From contig OZ237740.1 in assembly GCA_965178125.1 (NCBI GenBank), positions 558,001 through 622,000 on the forward strand: a stretch of DNA of 64,000 nt, read 5' to 3'. This document shows positions 1 through 64,000 of this stretch, in pieces. The DNA comes from Bilabrum cf. latius. Lineage: Eukaryota. The notes under the pieces were generated by a model. That model worked only from the letters and a program-made list of their open reading frames with translations, had not been told where the DNA came from and did no database searches. Numbering within the stretch: position 1 is the first letter of the stretch; each line of letters begins with the position of its first letter. Position numbers and translations under genes: made by a program.

Positions 1-3000
1 GATCCGGATCCTGCAAGGGATGCGCAGCCCTCTGCGGTTCCAAAGTCCGGTAGTAGCGTGGCGTCGTTAGGCAACGTCGATAGTGACGATGATGGTGGCA
101 GTATACTTGAATCCCTACACGATACAAGAATGGATGAGCCAGTCCGCCAGGCGATGCTGGCCGAAGCCCTGGTTATCAGGGCTGGGATAGTGGAGGAAAT
201 TGAGGGGCTGCTGGTCGAGAAAGCAGCTCCTGGGATAGTGGAGGAAATTGAGGGGCTGCTGGTCGAGAAAGCAGCTTCTGCTCCTTCTACCACTGCTCCT
301 ATCTCAGATGTATCGGCTGCCAGTAGTAGCAGTGGGACAGAGGCTGCAACTGACAAGCCCTCACTGGCCGAGGAACAGATCGAGGCACTGGGTGCCTTGG
401 CATGCTGCATCGAAGCGGCCCAAGATCCTGCAATGGCTCTTCCTATCCACGAGAAGCGAGTTGGTCTAGCTCTTGGATCTCTTGGCTTGGACTCAGAAGA
501 GTTTGAAGAAGCTCTCGAGGGGCATGGCAACTGCCTGGTCCTCGCCGGCAGGCCCGACGACGCTGTGGCCGTACACTTGAGGCACATGGACGCGATCGCT
601 GATTGCAAGGGCCCGAAGAGCGACGAGCTGCTTGCCGCCCTCACATGGCTGGCCGACTATGCGTCGAAGCTCGAAGACATCTCACCAGAGACGGTGAAAT
701 CCTTGACGATTCGGCTGCTGAAGCTGTCAGCGACCGTAAAAGGGGTGGCATCAGAGGAGCACGAGAGCGCCTTGCAAGCCCTCCTCAAACTCCTGGTATC
801 AGCTGGAAACCATAGGAGTGCAACCACTCTCCAAGAGCAGCACCTTGCTGCAGTTGCAAAAGCAGAAGGTAAGGAGACCGACGCATACCGGACCGGAAGG
901 CTCTAGCTCGCCCGATTCCTGCGGGCTGCTGGCAGGCCAGAGGAGGCCCAGACAATCGCAAGAGATGAAATCAAGCTAGTAGGCCGTACGTACGGCATCG
1001 GCAGCCAGATACACCTCGAAACTATCAAGATGGCTGCGAGCAAGTATAAACGGAAGAGCCGGTCTTTATGGGATAGATGGGAGCCCCCATTGGAACGGTT
1101 GTGCATATCGCTGCTTGATGAGGCCGTGGCGAATGCAACGGAACGGTGCGGCATGGACAGCGAGGAGGCACTGCAGTGCATTGTCAGACGCTCTGAGATT
1201 CTGGAGGATCTTGCTTTTGACGACAAGAAGCCGGAATGGTCAATGGCTGCGGTTCAAACGGCACTGAGGCTCCATGGGTCCTCGAGTTTCCAACACGCTC
1301 GGGCTCTGTGCGCTCACGTCCGCAGCCTGGTTGACAAGCATGACGCTGCATCAGCCATTTAGATTCTAGAGAACCATCTTGACATTTATAGAGACGGTGG
1401 GGCTGGTTGCGACCTACTAGTGCGTGAGGCGAGAGGAGCCCACTGGCAGACGTGTAAGAGGTGGCGGACTAGGTCACGGAGGGACGACGGCAGCGCCTAC
1501 CTTCCCTTGATTCAGCGGCTTGAATCAGTGATCCTCGGTGGAATAAAAGCCTTGCACGGCACGCAGGCTGGGGAGGATGCCGCCCTAAAGTACTGGGCAC
1601 TCTGGTGGGACTTCTGGTCTGAGCACCGCGGCATGTTTATGCCTGAGAAGCTCTTCTCCTGCTTTGCGGCAGCGGTTGCCTCCTACAGCGGAGAGGACTC
1701 CGGCTCGTTCCTGATGCTCCTGTAGGGCCAGGCCAAGAAGTGTCTAGAGGTTGCAACAACCGTGCACCACCCCGAGCCGTGGCGCCTTTCGGATAGATGG
1801 GCAGACGGATCTCTAGACTTGTCTCGGGACACCCCGGAAGGCATCGCATGCAGGGCTTGGCTTGATGCGGTCAGGGCGGCACTGCCCATAGAGGAGGTGA
1901 TTGACTGCCTGATGCGTCTTGTCGAACGAGAGCGGCACCGTCTCCCCGAGAAAGATGCTACTTAGCTACTTGGCAACATCCTGAAGCTGCCCCATGCGAG
2001 ACCACACGAGGCATCTCTGAAGCTGAGCTTCCTTCGTCGATATATGAATCTGGAACTGGGGGTAGAGGACCTACACGGAGCGGGTGGTGAAGATCGTGTT
2101 GTCGCTGACTTGCACATGGCACTACCGGCTGTTGGCGCCCTCATTGAGCAGCTTATAGGTCGGAACAGCTCCGAGCACGCCCACCACCTGTAGCAAGCAG
2201 CCCTTGGGGGCGGATTATGGGAGTGGTGTGATTCCAAAAGGTACGAGTACGAAACAGCTCCCGTCACCGCGCGGTATCTTCGTCGCCTCGTCGCGGTGTA
2301 TGGAGGTGCGAGCGATGCTTGCAGGGATGCGGTTCTTCATGTTGTCCAGGACAACCAGCTGACCGCCGGTTTCTGCTTGCTTGGGTAGCGCGTTGGTGAA
2401 CCGAGTGGCACTACAGATGCTTTGAAGCTGCTGCAAGCCATCGTTAACATTTGGCTTGATGCAGTGCGCGAGAAGTACGGGACACACAGCGCTGAGTACG
2501 GCCGGGCTTTGGTGGAAGAGCTTGCCCCATCGTTTGATGATCCTGATGACTTTGACCCGTTTCCGTGGCTTCACTCTCTTGTTCAAGAGCATGTCGATGC
2601 AGCAGAGGGCGTCCACAGCAGGGGCAGCCCGGAGCATGCGGGAGCTCTTGATGCCTTAGTGAACTTCTGCCTGCCTGGAGTCTCAGATAGCCGCAGTGGG
2701 GGTGCATTGCAAGTCGGACTTGCTGGCTTCGAGGAGCTCACAGAGCGGGCGTTCGAGGCCAGGACAGCCGTTGCACGCGAGCTGATGGACAGTGGCCGTC
2801 CTGGCGGAGCTTTGATGTGGTTGAATAGCGCCATCGATCACTGCGTCTTCCGATGCGAGCAACAGGATGCTTCCATGTCTGTGCTGCAGGATGGCATCAA
2901 GATGCTCTCGGATGCAGCAGACCGGACGCATCCGGGGTTCCGCCGCGAGTGCATGAAGTGTTTCTGGACAATGACAAATGTCAACAGTTCTGAGTGGCCT

Positions 3001-4344
3001 GAAGAGCTCTCGCACCAATGCTGCAAGCTGGCGTGCATGGTGCTAGAGTCTGTGGATGTGGCCTATGGGCGCGGTTCTTGCCAAGCCATTCGGTTCCGCG
3101 AGATGCTGATGAGCACCCTAGTTTCCGCTTATAGATAGGCGGACACCATCCGGGACGCGGTAGCATAGGTGCTTGTTCGCACTGTCATTAGTCCCGAGCT
3201 TGCAGGCGTTAGCCGTGGATCTGAAGGCGACGTTGGTCTGGGCTTGCTGCTGTACCAGTACATTTAGGAAAGCGGACCTGAAGGCAAGGATTCGCTTGTG
3301 GCAGACAGGTGGTCCAACAGCACGGGAGGGCCCGCCAGTGCTGCTTCAGCTGGGAAGGGCACGGCGGCTGCCTCTACAGTCGGCATGTTTAGAAAAGTAG
3401 TGGAGCAGCTATAGTACGAAGCTGAGGCCGAAGACGACGAGCCTGAGGATCGGGTGCTGTATACAGTGCTTGCAGATCTGGCCGACGCGGTGGTGGAGCG
3501 TGAAGACTCACCATCACCGGAGACAATCATGCTCTTGCAACGGATAAGCCAGGTCCCAGCTGAGATTGAGGAGCACAACCTGGATTGCTTCCTTACGCCT
3601 TTGCTAGACTGCATCGCGGAGCAATGCGTGGCTGTGTACGGCAGGCGGAGCAAAGAGCACCTCTCGGCACTGTGGGATGTTCTGGAAGACAAAGCTGGAT
3701 AGAGTGTCGTCAATTTCTATGAGTGGGACTCCGATGTTGAGAAGATATAGCAGCTAAGGGAAGTCGGGAAGACGTACAGAGCTTTGCGGCAAACCATGTT
3801 GCAGGAGGGGCTGATCCACCCGGATGAGCTGCCCCCTCGCCCATACGGACACTTCAAGGTTGGGATGGGAGGCGGGGATACTGCAGGGGACGTCGGTGGT
3901 GATGGAGGCTCAGCCAAGTCACAGGCAGCCTCCGGTGCTGGAAGGGACGAATGTCGCGATGCAGGAGCGAGACAAACAGCGGCTGATGCGGAGCACCACT
4001 ACACCCCTCATCGCATCAGGATGAAACAGCTAATAGATCCAGCGCATGCCCAATCTACCGTGTGTGCACCTGTTGGCGAGGAAGACTTGCTGCCAGGAGA
4101 GTGCCCTGCGCTGTTTATGTGTGAAGGCGACCTGTTCGATCGCAAGTGGTGGCAGGAGGACGATGGGGCGTGGCTCCCGCAAGCAGTGCGTGATAGAGTT
4201 GAGTGCGCGGTGGGTGCGAAAGGATCGACAGTCGACGACTCCGTGCTCCATTCAGGTGTCCGATCCGGATCTGGTGCTGCTGCCGATGAAGAGGCATGCG
4301 CTAGTGTAGAGGGTGTCGGTGCTGCGAGTGGTAAAGATCGTTAA
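1..4344 (+). CDS. Large helical/TPR-like hypothetical protein, 5'-partial (TAG read as sense)
   Basis: Seven ORF-track fragments (58, 1030, 1420, 1762, 2422, 3454, 3784) share one frame that is open from base 1. The only interruptions are 12 TAGs (904, 1360, 1723, 1963, 2191, 2386, 3136, 3166, 3265, 3412, 3700, 3748); it ends at TAA 4342-4344. The TPR-like call is inferred from helical Ala/Leu/Glu periodicity. Confidence 0.8.
184..279 (+). repeat. In-frame 48-bp tandem duplication (GIVEEIEGLLVEKAA x2)
   Basis: gggatagtggaggaaattgaggggctgctggtcgagaaagcagct occurs twice with a period of 48. Confidence 0.9.
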
Positions 4345-4821
4345 GTGGTGCACGATGGCTGCCCGTGAGAGTAGACCCATTGCTAGTGCAAAAAGTGTAG
4401 CTACGGCTGTTCGAGCCTCTAAACAAAGACTGCAAGTTTACACATGTCTGATCTCCTTTGCTCGTAGTTGGATTGGGAGCTTAGAGTGCACCGGAGGCGT
4501 GTCTGGCCTCGGGTCTAATGGTGGTGGGAGTTCGGATCCACGGTTGATGCAAAAATTAGAATACTCTACAGTCTAGTTGGTATAAGAATATCACTTGCGA
4601 AATAGGTAGACTATGAGCCGTGCTGCTGATAGGATCCTACATGGGTGTATCAGGTGTTCCTATCAGGTGTTCCTGTCACCAAATCCCGGATGCCCGTTTT
4701 GTACCCCTAGATCCTTGCTTGGAAAGGTCGGCCTTTCAGGGGTATCCGGGATACGACCCCCCCAGCTACGGTCATACGGGGGGGACGACGGACATCAGTA
4801 ATGTCGATCTACTGTTTCCAA

Positions 4822-6900
4822 TCAGTCTTGCAGACTTGCCCGCTCCGCCACTATAGTGTCAGCTAAGTCCTAGAGTAGTCCGTAGTACACCTTGCTGTTC
4901 AGCTCGAAGCGGCACTTGGGACACGGAAAGTTCTTCGTGTGGAAGGGCTCGAACCAGAAGTTGACCGCTGCTGAAAAAGCTCTTTCGGACCCATTGATGC
5001 CCTTGAGCTTAGCACTAGACTTACCTGTGTTAGCGAGGGCTTGGAGCGGGACTGCCGTCCCCGGCTCCGACAAGACCTCATGCCACCAGTAGCTCGGCAG
5101 CCACACGGCCTCGCCTGGCTCAGCGACGCACACGTGGATCCCATCGCGCCGGGCCTCATCGAACGCGGCTTCAGTGTAGATGTGACGCATCTTGGTACTA
5201 TAATGCATGCCATCGTCGGTCCATGGCTGACTAGTGCTTGTGAGAACCCCCACGTTGCCGTACCCTGCTCCTGAATCCCGCCTCTCCACAGCCGCAGCAC
5301 CGGCACTGAAGGCAGGTCGCCTTGAAGTGTTGGCCTCCATGAGGTCAAATGGAGTATTCACCATCGATGTGCTCTCTAATAGTTTCCCGGGCACGGCCAC
5401 ACCCGCCCTTGCATCCACCCTCAGCTGGCCTTCCTGCAGGTGGCCCTCCCCCATGCGATCGTTGCTGTATGGAGGCATCATCATCACTATCTTCCTGCCC
5501 TGCAGAGGTACCAGGAGGTTATCAAACGCATCAAAGTGCAACTTTCCGACGGTGTGGCCGTCACCAAGCCAGAAGTTCTTATGTGCCAGCCGAAGGGCGC
5601 CCAGACCTGGGAGCAGCTCGTCGTGGCTGCGGAGTAGTCGCGCCAGGCTAGCGAGCTATGAGCCTACAGTAAGGTACTCCACATAGGCAGATACATTGGC
5701 GTGGGCGCCATGCCGGCATGCAAGAAGCCGAACCTCGCTGGGGCTTGCGCTACCTGGACTAACAATGCTTGCAGATGGTTGCCCTGCGCTGGCGTCTTGG
5801 TTCTAGACACTCGGCTCGATTTCGTGGCAGGCCATTTGGGCTCGGCACATCTCCTCTATCCTGCTGCTGGTAGTAGCATTCATCGGCTGACGGAGCGACA
5901 TGGCGCCATTTCGAAGCAAAGCGTAGCACATCACCTCCACCAGCCGCGCATCGGTTGGCTGTGGCCTGACAACAACTCGATCCCTGCTTGCCAGCAGGCC
6001 AGCGATTCCGGCTGGTGGAAGCCTGCCGCCCACGCCGCCCCCAATCCACGACGAGAGGTCAGCAGATCCCTCAAACACCCCATCGGTTCCAGCCAACTTG
6101 CTATGCACTACTGCCTGGCCAGCTGCCTCAAGAAGGCTGCTGGCAAGTAGACCAGCCTGCTGCTACAGGGCATCCGCTGCTGGGTCACCGGCTGTCAGGA
6201 ACCCAAGCGATGCATTCGAAGCTGAAGAACGACTCGTCACCGGCCTGGCTGCTATTGGCACATTTTCAGGCATGTGCCTCACTTTGGATCGCAGGCGGAT
6301 AGTGGCCGGACGATGCCTGCCGACAAGCTCCATCAGCAGCCGATGCGGGTGCTCAGGTGACGACCCAACCGACTGGGCATCGATCTGTCGGCAGGGGAGC
6401 ACGGTTCCGAGCCGCTCTAGGCGTAACAGCGCGCGCTTTGCTCGTCGTGAAAGCATCAAGTCTCGCCATGCCCGCCATGCGCCGGTTCTTGGTCTACTAT
6501 TAGTACTATTAGTAGCAGGTGTCGGCGATGCCAGGCTGGATGTAGGCGCTGTGCCAGGTGAGGCACTGGAGGAGCCACGGCTGTGGTCGGTCTCAAGCCA
6601 ACCGTGGTCGGATGCAATGCTCTGAATGGCTGATTTGATCCTTCTAGGTAGTAAGCCAGTCCGCTTGCGGGTGTTTCGGATCGCCTCACTGGCTTGCTGC
6701 CGCTCGGACTGCGAAGGGTGCGCCTCACCAGACCAGAAGGTCATCTGCTCTGCTGCGCCATCAGCTGCTACAAGTATCCCCGATTGGTCCCATGTACCTT
6801 TGCTGGCTTCACTACGAAGCAAAACTGTGTGCAGGCATGTCAAATCTGGCAAACGCCTTTGCCAGATCGCCAAATGTGGCACTGCTACCTGATCTCCAGC
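4822..6900 (-). CDS. JmjC / cupin-like 2-oxoglutarate-Fe(II) oxygenase
   Basis: Motifs NFWLGDGHTVGKLHFDAFDNLL (HxD), PGEAVWLPSYWWHEV and AVNFWF. Fragments 6163, 5803 and 4870 are in one frame joined by TAGs; reading through TAG 4870-4872 reaches TGA at 4822-4824. The start is uncertain. Confidence 0.8.
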
Positions 6901-7267
6901 ATGGCGGCAGCTAGTTTCGTTAGTGAAAACACAATCTAGAACAGCTAAGCCCTAGTCATCACGCAGTGCATCGCGAACAAAATCGCAAGTGGAGGCTTGC
7001 GAAACACGTGGCTGCACTAGAAGTTTTGTCCTTTCGCTGAGGATCGAACCACGACCCTAGTCCCGCAACTTTACCGATAAACAAGGCTACGCGCGTCCTA
7101 AAGAGAATATAAAGATGTTAACTATTGCAATTGTTGCCAGATATGGCATCTAAATGTGCATGGGCACGGCTATTCCACCCTAAAATTTGCCGCTGGATGA
7201 CGAGCGATCCGGGTCTACTAGTTTGCTGCTGTCACGCAGATTCAACAGCAATAAGGACGCAAACGCC

Positions 7268-7708
7268 ATGAGTTCTAAGGATTCTTCCCGTGCAACCGAT
7301 AAGCCGAACGAGGCTGGCGTGAACCTGTCCGATGAACAGCTAGCGCTTGGCGAAATGAAGCGCAGAAGTCGAGAAGCAAACGACGCGGCTCACGCTGAAA
7401 TATAGGTTCGACAGTGGCGCTGCCACCCCCGCCTGTACGACGCAATTGATTCAATTACACGTATAACGGACTCTGGGGTTTCTGAGATCGGCCATAGATT
7501 CGGGTTGCTGTATGCTTGCATGAAATCGAAACCAGGGTACGAGCCAAGAGCGGAAGACCACCCATTTGCCACAGATCCTGAAGCGCATAGGCCACGTTGG
7601 AAATCTGGCGAACTTGTCAGGAACGCAAAAGTCGGCTGGGAGGCAGCCGAGGCGAAGCCTGGCTCGAAATCTAGTCCGAGGGAAACGAAAAACGGCGGCC
7701 GTTCGTGA
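7268..7708 (+). CDS. Small hypothetical protein (~146 aa)
   Basis: ATG 7268; one TAG at 7403-7405 joins two in-frame ORFs; ends in TGA. No recognisable motif. Confidence 0.55.
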
Positions 7709-7782
7709 GGCAGAGTAGACGGACGCTCTGTACAAGCAGATCCTAGAGACTGTCAAAGGGTACACGATATATAAGGCTGAGG

Positions 7783-9834
7783 TCAAGTCCACGGGCCACG
7801 GTTCGTGGCAGCCGTAATTGCTCTGGTTGCCGGCCCTGCCGGTGCTCTGTCGCCTGGTTTGGCTCTTGCACCCCCCTGCTGGCCCGCCACCTGCTGCGCC
7901 TCCTCGTCCTGCCAGACCGCCCACTGGCTGCGCTACATGCCATCTCCTTGGGAGTGTATGGCCGCATGACCTTGCGAGCGGCCGCCTGGCTGGCCACTAA
8001 GCCGGGGGTGGAGCGGGGACACAGGCCGGCGCCCGCTCGGTGAGGACCGGCCGGCTGCCGTCATGCTGGCAGAGAAGCGGCGCTCAAGGACTCCCTGATG
8101 TCCTGACGGTGCCATCGATGCTTGATCGTTTGCTTTGTTTGACTCTCTCGGTGGCGCACCTGTCTCAAGAGCCAAGGAAGGCGAAGAGGAAGACGAAGAG
8201 GAGGAGGAGGAGGCGGTCTCCTGATTAGGCCCCGTGCTGGCAGCGGCCAATTGCCCGCCGCGAAACCTCGCCACTGACCTGCGGGCGCGCTCCCTCGCGT
8301 TCCCTTCAATCTTTCTGCTGGCATGACCCAGCCGCCTGGCTGCATCAAGGAGGGTACGATGGGAGGACCTAGAGAAACCGACCTGCTCTATGGTGCTGGC
8401 CAGCTCTGCAACCGCTTGCGGGCCGTAGTCCAGAGAGACCGCCCTATCCGTGATGTCTCTCAGCATGGCGGCGGCAGTGCTGCGGGGTGGGATGGGATGG
8501 GAGGGGATGGGATGGGATGGGAGGGGGAACTATTGTCAATGAGAAGAGTGGGGCCTGGGCAGCCGTGTTTGAATCGGTGTTGTCGGCAGATATACGTTTT
8601 ACCTGATAGCCATGGTCTGGTAGCGACCCACTCACCTATCAACCGTCCCATCGGCGCTGCTGCCTGCGTCTCTCAGCTCCCTGGCAATCCGGGCAGCTGA
8701 CTGCACGAGTTCGTTTCGCTCTTGCGATTCCATCCGAGCAGTTGCTCCGTCGCCCTGCTCGCCCTTGCCGTGCTCAAGGCCCAAAGCCGAGGCAGATCCA
8801 CGCCCCTCCTCGCACTTGCTGGGGTCCGAGCTGACATCCATGAACAGCACGCCGTCGTCGATGAAGGACCCGGGAGGTGCGTGACCCCCTGCGGGCGGTG
8901 GAGCCCGTCCCTCCTGCATGCGCTGCTCGGAGACGTGCCTGTTTGCTTGTGATGCGTACGTAGGAAGATGCCCATGCATACGTACAGTATCACCCGTTTT
9001 ACTTCCTGTGCCTTCGTTGTACGCGCGATGATGGTCGTGGCGAGCTGCGTGAGGCCAGGCCTAGCCCCCCTCTGCAGGAGCATCCCATTGTTGGGGCCAG
9101 TCCGTGCTGTCTCGGGAGGACGCCGTGACTGCAGCTGACGGCTCCTAGATGTCAGTACCAAGGAAATTGTTTTGAGTTTGAACGGGCCTGCCGAGAACGC
9201 GTTCAAATGACTAGTGCTCAAATGGGTTCCGCGACAGATGTGCTCTGGCATCTCTTGGTCGGGTCTCAGCAACCAGTGCGTCAATGAGGTCTGGCACTTG
9301 CTATTCTGCGGTACTAGAATCGATCGTAATATATGGAGCTGCCACTGGCAGCTTGTCGAGCCAGCCGTCGTCGCTCCGACCAGCGGTAGCTGTCTCTGCT
9401 CCCTCCCATTGCTGAGGACTCGCCACTCGCCGGCGCTTTGCTATCGGCTCGTCGCTCCGAACCAGGGAGATTTTCGGAGCTTCTGGAGTTAATGCCTGTC
9501 TTTGTTCTGGAACCGTTGCATCGCCACCTGCAATGCCTGCTAGCTTCCTACTAGTTGCTTGCTGCTCGCTGCCAGCGGGTGCAGCCTGTGGATGCTCTAC
9601 GTCATCTGACGGCGTAGCTGGCAGACCTCTCATGTGAAAATCATCCAAGAATGCCAGGTCTGAGACTGCCTTGGCCCTCTTCCGTGTTTGCTTCCGACGA
9701 ATACCGCCAGTGCGAGAGAGCGCAACGGTTTTCACATGCAACGACTTCTGCCTTGCAGATGTTCGCGTGGTAGCTCCCTACTGCTTACTCTGCAATATGT
9801 CCTTCCTTTTTCTTGCTCCTCCTGTCCAAATCAT
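7783..9834 (-). CDS. Hypothetical low-complexity protein; intron 8480-8635
   Basis: ATG 9834 (MIWTGGARKRK...). The frame is open across six TAGs. A GTGAGT...CCGCAG intron preserves the frame; ends at TGA 7783-7785. Confidence 0.6.
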
Positions 9835-9944
9835 TGATCTCCTGGCTTGCTACTGGGTAAAATGAGGAAGCGAGCACGGTGAACCTCGCCGAATGCACCC
9901 GCACGCGTGCTTGGTCGCACGAAATTCCACTGCCCCCATGCTCA

Positions 9945-10397
9945 ATGGCAAGGTCTACAGATAAAGGCTCAGGATCAGTGGATGCCAAGTTGAATTTGTA
10001 CGAGATTCTCGGCATTCAAGAAGATTGCGATTCAAAAGCTATCAAGGAGGCCTTCCGGAGAAAGGCGCTACTTTTGCACCCCGACAAAGCACCAAAAGGA
10101 CAAACAGGATCCGCTGCAGCGTTCGCAGAAGTGCAAAAAGCTTTTGAGATTCTTAATTAGCTTGAGTCCAGGGAAGAATACGACGCTGGGCTGAAACGGC
10201 AGCGATCCATTGAGAGAGTGGCATTCGAGTTGTCCGTGGATGAAATGGAGTATGATGAGGCAACAGGTCGCTACTTCAAGAAGTGTAGGTGCGGAGAACA
10301 ATTCTAGATAGCAGAAGATGACTTGGTGGATGCAGAAGGGCGGGTATTGATCGAGTGTACAGGTTGCAGCCTGCGTGCCACTGTGATCGATGGTTAA
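9945..10397 (+). CDS. DPH4: Diphthamide biosynthesis protein 4 (J-domain + CSL zinc finger)
   Basis: J-domain with the HPD motif (LLLHPDK). After TAG 10158-10160 and TAG 10305-10307 come CRCG...IECTGCSL and TAA. The full 150-aa architecture appears only if TAG is sense. Confidence 0.9.
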
Positions 10398-10435
10398 GAA
10401 AGACAGTACTACCGCGGCACGCATTGTATCATAAT

Positions 10436-13400
10436 TCAGCTAAAGATTCCACGAGCCAGCAGCTTGTTGGTGCGGATGTGGGAGTGATTCTCTTCTGGTT
10501 CGCCGCTGGCTACCCCTGCCGCTGGAAGGGCAGTCGTAGATCGCGCCAACAGCTGTTCGTGCTCGGCAAGCAGCTCGTCAGACTCGCGCCTGAGCTCGTC
10601 TCCTTCCAAACTAAGGGCTCGCGTTTGCCTCTCTAGCTCCTCAACTAGCTCTCGCTGCTCCTAAGCCCACTTGCTTCTCTGCTGTTGCAGCCTGGCCCGA
10701 GAGGCCAGCACCGTCGCACGGTGACCCTGCAGTGCTCGCCCCGAGGCAGCTGCTCCGACTAGGCGAGCCCGAGCCCTTGCAATCGCCTTGGCGGCATCTA
10801 TATGCGCACTGGATATTCCATCGCCGCCCCCAGCCTCGATGCCACTCCCGTGCCCGCCGCCTTGCAGCGCACCAAGCACACGGTGCACCTAGACGGCACG
10901 ACTCGCCCGCTCCTCCATCCTAGCACTTGCTTCGTGCAGTGCATCGGCCGCCTGCTCGTCAGCGTGCGCTCGAAGGAGCAGTTCAACCGCTCGTCGCATG
11001 CGAGCAAGCAGCTGCTCGTGGGCCTGCTCGCACCTCATGGCATCCCGCACCAGTGCAGGGGACGCTGAGGGGCGAGAGCGTGGCACGGGCCTGCTGCTTC
11101 CGTCCAGTGTTCTCGTCCCAGCGGCAGAAGCCATGATGGCCAGCACATCGTCCGACACGATTCCCTCCCACACCAGCTGTTCACTCGTCACACTTGCAGC
11201 TCGCTTCACGCCACTGCGCCCGTAGGAGGCGGCGGCCTGCTTCACAGCCGCGGCCTGCACATCACCCCGCCTTTCGCAAGCCAGGATGGCGCTCTTTTCT
11301 TTCGCGAGTGTCGTTTCCTCTCTCTTTGCCAGCATCTCGGCGTGCTCGCAACGCGTGAGCTCGGTGCGCCTTGCGTGAGCCAGGGCATCGGCCACCCGCC
11401 GCAGGGTGCGCTTGCTGGGCTCCTCTGCTCCGGCAGCGGTTAGCCTTGCGCGTCGAGATGATGTGGGCGCACGTGCACGATCGCGGATGTATTTTTGCAC
11501 ATCCGCAGCAGCAGCGAGCAGATCGCGGGTGTCTATTGACGCTGCAGCCTCCCTCTGCCTTAGTTTGCAATCGGCTGCGTACAATCGCGGGTAGACTGCA
11601 CTCCACGAGGGCTCGCGGCGGTTTTGCTGAATCTCCTCGGGCTGTTTGTGATCTAGCGCTTGATCGAGACGTCCGTCAGCTCTGCGGGCCTCATGCTTTA
11701 CGGGCCGTCTGTCGTCACGCACACCCCCAGATATCCTTCTTGGATCCTGCGCCAAGGGGTTGCCCTTGGGTGCTCCACGCTATCTCGACACGCGCGGAGA
11801 CAGTGGCCGTTGCTGACCATATTGCCGAGGACGAGACCCAGATCGAGACTGCGGGTGCGTTGACTTGAGATTTGCTGCCTTGCCGTAAGCGGCTTCTGCC
11901 AGCCTCAGCTTCCTCTGCTCCGCGAGCGTGGGCGCTGATTTCTTCTGCTTCTGTCTCAGGATGTGGATCTTAGCGTCGACAGCGTCGAACGCGAAAGGGT
12001 CAGGGTCTGAGGGCATACCACCCGCGTCGGAGCTGCCCCCTACGTGTCGAGGAACCGTCTTAGACAACGCTGGGCGAGTCTCAGCGAGCTGCACACGGGC
12101 TCCTATCATGCTGCTTGCAGCTGGTACGTGTGCCCAGTCTCTGTGGGATTGGCCGCCACGCTCGACCAGACCAATGCCACCTGCCACGGCCTCGTCCCGT
12201 CGAGCAGCCAAACGGGCCATGTGGCTGGTATGACTGGCTGCCAATGTTCTCGCATCATCGTCCTGTATGTCGCTTTGCTTTCGATCGCCAGCATAGGCTG
12301 ACCTCAAGCCTTCCGCGTGCGTGCTGGATTCAGTCTTCGCACCATCAGCATCACGACTTGCCTCATGGCTGGCAGTATCGCCCCATGCAACTCCAGATGG
12401 AGTAGCTTGAGCAGGTACCTATACTTCGCTTTCCTCTTCTCCTGCTTCGTCCTATGCCCACGGCAAGTCAGAGTCCCGAGACGGCAGCGAGGCCTCCTCT
12501 AGTGCCCTAGCGACAGACATGCCCTCCGATGAGGCTTCCCCATCCACACCACCTGCAATCCCGGCCGTCCATCTGTAGTTACTGCGGCTCGCTGTATACT
12601 CTGCCTCGTCCACCCACTGCCACTGCACCTGCACTTCGAGCAGCAAGCCGACGCATCCCGACCGGCTGCCTCCCTCCCCAAACGCTGCCAAGCGGTCAGC
12701 TCCCAGACCGGGTTGCCTCCCAGCAACGTGCTTGCGAATATCAAGGCCACCTGAAGAAAGCACGTCGAGCTCAGCGGCACCAGGCCTTCTGGCGCCAGAG
12801 ACAGCTGGTCTCCCACCACCAGCTCCGGGTAGCGCCAGGAGCAAAGTAGCAGTTGTGGCGCAGGTGCCGGTGCCGCCGTCTGGGTCTGTTTCATGGATTT
12901 TCGTCTCGTGTGGCATTGCATGTGATTTGCTGCTTGCTGCCTTGGGTGGTCGACGGACAGCGTGAAACAGCTTGCCGATTTGAACTGACCCGAGCGCCAG
13001 CCGTCTCCTTGTCGTGGTGATTCGCGACTCCATCTACATGGTGCAAAGACCGAGACTACTACTGCCGCCATTGGAATGCTGCTGCCGCCCTTCAATAGAT
13101 GAATCCTATCCTTTTGAATCCCTCAGACCTGCCGGTTTGCATGCACTTTCAAAGTTAACGTCAGCCGCGATGTCCCGCCAGCCCTACCTCTCAACTTCAG
13201 ATGCTCGCACACGGAGCAGGTGCTCCTGCTCGCTCTAGTCCATCGCAGATTTCAATGCGTCGTCAGCAACCACTGGATACTGCCGAAGCAACACAGCGGG
13301 CAAAATTGCTGCGTCGTACTATCTTGATCTATCTGATGCCGATTCGATGGTGTGCCAAACCATGCTACCCGGGGCACCAGTTCTCCGCGACCTTGTGGCT

Positions 13401-13978
13401 GAGAGGAGCCTTGAACCAGATTGGATATCCTATGCTTGTAGTTTCACCGATACGTCCCCTTTTTGCGGGCCGGGGATTCCGATGGCTCGCAGCAGGCTAT
13501 TGCCAACGACGCAGCCCGCTGCACGTACAGCCAGCTCAATCGGGACAAATTCGCCTGCTGGCTGTTGATTGCTGCTAGATTGTACGCGAATAGATGCAAT
13601 TTGCTTGGCCCTATCAAGCGTCTTTTGAAATTCGTCGTGAGAATGCCTCGGCTTGAACGAATCCATCCATGCTGCGTCCGACTTGGCCACATTTTCTAGA
13701 TCAAGCATCTCCTTTGCCGTGATTCCAAGATCAACTTTGGAATCACTCAACATGTCCATCTAATTTTTTCGCTTCACTGCTGCAACTACTTCTTCATGGC
13801 GTGCAATCCTTTGCCTGCTGCCATCAACTGCGCAAATCACGTAGAAGCCACTATTGCGATTCCACTCCTAAACTATGGCAGGAATCGATGCATCACCAAA
13901 CTTGAATTCGATTTTCTCTCCAACTACCGAAGTTGGACTGCTCATTGTATCAAACACTAGCTGTTTCAGAAATGACAT
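10436..13978 (-). CDS. Hypothetical protein (~1180 aa) with C-terminal coiled coil
   Basis: Single frame from ATG 13978 to TGA 10436-10438 with about 13 TAGs and no TAA/TGA. It joins ORFs 13430, 12452, 11780, 10889 and 10661. Confidence 0.7.
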
Positions 13979-14059
13979 TGTAGGCGGAACCAAAATGCGC
14001 GGCGCCTCCAACGGCAATGAAATCGGTGGATTCAGAAATAAGCCAACCTTGCCCTTCCG

Positions 14060-15582
14060 ATGGCGTTCAGAGAACTTAGAGGTGGGATTGATGATGAGAG
14101 TGCTATATGATACTTCAATTTTCGGTGCATAGTAGTTTGTATCGCCAGTTCACTGAGATTGCTGCTCTCGCAGATTTTACGGAGCAGCTTAGAGCTCTTG
14201 GCTACCCAAGGCGTGTGTCTGTTGATAGTTTCAGGAAACCGAATTTCCCTTTGGTCGCGGATGTCTTGTACTGGTTGGTGCACAAGTGAGTAGCATATGG
14301 CGGTGCTACGCACATTGAACGATCGCATTCAGATCATAGTGAAGGGCACTTTCGGTTCCAATGCTATTCACGCAGGTATGATCCACTCGTGCGAATTCAA
14401 GATAAGATAGAAACTGAACAGAATCGCGTGGAATTTCTGCAGGCTGTCGTGAAAGCCGTTGCTCGAGGCGCCCACATAAGCATGAAGCCTAGAAATTTGT
14501 ACCATGCGGACGGTCGTGCGGTGAAGGAAATGTTAAAACTGACGCGGGTAATGTATGATTCACTTCGAGTGGCATGGGCCGAGCAAGATGGGTTCGGAGA
14601 CGACCGCGAGGACGAGGATATTGACCACTCCGCCGAGCTGACCGCCAGAGCCGAGGAGTTGGGACAGCTGCGGCAGCTGAGCAGAGACATCACGGAAGCA
14701 GGAGCGCGCCTCTACGATTTGTTGGAACAAGAAGAAAACATCAGAGCCGAGCGGGAGAAAGCGCTCCGATTCCTGGACGGCGTCTCCTCCACCCTGGATT
14801 CTAGGCCGAGGAGCGAGCAGGACCACGTCGAGAAATCCATCCGTGAAGCAATTGCCCGGGTGAAGGAAGGCGCGGAGCAGCTGGAACGCCAGTGCAGGGA
14901 CCTGGAAGCCGACAAGAAACAGGTGGAAGCCAAGCTGGAGAAGAGGAAAGCAGAGCTGGAGCGCGCCCAGAAGCGACTGGCATCCATGGCCAACGTCAGG
15001 ATGCCCTTCATGGACGAGTACGAGGCGCTCGAGAAGGAACTCGCGGAGGAGTACGAGCTGTATGTGCAGAAGCACAGGAACCTGGATTTCCTGGAGCGGG
15101 AACTGGACCTCTTCGACAAGAGGGAGCAAGGCAAGATCCAGGCCTCCAACCGTGCCCTCCAGAGGCTCCAGAAAAAGCTCAGAGACGAGGAGATGAGAGA
15201 GTTTAGGGGGGATGAAACCGTTGATGATGACACGCTGGGGATGCCAAGCGGTGGCCGGGCTGGGGGTGCCGCGGGGGGTGGAAGGCCGGGGGCAGCGACG
15301 GGGAGTCGGCGCGGGAGGCGGGGAGCTGGTGGTGACGCTGGTCTTGGGGATGCGGACGGTGGCCTGGGTGCCACGTAGCGCAGCCCAGTGGTGCGTGGGC
15401 GCATGGACGATCTAGGAAGCGATGATGAGGGCAGTGATGGCAGCGACGGTGAGAGCGAGGGGTCCTCCGGCGGTTCGGATGATGATGACATGAGCGAGGA
15501 CTTCACGGACGAAGACGAGGACATGTCAGACTCTGTTTCGGGGAGCGAGGGGGAGTCGTCTGGCGGTTCCGATAACTTCTGA
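14060..15582 (+). CDS. CLUAP1: Clusterin-associated protein 1 / IFT38; join(14060..14081,14174..14285,14376..15582)
   Basis: The spliced N-terminus [48 protein letters not shown] matches the family, as do FMDEYE and the acidic tail ending DNF. TAG 15376-15378 lies before the tail. Two GT-AG introns restore the frame. Confidence 0.92.
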
Positions 15583-15866
15583 TTGATTCACACACGTACC
15601 AGCTTCAAATTGTGCGTAGAATATCGGATCTGGGATCTACGAAGCTAGAGTCTAGCTTATCCAAGTAATCCAAATCTGGACACCCCCTGGATGGAGAATC
15701 CTTGGATGCATCCGGAATCCGGATTGCCCGCCACTTAAACTGGAATCATACCCCAGGGTAGACAGACCAAATGAGCACGGTGTCCTTGGCTTCCACGGTC
15801 CGATCAGCTGAGTCGGCCACGTTGTACCACGCACGGATGGACCTAGCACGCCACAATCTACCACAA

Positions 15867-18800
15867 TCATGTGGCTGTTGCAGCTATTGGAGTGCTCTCA
15901 GAATCTGCACCAGCAAGAGCTTGCATCTCGTCCATGTATCTCTGGGTCTCCTCCATCCTGCCCTCGTCCATCAGCAGCCCCACCAGCTCCTGCACCGTGT
16001 TCCTGTACTCCTGGCTCTGCTTGCCCTTCTGCCGGGCAAAGGTCTCCTCCAGGTGGATCAGCACGTCGATTGTTTGAGACGCTGCCACGGAAGACGATTG
16101 GCACGCTTCTCTCATGTTCTTGAGAACTGTTAAGTACTTGGGGCTCTAAATTCCATACTCTGCTTTTCGTACTTGTCTGCACTTCTCGTACACTCCCAGT
16201 GCTTTCTTTGGTTGGTCTAGCGATGACAGGCATGAGCCCATGGCGTTCAGAGTATTTGCATATTGGACGTGATGCGTGCCAAGTACGGTCTCACACAGCT
16301 CGCTGCTCTGCTTGAGGAGCTCAAGAGCCTGTCGGTGCTCACCCTGAGCCGACAGGCAAATGCCCATATTGCACAGTGTAGCAGCATAGTGAGGGTGATA
16401 CTCTCCCAAAGAGTCCTCCAAAATGCTCAGACACTGCTCAAACAATGGCATGGCTTCCTCTGGCTTACCAAGTGACAAACGACTCAGGGCGAGACTGTTT
16501 AATGAGGTGGCATACTCGTGGTGCTGGTTGCCGAGCGCGGCCTCCTTGAGCTGCAGGGCTTCCGTGTGCAGCTGCAGCGCCTCTTCATACCGCCCTTGGT
16601 ACTCCAGGCATATGGCCATGCTGCATATAGTAGCTGCATAGTCAGGGTGCTCCTTGCCCAGTACTTGCTCGCGAAGCTCTCTGCTCTATTCGTATAAAAC
16701 CATCGCATCGTCGTATTGCTCTTGTTCCATGCAGCACCCTGCTATATGATGCATTGTATCAGCATAGTCAGGGTGCATAGTCCCTACGATAGCCTCCTGT
16801 AGCTCTCTCGTCTGTTCAAACAGCACCATCGCATCATCATACAGTCCTAGTTCTATGCAACACTCAGCCATGCTCCTTATCGTCGCTGCGCACTTTGGGT
16901 GCAGCTTCCCCAACGACTACTCATATAAGTGTCTACACTTGTCATACAGATTCAACGCGCCCTGGTACCAGCTTCGCTCGAAGCAACAGCCGGCCAAGTC
17001 GCCGAGAGCGCTGGCAAAAGCTGTTTGTTGCTGTTGGTGGGCTGGCTCCGATGATGGGCTACAGACAACTGCAAGCGTACTCGACGACAACTCCGCCTGT
17101 AGCTTGACTGCATTGCACGCTATTGCAATACGAGCAAGAACCGGCGATCGGTTGCACAGCTTGAGGAGCCCATCGAAAGGCTCACGCACGTCTTGCTGCC
17201 GGACTCGCTGCACGTGTGCCAGCTCGTTGAACAGCGATACAATACCTTGTGCTTGCGTATGGGTGTGAATCCCACCAGCAGCCGCAAGGTTGGTGCCAAG
17301 GCAGGATTCACTAGCTGGCAGCAAAATGGACCCGCCGGCAGATATCTCCTTTTCGCTCAATTCCCCGATGTCTTCCACATCTGGGGTGAACACCCCAGCC
17401 GATGCAAATATAGCGGCTGCGGCCTTGACCCGATTGCACGCCGAAAGGACGAAATCACCTTCGACTTTACCACTGGCCCAACAACCTAGCGACTCAAAGC
17501 TGTCAGTGCGCCCGTTTGCTAAAGCCTGAAAGACTTGCGCCTTTGCTTCCTTGCCCTCTAGTCTGTCAACGAGCAGCCGCACGTGCCGGAGACCGAGGCC
17601 GAGCGAGTGCATCGCTCGCTTCAGGGCCTTTCTGCACGACTAAGGGTCCGAACCGGAAGTAGCCTATTCTAGCTCGTGATGGTATCGACCGACAGCATGA
17701 TCTTGCGCCGCCTGGTATAGTTTGCGAGTGGAGGCTCTGGCTTTGTCACAGGCCTTGGTGCTGCCGTGCATGATCAGGTCAGGATTCAGGCCCTCGAACG
17801 TATCATCACCCTCCAGCTACCGCAGCTGTTTGGCGGCTTCGGGAGGTAGCAGGCATGTCATGGATGCTGGGCCAGAGTAGTACCACCGTGGACATGCTAC
17901 GATCGCCACCATGACCACCTGCCCGCTGCTGTCCTTGGCAATGGCGCTGACGCAGCCTGTGTCCAAGTGACGCTGCGAGCTGTCGACGTCAAACATAGCA
18001 GCACGCTCGCCAACCGTAGCACAACATCGATGCAGTGCATCAATGACAGCATCCTGGCTCACAGCCGCGCTACCAGGCCCTGATTTTAGACAGAATGAGT
18101 CCAGCTGATATCGATGCACGGCTGATGAGTAGGCGGGGCCCGACCCAACATCTACTACCCATGCTCTCGGCTTGGCATCGTCAGACTCCATCCAGTCCAT
18201 CCAAAGCACATCAGGAATGAGAAGACGATGAGTGTCCAGCACGAAGCGCTGCCCGCTGTCCACTTGGTGCACCTCTACATCAAAAGGCAAGTGCAGGGCG
18301 TAATCGGCATCGCGCGTCGTGCTGCACATATGCTGCACATGTGGGACGGGCTTCCTGTAGTCCAGATTGACACCCGATTCACGGATCGCCGCGTACGCCG
18401 CACAAGCCATATCCTAGTCTTTCTTGCTGAATTTTGCCAGCTCTTTGCTTGATAGCTGGATTTGGTCGGGGTCCACTGCCTTCATGAGGCCATTCAGACT
18501 ATCCAGCCCCATGCCGAGCACCTGCAGCACGTCAAGAAAATTGGGCAGATTTGAAGCACCGGACTGCTGCGAGTGTGCTGCCAAATCGTGGCCACAACCG
18601 TCAGCAGCATCGGTCTCCGCGGCTGCGTCGGCCGTCTCCATTCGGGGTAACACGGCTGCGTACCTGTGTTCAACGAGTGCCCCAACGGCTTTGTCAACAT
18701 ACGGCGCGATCCCGAAGTGTCTAGCTAGCGGCTTTAGAACGTCGTTCATCTGCTCTTTGTCCGAATGCATAGACCTCCCACCGTCAGATGATCCCACGCG

Positions 18801-19931
18801 GAGAGTTGTGTGTTGAATCGATGTTTCGAACGAATGCTGGAAGTCCGTGGGCAGGGGGGCTTGTCCACCGTGCTGCTCGCGGTATGACTGCCAGAATGCA
18901 TCCCAATCCCACCCCATGCAACTTCGTACGTCTACACGAGCAAATACTTGTACCCGGATCTCATAATGTGCGGCTCCAGCAACAGATACGCGAACGTCCA
19001 CGCACTCGAGCAAGGGCGTCGACACGTGCACGCTGTCCATCGCGTGCACCCATCGACTCGCCGCCGCCTCCCGCTTGGCCGCCTTGGCCGCCATGCGCGT
19101 GCTGCCGTAGATGCCCAGGTGGTCGAATGCGAACTTCAGGAACAGACCCAGGCCCTCATGCACAGCCTTGATACCACCGGCCATGCCCCCCGCATCGATG
19201 AACTTGAGACCCAGGGTCTCCTCGATCTTGGCCTTGTCCCCATCGGTGAAGCCCACGGGGTCCAGCGACCTGTCTCCGTCCCTCCATTTCAACTCCACCT
19301 CGGGAAAGCCCTCCAGTGCCTTGTGTACGTCCTGCCTGAAGAGCAACCCGATTCGCTCCAGCTCCTCCGCACGCTCCTTTTGCTCGTGTGGCCACAGGGC
19401 AACGATGCGCTTGGCAACTTCGAAATCGTACTGTCGGCCACAGGTGCTGCCATTCTCTGAGATAATGTCTCCATGGTCCTTCAATAATGATTCAGGATGG
19501 GCCCCGCTGCCAGCAGTGCTGGGCTTGGCGATGGCGTCTTGGTCCGTTGCTGACGCAGAAGATGCAGTGACTGGGAGGCGGGCGGAACCCGATGCTGCCC
19601 CAGAATAAACTGGGCGACGTGGTTTGGGATAGCTGGCACCAGCGCCAGATGCAGCTGGGATGGCGTCACTGGCAGAGTGGGCTCGTGCTGATATTACAGG
19701 GTATCCTGGGGCTGCAGCTCGTCCTTTAAAAGGGTTTGCATCTTCCGCCGTGCATGCGCTCTCTGCAGCACTGCAGGAGGATGTGCACTTTCCCGGCAAA
19801 GTTTCGGCTTTTGAATGCGGTGCGCACCCTTGCTGGCTGGTAGCTGAGCAAGCCGATCCACGGTGAGAGGCCATGTCCCCAAGATTTGAGCCATTTACGC
19901 CGTGGCAATCAATCGTCATTGATATATTCAT
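15867..19931 (-). CDS. CLU (clustered-mitochondria-like) domain protein with C-terminal TPR repeats
   Basis: CLU-like motifs GGMAGGIK..LFLKFAFD..GIYG..AAKAA, TLRVGSSDGG and AMHSLGLGLRH; TPR repeats HPDYAxT. Six ORFs in one frame are joined by 7 TAGs and end in TGA. The start is approximate. Confidence 0.75.
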
Positions 19932-20260
19932 TTGTATTGGAGTTGTCGATCTCTTTAGTCGCGATCTTCGAGTGGGTATGAAGCAGTCGATGTGCACCAC
20001 GGAACGGCTTTCCCTCTGGGACTGATGCTATGCAGCTGAATCAGAGCAAGTGGAGACTAACCCTGGTTTCGATCAAAACAAATTCACTGCGTGTTGCTTG
20101 CAGATTGGGTCGGGAGGACTGCTATGGATGCAACACGATTTTCGGGATCTTGCTGTTTCAAAGGTTAGAACCGCCGCCGGCGATGGATCCTGCTGGGGAA
20201 GTCCGGCACCAACCACAAGACCAACAAAGGCTCCGTTCCACTCCTAAACAATTTGCCTCT

Positions 20261-23529
<3,269 letters not shown>

Positions 23530-23698
23530 GATAATAAAGTCTAGTTTTGGTAGAAAGAGTGGGCGAAGAGTAATCTCTCATGTTCCCGACCGACGAAATG
23601 CATATATCGCACCTTACATTGACGCCGACGCCGACCGGAACACTGGAGCGAATCCTGGGCTGGAAAACGTGGATCAGTAACAATAAACTTGCCAAATA

Positions 23699-26600
23699 TC
23701 ACTATAAAGATGTGCCGTTACTTGCAGTCGACTGATCAAGTGCAGCCTCTTCCATAGCTGCGGCCCGGGCTTGTATCCGCGCATCTGCTCGCCTCTACTG
23801 CAAGGCTGCTTGCTCACACACGGCGCAGAACCTCGACCGGGTGCAAGCTTGCATCAGCTTGAAGCGGCGGCAGCGCATAGGGTCACCTAGAAACGCGACA
23901 CGGACAGCGCCTTGACCTTTCCCTAGCTGCCCAAGGTCATCAAGGATTCTCTCGATTTCTGACGAGGACCCGCCACCCTTTGGGACCGGCACGGCCTGCT
24001 TCGACAGGCTCCTAAGCTGTGCTACTGCATCCTGGCACATCTCAAGGTGCTGAGCATTGAGGCGAAGCGTTGAGCAGATCAATTCAGGCTGGACCTGAGG
24101 CGGCAGCGGCTTCCTTTTCCTCTTGCCCTTGCCACCTGACTCGCGCTTCCTCGGCTTGGTGCCGAGCCGCCTCGATTTTTTGCTTGTCGCCCTGGTGCCC
24201 TTGGCTTTCGCAACGCAGTGCTCGCCTGCTTCCTACGAAGGCTCAAGATGGTCCAGCCTCCACCCGCCGTACCTCGCTAGGAAGCCCGCCGTCCCCTGCA
24301 GGCTGAAGTCGGACTCGTTCCCGAAGCGAGTGGGCCCGGGCTTGGGGTCCTGTAGGAGGAGCCTGCGCTGCATTTCAGCCGAGCTGGACTTTGCATGCTG
24401 CCACACCTCCCCCGCCACCTGCACGGGTACAGGCAGCATGTCGTTCAGGTACTCCTCCGCCCCGTGAAAGATAGGCACGGCCCCAGCACCGATGGCGTCC
24501 ATGGCCTTCTCTGACACGTAGCCTTCCTCGTCGATCCGTACCACGGCTTTGGCCACCTGGGCAGGATCGAAGGACACCCCCGTGTTCTCGAATGCGAAAA
24601 GGTGTCGCGATAGCCTGGCTGCGCTAAGCTTCGTGTGCCGCCAGTCCTTGCTCCTCGTGTTGGCGGCAATTGCAGCGGCTGCCTGCGCCTCGACGGGGGG
24701 CGGGCCGTGCCCCTTGGGACACTTCCCAATGTTCCCCATGCCGAACGGACCTTCTCCAAGGTCCTTCAGTACGGAGTTTCGCTTCTCAACGCAGTTGCTG
24801 ACGATAGACAGGCCTCGGAGACGCCTCAAGTGCGGCTGGAACGGCTTCTTCATGGTGTCAGCCAGCGTGTGCTTGCCAATCGAGTCGAGGATGCGCGACA
24901 GGAACATAGTCGCCGCGCTGGCCTGGGGCGTAGAGTCCTCATCTAGATCCTGTGCGTCGCCTCCTTGCACTGACATGATGGCTCCGCACGCATTCAGCCT
25001 CCATAGTCCGCTGTCAAGGACAGCGGTGATGGACCCGTCGCCCCTTGGCTTGGCACTGTTCATGCTCTTGAGGCATCGCTCCAGGCTGAGCACGCGGGGC
25101 TCCTCCTCTATAATCTGAAGCACCGTCTTTTCTTCCTTTGCAACCATTGCGTCCTCAGCGGTCACCGGCACGGTCTCGTTGGAGAGCCCGCTCGCATTGG
25201 CAGGGAATGCTGAGGGTGAGGGTGAGGGTGAGGGTGACGGAGATGGTGAGGGTGACGGTGATGGTGAGGGTGAGGGCGGCTGGTCCCTGGGCTGCATGAG
25301 GGCCCACCTGCGCAGTGCCCAAGCAAGCAAGTCGATCGCGTCACTGTCTCGCACATTGCCCACGAAAACCTGCTCAAATAGCTGCGGGTGGACCACAGGA
25401 GCAGCAGCCGAATTTGCAGGGGGCTTGACTAGCGCTTCGCTCGCGTTGAGAAGTACGGCCGTCGTCCCTGTCAGCTACTTGGTCGCTTTATCGTAGCTGT
25501 ACATTCCAGCCAAATCCCTCTTCATCCCTTCCCACGGACCGCATGCAGGCGGCAGGAACACCTTCGCCTTCCTGTAGCCTGACATCTCCACCGGCATGAC
25601 AGGGTGCTCAGCCTTGCACAAAGACCCAGGCACCCCCTCTTCCCCACCCAGTACGCTAGCAATAGAGTTACCAGCCCACGCAGACATGCTCGACCGTGCG
25701 CTATTCAGGGTACCTTCCGTCAGCTGTACAGCAACGATGGGCTCCATGCACGTCTGCTCGCGCGGCTTCCCCAAGTCCTGCTCCAAAGTTCGTTCTGTGT
25801 TCGAGAGAGTCCGCCCCTTCTATACTGCTGAGCTGGGCTCCGTAACATGCTGTTCCTCCGAACCATCTGCTTGCTTGCTCTCGGCTGGCACTCCAGCACT
25901 CCTCGGGTTGGATGCGTTGGCAGTAGAAGACGTCTGCTACCGCTGCAGTTCGATCCCCTCCTGCTCTCTCTACTGCTCCCGTTCTCGCTCATGCTGCTAC
26001 TGTTGCTGCACATACAGGCTGTGCGATACGTGAGAGGCCCTGTTGTAAGCGGCGGACAGTGTGTTCGGGTTGACCCGGTTGACATGCCCAGCCGCGAGCA
26101 TCGAGGCAACTGCGAGGCAGGATTCATTTGCTTTTCGCCGTTTTCTCTGCTCTATAAAGTAACTAAGGGCAGTCCTGGCATCATCGGCGGGCCCAGAGTC
26201 TTGCATTGGCAGCGTCGGCAGGACGAGGCAAGAGGACACGTAGGCCCCGTTGCACCCGCCAGGCTCCTTATCTCCCGCAGCTTGTCCTATCCAGCGGTTC
26301 TGAGTGCCAATGCCCCAGAACTTATCAATCATGATCCGGTCATGAAGCATCACCGTGACGTCGTACCCAGTGCAGCCAAGGTCGTAATCAACAGCCGCTT
26401 CGTCTGCCTCGCTTTCCTCTTGCTCTCCTTCCTCTTGCTATCCTTCCTCATGCTCTCCTTCCTCATGCTCTCCTTCCTCATGCTCTCCTTCCCCATGCTA
26501 TCCTTCCTCATGCTCTCCTTCCTCATGCTCTCCTTCCTCTTGCTATCCTTCCTCATGCTCTCCTTCCTCATGCTCTCCTTCCTCTTGCTATCCTTCCTCA

Positions 26601-27196
26601 TGCTCTCCTTCCTCATGCTCTCCTTCCTCATGCTCTCCTTCCTCTTGCTATCCTTCCTCATGCTCTCCTTCCTCATGCTCTCCTTCCTCATGCTCTCCTT
26701 CCCCATGCTCTCCTTCCTCATGCTCTCCTTCCTCTTGCTATCCTTCCTCATGCTCTCCTTCCTCATGCTCTCCTTCCTCATGCTCTCCTTCCTCATCACC
26801 ACCTTGTTCCATTGAATCTGTAACATCTTCAATAGAATGTCTGGATTGGGTGTCATCGCCGCCGTCTTCAGCCGCTTCTTGCCCACTACCAGCATCGCCC
26901 TCGCCCTCCTGCGGGGCATTGGCATCGCAGTGCCCAACCGTATCGATGCAATGCTCACTTGGCGGCCCAATCTAAGCTCCTCTCATCGATTGATACAAGT
27001 GGGCTGCGCTGAAGTTAATCCTAGGTATTCTGAACATGCTTCTACTGGCATTTGATAGGTCTGCAATTCGGTTGCCGGTCCAAAGCACCGCAAAACTATA
27101 CCACAACAAGGATGCCAATGACCCAATCACTATTATTGCAGTCATAGCCTTGCCGTTGACCAACCTCGATCGTACGCGCGGTGCTGTGGCTTGCAT
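23699..27196 (-). CDS. Type II membrane glycosyltransferase family 10 (alpha-1,3-fucosyltransferase-like)
   Basis: N-terminal TM (AIIVIGSLASLLWYSFAVLW), a long acidic stem, and the GT10 motif FAFENT...GYVSEKAMDAIGAGAVPIFHG. One frame with about 15 TAGs; ends TAG-TGA. Confidence 0.75.
25211..25276 (-). repeat. Hexamer microsatellite encoding (SP)n
   Basis: (gagggt)n-like run inside the GT10 CDS. Confidence 0.8.
26411..26795 (-). repeat. 15-bp coding minisatellite (~25 units) encoding EEGEH / EEG*Q
   Basis: Plus-strand unit ctccttcctcatgct with variants. Six units carry TAG in the coding frame. Confidence 0.9.
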
Positions 27197-28663
27197 TCGT
27201 AGCTTCGTCAAATCCACAGAAAACCTACTGCAAGCGAGTTATCAACTTGCAAACCAGGCCTAATCGAAGAGCCCATACAATATGTACTAGATCGTTTCCA
27301 AAATATTTAATCACGCAACCTATTCGCTACCAGATGGCCTACGCTTGGCCAACTGATGGAACAAAGCAGAAATCGCACGCAATCCCTCTTGGGTCGGTTT
27401 CAACGGTGGCCGGGTCGGGATCCACCAGTCTCTACATACGCCGCGGTCCGCATGCTACTTCGAACAGTCTTTCAGTCATCCTTCGCCTCTCCGTCTCCTA
27501 GAGTCGGAGCGATTGCTGCCACGCCGTCTGGCTCCTGCTTGGACAAGAGGGAAAGGACCTAAGCCCGCCACCCATGGGTCTGGAGATGGGTGTGGGTGGC
27601 GGGCCGGGTAGCGGGAGTGGAGAGCTGTCGTTGCGTACCGGGGGGTCGCAGCCAGCCGCCAGCGATGCCGATGGTCGCAAGCAGGAGAGCGTTAGGCACA
27701 ATGGGCGTGCCCGCCACGATGGAGGCATCGCAGAGTCAGGAAATGCACGTGAGCCGTAGGATGCAACTGGCTGCCGCCGTGGTGCTTCGCGGTGCTGCTG
27801 CCGGGGTGCTGGAGGGCGCTAGCTCGCAGATGTCAGCATTATATGAGCTCACGAGGTACAGAGTGCCTGCCGGCGGTCGGCGGCGGCGATGCAATTTGCC
27901 ATGATTAGCTTCATAGAGTCCATTGTGCCGGCGCGTCGTCGTCTCCCTGAAGCCTGAATCGCTCCCGCGGTCGGATTCAGCAGCGGCAGGGCGGAGGGAG
28001 GGCGAGCCGGCCGCTTGGAGTCCTCCCTCCCCGATCAAGACAGCAGCGCACGCGGGCAATCGAATCTATTTCTTACTTGATTTTGTTTTAAAGCGCTGTT
28101 GCATCTGCGATAGGAGCTGACTGGAGCGCGGACGCGTTGTGCCTCGAGGCTCGTGGCGTTGGAAGCTGCTGTTGGTCCGCTCACTCGACTCATCGATGCT
28201 ATCACGCCTATCTCACCATGGAATTGCGTGTTTGGTATTCAATCAAGTAAGATTCCGTTGCTCGTTGCATGGATGCTGCGGGGAACGAGCTCACGATTGG
28301 AGGTGACAGCATTTGCGCGCCACCTCAGTGCTTCTCCAGAGCCGGGCACGACATTGGCAGCCGATCGGCTAGCAGAAATCATGATGTTATAATGCAGATA
28401 CAACAATCTATTGGCTTACCGTCGCATTCGAGAGATGGAATGAATCGGATCGAGTGGAGCGCGAGAGGGATCGGATCAGGGCGCGCGAATCCCTAAGGCT
28501 TTTTAACAGTGCAGCAGACCGCGATTCCGCCCGAGCAGTTCGATTCGAATCATGCTTCTGCAGGGCCTGATGGACGGACATTTTGATTTCGTGCGTTTTA
28601 GTGGGGCGCAAATCCCGAAACGTTGTAGCCGAACGGACAACTCGGGGTGGCAGGCACTTCCCG

Positions 28664-28942
28664 CCGCCGCCCGCTCCACGCACGATTGCGATGGCGGCGC
28701 GCGCGCCCGTTGAATGTTATCTTGTAGCACTAAACTAAGTTCTCCGCTCGGTGCGGGAGCGGGCCCCGGCCCGCAAGCCCCCGATCCCAGATCCCGCCCC
28801 GACCGCCGCCCGCTCCACGCACGATTGCGATGGCGGCGCGCGCGCCCATTGAATGTTATCTTGTAGCACTAAACTAAGTTCTCCGCTCGGTGCGGGAGCG
28901 GGCCCCGGCCCGCAAGCCCCCGATCCCAGATCCCGCCCCGAC
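28664..28942. repeat. 139-bp tandem duplication (2 copies, about 1 mismatch)
   Basis: ccgccgcccgctccacgcacgattgcg...gatcccgccccgac starts at 28664 and again at 28803. Confidence 0.9.
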
Positions 28943-28960
28943 TCGTTCTAATATTACTGT

Positions 28961-31900
28961 TTATGTTAACCCGACGCCGTCCACGGGCAGGCACTCAGAT
29001 GCGAGCCGGCCCGCCGGCACCTCCAGCAATCCCTCCGCTGAACCGCTGCCGAGCAGTTTGAACCGCATCCCGGCACATTCAAATGGCTTCTTCCCGTCGT
29101 GGTTTTCCCTTTCGTCGTCAGCGCCTTCGTCCTCAAGTGCCTCCACCACGTCGCTCCTCTCGAACGCATGCGACCAGTGCAGCGCCGTGTTCCCTCGTGT
29201 GTCCCGAGCTCCGACCAGCGCCCCAGCACCGATAAGCATCTCCACGAGCGGCCTGCACCCGGACCTCGCAGCCAGCATGAGGGGCGTCTGCCCGTCCTCG
29301 TCTTGGTCTGACGGGTCTGCACCTGCCCCCAGCAGCTGCCTCGCCACCTGGCAGTATAGCTTCTGCACCCGATCCAGCTGCACCGCAAGCCTGTGACCAT
29401 CAGCAGATGCACCACTTCGCTTCAAAACAGTAGTCCTCGAGCTCGAGGAGAGCGATGACGAGCCGGCTGACTTGCGGCCTCGCCGTGCAACAGGCTCCGC
29501 GAGAGGGCCAGACCTCTGCACCTGCGGCTGCATGCGGGCGGGTACCACCGGAAATGGGCACGAAGCGGCATCAGGTCCGTGAATGGCCCTGTAGCCCAGG
29601 CCTTGCAGCACAAACTTCCAGGATCGCGGCAATGGGTCCCCTTTCACGTCCACCATGACCGCCTCGCTGCCCTTGCCTCCCCTCCCTGTGCTTCGCTGGC
29701 CTCTTAGAGTGCCGCCTCTCGCAGACGTTCGCCCCAGGAGCTTCCACAGCGCAGCTCCGACACCGTGGCAGCACGCATGCAGCGGTGTCCTCCGCAGCAT
29801 CCTCGTTTTGTCATTGGGCCCCGGTCTTCTCCACGGCTTCCATGACATCGCGCTCGTCGCACTTGTGCTGGACGACACCCGCCGCAGCATCTTTGTGACC
29901 GTGTCTAATCTGCCGCCCGCGGCAGCCTCCCACAGCGTCTGCATGCACGATCTCACAGCGGAATCTCTAGCAACGTCGAATGGTAGCCTCCCAGCCGCGT
30001 CGGGTACCAGCTTGAGCTGCGCAAGCTCCGCATCGTGCCAGCTGAGCAGCCGAACGCATTTCTTGGCGCCCTTTTGGCACGCTATATGCAGTGCAGTGGA
30101 CTGCCTGCCGTCGCGAGCGTACGGGTAAGCTCCCAGCGTGAGCAGAGAGTCCGCTGCCAGCGGCTTGTCGTGCGCGCAGGCAAGCATTAGAGGCGTGCGC
30201 CCGTCCGAGTCGATCGCATCGATGGGTGCCCCTGCCTCGACAAGAAGCGCAATGACCGAGCCTGGACCCAAGTGGTTCCTGGCCTGCAAATCGGCGCTGG
30301 TCTACAAATCTGCATGTCCGGACTGTTCACCATACATGCTTGCACGAGTCCCGGCCGCGTCCGCTCCAAGCGTTGGTTCCGCGCCGCCCTCCATGAGAGC
30401 CGCGAGGTGCAGCGGTGTCCTCCTCATCAGCGAGGTGGGCGCGACCTGCGCCCCAGCTCGAAGCAAAATACTCATGCAATCCACGTGCGCGCTGCTGCAC
30501 CTTGTCCCCGAACCGTGCTGTGCAGCGAGATGCAGCGGTGTCATGCCAGCAGCATCCGCTGCGTTGACGTCTGCACCGGACTATATCAGCGCCCTCATCA
30601 CATCGGGAGCGCCGTGCATCGCCGCCTAATGTATTGCGGTCCTTTGCCTGACACCAGCGCCGCTGTTGATCTCTGCTCCCGTGGAAAGCAGCAGGTTCAC
30701 CGCTGCCATCGAGGAGCCGAACCCCCCCCCAGTTCCCAGAGGCCCCGCTGCCCCTCCAATGGCCCGATCGTCCGTCCCCTAGAGCAATGCCTCTAGCCTC
30801 GATGCCCGGCCCAAGATGCCCAGCGAGCCAGTGTCGCCTTCCTCCCTGCATGCAGCTGCCACTGCATCAGACAGGGGAAACAACACCCTGCGGACGACTC
30901 GGTTGGAGCACAGGTCCAGGGCGCTGCGCCCGTCTTTCAGCGTTGCGTAGCGGTCCGCGCCATGCTGCAGCAGCAGCCTCGCAGCGTGCGCATTCCCGCT
31001 TGCGCAAGCGTAGTGCAGAGGCGTTGCACCCATGGAGTCTTTCGCATTGACAATCTCCCGCCGCTAGATCGGGATGTCATCCACCGGCAGTCGAAGCTGT
31101 CCTGACGGCGCGATGCAGTCCGGTGGCAGCAAAGCCAGCAGCCTGTCGTCGGCCTCGAGCGAGGCCCTGGATCCGCCGCGGGTCTGGGCAGTGTCCGCGA
31201 TCGCCTGCACGATGGCCCTCTCAAATGCCTCGCTCATGCCCAGATACCCGGCATCACCACTCACTTCACGCGCGTGTGGTATGCCGTCTGCACCGCCAAC
31301 GCGCCGCCCGTCCGAGGCACGGAGTACCCTTGGCCGCATCGACTCGTGCAGCACGGGCGCGGCTCCAACCGTCTCGGTCTTGTCGGCGGCTCGTGCAATC
31401 GAGTCCAGCAGCTCCAAACGCAGCGCCTGGCCGTCCCTCTCTCGCCCCGTGGCAGCAGATGAGCTCCCCTTTCCGCCGCCTTGGGTTTCAACCGCGTCAC
31501 TAGCACCGCCGTGGTCCTGAAACCGCACGCTGCGAAAGGAGGCCCCTGGATCCCTGCCACCCTCGTCACTCGGCAGCTGCAGTGCCCCGGAGCCCTGCTC
31601 CACGAAGGCACCCACAGGGAACAAGGGATACCCCGATGGTCCCATGGCCCTCAGATCCGCACCGCACCTCGAGTCTAGCAGCTCGTCGATGGCTGAGCTC
31701 TTGGACACCGAGGCGAGGTGCAAGGGTGTTCGCCCTAACGCGTCCCTGCACCTGAGCTGGGCCTGCATGGCAGCCTCCCTCTTGAGATGAAAACTCCTCT
31801 CGATCGCGTCCAGCTCCTCAAAGAGCCACGCCTGGTCTCTCCGCCTGGTGCTGCCTGGGGCCAGCGTCACGCCCTGCTCCACAGCAGCTCGACGGAGGCC

Positions 31901-33330
31901 CACGCGAGCATTGTCTCGGTCGTCCCTGAGCCGTGCTACAGGCAGAAGCAGGAGCGCACGCACATCCCTCGCCCTGCCCATAGAGGCAGCGGCGTGCAGG
32001 GGTACCATCCCTGCTCCGGGTTCCTCGCGCGCGCTCGTCACACCACCACTCCTTGCACCCATCGATCTGGATGACCTTGCCGTGGCATTGAGCACGTCTT
32101 CATCATCCCCGGCTCTTCTCGCGGCTCCTATGGCGGCCTCCAGCGCCTCTTGATCGATGTCCACGGCCGCGGGTCGATCGTCTGCTCCAGGCAGCCACGC
32201 CCGGCCCAAGATCGGCTCGAGGAGCGCGGCCCAGTCGGCTGCGTCCTCGAGCGCGTCAACGAGTGCGTGGCTGTCACCGCGCAGCACCGCCGTGGCGATG
32301 GGCTCACTTGTCACACCTGTAGACGGCAGCCGGATAGACGTGTGGATGGGGACACCGGATCGGGCTACCGATCCGGCCGCTGCGGACGCTGATGCACCCG
32401 CCCTACCACTGGGAAGCCTTCGGCCAGCATCCGCCGCTGAGGCCAGCTGCTCCAGCGCTGAAGGTGCTCGGCCATCCGCAGGGCTGCCTTTCCCTCGATT
32501 AGAGCCGGCGTCCTCTTCGAAGAGCTCCTCGCTTGCTACGGCTGCGCCCCCCTTCGGGGCTGGCGAGAATCTCCGCCTGTCAGGGGAGCTCGGGGGCCCG
32601 TCTTGCTCACCAGCTGCTCCAGGTGATCGATTTTGTTCCTTGTCGTCACTCTTGGCATCAACGTCTTTGCTGCTTTCCTCCTTGGCTTGTTTGCCCTTGT
32701 CCGCTTCTCTCTCTTCCTCCTTGGCTTGGCCCTTGTCCGCTTCTCTCTCTGCGTCTGCCCCGCCTGTCTCATCAGCCGAAGATTTGGGTTGCGCGGGAGC
32801 GTCGCTATCGGCCTGCTCGTTAGCACCACCATCAGCTATAGATTGGCTTGGTGGGGCGCTTCCATCCTTGTCTTCACCACCATCTCGGTCAGAATCTGGT
32901 TTCGACGAGTCGACCTCCGTGGCGTCCTCAGCCGCCTTCTCCAGTTTCTTCTAGGGGTCTGATGCCTATCCTTCAGACTGTGATGGAATTTCGCTGCCTG
33001 CATTCTCTCTAACCGAGTCTGGAGACTTCTCTGCAGACCCAGGCGACGCTGCAGTGGGAGGGATTTATGTGCCAGAAGCCGCAATACCCTATGACTAGGC
33101 TTAAATCAAGGCAACATGGTAGACTTTATCATAAAGTCAGCAATACTCCCAACATTTATGACCTTTGCTGCAGAGTTAGTGCAACTCTCACAGTTTTCCG
33201 AAGTAGCCGTTGTTGCTGTTTTGTCCTCTGAATCGTCCCCCGCAGCGGCAGCTTTTTTAGGGCTTACTTGTTTAGATCCTGCATCAATCTCGAACGAATC
33301 ATCTCCATAATCATCGTCTGAGTCACTCAT
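28961..33330 (-). CDS. Ankyrin repeat protein; complement(join(28961..33048,33192..33330))
   Basis: Many TPLH/TALH ankyrin repeats and an acidic N-terminus ([14 protein letters not shown]). A GTGAGA...TGCAG intron restores the frame. TAGs fall within repeats (TAIH*AA, ALI*SGADVN); ends in TAA. Confidence 0.85.
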
Positions 33331-33475
33331 TGTTTGAGTGGTGTACAGATGCCTCAAAAGAATTGCCGCACGGCAGGCTTATAACCGGAACTACTTGCAG
33401 TACCTGGCTGCGTCGCCCGATGGACGAAACCCGCCGTTCATCCTGAGACCCAACTCTTGACATAGATCCCTCCCG

Positions 33476-35963
33476 TCACTATCGCCCCTCTCGATCTGCG
33501 TCACCCGCGGCGCCCCAAGGCGACCCTCCCTGCTGCGCGTCCCGCAGTGCAACCAGCGCTGATCCCTTCGCCGATGCCTCCCTGTGGGTGGAAATCGACA
33601 CGGTCGTGCCTTCGGGAACGTCGGGGTGCTCCTGAATCGCCTCTAGGATCAATCGATCCATGCCCAAGCCGGTAGCTGCAGGCCCAGACATGCCAGCGCC
33701 AGCGCCCGCGCCCCCATCCCTTGCTGCCGCTGCAGCCCCCCTCCCCACCACCAGGTCACTCGTCACACCATCCATGGCGACGAGCGTCTCCTCGCCGAAG
33801 ACCCGATTCCTCGTGAATACCGAACCATCGATCTCCACAGCGAACCTTCGAGGAACCTTCGGCGGACCGCCGGCCGGCTCGCATGCCTGCGCGCACGCAA
33901 CCACACCAGCCGCCACCACCCTAGCCGCGCGCCTGACGACGGCCATGCAAACCCTTCTTGCCGCGAGGCAATCGGATCGGCTGACCTTCTGCCTAGCTGA
34001 GTCCGACCCGATTCCCATGCCTCGCCGGATGACGTCCGCGGTTGCAACCAGATCGCCGCTGGGGTCATCGTGCAAGACAGAGAACAAATCCGCGGTGCTG
34101 AACGGCTGCTTGCCGTGGCCGTCCCACCTGCTCCCGGGGTGCAGCGGTGACCCCACCCGGGGGTCAATTCCCCTGAGCACCTCCCCCTCCCCCACAGCGG
34201 CGCAGAGAACCCGCCTGGCGACCTCACCCAAGTACCTGCCGCTCACCAGACTCTACAGCCTGCGGGGGGCGTGGGCACTGCCCTGCTCGAAATCGGCCTC
34301 GATCGCATCATCGAACGAGCTCCAGGGCAGCAGCGAACGTTCTCTGAAGCTCGCCCACTCGGTATTGATCCCGCACGCCTCGTCGGGGTCACCTTCTTCC
34401 TCTTCCCAGACCACCTCTGCCGCTGCCTGGGCTGACTGGTCGTTCGGTGAGTGCCTCGCCACTGACAGCACCAGCTGCCGATCCCTAGACCTGCGATAGC
34501 TGTCCTCTGGCAAGACTCTTGCCCTGCTGCTGCCATCATCTTCGCTGCCCGCAAAGGCTTTCAGCTCGTTTCCATCCCCCGCTGCCTCTCCGTGTCCGTT
34601 GAGTTCCTCTCCCGCCTGCCACAGCCTGGATCGCGGAACGAAAAGCGCCGCATTTGTGCCCGTGCCCAAGATCACCGCCACTTTGCAGTCGCTGTCGTGG
34701 TATGCACCCAGCACCAGAGTACCCACGCAATCGTTCACCAAGGGCGGCACTGGTGCAGCTGCGCCAGCCGTCGCGCCGCTAGCCGTAGACGCCGAGCTCT
34801 TTTGCCCCTCTTTTCCGTCACTAGTAGTGCCTGCCACGGCTCTCTGCACGGCCTCCTGGTACAGCTGCACCACGTCCGCCCCCAACAGACCGGGGGTCTT
34901 CCAGCCCTTGTCCAGCCTGGTTGCAACCGCGCTGTGGAGGGCTCGCTGGTGGGCGGGAAAGGAGAAAACAAGGGCCGCCGGAGGCAGCGGGGTCCCGGGC
35001 GCCAGCTGGCTGCCGGTGCTCTTCCTCCCGCCCGCGGTGCTCATCGCTGCAATGCGGTGCACCTGCTCTTCGGAGGCTCCCGCCAGCATTTCCTCATCCC
35101 CCCCGCCGTCCGCCTCCTCTCCCCGGAGCATGGCCTTCAAGGAGCCGGGCAAGCCCTCCTGCTCGCACCGCTGGGCTGCACTCCTCTCGATCTCGAGGGC
35201 GTGCCTTGCGACCAAGTCGAACAGAGCAGGTGCTCCCAGCGACTTCTCCTTTGGGCCCATGGACATGGCGCAATCCTCCAGGGGCGCGAGCACCTTGCAA
35301 GCCCGCCCTCGCCCGAAGAATTCCACAGGGAGCGCCCTGACGGTGCTCCCACCGATCTCCACGGCCGTGGCAAGGCCCACTTCGGCCCCAGTTGGAGCGC
35401 CGCGCACGAAGGTGTCCACTGTTTCAAGCACCCCTGATGCACGCGGCGGGCCTTCCCCGGAAGACTAGGCGAAGCGTACAAACCCTGGTATTTTCGCAGA
35501 CACTCTGGACATTCTCTCGTGCCTCGCAAGCGAGACTGCATCACGCAGACCAGCCTACAGCGACTCTCGAATGCCGCGAGTAAGGGCTCGAAGCTCCTCT
35601 GGCTGCGCACCAATGAAAGCAAATATGTCTAACAGGAATGCAGAAAAGTATACAAAGTAAAAGAGGTACGGAGAATACGACATCAGCAGCACTCACCGAC
35701 ATGCACTGATAGATCTGCGTGTCGACCATCGAGAGGACCTTCCCGGATGCACAGTCCTGGTCAGACTTATCTTCTACCCCAGTGGATCTTATTTCTGATG
35801 ATCCACCGAGCATGCTGGCAAGCAAGATACTGGCGAGAAGCGCAGGAACCTCCACATGGTGTCTCGATTGCGCTGTGACCCGAGCCAATGGCATACTTCT
35901 GGCGTTGCGAACAAGCCAAGGCAGTGCATTTTTGCATAAAGACCGAATAAATGCTCTACTCAT
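33476..35963 (-). CDS. Hexokinase-family protein (divergent); complement(join(33476..35602,35697..35963))
   Basis: Motifs EIGGSTVR, FSFP, VNDCVGTL, VILGTGTNA, INTEWASF, SGRYLGEV and IDGSVF. Four in-frame TAGs, a 94-bp GTGAGT...CGCAG intron, and a TAG-TGA end. Confidence 0.85.
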
Positions 35964-36120
35964 GCTTTGATCGGTCCAAAACTATGGATAATTGCGGCTG
36001 ATTGGTCGCACTTAACTGATTCGATCAAAGCGAACGTTCGTGATCCATGCAATGCATTTTTTGTACAGTGTATTTAATCCGAAAAGTCAGATCCGTCTGC
36101 ATCCCGCACATTGGCTCAGT

Positions 36121-38526
36121 ATGGCCGGAATCGCTGGTGCACCAGCCGCCAAAAAGGCTCGTACAGACGAGGAAGAGGCTTCTGCCTCCGATGAGGTGTA
36201 TCCACCTCCTGCACGAGTCACAGAAGGTGCGCATATCGTCGGGCTGGATGAGTATCGTCGCGAGTATGCGAAATCTGTGGCTGACCCGATGGCGTTTTGG
36301 GCAGAGAAGGCCAAGCGTTACATCACGTGGTGGCGGCTTCCGGCTGATATCGCCAGAGGCAGTTTTGAGGTCGGTGATATCGAGTGGTTCAGTGGTAAGT
36401 TGTTGCGTCCTACCCTATCCCCAGCGACGAGCGTCTCACGATGGTATTTTACTGTAGCGAGCTCAATATATTTGCTGGATCCATTATGTGTGCAGGTGCC
36501 CAGCTGAACGTGTGCTACAACTGCGTGGATCGCCACATTGCGACGAAAGGTGACTAGGTAGCTATCATCTGGGAGTCCGACGACGGCCTGGCGATCAAGT
36601 ACACCTACAAGCAAGTCCTACAGGAGGTTTCGCGAGTCGCCAATGTCCTTCTCGCCCACGGTGTCAGGAAGGGTGACACGGTCGCGGTGTATCTGCCCAT
36701 GATCCCGGACCTGGCGTTCGTTATGCTCGCCTGCGCTCGCATCGGTGCCATCCACAGCGTGGTGTTCGCCGGGTTTTCCAGCGACGCGCTGAGGGACCGG
36801 ATCCTGGATGCGGAGAGCAAGTGAGTCGATGCTTGGACTTGTTTGCGTTCGTTGTCCCAGCGCCAGCCGCCGGCGCAGGCTCGATTCTACTCAGAGGGTC
36901 CTCTCCTCCCTTCTCACCCAGACCCCCCCTCCCCCTTCCCCCCAGAGGGTCCTCTCCTCCCTTCTCACCCAGACCCCCCCTCCCCCTCCCCCCCTTGTTT
37001 TGATACCGCTTCAGCAAAGGGCAGCCATGCACTCCATATATTTGCGCTGGTTGCTTCCCTCCATTTTTTGTTGCAGGGTGGTGATCACAGCGGACGAGGG
37101 GAAGCGAGGCGGCAAGACCCTCCACCTCAAGCACATCGTGGACCACGCGGTACTTGAGGCGCCCTGCGTTGAGAAGGTGTTCGTGTACCAGAGGACAGGG
37201 GCCGATGTGGGGTACGGCGCTAAGGACATTAAGATGGCAGACGCCCTGGAAAAGGCCCGTCCCTTCTGTCCCGCCGTCACCATGGACGCCGAAGACCCTC
37301 TGTTCATCCTCTACACGTCGGGCAGCACCGGCAAGCCGAAAGGGCTGGTGCATTCCCAGGCGGGCTACCTCCTCTACACGCAGCTGACCCATCACTACGT
37401 GTTTGACCACCGGGAGGGTGACGTGTACGCGTGCGTGGCCGACTGTGGGTGGATCACGGGGCACTCGTACATCGTGTACGGACCTCTGGCCAACGGAGCC
37501 ACTACTGTCATGTTCGAGTCGACGCCCGCCTACCCAGACTACTCGAGGTACTGGAAGCTTGTGGAAGACCACAAGATCACGCAGTTCTACACCGCTCCCA
37601 CGGCCATCCGCGCCCTCATGCGGCACGGGGAGGAGCCCGTGAAGAAGCACGACCTCTCCTCTCTGCGGATCCTCGGCACTGTGGGAGAGCCCATCAACCC
37701 CGAGGCATGGAGATGGTACTACGAGGTCGTTGGCCGCAAGCAGTGCGCCATCGTGGACACGTTCTGGCAGACGGAGACGGGCGGGCACATGCTGACCCCA
37801 CTCCCCGCGTGCACACCCTGCAAGCCAGGCTCGGCATGCCTCCCGTTCTTCGGCGTGCAGCCCGCGCTCATGGACGGGGACGGCAAGGAGATCCAGGGCA
37901 ACGGGGTGCAGGGGGTGCTGTGCATCAAGGCGCCCTGGCCGTCGATCGCGCGCACCATCTGGAACGACCACAAGAGGTATCTGACCACCTACATGGCCCC
38001 TTACCCGGGCACCTACTTTACCGGGGATGGTGCCATGCGGGACATCGACGGGTACTACTGGATCACGGGGCGGGTGGACGACGTGCTGAACGTGAGCGGG
38101 CACAGGCTCGGGTCCGCTGAGATCGAGTCGGCGCTCGTGGCGCATGACTCGGTGGCTGAGTCAGCCGTGATCGGGTTTCCGCACGACACGAAGGGGCAGG
38201 GCATCTGCTGCTACTGCACCCCTGTGGCCGGCATCAGCGACGACAGTGACGACCTGGTCGCAGAGCTGCGCATGCAGGTGCGCAAGGTGATCGGACCGTT
38301 CGCCACCCCGGACTATATCATCCTGACGGCGGCCCTCCCAAAGACCCGCTCGGGCAAGATCATGCGAAGGGTCCTCCGCAAGGTCATCTCCCAAGAGACC
38401 GACTCGCTCGGGGACGTGAGCACGCTGGCGGATCCCACGGTGGTGGATGTCCTCATCACAAAGGCGAACGCTGCCATCGAGCTGAAGAAGCAAAAGGCCA
38501 AGGCGGCTGCCGGGGGCGGCAAGTGA
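36121..38526 (+). CDS. ACS: Acetyl-CoA synthetase (AMP-forming); join(36121..36394,36496..36820,37077..38526)
   Basis: [42 protein letters not shown] and [12 protein letters not shown]. Two GT-AG introns; TAG 36555-36557 in GD*VAIIWE. Confidence 0.96.
36892..36988 (+). repeat. 51-bp-period C-rich tandem duplication in ACS intron 2
   Basis: cagagggtcctctcctcccttctcacccagaccccccctccccct occurs at 36892 and 36943. Confidence 0.85.
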
Positions 38527-38675
38527 AGTGCTTTGCTTTTCGTGAAGCAACTTGCGACCATGGGTTGCGACCGCTCGACCGGTGCTCGAGCATGTTTCCA
38601 ATTTGCGTCATTTCAGCGAATTTAAAGTGTTGAATTCAGCTTTTCCCGCCGTCCTCTACTACTCTGCTATCAATC

Positions 38676-41600
38676 ATGGCCGACAGACAAGTTGCCAAGC
38701 GACTGCAGTTGCTGAATTCCGTCGGAGGGCAAAAGGTCGATGCCTTTGTGCGCGTCCGGCCAAAACTTAGGATTGATGGGCCGCAGAACCATGTCGTTGT
38801 GTCGGCGGATGAGGAAAGATCTGAAATTATAGTTGATAGCGATCGGGCGGCTGCGACTGAATCTTTCATGTACGACAAAGTGTTTGACGCAAAGGCAAGC
38901 CAAAGCAAAGTGTTTGAACGTGCCATGCGACCGCTTGCAGACCAAGTTCTTGGCGGGGTGAGCTGCGCACTATTTGCCTACGGGTAGTCTGGAAGCGGAA
39001 AGTCTTTCTCCGTGCGCGGGACTGGCCCTGTCGGAGGATCCCAGGAAAGCAAAGGGATGAAGCCCGCAGATTCCGCCGCTGCCCCCGCTCCGAAGGGCTC
39101 CAATCCGCCTAGACATGATTTTGATCAAGATGACTTGGAAACACAATCACTTGTTCGAATCGATACGCACGCGACGCTCGGCCTGGGTTTGCTGGATGCA
39201 GCGGCGCCTTCCAGATCGGAGCGGAGCGGTGCTGTCGGCGGTGCGTCCAGTGGCTCTGGTCGAGGTGTAGATGTGGATATGGATGAGAAACCAACGGAAG
39301 GAGTAGCAGGCCCCTCCTTGCGACGAAGGAAGGAAGATTCGCAGCACGGACTGCTGCAGCGCGCGGTGTGCTACATCCTGCAGCGAGGCCGTGAAATTGC
39401 CGCCGGCGCCTCTGCTGGCAACGGAGCAAGAAGCACCAAAGCAGTTGCCCGAGCTGTGAGCGGAAGCGACGCAGCCCTAAGGGTATCCTTGAGCGCCTTG
39501 GAGATATACAATGAGACGCTCACCGACCTGCTGGACCCCGAGTGGGAGGCATCGGCCATGGCACTTGCGGAGGCGAGCAGTCTGGACATTGACGAGGGGA
39601 GCCGAGCAGGTGCTCGGTCCAGGACCAGGATCGGATCATCCCGGCGGCTGGGTACCCCTGGTTCTAATCGACGTCCTGTGTCTGCTCTGCGCGGGTCATC
39701 ATCCTCTCGCACGGCTCTCCGACGGGCCGCAACCTCTGCGACACGGACGCCCAGCAGCAGCAGCTCTCGCAGCAGGTAGCGGACAGGGGACGGTAGCGCC
39801 ACCGGCAAGTTGCGGCGATCTGCGACGAGCTCTCGCGCGGCCTCGAATTCCAGAAGTGCACCTAGAACCGACGGGGGTGGAGCTGCGGTGGGATTGCACC
39901 AGCAGGTGGCACCGCATGCCAAGCGTGCCCTCGTCGCAGGAAGCTCCTCTTTCGCTCATGGCAGATCCTCCGGCAGGTCAGTCGGTGAAGCAATTGCAAT
40001 CTCTGGAGAAGGCCGCGGCTCCGCGGCGCTGTCTATGCATGGCGGCAGCGAGAGCGATATCGAGTTGCTTAGACGGCTGGTGATTCCATCTACGGTGCCC
40101 AGGCCTGGCGCCAAGCCGCGAGTGATGGAACGGCAGGGGCTAGGCACCACCGTGCAACCGCTCACTGAGGTGAGGATCCGGTCCCTTGCCGAGCTCAGCT
40201 CCATCATCCATCTCGCAGAAAGCAGGTGTCGCTTTGCCGAGACGAACTTGAACCTCCAGAGCAATAGGGCGCACAGGATCTTCACGCTCAAGGTGGAGCT
40301 CCTCTTCGACGAGGCGGGAGCGATGCCAGGGGCTGCTGCGATTGCGACCGACGACGAGCAGACAGATCTGCCTTCACCATCCGATGACGATACTACACCC
40401 GTGGCTGCAGACAGGGCAAGGTCAACGCCGAAGGTTAGAACCGCCACGCTGAGGGTGGTCGACCTGGCAGGGAGCGAGAACGTCAAGAGGAGCGGCGCAT
40501 CCGGCGCATCGGCCCGCGAGGCCCGCAACATCAACCGCAGCCTGCTCGCACTCGGGAGAGTGATACAGGCACTCGCTTCATCGCATCCTCACATTCCGTA
40601 CAGGGAGAGTCTTCTCACCAGGATACTCAGTGAGGCTCTCGGGGGAATATGCAAGACCACCTTTTTGTGCTGCATCAGCCCCTGCACGACGTCCTTGTCA
40701 GAGACACTAAGCACGCTCCGGTATGGAAGGGAGGCACGGGATGCCCTTAACATATCGCACCTTCCTCGCGCAAAGCAGGATGAGATCGTGATCCAGGCGA
40801 TGTAGAAGCGGGTCAAGCAGCTGGAGGGACTCATCGAGTCGCAGCGGAGGCTGGACGCCGAGAGGATCAAACAGCTGCAGAGACAGGTTCACGGCCTGCA
40901 GTCGCAGAACGAGGAGCTCGACGGGAGGTTATCCGAGGCGAGCCAGAGGATAGACACCCTCAGGAAGGGCAGGATAGAGCTGAAAACCAGGGCGCTGCGG
41001 TCGCAAGCCGAGCGAGACGCTGCCTTGGAGGCCACGCGGTAGATCGGTCAGATGCTGCAGCGAAGCAGGCGGGAGTGCTCGGACCGCGCATAGGAGCGAG
41101 ATGCAGCGATGACCACGCTCTGTGAGGTGCGGCAGCACCGTGATGCCTTGCTGCATGAATAGAAACGCGTTCAGGAGGCATTGAGAGCCGAGTATGAGCG
41201 CGGTTTCAAGGCATTCCAGGAGCGGACAGTCGAGGCAGAAACCTTGCTGGAACGGGGCAAGGAGAAGGAAGGCATCATCCAGCGCAATTCCAAGAAGATG
41301 CTGGAGTATCAGGCAGATCTAAGCGAGCGTGTCGATAGGATACGTGGTTTGCTGCAAGACAGCACGGAGGACCTGAAAGCTGATCTGGATCGACTCCGGC
41401 AAGGCTTCTTGCAAGCTGGCAAGGAGCGCGTGAGCCAGCACGATTCGCTGTGCCAGAGCTTCAAGAGGCTCCGTGGCGGGGCCGACAAGGCCATTGCTGC
41501 TGCCAAGGAGAATGCTGCCGCCACCGGTGACCTGCACCGCTCGGCCAGTGACAAGGCGCACGAAGCGTGGCAGGCACTCGCAGGCGACGCCGTCAGGGAG

Positions 41601-43094
41601 GTATCCAAAGCAGCTGACCATGCGAAGTACGTCGCTGACGCGGCCACGTCAGCTCTCTCCTCAGTGACGAGCAGCATGTCTCGCCTGCAGCGCGACGCGG
41701 AAGCGAGCATGAGCAGCCTCAAGGACGAACTGGTCCGCGCCATCGGAGACGCAGAGCAGAGGCTGCAGCGGATGCGTGACAAGCAGGCAGATGATACGGA
41801 CAGGCGAGTCGCCGATTCGAAGCGAGAAAGCGACGCGGCAGCGGCTGACGCCAAGCAGACAGAGCAGCGGCTGCAAGAGGCAGCGGACAAGGCCAAAGAG
41901 GAGCTGCAGAGGCTGCTGACGTCACAGTTGGATCGGATCAGCGAGCTGACGAGGTCGGCCTGCACGGCTCAGTCGCGCCGAGCGCAGGCGTCTTTCTCTA
42001 CCGCTCAGAAACGAGGAGAAGACGAAAAGGCGTGGAGCAAGCAGGCAGTCTAGGACGTGCAGACTAGCATGCACCAAGCTCGGGAGTCCGCTGCGTCGGC
42101 CGGCAGCAGGTCAACCCACCTCTACGAATCATTTCGAAGCGAGGTGGAAGGGCTGGCGAGCGGCTGCCGCGAGTCGGCCGAATCGCAGTCCAAAGCGGCA
42201 CGCGAGCTATCCAAGAGCTTTGCTTCCTAGTGCGATGCTCGGGTGGTCGAGTTGAAGCGCGACAAGCAGCAGCAGGTGGAGGCGATGCAGAGGCATCTGA
42301 GACAGGGAAAGGACAAGCTGCAGGCAGTCCTAGCGGAATCAGTGGTAGCAGAGGGCACTTCTGCAGTGACGACTGACGGTGAAAGGGCACGGATGCTCCA
42401 GCAGCAGGCGATCGATAGCGGGAAGCGGGCTGGCGATGCCTCGGCATCCCAGGAAGCGAGAGTAAGCACCATCGCAGAGGAGATCGGATCGATGGAGGGC
42501 ACCACCAGGGCTGCAGTCGGTGCTCTGGAGGAAGACCAGGTGCAGTTGGTGCCCCTTGCTGCGCTGCAGTTGACTGCAGGCAACGACCTGCCGGAGTCCC
42601 GCGACGACGCCGAAGTCTGTACCGAGAGCATGGGCGAGCACGGTGTGGCACGGGTGGAGGCTGAGAGCAGAATACGGAGGAAGGTGGCGGAGCCTGGACC
42701 TGGGGTGGATTATCCTGATCTGGTCGGCGGACGTGATTCGGATAGGGGGGAGCGTATTGGCGGGGCTGGTGAGGTGCACTCCTGCCAGGCTGGGGCTGGT
42801 GGAGGTTGTTTGGAGCAAGCTCCTGTCATGTTCACAGCTGTGGATGCAGCCAGCGTTGCGGAAGGGCAGATGGCTAGCATCATAGCCCGGGTAGAGGCGG
42901 AGGAGGAGGGAGAGATTGGCCTTGAGGCGAATGACGGTCTAGTGGGAAGCAGTCAACCGAATGGTCAGGTGCTTGCTGCGTCGAGCGAGCGCAGTGCCGT
43001 GGCAGACCCTTCAACTCTAGTGGCCATGGATGCCCATTTAGAGGATTCTGTGCGGTCAATGTTGTCTGAAAGGGCACAAGGGCTGGCAAAGTAA
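38676..43094 (+). CDS. N-terminal-motor kinesin (kinesin-5/BimC-like) with long coiled coil, ~1472 aa
   Basis: VRVRP, YDKVFD, FAYG*SGSGKS, LEIYNE, VDLAGSE, INRSLLALGRVI and HIPYRES. Single frame with 8 TAGs (38985, 39777, 40803, 41040, 41091, 41160, 42051, 42228); ends in TAA. The subfamily is an inference. Confidence 0.92.
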
Positions 43095-43226
43095 ATTGTC
43101 GATTCGCCGCAATTTGGCCGAACCGGGACCGAACCATTCTTTGGATTCGTTTTTAACGCCGATAGCCCGGCAATATCATGATAGCCGGATGACCCGATAT
43201 ATCAATAGCTATTCATCGTTCATTCA

Positions 43227-46200
43227 ATGACACAACCTTAGACCAGTAGCTATTTTTTATCGATCTGGTTCATTAGTGTTGTTTCGCTCGCCGCTGTATC
43301 GCTTTCTCTTTCCGTTTATGACGGTGTACAGTGCTCAGATACGCAGCGAGCTTGTGCTCCGGAGGAGCACTTTCCAGCTCGAAGCATAAAGCAATCAGAG
43401 GCTACAACCCTATTTTTACATGCTATGTTCATGGTGTATGGTGCCAGCAAGAGTGGAAGTGCAGCCTTGGCATGGTACTTCATCGCAGCTGCGAGCACTG
43501 ACATTAGTGTGAGAGAGTGGTATTGCAACCTTTGCAGACCTACCTTAAGATTCGCGGAAAGTTTAAGTTGGCGTCCATCCTCTCTCGTCGCAGCTCGTGG
43601 TCGCGTCTGGATTTCTTGCGACACAACGATCCACAGTCTTCACTCTGCTCGGGCTGCCTTTCGTCCGCCAGAGATGGCTGCTAGTTAGCAATCTAGGCTA
43701 CTCACTAGCGATTGAAAGTACTGTTGCAGTTAAATTTCGTCCGCATAGACATGCCATCGTGCTAGTCTTATCACTCGGCAACGGGATCCTCTGCTGTGCA
43801 GTTGCATATGCTGAAGTCTAGGGGTTTGCTGAGGCAGCTGTCGTATCACTTACATTGATGTACTCGGCGTTCGCGACTTATTTTCTCCTGGAGATATTCA
43901 GGGGTCCGATTGACCGGTACTTGGATCCAATCCTGTCGTGTCGGTGCTGCCAGCACATGGGGCTGTGCAGTTTGCCACTGCACTCCGTCCCTGGTGCAAG
44001 CACATTCAACGCAAAAGGGGAAAAGCTCCAGAAAGTCGATATTGGGGACGCATAGTACAAATTTCGCGGGGCGCAGTTGACAAGCTCTGAATGGGTTGTC
44101 CTAGTTTACATTTTTTGTAGCTTGAGTTACTCCTTACAGTTCTACGGGACCAGGTGGTTTGGACTGACAGAATCTGTCGCAGGATACATTGTGGTTGTTT
44201 GTGATGCATTGATCGTGCTAGCTAGGTGCGGGCTTGCCGTGGCAGTGGTACATGCAGAGGTCACGGCGGTCGCAAACGAAGCATCCAAGGCCCAGCAATA
44301 CAAGCGCGAGGCAGCCGATGCCCGCCTCGACACCATCCAGCAGTTCACCAGGTACATCTTCCACGAGGCCCGGGTGCCCCTGCAGGCCGTGTCCCTGGCT
44401 GTGGACGAGCTGCAGGAGACTGTGAAGGAGGCCAGCTTGCAGGCGAGAGAGCTGGAGGGGCTGGGGGCAGGTATGAGGAGAAGAGGAGGAGGCGCCTCGG
44501 GGCGACTGGTGGAGCGAGGTGGGGGCGGGGATGATGTGGCCGGTGCAGTGGACGGCGATGCATCGCCCCGCGGTCGCGTGCTGACCGCGTTGATGGGCAC
44601 GCTGCAGGAGGCCCGTGAGGTGCTTGAGTCACAGAAAGAAGGGTGCAAGGGACTGCAGCACATCTTCGACGACGTGCTGGAGGCGCAGCGCATCGAGCAG
44701 GGCAGGCTGAAGCTGCGGGATGATGACGTGAATCTCGGTCAGGTGCTGCGCGACATCCGCACGGTGTTTCGTCGATCCGCATCTGCGAAGGGTGTGGATC
44801 TTCATACTGCTGTAGGCTTGGGTGTGCCTGGTATTGTGCGGGGCGACGGGCTGCGCATGAAGCAGGTGGTGGCGAATCTGGTCTCGAACGCGATCAAGTT
44901 CACTCCGGAGGGGGGGCGCATCGACGTGCTGGTGTCGTCAAAGCCCGATGAGATGGCAGCATCCTCAAGTCCCAGAGGCGATTCTAGTCACGTTGCGGGT
45001 CGCGGAAGCAGCAGCAAAGTACATGCGGAAGTTGGCAATGACTCTTAGGCTCCACTGGGTTCAGCGTTTGTTTCGTCCTCCGCCGCCGCTGCAATTGCGG
45101 TTACCGCCCCGAGACGCCCTGATGCGCGGGTGTTATCCACAGAGCACCCGGGCACCGAGGGAGGCACTGGGTCAGCAGCAGAGGTAGCCAGCGCTGGTGC
45201 CGCGTACCTCAGCACTGCCAGCGGCAGCTCCACCATCGTGCGCATCACGGTCACAGATACCGGATGTGGCATGTCGGCTCAGGATGTGGCGGGGCTCTTC
45301 AGCCCGTACAAGCAGACGAGGCACGGGGTGGCATATACTGGTTCGTCGTCTGGTCTGGGCCTGTACATTTCTCGCGGGATCGCTCGTCAGATGGGAGGCG
45401 ATCTGACGGCGAGCAGCAATGGAGAGGGCCGGGGCAGCGGTTTTGAGTTTTGGTTTCCAGCGCAGGCATGTACTGGAATTCCAGTGGGTTCTGGTTACTC
45501 AAATCCGCAGTTGTCTCGCCGTTGGCGGCACAGCTCACACGGTTCAAGCTGGAGCGGGTCATCAGGTCGGCCACCTCCTGGCAGTGGCCAGTCATCAAGT
45601 GGTGACGACATGATGACCCGGGTGCGAAACGACCTTCGAATGACGTTGCAGGCCACTGTAAGCGTCGAGGTGCAGGGCTTGCATGCCCAGTAGGACGGTG
45701 GCAGACCGCTTCCTTCGGGTGCGGTCAAGGCGGCTGGTGGTGATCCGGCCGTGGGGGACCCTACGGTTTCACAAACTGTCCCGGTCCAGAAGCATCTTTA
45801 GGTTGTGCCCACTGGTGGAAGTCTGGGGCGTGAAAAGCCGACGGAAGCCAACAGACAGAAAATCGAAGGAGGTGGCCCCAGTGGGGGCAATGACACGACT
45901 TCTGGCTCGACGTGTGGCGCTGTAGATTCAAGTGGTGGCGCTGTAGCTGTCATTTCAAACGATGCCACTGCTGGTAGGACTAATGATAGTGCTTGTATGT
46001 CAAGTGCATCTTCGAAGCGCCGACGCGTGCGCAAGCGATCCTCTGCCGCCAAGGCCAGGTCCTCCACTGCAGCCCAAGCGAACAAGTCTGCCGCCGCCCC
46101 CATGGGTTGGTGCCTCGTGGTGGACGACGTGTCCACCAACCGCAAGCTGCTCGCCAGGGGCATGCGCAGGATCGGATACGACGTGCAGGAGGCAGCGCAC

Positions 46201-46539
46201 GGCAAGGAGGCGGTGGCGATGTGTCGTGCCAAGGCCGGGGAGATCGGCGGGTCAGGTGCGGGTGATGGCAAGGATGAGTTCAGACATGGGCCGTACCTGG
46301 GCCTGGTCACAATGGACAAGTCGATGCCTGTGATGGACGGCGTGGAGGCGACGCGCGCGATCCGGAACATGCTGGGGTCGCGCGTTACGATCGTGGGCCT
46401 GACGGGGGACGCCCTTGGCACTGATCTGGAGTCGTTCAAGGCGGCGGGGCTGGACAGCGTGCTGGGCAAGCCGGCGAGCGCGAAGGAGATGCACAGAGCG
46501 GCTAGCCGCGTGAAGCGGTCTGGTGCGACATTATCTTGA
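43227..46539 (+). CDS. Membrane-bound hybrid sensor histidine kinase (TM-HisKA-HATPase-REC); join(43227..43508,43594..46539)
   Basis: RYIFHEARVPL (H box), NLVSNAIKFT, DTGCGM, GLGLYIS, and a receiver VVDD...TMDKSMPVMDG...GKP. Multi-TM N-terminus, 6 TAGs, ends in TGA. Confidence 0.9.
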
Positions 46540-47302
46540 AGCTGGCTAGATCTATCTGCATGATTTGATATTTTTAGGGGCAATCATGTGCAACCGACTA
46601 TCTAGATTCTGGAATCCAAATCGAGCTAGACTGAATCCAGATCGTGACATGTCCTCTGTTGCAACTCGTAGCCGCTACTCTCACGTGTGCAGGATCCGAG
46701 TGCCATGGCCTTGCTTGGTTGACTCACTACGGGTGCATCTCAGAAACTGCCTACTGCCTACATTTAGCGCTTTGTCTCCAAGCCATCAACTCAGGACCGC
46801 TTCACGCGGCTAGCCGCTCTGTGCATCTCCTTCGCGCTCGCCGGCTTGCCCAGCACGCTGTCCAGCCCCGCCGCCTTGAACGACTCCAGATCAGTGCCAA
46901 GGGCGTCCCCCGTCAGGCCCACGATCGTAACGCGCGACCCCAGCATGTTCCGGATCGCGCGCGTCGCCTCCACGCCGTCCATCACAGGCATCGACTTGTC
47001 CATTGTGACCAGGCCCAGGTACGGCCCATGTCTGAACTCATCCTTGCCATCACCCGCACCTGACCCGCCGATCTCCCCGGCCTTGGCACGACACATCGCC
47101 ACCGCCTCCTTGCCGTGCGCTGCCTCCTGCACGTCGTATCCGATCCTGCGCATGCCCCTGGCGAGCAGCTTGCGGTTGGTGGACACGTCGTCCACCACGA
47201 GGCACCAACCCATGGGGGCGGCGGCAGACTTGTTCGCTTGGGCTGCAGTGGAGGACCTGGCCTTGGCGGCAGAGGATCGCTTGCGCACGCGTCGGCGCTT
47301 CG
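46013..47302. repeat. 508-bp inverted repeat (46013-46520 / 46795-47302) formed by the two receiver-domain coding segments
   Basis: The arms are reverse complements with no mismatch that I could see; the spacer is about 274 bp. Confidence 0.9.
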
Positions 47303-50078
47303 GGGTCGTGGTGGAGGCATTGCTAGCCGCAGTATCCTCTATCACGTGGCTTTGCTTCTCATCCTCGCCTGCAGCACCAGCACCAGCACCAGCACCAGCA
47401 CCAGCACCAGCACCAGCACCAGCACCAGCACCAGCACCAGCACCAGCACCAGCACCAGCACCAGCACCAGCACCAGCACCAGCACCAGCACCAGCACCAG
47501 CACCAGCACCAGCACCAGCACCAGCACCAGCACCAGCACCAGCACCAGCACCAGCACCAGCACCAGCACCAGCACCAGCACCAGCACCAGCACCAGCACC
47601 AGCTAAATTCGAATTGACCGGATCATCCACAGCTTCTATTGTCAAGCGAAGGTCGTTGTGCATTCGCGTAATTGCATCGTCACCACCAATTGACGCAGCA
47701 TCTCTGCGCGAAACCATGCTTGTAGTTGACAACGACCCGTCTCCAGAACTCTTGCGCCACCTGCGAGACAGCTGTGGATCCATAGATGCTCTGCTGCGCC
47801 TTGATCCCACTTCCATTCCAGCATGCACCTGCGCTGGAAACCAAAACTCAAAACGGCTGCCCCAACCCTCTCCATCGCTGCTCGCCGTCAGATCGCCTCC
47901 CATCTGACGAGCGATCCCGCGAGAAATGTACAGGCCCAAGCCGGACGACGAACCAGTGTATGCCACCCCGTGCCTCGTCTGCTTGTATAGGCTGAAGAGC
48001 CCCGCCACATCCTGAGCCGACATGCCACATCCGGTGTCTGTGACCGTGATGCGCACGGTGGTGGAGCTGCCGCTGGCAGTGTTGAGGTAAGATTGAGCGT
48101 CCTTGTCATTATCCGCGTGCTGTTGCTCACTGCTGCCGCCTTGCTCATCTGGTACCGCTCTGGCTGCATCCACTCTAGACCTAGCACCTTTTCCCGCAAC
48201 TAGAATTCCTTCATCATCGCCTGCTATTCTATCTTGGCTCAGCTTTGCATCAGATGTTGCCAGCACGTCGATGCGCCCCCCCTCCGGAGTGAACTTGATC
48301 GCGTTCGAGACCAGATTCGCCACCACCTGCTTCATGCGCAGCCCGTCGCCCCGCACACTACCAGGCACACCCACACCTACAGCAGTTTGAAGATCCACAC
48401 CCTTCGCAGATGCTGACCGACGAAACACCGTGCGGATGTCGCGCAGCACCTGACCGAGATTCACGTCATCATCCCGCAGCTTCAGCCTGCCCTGCTCGAT
48501 GCGCTGGGCCTCTAGCACGTCGTCGAAGATGTGCTGCAGTCCCTTGCACCCCTCCTTCTGTGACTCAAGCACCTCCTGGGCCTCCTGCAGCGTGCCCATC
48601 AACGCGGCCAGCACGCGAGCGCGGGGAGATGCATCGCCGTCCAATGCACCGGCCACATCATCCCCGGCCCCACCTCGCTCTACCAGTCGCCCCGAGGCAC
48701 CTCCCCCTCTTCTCCTCATACCTGCCCCCAGCCCCTCCAGCTCTCTGGCCTGCAAGCTGGCCTCCTTCACAGTCTCCTGCAGCTCGTCCACAGCCAGAGA
48801 CACGGCCTGCAGGGGCACCCGGGCCTCGTGGAAGATGTACCTGGTGAACTGCTGGATGGTGTCGAGGCGGGCATCTGCTGCCTCGCGCTTGTATTGCTAT
48901 GCCTTGGAGGCTTTGTTTGCGACCGCCGTGACCTCAGCATGCACTATTGCCACGGCAAGCCCGCACCGTAGGACGATGACAACTGCATCGGTGATGGCCA
49001 CGATTTGCAATGCGGTTTGAAGATCCAAACCCATCCATCTCGTGCCGTAGTATTCGAGTGGGTATGATAATGTCGCTCCCATGTACAAAATAACCATCCA
49101 GTCGACGGCTGTGAGAAACCCCAGCCTGCTCTCGTACTCGCCATTCTGTACATCAAGCCAAGATACCTCTGCTGCATTGGAAGGGATATCTACTGCATTC
49201 GCTTCTTCTGACTGCGTGATACCCTGGCCCATCTAAGAATTTGTGGCCGCGTATTTTTCAGACTATATCTACGCTGTGGAGAGCCTCTGTCCACCGTGAT
49301 GGGTTCCACAGCAGCAGCCCTCCTGCAATGCGACTGCTGGAGCCGATAGCGCTGGGTCGCACCATTGATCCAGGCGACCTCTGAACAGCTCCAGGAACAA
49401 GTACAATAGGAAAATTGAGAACGAACTGCTTGCTTGCACGTTTGCATACATTGCGAGCCATGGAGCGTGAGCCAGAGCTATTAAGCTGCAACTCCACCCG
49501 AGCACAAAGCATGCAATGAATACGCCTGGCAGCCTCCGGGCCCTGAAACTCAGCGCAATATTTGAGTCATTCAACAAGGAAAATGACAGTGAACCTACGA
49601 ATAACCAGCGTTGCCGGGCAAGAGGCTTGCCTAAAACATCAAAGATAGTTGACCGATTCATTGACAGGAACAGAGCTCCAGTGCCCATCTGCGAACAAAC
49701 TAGGATTTTGTTGCTCGATTTGTGCAATTCATCAATTTTGGCGTATGCGATACGCGTTCCATTGGCGCATTAGAGTCTCACCGCTACATCCAGAGTTGTG
49801 GCGCAAGCAAAATACAAAGATATTTGTGGCCTCGGCCGCGTAGTCATGCCATAGAGCATGAATGCGGCATGGAGAAATAGGACTGTCGCCTATGTCTACC
49901 TGAGCAACTACAGGCTGAAATCTTCTGGCCTCCCACATCCGCTGCGCCCAGCAGTGCTGCAGCCTAAACCATCATCAAGACACAGTCCAAATAGAGCCAC
50001 GGAACTAAATATCACTGCGATTTGGCAGTACAGGTACCATTTACGCTAATCAGCACTGTCTTTTGACAATCCTCTCAT
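46791..50078 (-). CDS. Hybrid sensor histidine kinase paralogue; complement(join(46791..49688,49782..50078))
   Basis: Same motifs as the + strand copy, with an intron at the equivalent position (GTGAGA...CGCAG). 8 TAGs, all in the N-terminal half; ends in TGA. Confidence 0.9.
47372..47603 (-). repeat. Perfect (GCACCA)n microsatellite, ~38 units, encoding poly(Gly-Ala)
   Basis: Uninterrupted hexamer run in the linker before the receiver domain. Confidence 0.95.
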
Positions 50079-50233
50079 TCCAAGTGTTTCAAGAGCTGTA
50101 AAACCTGTCGTGACCCCGACGTCCATTGCACGTGGCGCCGAAGGTTCGTAAATTGACAAAGTTCAGCCGCGCACTATAATAATGTGGCACTATTGCTGCA
50201 ATGTCCCAGAACCCCTCTAAGCGCCCACTCCAA

Positions 50234-53200
50234 TCAAGCGCTAGATTCCATGAAGCTGCCCACGGCCTGGCTCGCTCCTGTCTCCAGCCCGGCCCCCATT
50301 GCCAACTCGAGGCCCAGCGACTGCGAAGCCGCCCTCCGCTGTGACTCGTCGGCCGCCGTGTAACCGTCCAGATCATCGGGGTTGCTCGCGCGCAACTGCT
50401 CCGAATCCAAGCTCGGTATGCCTCCAGGGTGCTGCCCCCGCATGCCGACTCTGCTCCCTGCCGTGCGCTGGGATGCAACGTAGCTGCTGCTACTACTGCT
50501 GCTACTGGCAGCTGGAGCCCTGCCTGCGCCAGACGCTGGAGTATTGATACCACCTGCTACATCCGAGGAACCCGAGCTGGCGACGGCTTGTCGCCCGCTG
50601 ACGGCACCTCCCGTGCCCCTGCCTTTCGGACCAGACCTTGCGTTGGCCGTGTTGGTGGACAGCGAACCGAGCGCACGCCCGCGCGTGTGGCCACCTTCTT
50701 TGCCTCTAGTAGCGCCCATCGTTGCCGACACGCCCCCCCTTGCGCCAGGCGAAGACAGACCCTCCTCGTTGAGGCGATCCAGGAGTACCTGCTGCGGAGA
50801 CGTTGCTCCGGCAGTCCGGTGGCCTCTTCGTTGCTGACGCGACCGCGCAGACCCATCTTCTGCCCCCGCCCTGGTGCTGCCTGGCTCTTGCCCAGCGATC
50901 CTGCCCTTCCCGTCCGACTGCATGAGCATCGTCGGCTCGGTCCTGTCAAGGCTGCTACCACTGCCCGGCTGCACGCCCCCAGGGCCCGATCGGGCTGCAG
51001 TCCCGTGGCTCTCCTTGCTCCTGTCCGTGCTGTGCCCGGCAGGAACTGGGAGAGTTGCTGGTGTCACCGAGGACGCCGAGGTACCGGACGAAGTGCGCGC
51101 AGGTGTGTCGTCTGACAGAACGCCCGATCCGGATGCTAGCGGTGCGCGCCCCGGGCGAGAGCTCCGAGGGCCAGCACGGCCGGACCTGATGGAGGACGGC
51201 GGGGCCTGCAGCACGCTCGCGAGTGGCAGAGCGGGCGAGCGGGCGGACCTGGAAGCGGACTTGTCATTTCCCTCGTTTCTGTCGAGTGCATCTCGCCTTG
51301 TTCGGTCTGGGCCTGGGTGTTGCCGATCAGAGGTTCTGTCGGCGCCTCGAAGCTGAGCTGCTGCAGCTCTAGGCGATCGGAAGCCCGGCTGTTCACCGCG
51401 CCCGCGCTTGTGCCCCCCTTCATATTCTCTTGCAGATGCATATGAGGAATGGCCGGCTCTTCGCCCATGTCGCTTTGTCCTGGCCTCGGATCGATCCTGG
51501 TCCGAATCGATCGATTCTGGGGATGAACCTACCGCATGCTGTACCGTTCGCTTGTCTTCCTTGGGCTGCTGTGAGAGCGCCTGCTGTTGGAGCCTGGATC
51601 GGCTAGCTCTGCCGAACAGGCGCCTGGAGATGGCGATGGCGCTCGGTTGGGGCTTTCGGGCCAATCTGGGGCTCACCGCATCGCTCACCTTGGATAGCTT
51701 CACGGACGGGCGGTCTTTGCCTACACCGTCGAGGACGTCCCTCTCAGGAGATCGGGTAGCACCATGGGAGCCGCTCGAGCGGGGACTGTGAGCAGCAGCT
51801 GCTGTAGCCGGTGGGGACTGCGGCGGTTCCGGGGGTGCTTCCGCCTTGGTGTTGTCTTCGAAGCCCCCGCCTATGCCGCCCATCATGTCTTCATCGTCTG
51901 CGATATCCTACAGCAGGCTGCCATCCTCCATTGCTGTGCACGCATCCACGTCGACGTCATCGTCGTCATCCTCGTCTGAATCCCGACCTTCGGGACCGGC
52001 CATGCCGTCTTGCTTCGCCGCGGGCACATGCGCACTGGTCCTCCCAGTGATGGTTCTCTGCTCCGATGTGCTCTGTGACGTTGCGACATGTGCAACCGCA
52101 GAGGAGGACGAAGAAGAGGGTGCCTATGCCCCTGCCGGCAGCTCCTTCTCGGCCATGTCCTCGCCGTCGGTGGTCGCACCATCAGAGTCTTGTTCGTCTG
52201 CACCATTGTCAGTTCCCACGGCACTGAGTGCCTTGGCTTTGCGTGCGACACCGCGCGCGCCCTCAAGAGCAGCGATCGAGTCATCAGAGCCATCCGAGTC
52301 GAATTGCAAGCCCATGCCGACGTTCCCTCCGCTGGTCATCTGGGCCGATGGAATTTGCACGCGCGCCTTCTGGGCCTCGAGGGACGACCGCCGCACCAAC
52401 TCGGCCTCAGCAGCTGAAAGAGCCCCAGCAGCAGCCCCGGCTGCCATCACGGTGGAAGCTGCGACGGCTGCACCCCGCTTGGGCCGCTGTCTCCTTGAAC
52501 CAGCGCTCCCTGGCGATGCTCGGGACCGTGGCTTCCCTGCAGTGAGCGAGGTCACCGCGGGTTGCTTCGACTAGGCTTTTGCAGCTGCGCTGGAGGTCTT
52601 CTTGGCAGCTGGTGAGCGCGACTCTGCTTGATGTTTGCTGGAGCTGGACGACGACGATGCATTGGATTTCCCGGGGTTCCTCGCCTACCGAGCTGTCTGG
52701 CGTACTGCTGGCGATGCACGATGCTCCACCTTCCGCGATCTGCTTCCGCGCACTCGTGGCCGTGACTTTGAGTCTGGACTGCGCTGGCTAGCCTCAGAAT
52801 CACTACCTGACTGTCCACTGCCTTCTCCAGCGCGCAAATCCTCGCCGCCTCGGTCAGGTGAGGCCCCTCTCGACCCGCCTGCCACAGAGGCAGGCTTGCT
52901 GGAAGACCCAGAGAAGCGCCTATGCATGCGTGCCCTCGATGGTGGCCCCTTGAGCTACTCCAGCTGTGCGGGTGTCTGGCTCGCCAGGAGATCCTTCCTC
53001 TCGTTGATCTCGAAGTGGGCACGGGTTTGCTGCTGTCCCTGCGCGAGCGAATGCATGAGCCATTCGAGGCGGAGGGGGGGGGCTTCTTCGGTGTCCGAGT
53101 CCCGCGGCGGGGGCACGAACCCTCGGTGCTTCTCCCCCGCGCGACCGACGAGGTGGAGGGTGGATCCCCCCGGCGAGGCGTGCAGCTGTCCGCCCGCTGC

Positions 53201-55528
53201 CGTCACCAGTGCCTCGACCGTGGCTCGAGGCGGGTCCCCGCGGCCGAGCCTGCCAATGTAAACGATTTCACCAGAGAGTAGCAAACTAGACGCCTGGCCT
53301 CTAGCAGCCCCACGACCGCTTCCTGTCCCTTGCAGCAGGGCAGGCGCCACTTCACGTAACTTTCCAGCGGTTACTTTTCCAAACTCGCCGACAAAGTCCT
53401 TGGAATGCTCCTGGCCCTGTGAGACAAGCGCGAATGCAGCGTGCACGGGAAGAGGCTTGGCCCCCACGGCACATGCCATCAGCAGCTTAAGCGTGCGACG
53501 CACGTTCTCGCCGAGCACGACGTGCGTGACCCTTGGGTCCACCGCGTTGCTGAGCACAGCGGAGCCTGCCCTGTGCGCAGCTTCACCCACAGCAGTGCCC
53601 AAGTCTGGTAGGTGCGCAGTGGCAGCCAAAAGCGCCTCCGTCTCGAGCTACGCAAGCCCAGTGCTCGCGATCACCACACCGGCAGCATGTCCTGTGGATG
53701 AAGCAGACCTGGTGCTTCCAACAATGGACTGGCGCTTCGAGCGAGCTGGCTCTCTGCGCGTATTTCTTCCGCTACTATTTCTCTTGGCCCCGCTAGATGC
53801 CCCCCGTATTTCCACTCGCCTCTTCTTTGTCTTGCTGCCAGCTGTATATGCGCTGGACCCAGCTTGAATGCCGCCAGCCCTGACTGCCCTGCTGCTAGTA
53901 GCAGCAGTCCTCAGCATGGTCGCAATAGGCATAGCGTAGCACTCCTCGGACTCAGCCTCTGAGTCGGTGTTGCTGGAGGCAGCCGATTTAGGACTCCTTC
54001 GGCCAGCGACAGACGCTTCTGGTGACTTTCGACTCCTGCTCGCACTTGGCCTGGACCTCACAGCACGGTTCCTTGACGCAGCCTTCGCCGTGTCGGGAAC
54101 ATCGCCCTCGCTCTCGTTGGCCTCAGAGTCAGAATCGCTGACATCCATTGCCTGTAGGCCGTGGCGGACTACCTGCCACCCGGGCAGCGGAGAGCCAAGG
54201 GCAGACGAGGAAGCCAGTGCACGGGCAACGGCTGCATCGGATGCCTCCATCGCTGCACGGCGTCGGGGCCTCTGTCTCTGCCGAGATGAAACGGAGGCCA
54301 GGCCAGGACCGAAGGCATCAGAGTTTAATTCTCGGTCGTTGCTCGACTGCTGCTCTTCCAGGGTTTCCTTACTCTCTGCGTCAGCGCCGTTGCCCAACCC
54401 AGATGAGCTGTGCCTGCCTCTCGAAACGACAGATCGTCTCCGCTTGCGCCCTGCAACAGAGCCGCTGGTGCTGGATTTCAACGTCGAGTGAGATGCGGGT
54501 CGTTTCGGGTCGGTGCCTCTAGCGGGTGGTTGTCTACCGTTTGAAGCAGCTGTCTTCCCATTTGCCCGAGTGCTACAAGCAGCAGCGGAGGTACCATCAT
54601 CAGAGGGCGAGGAGGCTCTCCTTTTCTTTGAGCGGCTTCTGGGGGCCCTTGACCATGATTTGCCACTGGCCCTCTCCGATGGTGCCTTGGACCGGGAGCT
54701 CGAAGCACTTGCAGCGCCACCAGCCTGGGGCGAGCGAGCAGGTGCTCCGCTGCTCGGTTGCTTCGCTACCTCATTGCTGGCGGCTGCGGCCTAGCTGAAG
54801 CCAAGCTGGGTACCCGATGCACTTGACCCGAGCCACGACAACGCCTGCGCAGCCTGCTGCGCCCCCTGCGACAGGTCGTCAGGACGGAGGTTCGTAGCTT
54901 TCGATTTGGAGCCCTCGATGCCAAAGCCTGCCTTGCGACTGGCTCCTGCGCCAGGAGACACGGCAGCGGGCGACGATTCGGCGACCTGAAGTAGTGCAGC
55001 TGCCCCTGCCAAGCCGTGTTGCGTAAGAAATGGTGACTCCTCTGATTCTGGTTTCAACTTCGCCGCAGCCGCTGTGCCGGACGACCTTCTGCCATGCAAT
55101 CTCACGGGGCTTGATCGGAACTTAGGATCGTCTGGATCAGGCAAACCAGCTACGTCAACTTGAGACAAACCTACATTTGGAAATTTCGACTTCCTGGCCA
55201 AGGTTCTGGTTGAGCGGCCTGCCTTGCCAGATAGTGCCTGCGCGACCACGGCAAGTGGCAGGGAGTAGTCGTCCTCTTGACCGAGCACGCTAGTGCCTCT
55301 CTCAGTATCAGCGATGAATGCAGGAGTAACCAAAAAACCACTTCCACGCGGGTTGTTCTGGGCTCTACGGAGGACGCCCACGTCGCCGTCCTGCCAAATT
55401 ATGTGCGTGGCCGTCGTCGACGTTCGTGCGATACGCCCACCAAATCCTCGGATCTTGCGCTCCAGCTGCGAGTTCATCCGCTACCCATCGATATAAACAT
55501 CAACATAGAACGATTTACCGGTCAACAT
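50234..55528 (-). CDS. Microcephalin-like BRCT domain protein (~1764 aa)
   Basis: N-terminal BRCT (LTGKSFYVDV...FGGRI...ATHIIWQDG...LVTPAFI), a central tandem BRCT (VTHVVLGENVRRTLKLLMA; VTAAGG; EWLMHSL), and S/R/G-rich linkers. One frame with 8 TAGs; ends in TGA. Orthology to MCPH1 is an inference. Confidence 0.75.
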
Positions 55529-55623
55529 AGCAGACCAGACCACTCGAAACAAGAATGAAAGTTCGAATTCAAACAAATCAAATAACGATAAAGTGCACCT
55601 TACCACACTATCACTCTGGCGAA

Positions 55624-56796
55624 CAAGCCTATGCAATTTGGGGACACCAAATGTGTCCCCAAATCCCCAAACAAGCCTTTCCGAAAACAATTATTTGGGG
55701 TTTATTTGGGGACGGCCTGATTTGGCAGGAAACTATTATTTGGGGGTTATTTGGGGACGATCCAGGGGCGTCTCACTGGCCCTTCCGATCGGCAGGCCGA
55801 GGGGTAGCAGCGTGGTGGAGCTCCTTGCGATCCAATGCAGGACACTCGTGTGTGTGCCAGAACATCCGGGTACTGCTTCCTAAGCGCCTCATGGTACCGG
55901 CCATTGCCTACAGACAGCGTGGGTACACTTCCTAAAGACGACGAGTCCAGGGGGGACCCCCCAGCGCCCACCTTGGGGCGCCCTGGCACCGGCAGCCTAT
56001 ACTTGTGCCAACGCTCGCGTTCTTGCACGGGCAATGGTAGGCTCCCTAGGCCCTTGCTTGCCTTTCGAAGATGGCATGATACAATGGTAGATTAAAAATA
56101 GATCAGAGGGCCCCACCACTCTGTCTTGTCGCTGACGGCTGTACCGCTGCGTCCGACATCTGTGACTGCCGAATCTTCCGATGACGGCCTCTGGACTGGG
56201 AGAATGTATCCTCTCCTATTCTCCCAATCCAAGCCCTAGGCCTGAACCTCTCCGGGTCGCACCACCCCTTCCCACATTCCTGCCCTGTCTTTGCCCACCT
56301 GCCACCTTGCCCACCTCTCCCTCCATTTCCCACCCCCCTTTCTGACTCACCCCCATCATGCCACACGACTTGTCGACTTGCCCAAGCACTGCGCCCAGCG
56401 CGCAACCTCAGCCTCAAAGGCGCGAACCCCTGACGCACAGACTCAGTGCGCGACAGCTGACCTACCAAGCTCGCCGGGTACCCAAGAAAAGAGCAGCTGG
56501 CCCAGGCTTTCCGATGTAGGATCGTCAGTGATTTCACGCATCTGAATCGCCTTCGCCCTAGGAAAAGGAAAGCAAGTATACGTGGCATAAGTTGCATAGT
56601 CTAGGACGACGCAAGCATACCCGGGTCCCGGAATCCAGCTCCGGAATCCGGATTCCGGATCCAGTATATAAGTACACATTACTACCAAATAAATATAGAT
56701 TTAATACGTATATGAATGTAACGTGTATATATATCACTGTCCCCAAAAGCTTATTTGGGGATTATTTGGGGACGGTCCCCAAATTGCATAGGCTTG
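55624..56796. mobile_element. Non-autonomous DNA transposon (hAT-like), 1173 bp
   Basis: Perfect 22-bp TIRs (caagcctatgcaatttggggac 55624-55645; gtccccaaattgcataggcttg 56775-56796). 8-bp TSD ctggcgaa at 55616-55623 and 56797-56804. Subterminal ATTTGGGG repeats at both ends; no transposase seen. Confidence 0.9.
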
Positions 56797-56896
56797 CTGG
56801 CGAATCCCGTCCTCGGTGTGGCTGTCTCCGCTGGAGCCGTCCTGCTACTTCAAGCGCACGGCACGTGCAGGGAGACGACTGCGCTCCGCTGCCACG

Positions 56897-58657
56897 TTAC
56901 GGTCGATGAATGTTGCCGAGAGCCAGCCCTATAACCTCGCCTTCCCTGTCCCTTTCCAATACCACCTCCGCATCCATCGCCCACGTGGGGTAGCACTTCT
57001 CGTGCGAGCTGCCGAGCACCCACCCTCTGCACTTGGACATGAATTGGAGCAGCTTCTTGCCGGGACGGAGCAGCTTCGGGCCGTAGGTCAAGGACCACTT
57101 CAGCGCGGCGGCAGAGTGGGGATCTTGCAGCGTGATGTCGCCTTTTGCAATGGCATTTTGCCCGCTTTTCGGCAGATCGGTCAGCGAGCTCCTCTCTAGC
57201 AGCACGCGGAGGCCGTTCGCCACATTGTCGCCTAGCCTGCGAAGGCCAGTTCTAAGCAGATTGCTGTGTACCACCAGCTTGTTCTGCAGCCCCCCCTTCC
57301 GCTTTTTCTTCTTGTTTGTGCTCTTTCCCTGGATCCACCAGCACGGCGACAGCTCATCCTCTTTCAAAGTCTCGGCGTTGTTGATGTCAAGGTATAGGTC
57401 TGGCGAGGACGTGGCATCCTCGATCACGTGCTCCGCGATCTCGTCCAGCACGTGCTTCTTGACCGTCACCTTGTGGAAGATTGGCCCGCCCACCACCTGA
57501 TCTGACATGAGCCAGTTCACGTGCTGCTTCACCTTGTCCTTGACTGCCTCTCGCGCGCACTCCTTGGAAATGGGCATCATTGCCACGACGCTGGCCGGGA
57601 CGTGCTCCACGATTCGTAGCACGCTCTACAGTGTCCTCTGCACCTCCATCGTCATGGATGCAGTGGCATTACACCATGGCTTTTCGTCGCCTCGAATGCA
57701 GGTCTGTCTGCGCTTGTCGTTTGCTTCAGCGATGCTGCTCTACATATCCGCGAGGTAGCCAAGCACCTCTCGGCCCTACACCCCAACATGGCTTGCCGTA
57801 GCGAAGTTTGGGTCACACAGCCTCTGCAGCCTCCTAGGATTGTTCTTAGCAGCCTTGATGGTCGCACTTTCGCTCTGATGCTCGCACCACGCACTCGCCT
57901 ACGGGTAGTCCACGAGCTGGTACAGGATGTCGCTGGACTCCGCCACCGGCTCGATTACCTTGCTGAGCTGGTCACTCTCCGGAAGATTCGCACCAGAAAG
58001 AACCAAGCGTTTGCCAGGATACTTCAAGCGGGGGTGTAAGACTTCTGTCATGTCACTCAGGGAGTGCCACAAGTTTACCTCGTCCAGCAGCACAACGCCA
58101 CGAGGATGGGCATTCTCGAAGCTCGTCAGCTTGCTCAGAGCCCTCTGTTTCGAATATTCGCTGTTCATATCCCCTGCAGTCACCTAAAAGACACACGATG
58201 CTTTGACATTTATGTTTTCCTGCACGGAATTCTTGCGGGCGCAGCAAGCGATCTGATGTGGGCTGTTCGCAACCCTCTCATGCGTAAACAAGGCGCGACC
58301 CAGTGTTTCTGCCAGAAACGTCTTTCCCGTGCCTGTCATACCAAACATGACTATCGTTTGACCTTGCCCCTTCTACGCGTAGTCCCTCACTGCACTGGTA
58401 ACCAGGTTGTCAATAACAGGATCCTGGCACTTGATCGCGCTCTTTACCATCTCATAGATCTAGCCCATGCTTTCGTTGGGAATACAATTACATTCCACAT
58501 CCTCGCACCCGTTTGGCTGCTGCATGTCACCAGGTGACATGATAGGGGTGCTTGCATCGGCGAAAGCGTTCCACTCGAACCAGCCTGAAAACTTCGCAGA
58601 CAGAACCGGATTATGCAGGCAATGAATAGCCACTAGGAATAAAATTAAAGCTCTCAT
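56897..58657 (-). CDS. Secretory-pathway AAA+ ATPase (torsin-like), ~586 aa
   Basis: Signal peptide MRALILFLVAIHCLHNPVLS, Walker A IVMFGMTGTGKT (~58320-58355) and Walker B VVLLDE. One frame with 7 TAGs; ends in TAA. Confidence 0.7.
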
Positions 58658-58762
58658 TGGTGTTCAAAAGTTTAGAAACTGTGGTTCGCAAAGCCGCCAT
58701 CCACCGACTGCCGCGAATTGTAAGGTGGAAAATGTGACGATTCACAGACCCAACGGGACTTA

Positions 58763-61229
58763 TCACTGCCCGATCTGCAACAGAATACCTGCTCCACCGC
58801 CGTTTGCAATAGAACCCATCCCGCTACCCCCCATTCTCAACGAGGGCACGGCAGGCGGGGCCATCAACGCAAGCCCTAGCCTGATGGCTGGCACCCCTGC
58901 CAGGTACAGGAACAGCGCCAGGCAACTCGCCAGAGTGATGAAGATGATTCCCACCGCAGGTATCAGCTGCAACCCCGCCACCCCGATTGCAGCTGTTAGC
59001 CGTCCCATGAACTCCTTGAGAACTGCGATCACTGGCTGCACCAGTCCTGCCACCAGTGCCTTGCTTCCGCTTTGGCTGCTCTGCGCCAGCCTCTGCTCCT
59101 GGATGTACCACTCCACGCAAGGGTCCATCTCCACTTGTTCCCTGGCCGCTTTCCCCACGGTGCTCGACAGCGTGTTCATCATCTGCAGATCATAGGCCGC
59201 CGCTGCGGCGCTGCACCCCGTGGGGACCGACCGCTTGGAGGCCTGGATGTGCTCGACCACCTGCTTCCGCAGCGAGGACTGATATGCCTGCATGGCACCG
59301 CCCAAAAAGAGTCCAAACAGAGCAAGAACCGCGATGTTGCAGCTGGCAGAGCACACGGAACTCATGGCAGCCGCCGATGCAAGGCTCCCAGTCGGTGCGG
59401 GAGCAGGAACACCCCGGCCAGCACTCGCAAGTACTAGCTGGCCTCCAGCTGCGCCCTGGCCCGTGAATGGGACGATGCGTCCCTACCCGCCACCTGCAGG
59501 GTCAGCTGCATGTTCCCCGTATGCCGCCTTGACGCCACCTCCTCTTTCTTCACGGGGGGCATTTCTGGCTCCAGATGCTCGCGACCGAACCCACGTGAGG
59601 CTGCCAGCTCCCAGTTTGACGAGCCAAACAGTGAGAGGCAACACGACGTCGATCAGGAGGTGCAGCGCGGCCCCGGCGCACGCGAATGACAGCGAGATCG
59701 ACTCTGGGATACCCAAGCGGTGCACATGCTCTGCAATGGCCCTCACAGTGTTGGAGGCGAATCCCTTCAGCTGAGTGAAAGAGGTGCGCGACACGGGAGC
59801 CTCCACAGTCACCGTGGTGGCGGGGTTTGCGATGGCAGCCGAAACTGCGAGGGCGCCCGTGAGCTGGGTCAGCACGGCAAAATCCTTTTCGTGCATTCCT
59901 TTCGCGCTCGCTCGCAGCTCCGCCACGTCGGACGCATTCGTCCCTGGAACCGCTGCAGCCAGGCCGCCGGCACGGTACAAGGAGGCTAGCAACGGAGCAC
60001 CTGCTTGGTGGGGGATCCGGATGATGAGGCGGCCCTCGTCCAGCTCGTTCGGTGAAAGTCCAAGCTGCTCGAGGGTGTTCTTGAGACGCGATACCCGATC
60101 GGCGGCGCGAATCGCTGCGTCGCCGGTCGTGCCGTTCTCGCTGTCTACAAGCAGCATCCTCGACACGGCAGCAGACTGGAATTCGAACGAACTTTGCGCT
60201 CCTGCTCCGCACTCTGTTGCGCTTGATTGCTTGCTGGTCTCCTTCTTGTTCTGCTGTTGCAATGGTGCAATGTTCTCTGGCTCGCTGCTGTCCCCAGGGA
60301 GTGCGGGGACGGTGCAGAGACTGGAAGCGTCTGGGAATTGCTCTTCGATCACGCTCCCGCCAGCGATGGCAAGCAGTCTCGACCTCGGAGTCACAAATGC
60401 ATAGGACGACAGAAAGCACGGCTCGTCCGATGTCTGCTTAGCTTTCCCTACCTGACGCTGACACTTCACAGAGGTGCTCGATGCTTCGTCCACTGCCTCG
60501 TCAATGGCAGCCTGTTGGTTCCCATACAGGGCGGCCCCGGCGAGTTTCGCTGCTGCTACGGTTGGAAGGTGGTGGACAACATCGACCATCATCGCAGCCG
60601 AGCTAGCTGCGGTATCATCAGACTTTTCTACATCGAACTCTGCCTCCAAGATCCCGTTGGCCACGACATCCGGCCCAGCCCCATGGTCCTTTGCACCGAG
60701 ACTCGTACCCGTAGTGGCAACAACCGGCTGCCTTGGATCACTGTTGATACTTATAGGCGCATCGTCTGCGTGGATCTTTAAAAGTTTGGTTGTTTGGTTG
60801 TTTGGTGGCCGATATGGCGCTGTATGATCGTCGGGGAGGGGTGCAGTGTTTTGTCTCGTACTCAAATTCTTGTCATCGCGATGCAACGAAGGAATGCACG
60901 CATAAACCTGTACTGCTTACCTGATGTAGCGCTAGGCATAGAAGCAGCAGTAGCCAAGTCCCCATCAACCGGTTCCATGCGAAGAACGGGGACACCGTGT
61001 TCAACTTTGCGCGCATCGCCCTTGCGAATGTCCACAGGTTCGGTCCTCTTTTTAGAGAGAGATCGCCTCCGTGCTGCGAATGCGGAAGAGGTCTAACATT
61101 CGACCCAGATTTCATTTACATTGTCGAGATCCCAGAGCCACGAGGCAGGACTAGGTACAAGCACTCACCCTCTGCACCACTAGACAGCATGGCTGCAGCA
61201 GCAACTACAAGAAGAACTCGAAATGACAT
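58763..61229 (-). CDS. Unknown signal-peptide, multi-TM protein A; complement(join(58763..60765,60921..61073,61169..61229))
   Basis: Signal peptide MSFRVLLVVAAAAMLSSG, two phase-compatible GT-AG introns, C-terminal hydrophobic helices, and one TAG (59483); ends in TGA. Confidence 0.65.
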
Positions 61230-61370
61230 CTTGCAGCGTGGTGCTTTGAATCCGTTACGGTCAGGCTTGACGAGAGACGATCCACTCTGGCGGACCGCCG
61301 CGCCGCCGTGATGATGAGCGACATCATGGCAAATGCGATCTTCCCGCGTCGACGACTTATTTTGCCGCGA

Positions 61371-63301
61371 ATGCGTGCCATGCTTGCTTCAATGATCTTA
61401 TGCGTAAGATATTTCAACTTCTTTGCGCATGGTGACGCTCTATGTTTCTCTCAAGAGGTGTAGTCCTCGGCCCATCCACCTAGTTCTCATCACAGGCAAC
61501 CGCTGCTACAGCCTCAAGCATTCCAGATAGTCTGTCTCTGAATGTAGATGCGTCCAACTGCTTGCAAATGGCAACTAGAATTGGTCAGCCGTGCCTTGCA
61601 CACCACACACTGAACAACACAGGCGTCGCACCCGGGGGAAGCTTCTCGATCGACGCGAAGTCTGCTGCAGCGCAGTGGCCTATCCACGGCGGCGCTGTAC
61701 AACTAGTGGATCCAACTGTTATTAATGTACTCTAGAGATCCTTGGGAAGCACGAAAGGCTACGTTTCACTCGCACAGTCCAAGACAAAGAAGCGTCGCAG
61801 AGTTCTGCAACGCAACAGTGCAGATGCATCTTCTGCTAGTGGATGTGATGCGCTATTGAGGCGCATCTCCAGCCCAAGGAAAGGGGGCACGTTTTTAACT
61901 ACAGAGGACCTCGCGCATGGGAGTGCCTGTCTCGCGGGCAAGTTCGTTCTGGACGCATCAGGTGGGACGCAGTCTGCCGATTCCTCAGAAGCTGCGTACG
62001 CTCAGTTGCATCGGCCTGGCCCCGGCAGCATCATCATCAATGCGAGCAGAAGAGCAGCAGCCCCGATCATCGAGGTGATGTCCAGGCTTGCCCTTGTGGT
62101 GGACATGGACTCGGTGTCGGCCCAAGCGGATAGCAAAGTCAGCGCAAGCCACGACGAAGCCCCGGGCCGCGGGCGCGGAACCGAAGCAGAGTTTGTGGCT
62201 GCACTGGACGATACACTCGTAAACATTCAGCAATCGAGACACCACGGGCTGGTAGACCCGGACGATGTCCGATTCCGTGCGACCGCAGCGACTGCCTTCG
62301 CCATCGCTCAAGCACTCGCAGCACCAGACACGACGGTGACATTTCAGCCCGGCCGCGCCCAAGGCATCTCTCAAGCAATGCGTAGGCGCCAGCAGGACTC
62401 ATCGGCGCTCGGCTGGGAGCCCACCACTATGGATCTGGCGGTGTCAGCCTTCGTGTTTGTGGTGGTTCTCGCTGCAGCCCTTGAGGTGGCAGACATGGCA
62501 AGCATGTCATCCAAGGAACAGGACTACGCAAAGAAGCTGTACGACAATGGGGGCGTCCCAGCCCTCGCGATTAGCGTGCTGAGCACGGCGTCCCTGGTCG
62601 CGCTCTGCGTGCTTGTGTGCTCGGCGGTCTGGAGCGAGTACAGGATGAGCGTCAGCCGCCAGTTCGTCAAGCTGCTTGCAGAGAGGGCGGAAGGGGCCCC
62701 GTTCGGGTGCGGGGAAGACGCTTCCTGGATGGCTTCCATGGGCAGGGGCCTGGTTTCTGCGGTGACAACGACGTTCGGCGGCAAGGACGCGTGCTAGAGG
62801 TGGGCAGAGCTCATGACGACCGTGGATCTGAGGGATCACGTCGACTACGGATATGCTCTCGGGTAGGCGCTCGTGGGGCCGGCCGCCTCGGTGGCCGAGA
62901 CGCTAGTGCAGGGGGTTGTGGGGGTGGCGCTGTCCGTGGGCTTCCAGGCGACTCTCGTGGTGTGCCTTCTGGCCCTGATTCTGACCCTCAGCCTCAGCAT
63001 CGTGGTGCGGTTCGCGGGGCCAGTGCTCATCTAGGGCCGGCAGGAGGTGATGCAGGGGTTTGTGAACTTGCAGCAGAGTCGAATTGCACACGCAGAGCAC
63101 CAGCAGCGCCAGAGGCCCCATATGGGGGCGGTGGCAGCAACCGGGGTGGCAGCCAGTTCGGGTCAGGAACAGAACGCTCTGCAAGCGGTTACCGATGGCC
63201 ATGCAGCTGGTCTCATCCTACCAGGGGGCGGACAAGGCACGGGTGGAGCGAGTGCTGGCGTGACACCAAGCAGCAACGGCGAAGATGATGCGGAGGATTG
63301 A
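61371..63301 (+). CDS. Unknown signal-peptide, multi-TM protein B (paralogue of A); join(61371..61403,61496..63301)
   Basis: MRAMLASMILC|ATAATAS across a 92-bp GTAAGA...CACAG intron; 4 TAGs; ends in TGA. Shares motif blocks with protein A. Confidence 0.65.
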
Positions 63302-63415
63302 TGTTTGTGATGGGCACAGCTGTCACGCTGAGGACACCTAGAGATCGAGTCACGAACATGAAGGAACATTCGGTAGATAAGTGTCTTCCGCTGGCAAAGA
63401 GTAGATCTATGCGAC

Positions 63416-64000
63416 TTACTTGCGTTGGCGAGCCCGTGAACCCTTGCGAGACTTGATAGCACCTGTGCCACGCGAATCGCCCCGACCCCTCATGCGCACT
63501 GGGCCCTTGTTCTACATGTCTTTCGATACCTGACGACGCTTCTTCCTAGAGTGACTAGGGGGACCCGTACCTTTTGCAGGCTACAGCAAATCGCTCTCAC
63601 CCACTGACTCGCTCTGATCCTTTGACTCGTCTCTGTTGATGACCCCCCCTTTCTGACAGCCGTCCCCATGGGTATACCGCAGCACCACACCGACAATGAC
63701 CCCGACAACACCTGCAGCCACAGCCAGTGTCCACATCTGCATGTTTGATCCATACCTCCCCGCTTGCCCCGCTCCCACGTCATCCACTGCTTCCACCGGG
63801 GCCTTCCACACCTCGCACACATCACGCCCGCCACCGCAACCTTTCACATCCAGGTCAGCCAGAATCCCGCCCATGCCGCCCGCCGCCTCTCTCCACATCG
63901 ATGACACCTCTCCAGCCTCCATGCGCCCAAACATAGACATGCTGCCGTCAAACACGCGCTTCCTCCCACGCACCACCGGCAGCAATCGGCTGTCCACCAT
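63416..64000 (-). CDS. 3' end of a single-pass membrane protein (5'-partial)
   Basis: TM segment WTLAVAAGVVGVIVGVVL, then a basic tail across two TAGs to TAA 63416-63418. Confidence 0.55.

Follow-up and report, generated by a model that had tools for sequence, protein, structure and literature searches.

The window, by which we mean the whole 64-kb stretch of DNA analysed, has a GC content of 59% and carries spliceosomal introns, in keeping with an earlier sequence-only reading that had described a nuclear, intron-containing, GC-rich genome. The genes and frames recognised in it are given below by window position, with their in-frame TAG triplets and the triplet at which they end.

1-4344, forward: TPR-like protein gene running off the window start; 12 in-frame TAG; ends in TAA
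4822-7389, reverse: JmjC/Cupin_8 frame; 9 TAG from stop to stop, the upstream ones possibly in UTR or intron; ends in TGA
8632-10041, reverse: long frame, putatively coding; 8 TAG; ends in TGA
10002-10394, forward: DPH4-like exon (DnaJ and CSL zinc finger); TAG at 10158 and 10305, then TAA
10436-14149, reverse: gene without a Pfam match; 13 TAG; ends in TGA
14172-15582, forward: CLUAP1/IFT38; GT..AG intron at 14286-14375; TAG at 15376; ends in TGA
15867-20072, reverse: CLU-domain and TPR_12 protein; 8 TAG; ends in TGA
20261-23464, reverse: DBP2/DDX5-type DEAD-box helicase; intron at 21011-22333; TAG at 20990-20992; ends in TGA
23699-27238, reverse: repeat-rich protein (EEGEH and PS repeats); 15 TAG; ends in TAG-TGA
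28961-33064, reverse: ankyrin-repeat protein; 7 TAG; ends in TAA; intron at 33049-33191 leading to an upstream exon
33476-35692, reverse: hexokinase-like gene; TAG at 34253-34255; ends in TAG-TGA
36016-38526, forward: acetyl-CoA synthetase (ACS) of at least three exons; TAG at 36555; ends in TGA
38634-43094, forward: kinesin; 8 TAG, the one in the P-loop at 38985; ends in TAA
43567-46539, forward: hybrid histidine kinase A; 5 TAG; CAG at 44293; ends in TGA
46791-49769, reverse: hybrid histidine kinase B, paralogous to A and inverted relative to it; 4 TAG, one of them at 48897-48899; ends in TGA
50234-55690, reverse: BRCT-domain, low-complexity protein; 8 TAG; ends in TGA
56897-58663, reverse: P-loop protein (weak AAA_22 match); 7 TAG; ends in TAA
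58763-60916, reverse: frame without a Pfam match; 1 TAG; ends in TGA
61436-63301, forward: frame without a Pfam match; 5 TAG; ends in TGA

The ACS, DBP2, kinesin, DPH4 and CLUAP1 genes had already been named in the earlier reading, and Pfam or PDB matches confirmed all five identities. Further matches of this kind covered the hexokinase-like gene, the CLU/TPR, ankyrin, JmjC/Cupin_8 and BRCT proteins and the two hybrid histidine kinases; the JmjC region gave no PDB match at 1e-8, and a word-based search for homologues of the CLU protein came back empty. In-frame TAG lay inside the kinesin, DBP2, ACS, DPH4, hexokinase-like and CLUAP1 genes.

The number of long open frames depended on how TAG was read. 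Under the standard code the window held no stop-to-stop ORF of at least 800 aa; there were 10 with TAG as sense, none with TAA as sense and one with TGA as sense. Reading TAG through also gave 16 ORFs of at least 500 aa, the longest reaching 1818 aa. As a null, the window was simulated 100 times under a first-order Markov model; with the same reading, the simulated sequences yielded a longest ORF of 629 aa and a mean of 0.06 ORFs of at least 500 aa. Since the long frames appear only when TAG is read through, TAG is a sense codon.

Across the 19 long frames (17,567 codons) we counted 117 in-frame TAG, bearing out an earlier manual tally of more than 100; trimming the parts likely to be UTR or intron left 104 in 16,515 codons. 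Read in their other two frames, these stretches (35,134 triplets) contained 310 TAG, 101 TAA and 742 TGA, and TAG is thus not depleted in frame. TAA and TGA were absent in frame, by the very construction of the frames (0 in 17,567 codons), which extend to 1818 codons. The 19 frames end in TGA 15 times and in TAA four times, with the DPH4 exon adding a fifth TAA. The 15 TGA ends agree with those reported earlier for 21 gene models, whereas the six TAA ends reported there came down to four, or five with DPH4; the counts differ slightly because 20 units were recognised here instead of 21. As a side observation, Gln made up 5.8% of the four nearest neighbours of TAG, compared with 6.2% around Gln and 4.1% in the background, an enrichment that we consider weak and do not use, since a tandem repeat accounts for part of it.

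Could UAA be a Gln codon as well, and merely scarce in a GC-rich genome? Such a code (NCBI table 6) is the commoner eukaryotic pattern in the available part of a survey (PMC11687900), and our sample is small. Yet no TAA accompanies the in-frame TAG, although CAA accounts for 206 of the 715 CAR codons (29%) in the 19 frames, and TAA closes five frames. Past the TAA ends of the four long frames concerned, the coding score drops just as it does past TGA ends, and in two of these four more than 100 codons separate the TAA from the next in-frame TGA. We regard a joint reassignment of both codons as very improbable.

The residue encoded by TAG was read from conserved sites and paralogues. The kinesin TAG at 38985 aligned to the P-loop Gln of KIF11, and the DBP2 TAG to a Gln of yeast Dbp2, in a column occupied by Gln in 117 of 117 motif-bearing homologues (three of the 120 listed lacked the motif). 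The arms of kinases A and B are 96% identical, and one of their 29 differing codons pairs CAG, at 44293 in A, with TAG. Other pairings come from more distant homologues or weakly aligned stretches: in the divergent parts of the two kinases TAG stands opposite P, E, A, P, H and A; the ACS TAG faces Lys in five of five fungal structures, where the surroundings are about 50% identical; one DPH4 TAG faces Asn once and Asp four times, and the other Ser; and TAG at TPR sites meets Asp or Ser in KLC1. At the hexokinase site, 126 motif occurrences in 124 of 150 representatives gave Glu 124 times, Gln once and Gly once, the lone Gln belonging to P0240, a 67% identical orthologue whose flanks match the window.

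Taken at face value, the Glu, Lys and Asp/Asn/Ser of these distant homologues would speak for a different amino acid, for instance Glu, Lys, Leu or Ser, as would a TAG that replaces a Glu in an EEGEH repeat. The candidate sites contradict one another, however, and no such residue suits the kinesin P-loop, the DBP2 column, the paralogue swap or the four of four TAG-CAG/CAA swaps with a relative described below, while the lineage's own hexokinase orthologue carries Gln in place of Glu. It is accordingly highly unlikely that TAG encodes anything but Gln.

The swaps involve an environmental relative, L002. At all four well-aligned sites, in CLUAP1 and the CLU domain, L002 has TAG where the window has CAG (14440 and 14674, in CLUAP1), CAA (18950, in the CLU gene) and CAG (18752, likewise). 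A weakly conserved orthologue of the gene at 10436-14149 adjoins CLUAP1 in L002; there, window TAG pairs with S, S, Q and Y, and L002 TAG with A, D, N, E, I and L. The CLUAP1 TAG at 15376 is common to both organisms. Over the 61 aligned codons 3' of it, 46 residues are identical and 24 codon changes are purely synonymous, with differences at the first, second and third codon positions numbering 8, 6 and 37; translation therefore continues beyond the TAG. A closer relative is represented by pieces 93% identical to the window, all from one 6414-nt contig, whose predicted proteins end exactly before both testable window TAG sites. The alignments indicate that UAG is Gln also in at least one divergent relative, L002, and probably in the closer one, so that the change would predate their split.

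The reliability of the TAG letters was assessed in contigs of four runs from four studies, in which no TAG site showed a differing letter. Contigs from two of these runs, presumed to be RNA, contain GT..AG-spliced joints; one spliced contig carries five in-frame TAG, and the contig spanning the DBP2 junction extends across the TAG, which lies 18 nt from that junction. Among the 33 in-frame TAG between 14001 and 34000, 22 fell in listed pieces of the two spliced-contig runs, 19 of these in difference-free pieces. The in-frame TAGs would be artefacts if they came from misassembly, from sites that are edited or spliced out, or from pseudogenes in decay; against this stand the agreement across runs, the TAG retained in spliced contigs, the purifying selection downstream of the shared CLUAP1 TAG, and the in-frame TAG in two separately assembled environmental contigs. 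The chance of an artefact is next to negligible.

Two gene ends bear on whether UAG has kept some of its stop function, acting as Gln within genes and as a terminator near the 3' end, comparable to Condylostoma, karyorelict ciliates and UAA in Blastocrithidia. Two of 20 frames, the hexokinase-like gene and the repeat-rich gene at 23699-27238, end in TAG-TGA, where about 0.13 would be expected (P = 0.007), and the hexokinase piece of the closer relative stops at the same place as the window's gene. Against such a dual role, every frame in the window runs on to TGA or TAA and none requires a TAG stop; the CLUAP1 TAG, 68 codons from the end, is clearly read through; and a former TAG stop with a back-up TGA explains the pairs equally well. 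A dual role for UAG therefore seems improbable to us.

TAG in the window is translated, stands at Gln positions and is retained in spliced contigs, and frames end in TGA or TAA. We thus read the window as eukaryotic nuclear DNA in which UAG is decoded as Gln while UAA and UGA still terminate, with a probability of about 0.9, the sample being one 64-kb window and 4.6 kb of one relative. The sequence-only reading had proposed this same code, which alignments at conserved sites, codon swaps between paralogues and between orthologues, and spliced contigs now back. From what is established for codes of this kind, a tRNA-Gln carrying the anticodon CUA, which differs by a single base from that of the CUG isoacceptor, would decode UAG and not UAA, and eRF1 would have lost efficient recognition of UAG. 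ARAGORN detected no tRNA gene, whether in the window or in L001 and L002; neither the window nor L002 had an Rfam match, and the eRF1 gene lies outside the window.

Regarding the organism's relationships, one quick single-gene tree of CLUAP1, with long branches, placed it weakly beside the stramenopile Cafeteria. It grouped with Cafeteria and Aureococcus and not with metamonads, and Euplotes (38% identity), the only named ciliate in the tree, fell into the other main clade. An earlier guess at a stramenopile is thereby weakly favoured, to the extent that this one long-branched tree can be followed. DBP2 homologues are 65-70% identical to fungi and oomycetes alike, and DBP2 therefore does not place the organism; protein atlas matches for ACS were bacterial clusters only and uninformative on taxonomy.

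We see about an even chance that the window records an unreported, independent origin of UAG as Gln in a stramenopile-related flagellate clade, nearest to the bicosoecids. At least three divergent organisms would belong to this clade: the one that the window comes from, the form about 93% identical to it, and an environmental form whose CLUAP1 is 92% and whose hexokinase is 67% identical. A literature search on codes with UAG alone as Gln found no report matching this case. Were the origin independent, the two genes ending in TAG-TGA would preserve relics of UAG stops once in use.

Nuclear codes that separate UAG from UAA are few: the accessible text of the survey names Iotanema, Protocruzia, two phyllopharyngean lineages, a rhizarian and Scotinosphaera (PMC11687900). 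Every added origin helps to test why the two codons usually change jointly. Unlike most of these cases, the present one is not a ciliate, is GC-rich and comes with long genomic contigs and environmental relatives. Together with the presumed transcript data, these would allow direct study of the suppressor tRNA, of the changes in eRF1 and of the sequence in which events took place. There is also a consequence for databases, since one hexokinase gene of the lineage has been deposited as four proteins; gene callers set to the standard code fragment the lineage's genes, so that public collections carry wrong annotations of its proteins.

A code in which UAG alone is Gln is rare and already known from a few other eukaryotes. 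More widespread are codes with both UAR codons as Gln (table 6), listed in the available part of the survey for many ciliates, ulvophyte green algae, Hexamita, Streblomastix and Amoeboaphelidium (PMC11687900). The window resembles these in the conversion of a stop to Gln, predicted here too to proceed through a near-cognate tRNA-Gln, and differs in that UAA is not sense, as its 0 in-frame TAA against 206 CAA and its five TAA ends indicate. UAG alone has also taken other meanings, Leu in the rhizarian exLh and Ser in Scotinosphaera, as far as the same text describes them (PMC11687900); these share with the window the uncoupling of UAG from UAA and differ in the residue. A code with UAG as Leu, Ser or Glu was considered for the window and rejected: conserved sites and orthologue swaps give Gln, and P0240 overturned the Glu signal at hexokinase. 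Condylostoma, karyorelicts and Amoebophrya have no dedicated stop, all three stop codons occurring in frame, whereas the window has no in-frame TAA or TGA in frames of up to 1818 codons.

The window's code is closely matched in two places. UAG-only Gln ciliates share their codon table with NCBI table 15. According to the part of the survey at hand, they comprise Protocruzia tuzeti and two phyllopharyngean lineages (PMC11687900). On that account their codon table is identical to the window's. The window differs from ciliates in being a long many-gene stretch with one intron of 1.3 kb, both atypical of ciliate macronuclear DNA. In the fornicate Iotanema spirale, the available portion of the original description gives UAG as Gln with UAA remaining a stop (PMC5304391). 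The likeness would extend to the machinery, a tRNA-Gln(CUA) and an eRF1 weakened for UAG being what we predict here by analogy. Iotanema, as that portion presents it, is an anaerobic metamonad known from a transcriptome, whereas the window is genomic DNA, GC-rich and with spliceosomal introns.

Reading TAG as a sense codon opened long reading frames throughout the window, whose GC content is 59%. With standard-code translation, all stop-to-stop frames fell short of 800 amino acids; ten frames of at least that length appeared when TAG was read as sense, none when TAA was, and one when TGA was. The longest frame with TAG as sense spanned 1818 amino acids, compared with 629 for the longest frame in 100 first-order Markov sequences read in the same way, and 16 frames of at least 500 amino acids were observed versus a simulated mean of 0.06. 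Overall, about 20 protein-coding units were found on both strands of the 64 kb. Pfam and PDB matches identified a kinesin, a DBP2/DDX5-type helicase, acetyl-CoA synthetase (ACS), DPH4 (DnaJ and CSL zinc finger), CLUAP1/IFT38, a protein with CLU and TPR domains, ankyrin, JmjC/Cupin_8, BRCT, and hexokinase-like proteins, and two hybrid histidine kinases. Introns were bounded by GT..AG, for example, the 1323-nt DBP2 intron at 21011-22333. The 19 long frames contained 117 in-frame TAG codons in 17,567 codons, a rate close to that off frame (310 of 35,134 triplets); TAA and TGA, found 101 and 742 times off frame, were both absent in frame. Trimming the likely UTR and intron parts left 104 TAG and 672 CAG or CAA codons in 16,515 codons. 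A tandem array at 26414-26796 (15-nt unit, 25.5 copies) codes for EEGEH repeats, and TAG replaces a Glu codon in six of its units.

At well-conserved positions, alignments placed these TAG codons opposite Gln. The kinesin TAG lies opposite the P-loop Gln of KIF11, and the DBP2 TAG opposite a Gln of yeast Dbp2, in a column that is Gln in all 117 motif-bearing homologs among the 120 matches listed. The two kinase genes provided an exchange within the window itself: over 708-nt arms that are 96% identical, 29 codons differ, one of them being CAG (44293) in one paralog and TAG (48899) in the other. These genes form an inverted convergent pair (43567-46539, plus strand; 46791-49769, minus strand), which looks like a recent duplication or gene conversion. 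In addition to the 708 nt, their 3′ ends share 508 nt at 100% identity (46013-46520 and 46795-47302), and the arms are separated by 274 nt.

A search with CLUAP1 recovered an environmental relative, represented by two sequences (L001 and L002) that come from separate metagenome assemblies and agree at 99.98%. Its CLUAP1 is 92% identical to that of the window in protein and ~75% in DNA, and in-frame TAG is present there too. Two TAG codons of the relative’s CLUAP1 stand opposite CAG at 14440 and 14674, with fully conserved surroundings, and two in its CLU-domain piece stand opposite CAA at 18950 and CAG at 18752, such that all four sites pair TAG with a Gln codon of the window. Another TAG, in the CLUAP1 tail, is common to both organisms, offset by a one-residue indel. 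Past it, 61 aligned codons retain 46 identical residues, with 24 synonymous-only changes; the differences by codon position number 8, 6, and 37, a pattern that marks a translated frame beyond the shared TAG. The relative’s gene also includes ~170 nt (L002, 2049-2219) with no counterpart in the window, probably an intron missing from the window gene. In well-conserved contexts, these alignments assign TAG to Gln.

Other TAG sites faced other residues. The ACS site is opposite Lys in all five fungal structures; in DPH4, one site is opposite Asn once and Asp four times, and the other opposite Ser. The TPR site is opposite Asp or Ser in KLC1, and the corresponding position in sibling repeats of this protein is occupied by three Q, one E, and one K. 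In a weakly conserved neighboring gene, the window’s TAG codons face S, S, Q, and Y, and those of the relative face A, D, N, E, I, and L; in the divergent parts of the kinase paralogs, the residues are P, E, A, P, H, and A. Such sites are variable columns with mutually discordant residues, and Gln is the sole residue that fits both the invariant columns and the ortholog swaps.

The hexokinase-like gene seemed to contradict this assignment: its TAG at 34253-34255 lies opposite a Glu of mammalian hexokinases, the one in their F-E-K motif, which binds glucose. Of the 150 proteins recovered by an exhaustive search of 1.84 billion representatives, 124 bear the motif, in 126 occurrences: 124 with Glu, one with Gly, and one with Gln. 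The sole Gln belongs to a 67% identical ortholog (P0240) whose flanking residues match the window. The lineage therefore carries Gln at this site, spelled TAG in the window, which argues against TAG as Glu. Four further protein records (P0239, P0241, P0242, and P0243), 89-94% identical to the window’s protein, are all encoded on one 6414-nt contig of a closer relative. One piece stops exactly before the internal TAG site and another exactly before the terminal TAG; therefore, a standard-code gene caller halted at TAG in this organism also. Two additional breaks between the pieces occur where the window has no TAG. The public gene call cuts one hexokinase-like gene into four proteins, and use of the standard code has left this lineage’s proteins in fragments in public collections.

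The 19 long frames end in TGA (15) or TAA (4), and the DPH4 exon runs into TAA. Since CAA accounts for 206 of 715 CAR codons, a TAA that also encoded Gln should have occurred in frame tens of times; none was found in the window’s frames, and this assignment was rejected. The lack of in-frame TAA claimed by the sequence-only reading thus held across 17,567 codons. Past the four long TAA-ended frames, the codon-usage score drops from positive values to around zero or lower, as it does past most TGA ends. The relative’s CLUAP1 stops at TGA, and its CLU-like piece at TAA. Two of 20 frames end in TAG followed by TGA, where ~0.13 are expected (P = 0.007):

33479-33481, minus strand, terminal TAG before TGA
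23702-23704, minus strand, terminal TAG before TGA

These ends may be fossils of UAG stops now backed up by UGA, or they may hint at residual UAG termination near 3′ ends; the data fit both readings.

To assess whether the TAG codons are genuine, we compared contigs from four sequencing runs of four studies (X1, X5, X6, and X8) over 14001-34000; that X5 and X8 are RNA is a guess only. Letters differed at only 18 places, all within two repeat-like stretches, and never at a TAG codon. Exon joints of four GT..AG introns were present in X5 and X8 contigs (14285>14376, 21010>22334, 23330>23474, and 33048>33192), as was an alternative DBP2 joint, 21010>21474; X1 and X6 contigs showed none of these joints over the same interval. 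The X8 contig at the DBP2 junction reaches ~27 to 30 letters into exon 2, covering a TAG 18 nt from the junction, and a spliced X5 contig of 4991 nt contains five in-frame TAG codons with no differences. Among the pieces listed, 22 of the 33 in-frame TAG codons of 14001-34000 lie within X5 or X8 pieces, 19 of them in pieces without any difference. Because these contigs, spliced ones included, retain TAG, we rejected assembly error, editing, and splicing-out for the covered sites.

The spliced X5 contig (~30747-35880, minus strand) runs from the ankyrin gene through intron 33049-33191 to the hexokinase-like gene, reflecting either UTR overlap or co-transcription. Word depth is raised in the two variable stretches (18670-19336 and 27341-28674), which probably consist of repeated or mobile DNA. 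The first of them falls within the CLU domain and has a match in L002 as well. A 139-nt tandem repeat occupies 28660-28942.

As for the organism, the top CLUAP1 matches (52-53% identity) come without an organism name; among the named ones, Cafeteria roenbergensis ranks first (48%), followed by Aureococcus and dinoflagellates (42-44%) and Euplotes (38%). A quick single-gene CLUAP1 tree placed the window and L002 beside Cafeteria (SH-aLRT 94, both branches being long and drawing a program warning), inside a 31-row clade that includes Aureococcus (support 95); named dinoflagellates, Euplotes, and a sponge fell in the other clade. This placement weakly suggests a stramenopile affinity.

Together, Gln at conserved sites, the ortholog and paralog swaps, and the frame ends bear out the core of the sequence-only reading: UAG encodes Gln, whereas UAA and UGA remain stops, a reading to which we assign a probability of about 0.9. 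From established knowledge and PMC5304391, such a code would be expected to involve a tRNA-Gln(CUA) that reads UAG and a modified eRF1, as with the T32G change in Iotanema (PMC5304391); no tRNA genes were detected in the window, L001, or L002. Our search of largely open-access full texts found no report of this code in a stramenopile or any GC-rich flagellate, and the lineage carrying it appears, with moderate uncertainty, to be new. The code itself is of a known kind, because PMC11687900 reports UAG alone reassigned to Gln in Iotanema spirale, Protocruzia tuzeti, and two phyllopharyngean ciliate lineages, the same type as in the window, alongside UAG as Leu in a rhizarian and as Ser in Scotinosphaera.

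Follow-up and report, generated by a model that had tools for sequence, protein, structure and literature searches.

Is a TAG that falls within the P-loop of a kinesin a sense codon and, if so, for which amino acid? The codon occupies positions 38985-38987 (+ strand), forms codon 104 of the kinesin gene and stands at the position of the P-loop Gln (G-X-S-G-S-G-K-S). Positions 38973-39005 read TTT GCC TAC GGG TAG TCT GGA AGC GGA AAG TCT, in frame with an ATG at 38676. A preliminary description of this site had proposed that TAG is Gln. We analyzed the window, by which we mean the whole 64-kb stretch of DNA, together with L001, a 7106-nt metagenomic contig (GC 0.56) that carries hexokinase, acetyl-CoA synthetase (ACS), and the N terminus of the kinesin in the same order as the window.

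The P-Loop TAG Lies within a Long Kinesin Frame

The kinesin frame contains eight in-frame TAGs. It runs through 1472 codons before meeting a TAA, and through 1501 if read on to the next TGA. That this TAA is the stop is inferred and has not been shown for the kinesin gene itself. Alignment to Pfam Kinesin (PF00225), which the preliminary description had suggested as a check, gave a match above the curated cut-off (E = 7.6e-72; 242.5 bits, cut-off 29.3). Because inserts interrupt the motor domain, the match is broken into three stretches. The motor domain extends from approximately codon 20 to codon 690, is split by three low-complexity inserts, and is followed by a long coiled-coil tail. The P-loop, switch I, and switch II are all present (Table 1), with switch I in a variant form; the usual switch I motif is NxxSSRSH.

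The placement of the TAG within the P-loop was borne out by its frame, by the PF00225 match, and by structural homologues, as it lies opposite the q of "faygqtgtgktf" in all three of the PDB alignments shown (KIF11/Eg5). From 39,832 representative homologues, we examined the best 150, of which 146 had a recognizable P-loop and four lacked the motif. In the 146 sequences, the TAG column contains Q in 139, P in five, L in one, V in one, and E in none. Thus, with 95% Q, the P-loop Gln shows very high conservation but falls short of the strict invariance that had been ascribed to it. The seven other TAGs in the frame all fall within the inserts, neck, or coiled coil, where alignment is poor except at codon 710, which is opposite T in six of six distant orthologs. 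NCBI translation table 15 gives FAYGQSGSGKS at the P-loop site and reproduces the set of open reading frames (ORFs) in the window.

Table 1. Positions of the kinesin gene, its motifs, and in-frame TAG codons within the window
Feature	Position	Strand	Remarks
Kinesin coding sequence	38676..43094	+	1472 codons plus TAA at 43092-43094 (inferred stop)
P-loop (Walker A), GXSGSGKS	38982..39005	+	In-frame translation; L001 ortholog P0104 reads FAYGQSGSGKS
Switch I region, NLQSNRAH	40251..40274	+	SNRAH also in choanoflagellate orthologs
Switch II, DLAGSE	40461..40478	+	In-frame translation, PDB alignment
Seven other kinesin TAGs	39777-79, 40803-05, 41040-42, 41091-93, 41160-62, 42051-53, 42228-30 (span 39777..42230)	+	
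DDX5/Dbp2-type DEAD-box helicase TAG	20990..20992	-	Last exon (20264-21010), Q of xQIRPDRQT
ACS TAG	36555..36557	+	Exon 2, GDXVAIIWE; CAA (Q) in L001
Hexokinase TAG	34253..34255	-	RRLXSLVSG, codon 477; CAG (Q) in L001
Hybrid histidine kinase TAG	48897..48899	-	Opposite CAG (44293-44295) of paralogue, in a 95%-identical stretch

Contigs from Sequencing Runs Retain the TAG

The preliminary description stated that no splice signals bracket the codon. As GT and AG both occur inside GGGTAGT, dinucleotides cannot decide the matter, but gapless contigs assembled from sequencing runs give no hint of splicing. No RNA run is listed; the joints that appeared once the contigs of a run had been aligned were our only guide to whether it contains RNA. 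Contigs of runs X5, X6, and X7 have GT..AG or CT..AC joints in neighboring genes, while run X1 has no such joints. Spliced contigs from X6 and X7 include the ACS TAG, and the hexokinase TAG lies within a spliced contig from X5. TAG is thus present in contigs of runs that bear spliced gene forms.

Long contigs over the kinesin P-loop came from X5 and X1 alone; the depth of X6 and X7 there is almost nil. One X5 contig (1988 nt) covers 38814-40801 with no differences and no gaps, and together with a second (40788-42827) it spans much of the kinesin, again without a gap or a difference. Since these contigs are gapless over 38814-42827, the kinesin inserts are not spliced out in them. An X1 contig covers 36958-43200, also with no differences. 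Given this match of the X5 and X1 contigs, neither splicing nor editing is evident at 38985-38987. X5 is labeled "RNA? (probably DNA)," and the kinesin has no intron that could prove its contigs to be cDNA.

The preliminary description had named two outcomes that would refute it, a transcript lacking UAG and an unexpressed pseudogene. Neither materialized: the contigs of splice-bearing runs keep the TAG, and the kinesin is conserved with L001 (dN 0.195 over codons 1-125; dS is saturated, hence no ratio).

Separately, loose ends occur within the kinesin at 39769 (X5 and X7) and 40298 (X5), with letters that are absent from the window. These loose ends are unexplained; a second allele is one possibility, and chimeric contigs formed at a CAG-rich run are another.

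TAG Corresponds to Gln in Other Genes and in a Diverged Relative

Other genes in the window also contain in-frame TAGs (Table 1), and in the cores of the kinesin, DDX5-type helicase, ACS, and hexokinase, conserved sequence continues downstream of them. The helicase TAG lies opposite Q in alignments with Dbp2 and DDX17, and all 120 of the homologues compared have Q in its column. As a single site, the helicase TAG is therefore cleaner than the kinesin TAG (120/120 versus 139/146). The ACS column is variable (114 homologues: K 45, Q 25, D 11, R 8, E 3), and the TAG is opposite K in five of five fungal structures; this site is neutral evidence. In the alignments shown for HK1 and HK2, the residue facing the hexokinase TAG is the Glu of f-e-k. 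Among the histidine kinases, one paralogue TAG is opposite GAG in a divergent stretch, and in an EEGEH repeat, one TAG occurs where the other units carry Glu. A homologue search with a CLU/TPR protein found only TPR-repeat proteins, at ≤33% identity, and nothing for its four non-TPR TAGs.

The L001 contig allowed codon-by-codon comparison with a relative that also uses TAG within genes: nine in 652 hexokinase codons and five in a 313-codon frame that includes the kinesin N terminus, which is 78% identical to that of the window. The database ortholog from this contig, P0104, breaks off after 129 residues, and the next codon in L001 is an in-frame TAG. Selection appears in dN/dS ratios of 0.16 for hexokinase and 0.035 for ACS, with dS of 1.6-2.3 in these two genes. 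Where the window has TAG, L001 has CAA at kinesin codon 104, CAG at hexokinase codon 477, and CAA in ACS. Reciprocally, TAG in L001 is opposite CAG in the window at three sites and, among well-aligned sites, opposite GAG once and GAT once.

Taking the 19 aligned TAG sites together, the partner residue is Q at six, R at three, D, E, and P at two each, and C, A, S, and T at one each. When only the eight well-aligned sites (local identity ≥0.6) are considered, it is Q at six, D at one, and E at one. We calculated a likelihood for each of the 20 amino acids, using a substitution table derived from the same window/L001 alignments. Gln was the best of the 20, with Glu second at -13.3 ln units for the eight sites and -19.4 for all 19; Leu, Tyr, and Trp were outside the six best. 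The proposal that TAG is Gln is thus supported across the window and in L001, beyond the kinesin alone.

TAA and TGA Mark the Ends of Genes

To the preliminary description we can add a point that it did not contain: only TAG is reassigned, and TAA is not. We tallied stops and codons in the 16 window ORFs that reach 400 codons or more (15,644 codons in all). These ORFs contain 108 in-frame TAGs, 460 CAGs, and 190 CAAs, and they terminate at TGA (12) or TAA (4). In-frame TAGs are present in 15 of the 16, the exception being the ACS last-exon ORF, which has none. Within the 15,644 codons of the ORF bodies, there is no TAA, although CAA reaches 41% of the frequency of CAG; had TAA stood to TAG as CAA stands to CAG, some 44 TAAs would have been expected. 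When frames were delimited by TGA alone, 11 of the 16 remained without TAA, and each of the eight TAAs in the other five falls either in the last 17% of its frame or in the first 11%. The hexokinase, ACS, and kinesin N-terminal sequences of L001 also contain no in-frame TAA.

ACS ends in TGA in both the window and L001, and 112 nt downstream in the window, X5 has a poly-A loose end behind 38638. The hexokinase ends in TAG-TGA in the window and in TAG-TAA in L001. UGA remains a stop codon, and, within our limited sample (64 kb + 7 kb), so does UAA. In conserved genes, TAG is read through and corresponds to Gln, and TAA or TGA marks the gene ends.

Alternative Readings of TAG

That the kinesin TAG is untranslated, because the gene is a pseudogene, the sequence is in error, or splicing or RNA editing removes the codon, is virtually excluded. 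Nothing beyond the standard-code reading speaks for this, and it does not fit a frame of 1472 codons without TAA or TGA, the presence of TAGs in nearly every long ORF, X1 and X5 contigs without a difference or joint at the site, or the sense codon in the similar N terminus of the L001 ortholog. A sense codon for Glu, as in peritrich or Blastocrithidia-type codes, or for some other amino acid than Gln, is barely credible, yet single sites can be read that way. The homologous myosin P-loop carries Glu at the position of the kinesin TAG, and myosins tolerate it there; the hexokinase TAG is opposite Glu in HK1 and HK2; TAG meets GAG at one well-aligned ortholog site and one divergent paralogue site; and TAG replaces Glu in one unit of the EEGEH repeat. 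The preliminary description regarded the kinesin site as the strongest single-site evidence for Gln rather than Leu, Tyr, Glu, or Trp. Gln is upheld, but the kinesin site alone cannot exclude Glu, and the helicase site is cleaner. What decides for Gln is the combination of the L001 codons at the kinesin, hexokinase, and ACS sites, the L001 TAGs opposite CAG, and the helicase column. We rejected the inference of Glu from the hexokinase PDB alignment since the ortholog codon in L001 is CAG, and the lineage therefore has Gln there whatever TAG means. Six of the eight well-aligned partners are Gln, the likelihood of Glu is 13.3 ln units worse, and Glu is absent both from the helicase column and from the kinesin column of the best 150 homologues. 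The non-Gln partners (Glu, GAG/GAT, K, and T), though not Gln, are replacements expected for Gln at variable sites.

Two further readings accept that TAG is Gln and differ from ours over which codons terminate. Under the common code 6, TAG and TAA would both be Gln, with TGA the sole stop and TAA merely rare in a GC-rich genome. The kinesin frame, which remains open for 28 codons beyond its TAA to a TGA, could be read in this way, as could the predominance of TGA, the commonest terminator in 28 chosen ORFs (21/28). However, code 6 is very unlikely given no TAAs against 108 TAGs despite the frequency of CAA, the restriction of TAAs in TGA-delimited frames to their extreme ends, and, in L001, a TAA where the window hexokinase has its TGA stop and none within its three genes. 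It is unlikely that TAG has a dual meaning, encoding Gln inside genes and acting as a terminator in some 3′-end contexts. Two of the 16 long ORFs have TAG immediately before the terminal TGA (33479-81, and 23702-04 in the ORF at 23699-27196), and the terminal TAG of hexokinase is conserved in L001, where TAA follows; as TAG makes up 0.7% of codons, terminal TAGs exceed chance. Relics of ancestral TAG stops with a tandem back-up stop explain the pattern equally well, no data show termination at TAG, and the Iotanema report describes no UAG terminator there (Panek et al., 2017; PMC5304391). TAG could nevertheless keep some stop function. Recoding of the Sec/Pyl type was dropped, as the TAGs are frequent and at Gln columns; no recoding element was looked for.

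Relationships of the Kinesin and of the Window Genome

The proteins closest to the window kinesin form an unnamed choanoflagellate/metagenome group (E = 1e-58 to 1e-68). Full-length orthologs occur in the choanoflagellates Salpingoeca urceolata, Hartaetosiga balthica, Diaphanoeca grandis, Stephanoeca diplocostata, and Monosiga brevicollis, and a metagenome contig of GC 0.72 (L002) carries a more distant, likewise full-length ortholog; identity of the window kinesin to this group is 47-51%. Shared features are the P-loop, the SNRAH switch I, DLAGSE, the neck ALNISxLP..QDEI, and the long coiled-coil tail. The window kinesin differs in its three long low-complexity motor inserts and in having GQSGSGKS rather than GQTG(T/A/S)GKT. 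Although the nearest solved structures are kinesin-5 (KIF11/Eg5 and cut7; best KIF11 E = 4.6e-45), membership of the kinesin-5 (Eg5/BimC) family is not established, as we have no family tree.

In a single-gene tree of ACS, which was a quick tree only, the window genome adjoins a bicosoecid stramenopile. The search for DDX5 homologues was uninformative as to the taxonomy of the window.

A Probable UAG-Only Reassignment to Gln

We consider it highly probable that the TAG at 38985-38987 is a Gln sense codon, that it belongs to a nuclear code in which UAG alone is reassigned and UAA and UGA are stops, and that the kinesin gene is intact, transcribed, and under purifying selection, although there is no protein-level evidence. 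As part of this explanation, the window would come from a GC-rich, intron-poor eukaryote with a code of the Iotanema/NCBI table 15 type. The kinesin P-loop would then read G-Q-S-G-S-G-K-S. By inference, UAG would be decoded by a tRNA-Gln with the anticodon CUA, which would pair with UAG and not with UAA and was probably derived from tRNA-Gln(CUG), and eRF1 would have lost recognition of UAG. tRNA scans found no tRNA genes in the window or L001, and the 64-kb window contains no eRF1 gene.

A broader scenario, to which we give slightly less than an even chance, is that this code is an undescribed, independent origin of UAG-only reassignment to Gln in a heterotrophic stramenopile that is a relative of the bicosoecids and has a GC-rich genome with few introns. 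The scenario includes at least two diverged relatives (the window and L001), the more distant contig L002 (GC 0.72), which appears to use TAG as a stop, UGA as main terminator, unlike every described lineage in which UAG is Gln, and "fossil" TAG-TGA and TAG-TAA ends that record ancestral TAG stops. Our literature search, which did not extend to subscription journals or supplementary files, found no report of a UAG-only code in stramenopiles or choanoflagellates.

Nuclear codes that split UAG from UAA are very rare; the reports examined here describe them in Iotanema, in a rhizarian, and in a few lineages of ciliates and treat UAG-only cases as evidence that UAG and UAA are mechanistically separable (Panek et al., 2017; PMC5304391; McGowan et al., 2024; PMC11687900). 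With a further lineage, the question of which changes to eRF1 and tRNA are required could be put to one more independent case. The lineage described here offers a contiguous GC-rich genome, contigs that match it from several public runs, and a main stop that is UGA and not UAA. There is also a practical consequence, as standard-code annotation of the window genome or its metagenomic relatives truncates most long genes, as seen with P0104.

Comparison with Known Codes

Iotanema spirale (Fornicata) has a nuclear code in which UAG is Gln and UAA and UGA are stops (Panek et al., 2017; PMC5304391). The window resembles it in giving a new meaning, Gln, to UAG alone, in keeping UAA and UGA as stops, and in that the meaning was inferred from conserved Gln columns. 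The same paper predicts a tRNA-Gln(CUA), since no other anticodon would read UAG without also reading UAA. UAA ends 104 of 119 scrutinized transcripts in Iotanema, whereas the long ORFs of the window end in TGA (12) or TAA (4). Moreover, Iotanema is a metamonad, while the nearest named homologues of the window are from a stramenopile (ACS) and choanoflagellates (kinesin). Since stop preference and nearest homologues both differ, the window code probably has an origin independent of Iotanema.

Table 15, which gives the translation described above, is labeled "Blepharisma nuclei; some phages." According to Panek et al. (2017; PMC5304391), the historical attribution to Blepharisma was an error. 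Code 6, in which UAA and UAG are both Gln, is listed there for ciliates, hexamitin diplomonads, some ulvophytes, and Amoeboaphelidium; it shares UAG as Gln with the window, where TAA is not a sense codon. Closer in type are the phyllopharyngean ciliates Hartmannula sinica and Trochilia petrani, for which McGowan et al. (2024; PMC11687900) report that UAG is Gln. Like the window, they reassign only UAG, to Gln, and keep the other stops. They differ in being ciliates in which, by the same account, UAA is the firmly preferred stop, while the window has a GC content of 0.55-0.65 and nearest homologues that are not ciliate-like.

TAG is the only reassigned stop codon

Long ORFs crowd both strands of the window (GC 0.55-0.65) and are broken by TAG only. 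A non-overlapping set of 28 ORFs contained 125 TAGs in 18,329 codons, and the 16 ORFs of at least 400 codons (15,644 codons in total) contained 108 TAGs, 460 CAGs, and 190 CAAs. With Pfam we identified genes for a TPR protein, a JmjC/Cupin_8 protein, a CLU+TPR protein, a DEAD-box helicase, an ankyrin protein, hexokinase, acetyl-CoA synthetase (ACS), kinesin, two paralogous hybrid histidine kinases, and a BRCT protein. When frames were bounded by TGA alone, TAA was absent from 11 of the 16 long frames, and the eight TAAs in the remaining five all fell within the first 11% or last 17% of the frame. About 44 would be expected if the TAA/TAG ratio equalled that of CAA to CAG (0.41). Twelve of these long ORFs end in TGA and four in TAA. 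As TAA is confined to frame ends and the ORFs end in TGA or TAA, TAG alone has been reassigned. Some ORFs end in tandem TAG-TGA or TAG-TAA (see table); such ends resemble relics of former TAG stops backed up by a second stop, or residual use of TAG as a stop.

Coordinates of features in the window or, where named, in the syntenic contig L001
Feature	Position	Strand
DDX5/Dbp2-type helicase, last exon with in-frame TAG	20264-21010	minus
Helicase, apparent intron	21011-22333	minus
ORF 23699-27196, TAG-TGA tandem end	23699-23704	minus
EEGEH repeat array inside ORF 23699-27196	25900-26800	minus
Region of raised X1 contig depth	~27200-28900	
Hexokinase, TAG-TGA tandem end (CGA TAG TGA)	33476-33481	minus
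Hexokinase, TAG opposite Glu	34253-34255	minus
Kinesin, three long, low-complexity motor-domain inserts (~codons 117-260, 295-480, 545-585)	38676-40775	plus
Kinesin, P-loop string	38973-39005	plus
Kinesin, P-loop TAG	38985-38987	plus
Histidine kinase, first paralogue	43858-46539	plus
Histidine kinase, second paralogue	46791-49688	minus
L001 hexokinase, TAG-TAA tandem end (CGC TAG TAA)	L001 ~1192-1197	minus

TAG occupies a Gln position in the kinesin P-loop

The P-loop string of the preliminary description is present; counting from the ATG at 38676 that opens the frame, its TAG is codon 104. This frame runs for 1472 codons up to a TAA (43092-43094) and for 28 more to a TGA, and contains eight in-frame TAGs. 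The proposed comparison with Pfam Kinesin gave 242.5 bits (cut-off, 29.3); the match is split into three stretches because three low-complexity inserts sit in the motor domain. A more distant kinesin ortholog, on the metagenome contig L002, likewise has an Ala/Gly-rich insert, after its EVYNEQLEDL strand.

All three PDB alignments listed (KIF11) pair the TAG with the q of faygqtgtgktf. Among the 150 best of 39,832 representative homologues, this column contained Q in 139, P in five, and L and V in one each, while four had no recognisable P-loop. With 139 Q against seven other residues, the site is 95% Gln; the residue had been correctly named, but it is not invariant.

A syntenic relative decides between Gln and Glu

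The kinesin codon had also been put forward as the strongest single-site evidence that TAG is Gln. The Gln reading stands, but the site is not decisive by itself. TAGs in hexokinase and ACS align with other residues. The hexokinase TAG lies opposite the Glu of f-e-k in both halves of HK1 and HK2 (alignments listed), and all five ACS alignments listed (best matches) pair the TAG with Lys. In the histidine-kinase paralogues, one TAG pairs with GAG where the sequences are divergent and another with CAG where they are 95% identical. In the helicase, Dbp2 and DDX17 have the Q of xQIRPDRQT at the TAG position, in a column that is Q in 120 of 120 homologues.

We compared the window codon by codon with L001, a 7106-nt metagenome contig of a relative; it carries hexokinase, ACS, and the N-terminus of kinesin and is syntenic with window positions 33269-39500. 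Its kinesin product, P0104 (129 residues; found in the representative homologue search), is 78% identical to the N-terminus of the window kinesin and reads FAYGQSGSGKS. L001 has nine in-frame TAGs in 652 hexokinase codons and five in the 313-codon frame containing the kinesin N-terminus; no in-frame TAA was found in its hexokinase, ACS, or kinesin N-terminus. Window TAGs correspond to CAA at kinesin codon 104 and in ACS and to CAG at hexokinase codon 477, and in each of the three genes an L001 TAG corresponds to window CAG. The partners over all 19 aligned TAG sites were Q (6), R (3), D, E, and P (2 each), and C, A, S, and T (1 each); at the eight sites with local identity of at least 0.6, they were Q (6), D (1), and E (1). 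Using a substitution table derived from the same alignments, we found Gln to be the likeliest of the 20 amino acids, with Glu next, worse by 13.3 ln units for the eight sites and 19.4 for all 19. The Glu reading that the hexokinase site suggested is rejected, as the L001 ortholog has CAG there; whatever the code, Gln is the residue of this lineage at that position, and the conflict disappears. The helicase column and the L001 codons thus decide the question in favor of Gln.

Both hexokinases have Gln (TAG/CAG) where the listed HK1 and HK2 sequences show the Glu of f-e-k, which binds glucose. They retain the motifs ND, GTGTNA, and NTEW, and long inserts are present; judged from sequence, the protein may be atypical or non-catalytic.

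Evidence that TAG-containing genes are expressed and under selection

None of the public sequencing runs matching the window is recorded as RNA, and RNA nature was judged from joints in contigs matched to the window. Runs X5, X6, and X7 contained GT..AG joints in ACS (36393>36495 and 36820>37077), and CT..AC joints were present in minus-strand genes (33048>33192 and 35602>35697 in X5; 23330>23474 in X6 and X7). X5 also contained a loose poly-A end behind 38638, 112 nt past the ACS TGA. Contigs of run X1 had none of these splice joints. The ACS TAG is unchanged in spliced X6 and X7 contigs, and a spliced X5 contig contains the hexokinase TAG.

A transcript lacking the kinesin UAG, or a pseudogene, would have refuted the original reading, and neither was encountered. 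Two X5 contigs covering kinesin (38814-40801 and 40788-42827) have no differences and no gaps and thus retain both the motor-domain inserts and the P-loop TAG. X5 is labelled "RNA? (probably DNA)", and kinesin has no intron to certify these contigs as cDNA. Comparison of the window with L001 gave dN/dS values of 0.16 (hexokinase) and 0.035 (ACS); over codons 1-125 of kinesin, dN was 0.195 with saturated dS, indicating that kinesin is not a pseudogene.

Other X5 and X7 contigs match kinesin through 39769 (plus strand) and continue in unrelated letters, and one X5 contig enters the match at 40298 (plus strand) after unrelated letters; these letters were not found in the window. The breaks could have arisen by chimeric joining at a CAG-rich run, or the second insert may have a divergent allele. 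A single X5 contig spans 30747-35974 (minus strand). It includes the ankyrin gene's 5' portion and all of the hexokinase gene, with a 143-nt intron (33049-33191) spliced out. No more than ~100 nt separates these two same-strand genes, whose transcripts overlap or are read together.

Other features of the window

The helicase appears to have a single intron of ~1323 nt (GTGAGA...GCAG) between FEDQ and IRKILG, far longer than those seen as joints (94-256 nt). It was inferred from protein continuity only, as no run contigs were compared there. In the acidic EEGEH array, a higher-order unit (HEEGXQEEGE, six times) has TAG in place of the Glu seen in other units; TAG as Gln gives EEGQQ. The region at ~27200-28900 has a summed X1 contig depth of 75-157, versus 11-16 elsewhere, with numerous variant contigs and clustered base differences, and looks like a repeated element between genes. 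The histidine kinases are arranged tail to tail and match perfectly over their last 508 nt and at 94-95% identity in other blocks, a pattern that, on sequence grounds, suggests recent inverted duplication or gene conversion. A long (AG)n-encoded Ala-Gly run is present in one of the copies.

Taxonomic position

Among the matches listed, the nearest named kinesin orthologs are from choanoflagellates (47-51% identity) and the nearest named ACS proteins are from Cafeteria roenbergensis (73%) and Bicosoecida sp. (71%). A quick tree of ACS alone places the window and L001 (support 100) as sister to Cafeteria (support 89), inside a clade (support 96) that holds both named bicosoecids. These single genes suggest a bicosoecid-like stramenopile. 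The L002 kinesin (contig GC 0.72) is 44% identical to P0104; its sole in-frame TAG, codon 1445 of 1500, looks like a normal stop.

Comparison with known codes

Genes of the window read through TAG as Gln and terminate at TAA and TGA; the initial inference is thereby supported and extends to a TAG-only code. In Panek 2017 (PMC5304391), tRNA-Gln(CUA) is described as having the only anticodon that reads UAG but not UAA, and as one mutation from tRNA-Gln(CUG). By inference, such a tRNA would decode UAG, and an eRF1 with weakened UAG recognition would also be expected. Our literature search, which did not extend to subscription journals or supplementary files, returned no report of a UAG-only Gln code in stramenopiles or choanoflagellates.

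The window code corresponds to NCBI translation table 15 and is the same as that described for Iotanema spirale (PMC5304391) and the ciliates Hartmannula sinica and Trochilia petrani (PMC11687900). The main stop of all three species is UAA, whereas in the window it is TGA. The window code thus joins the known but rare UAG-only Gln codes, possibly as a new independent origin.
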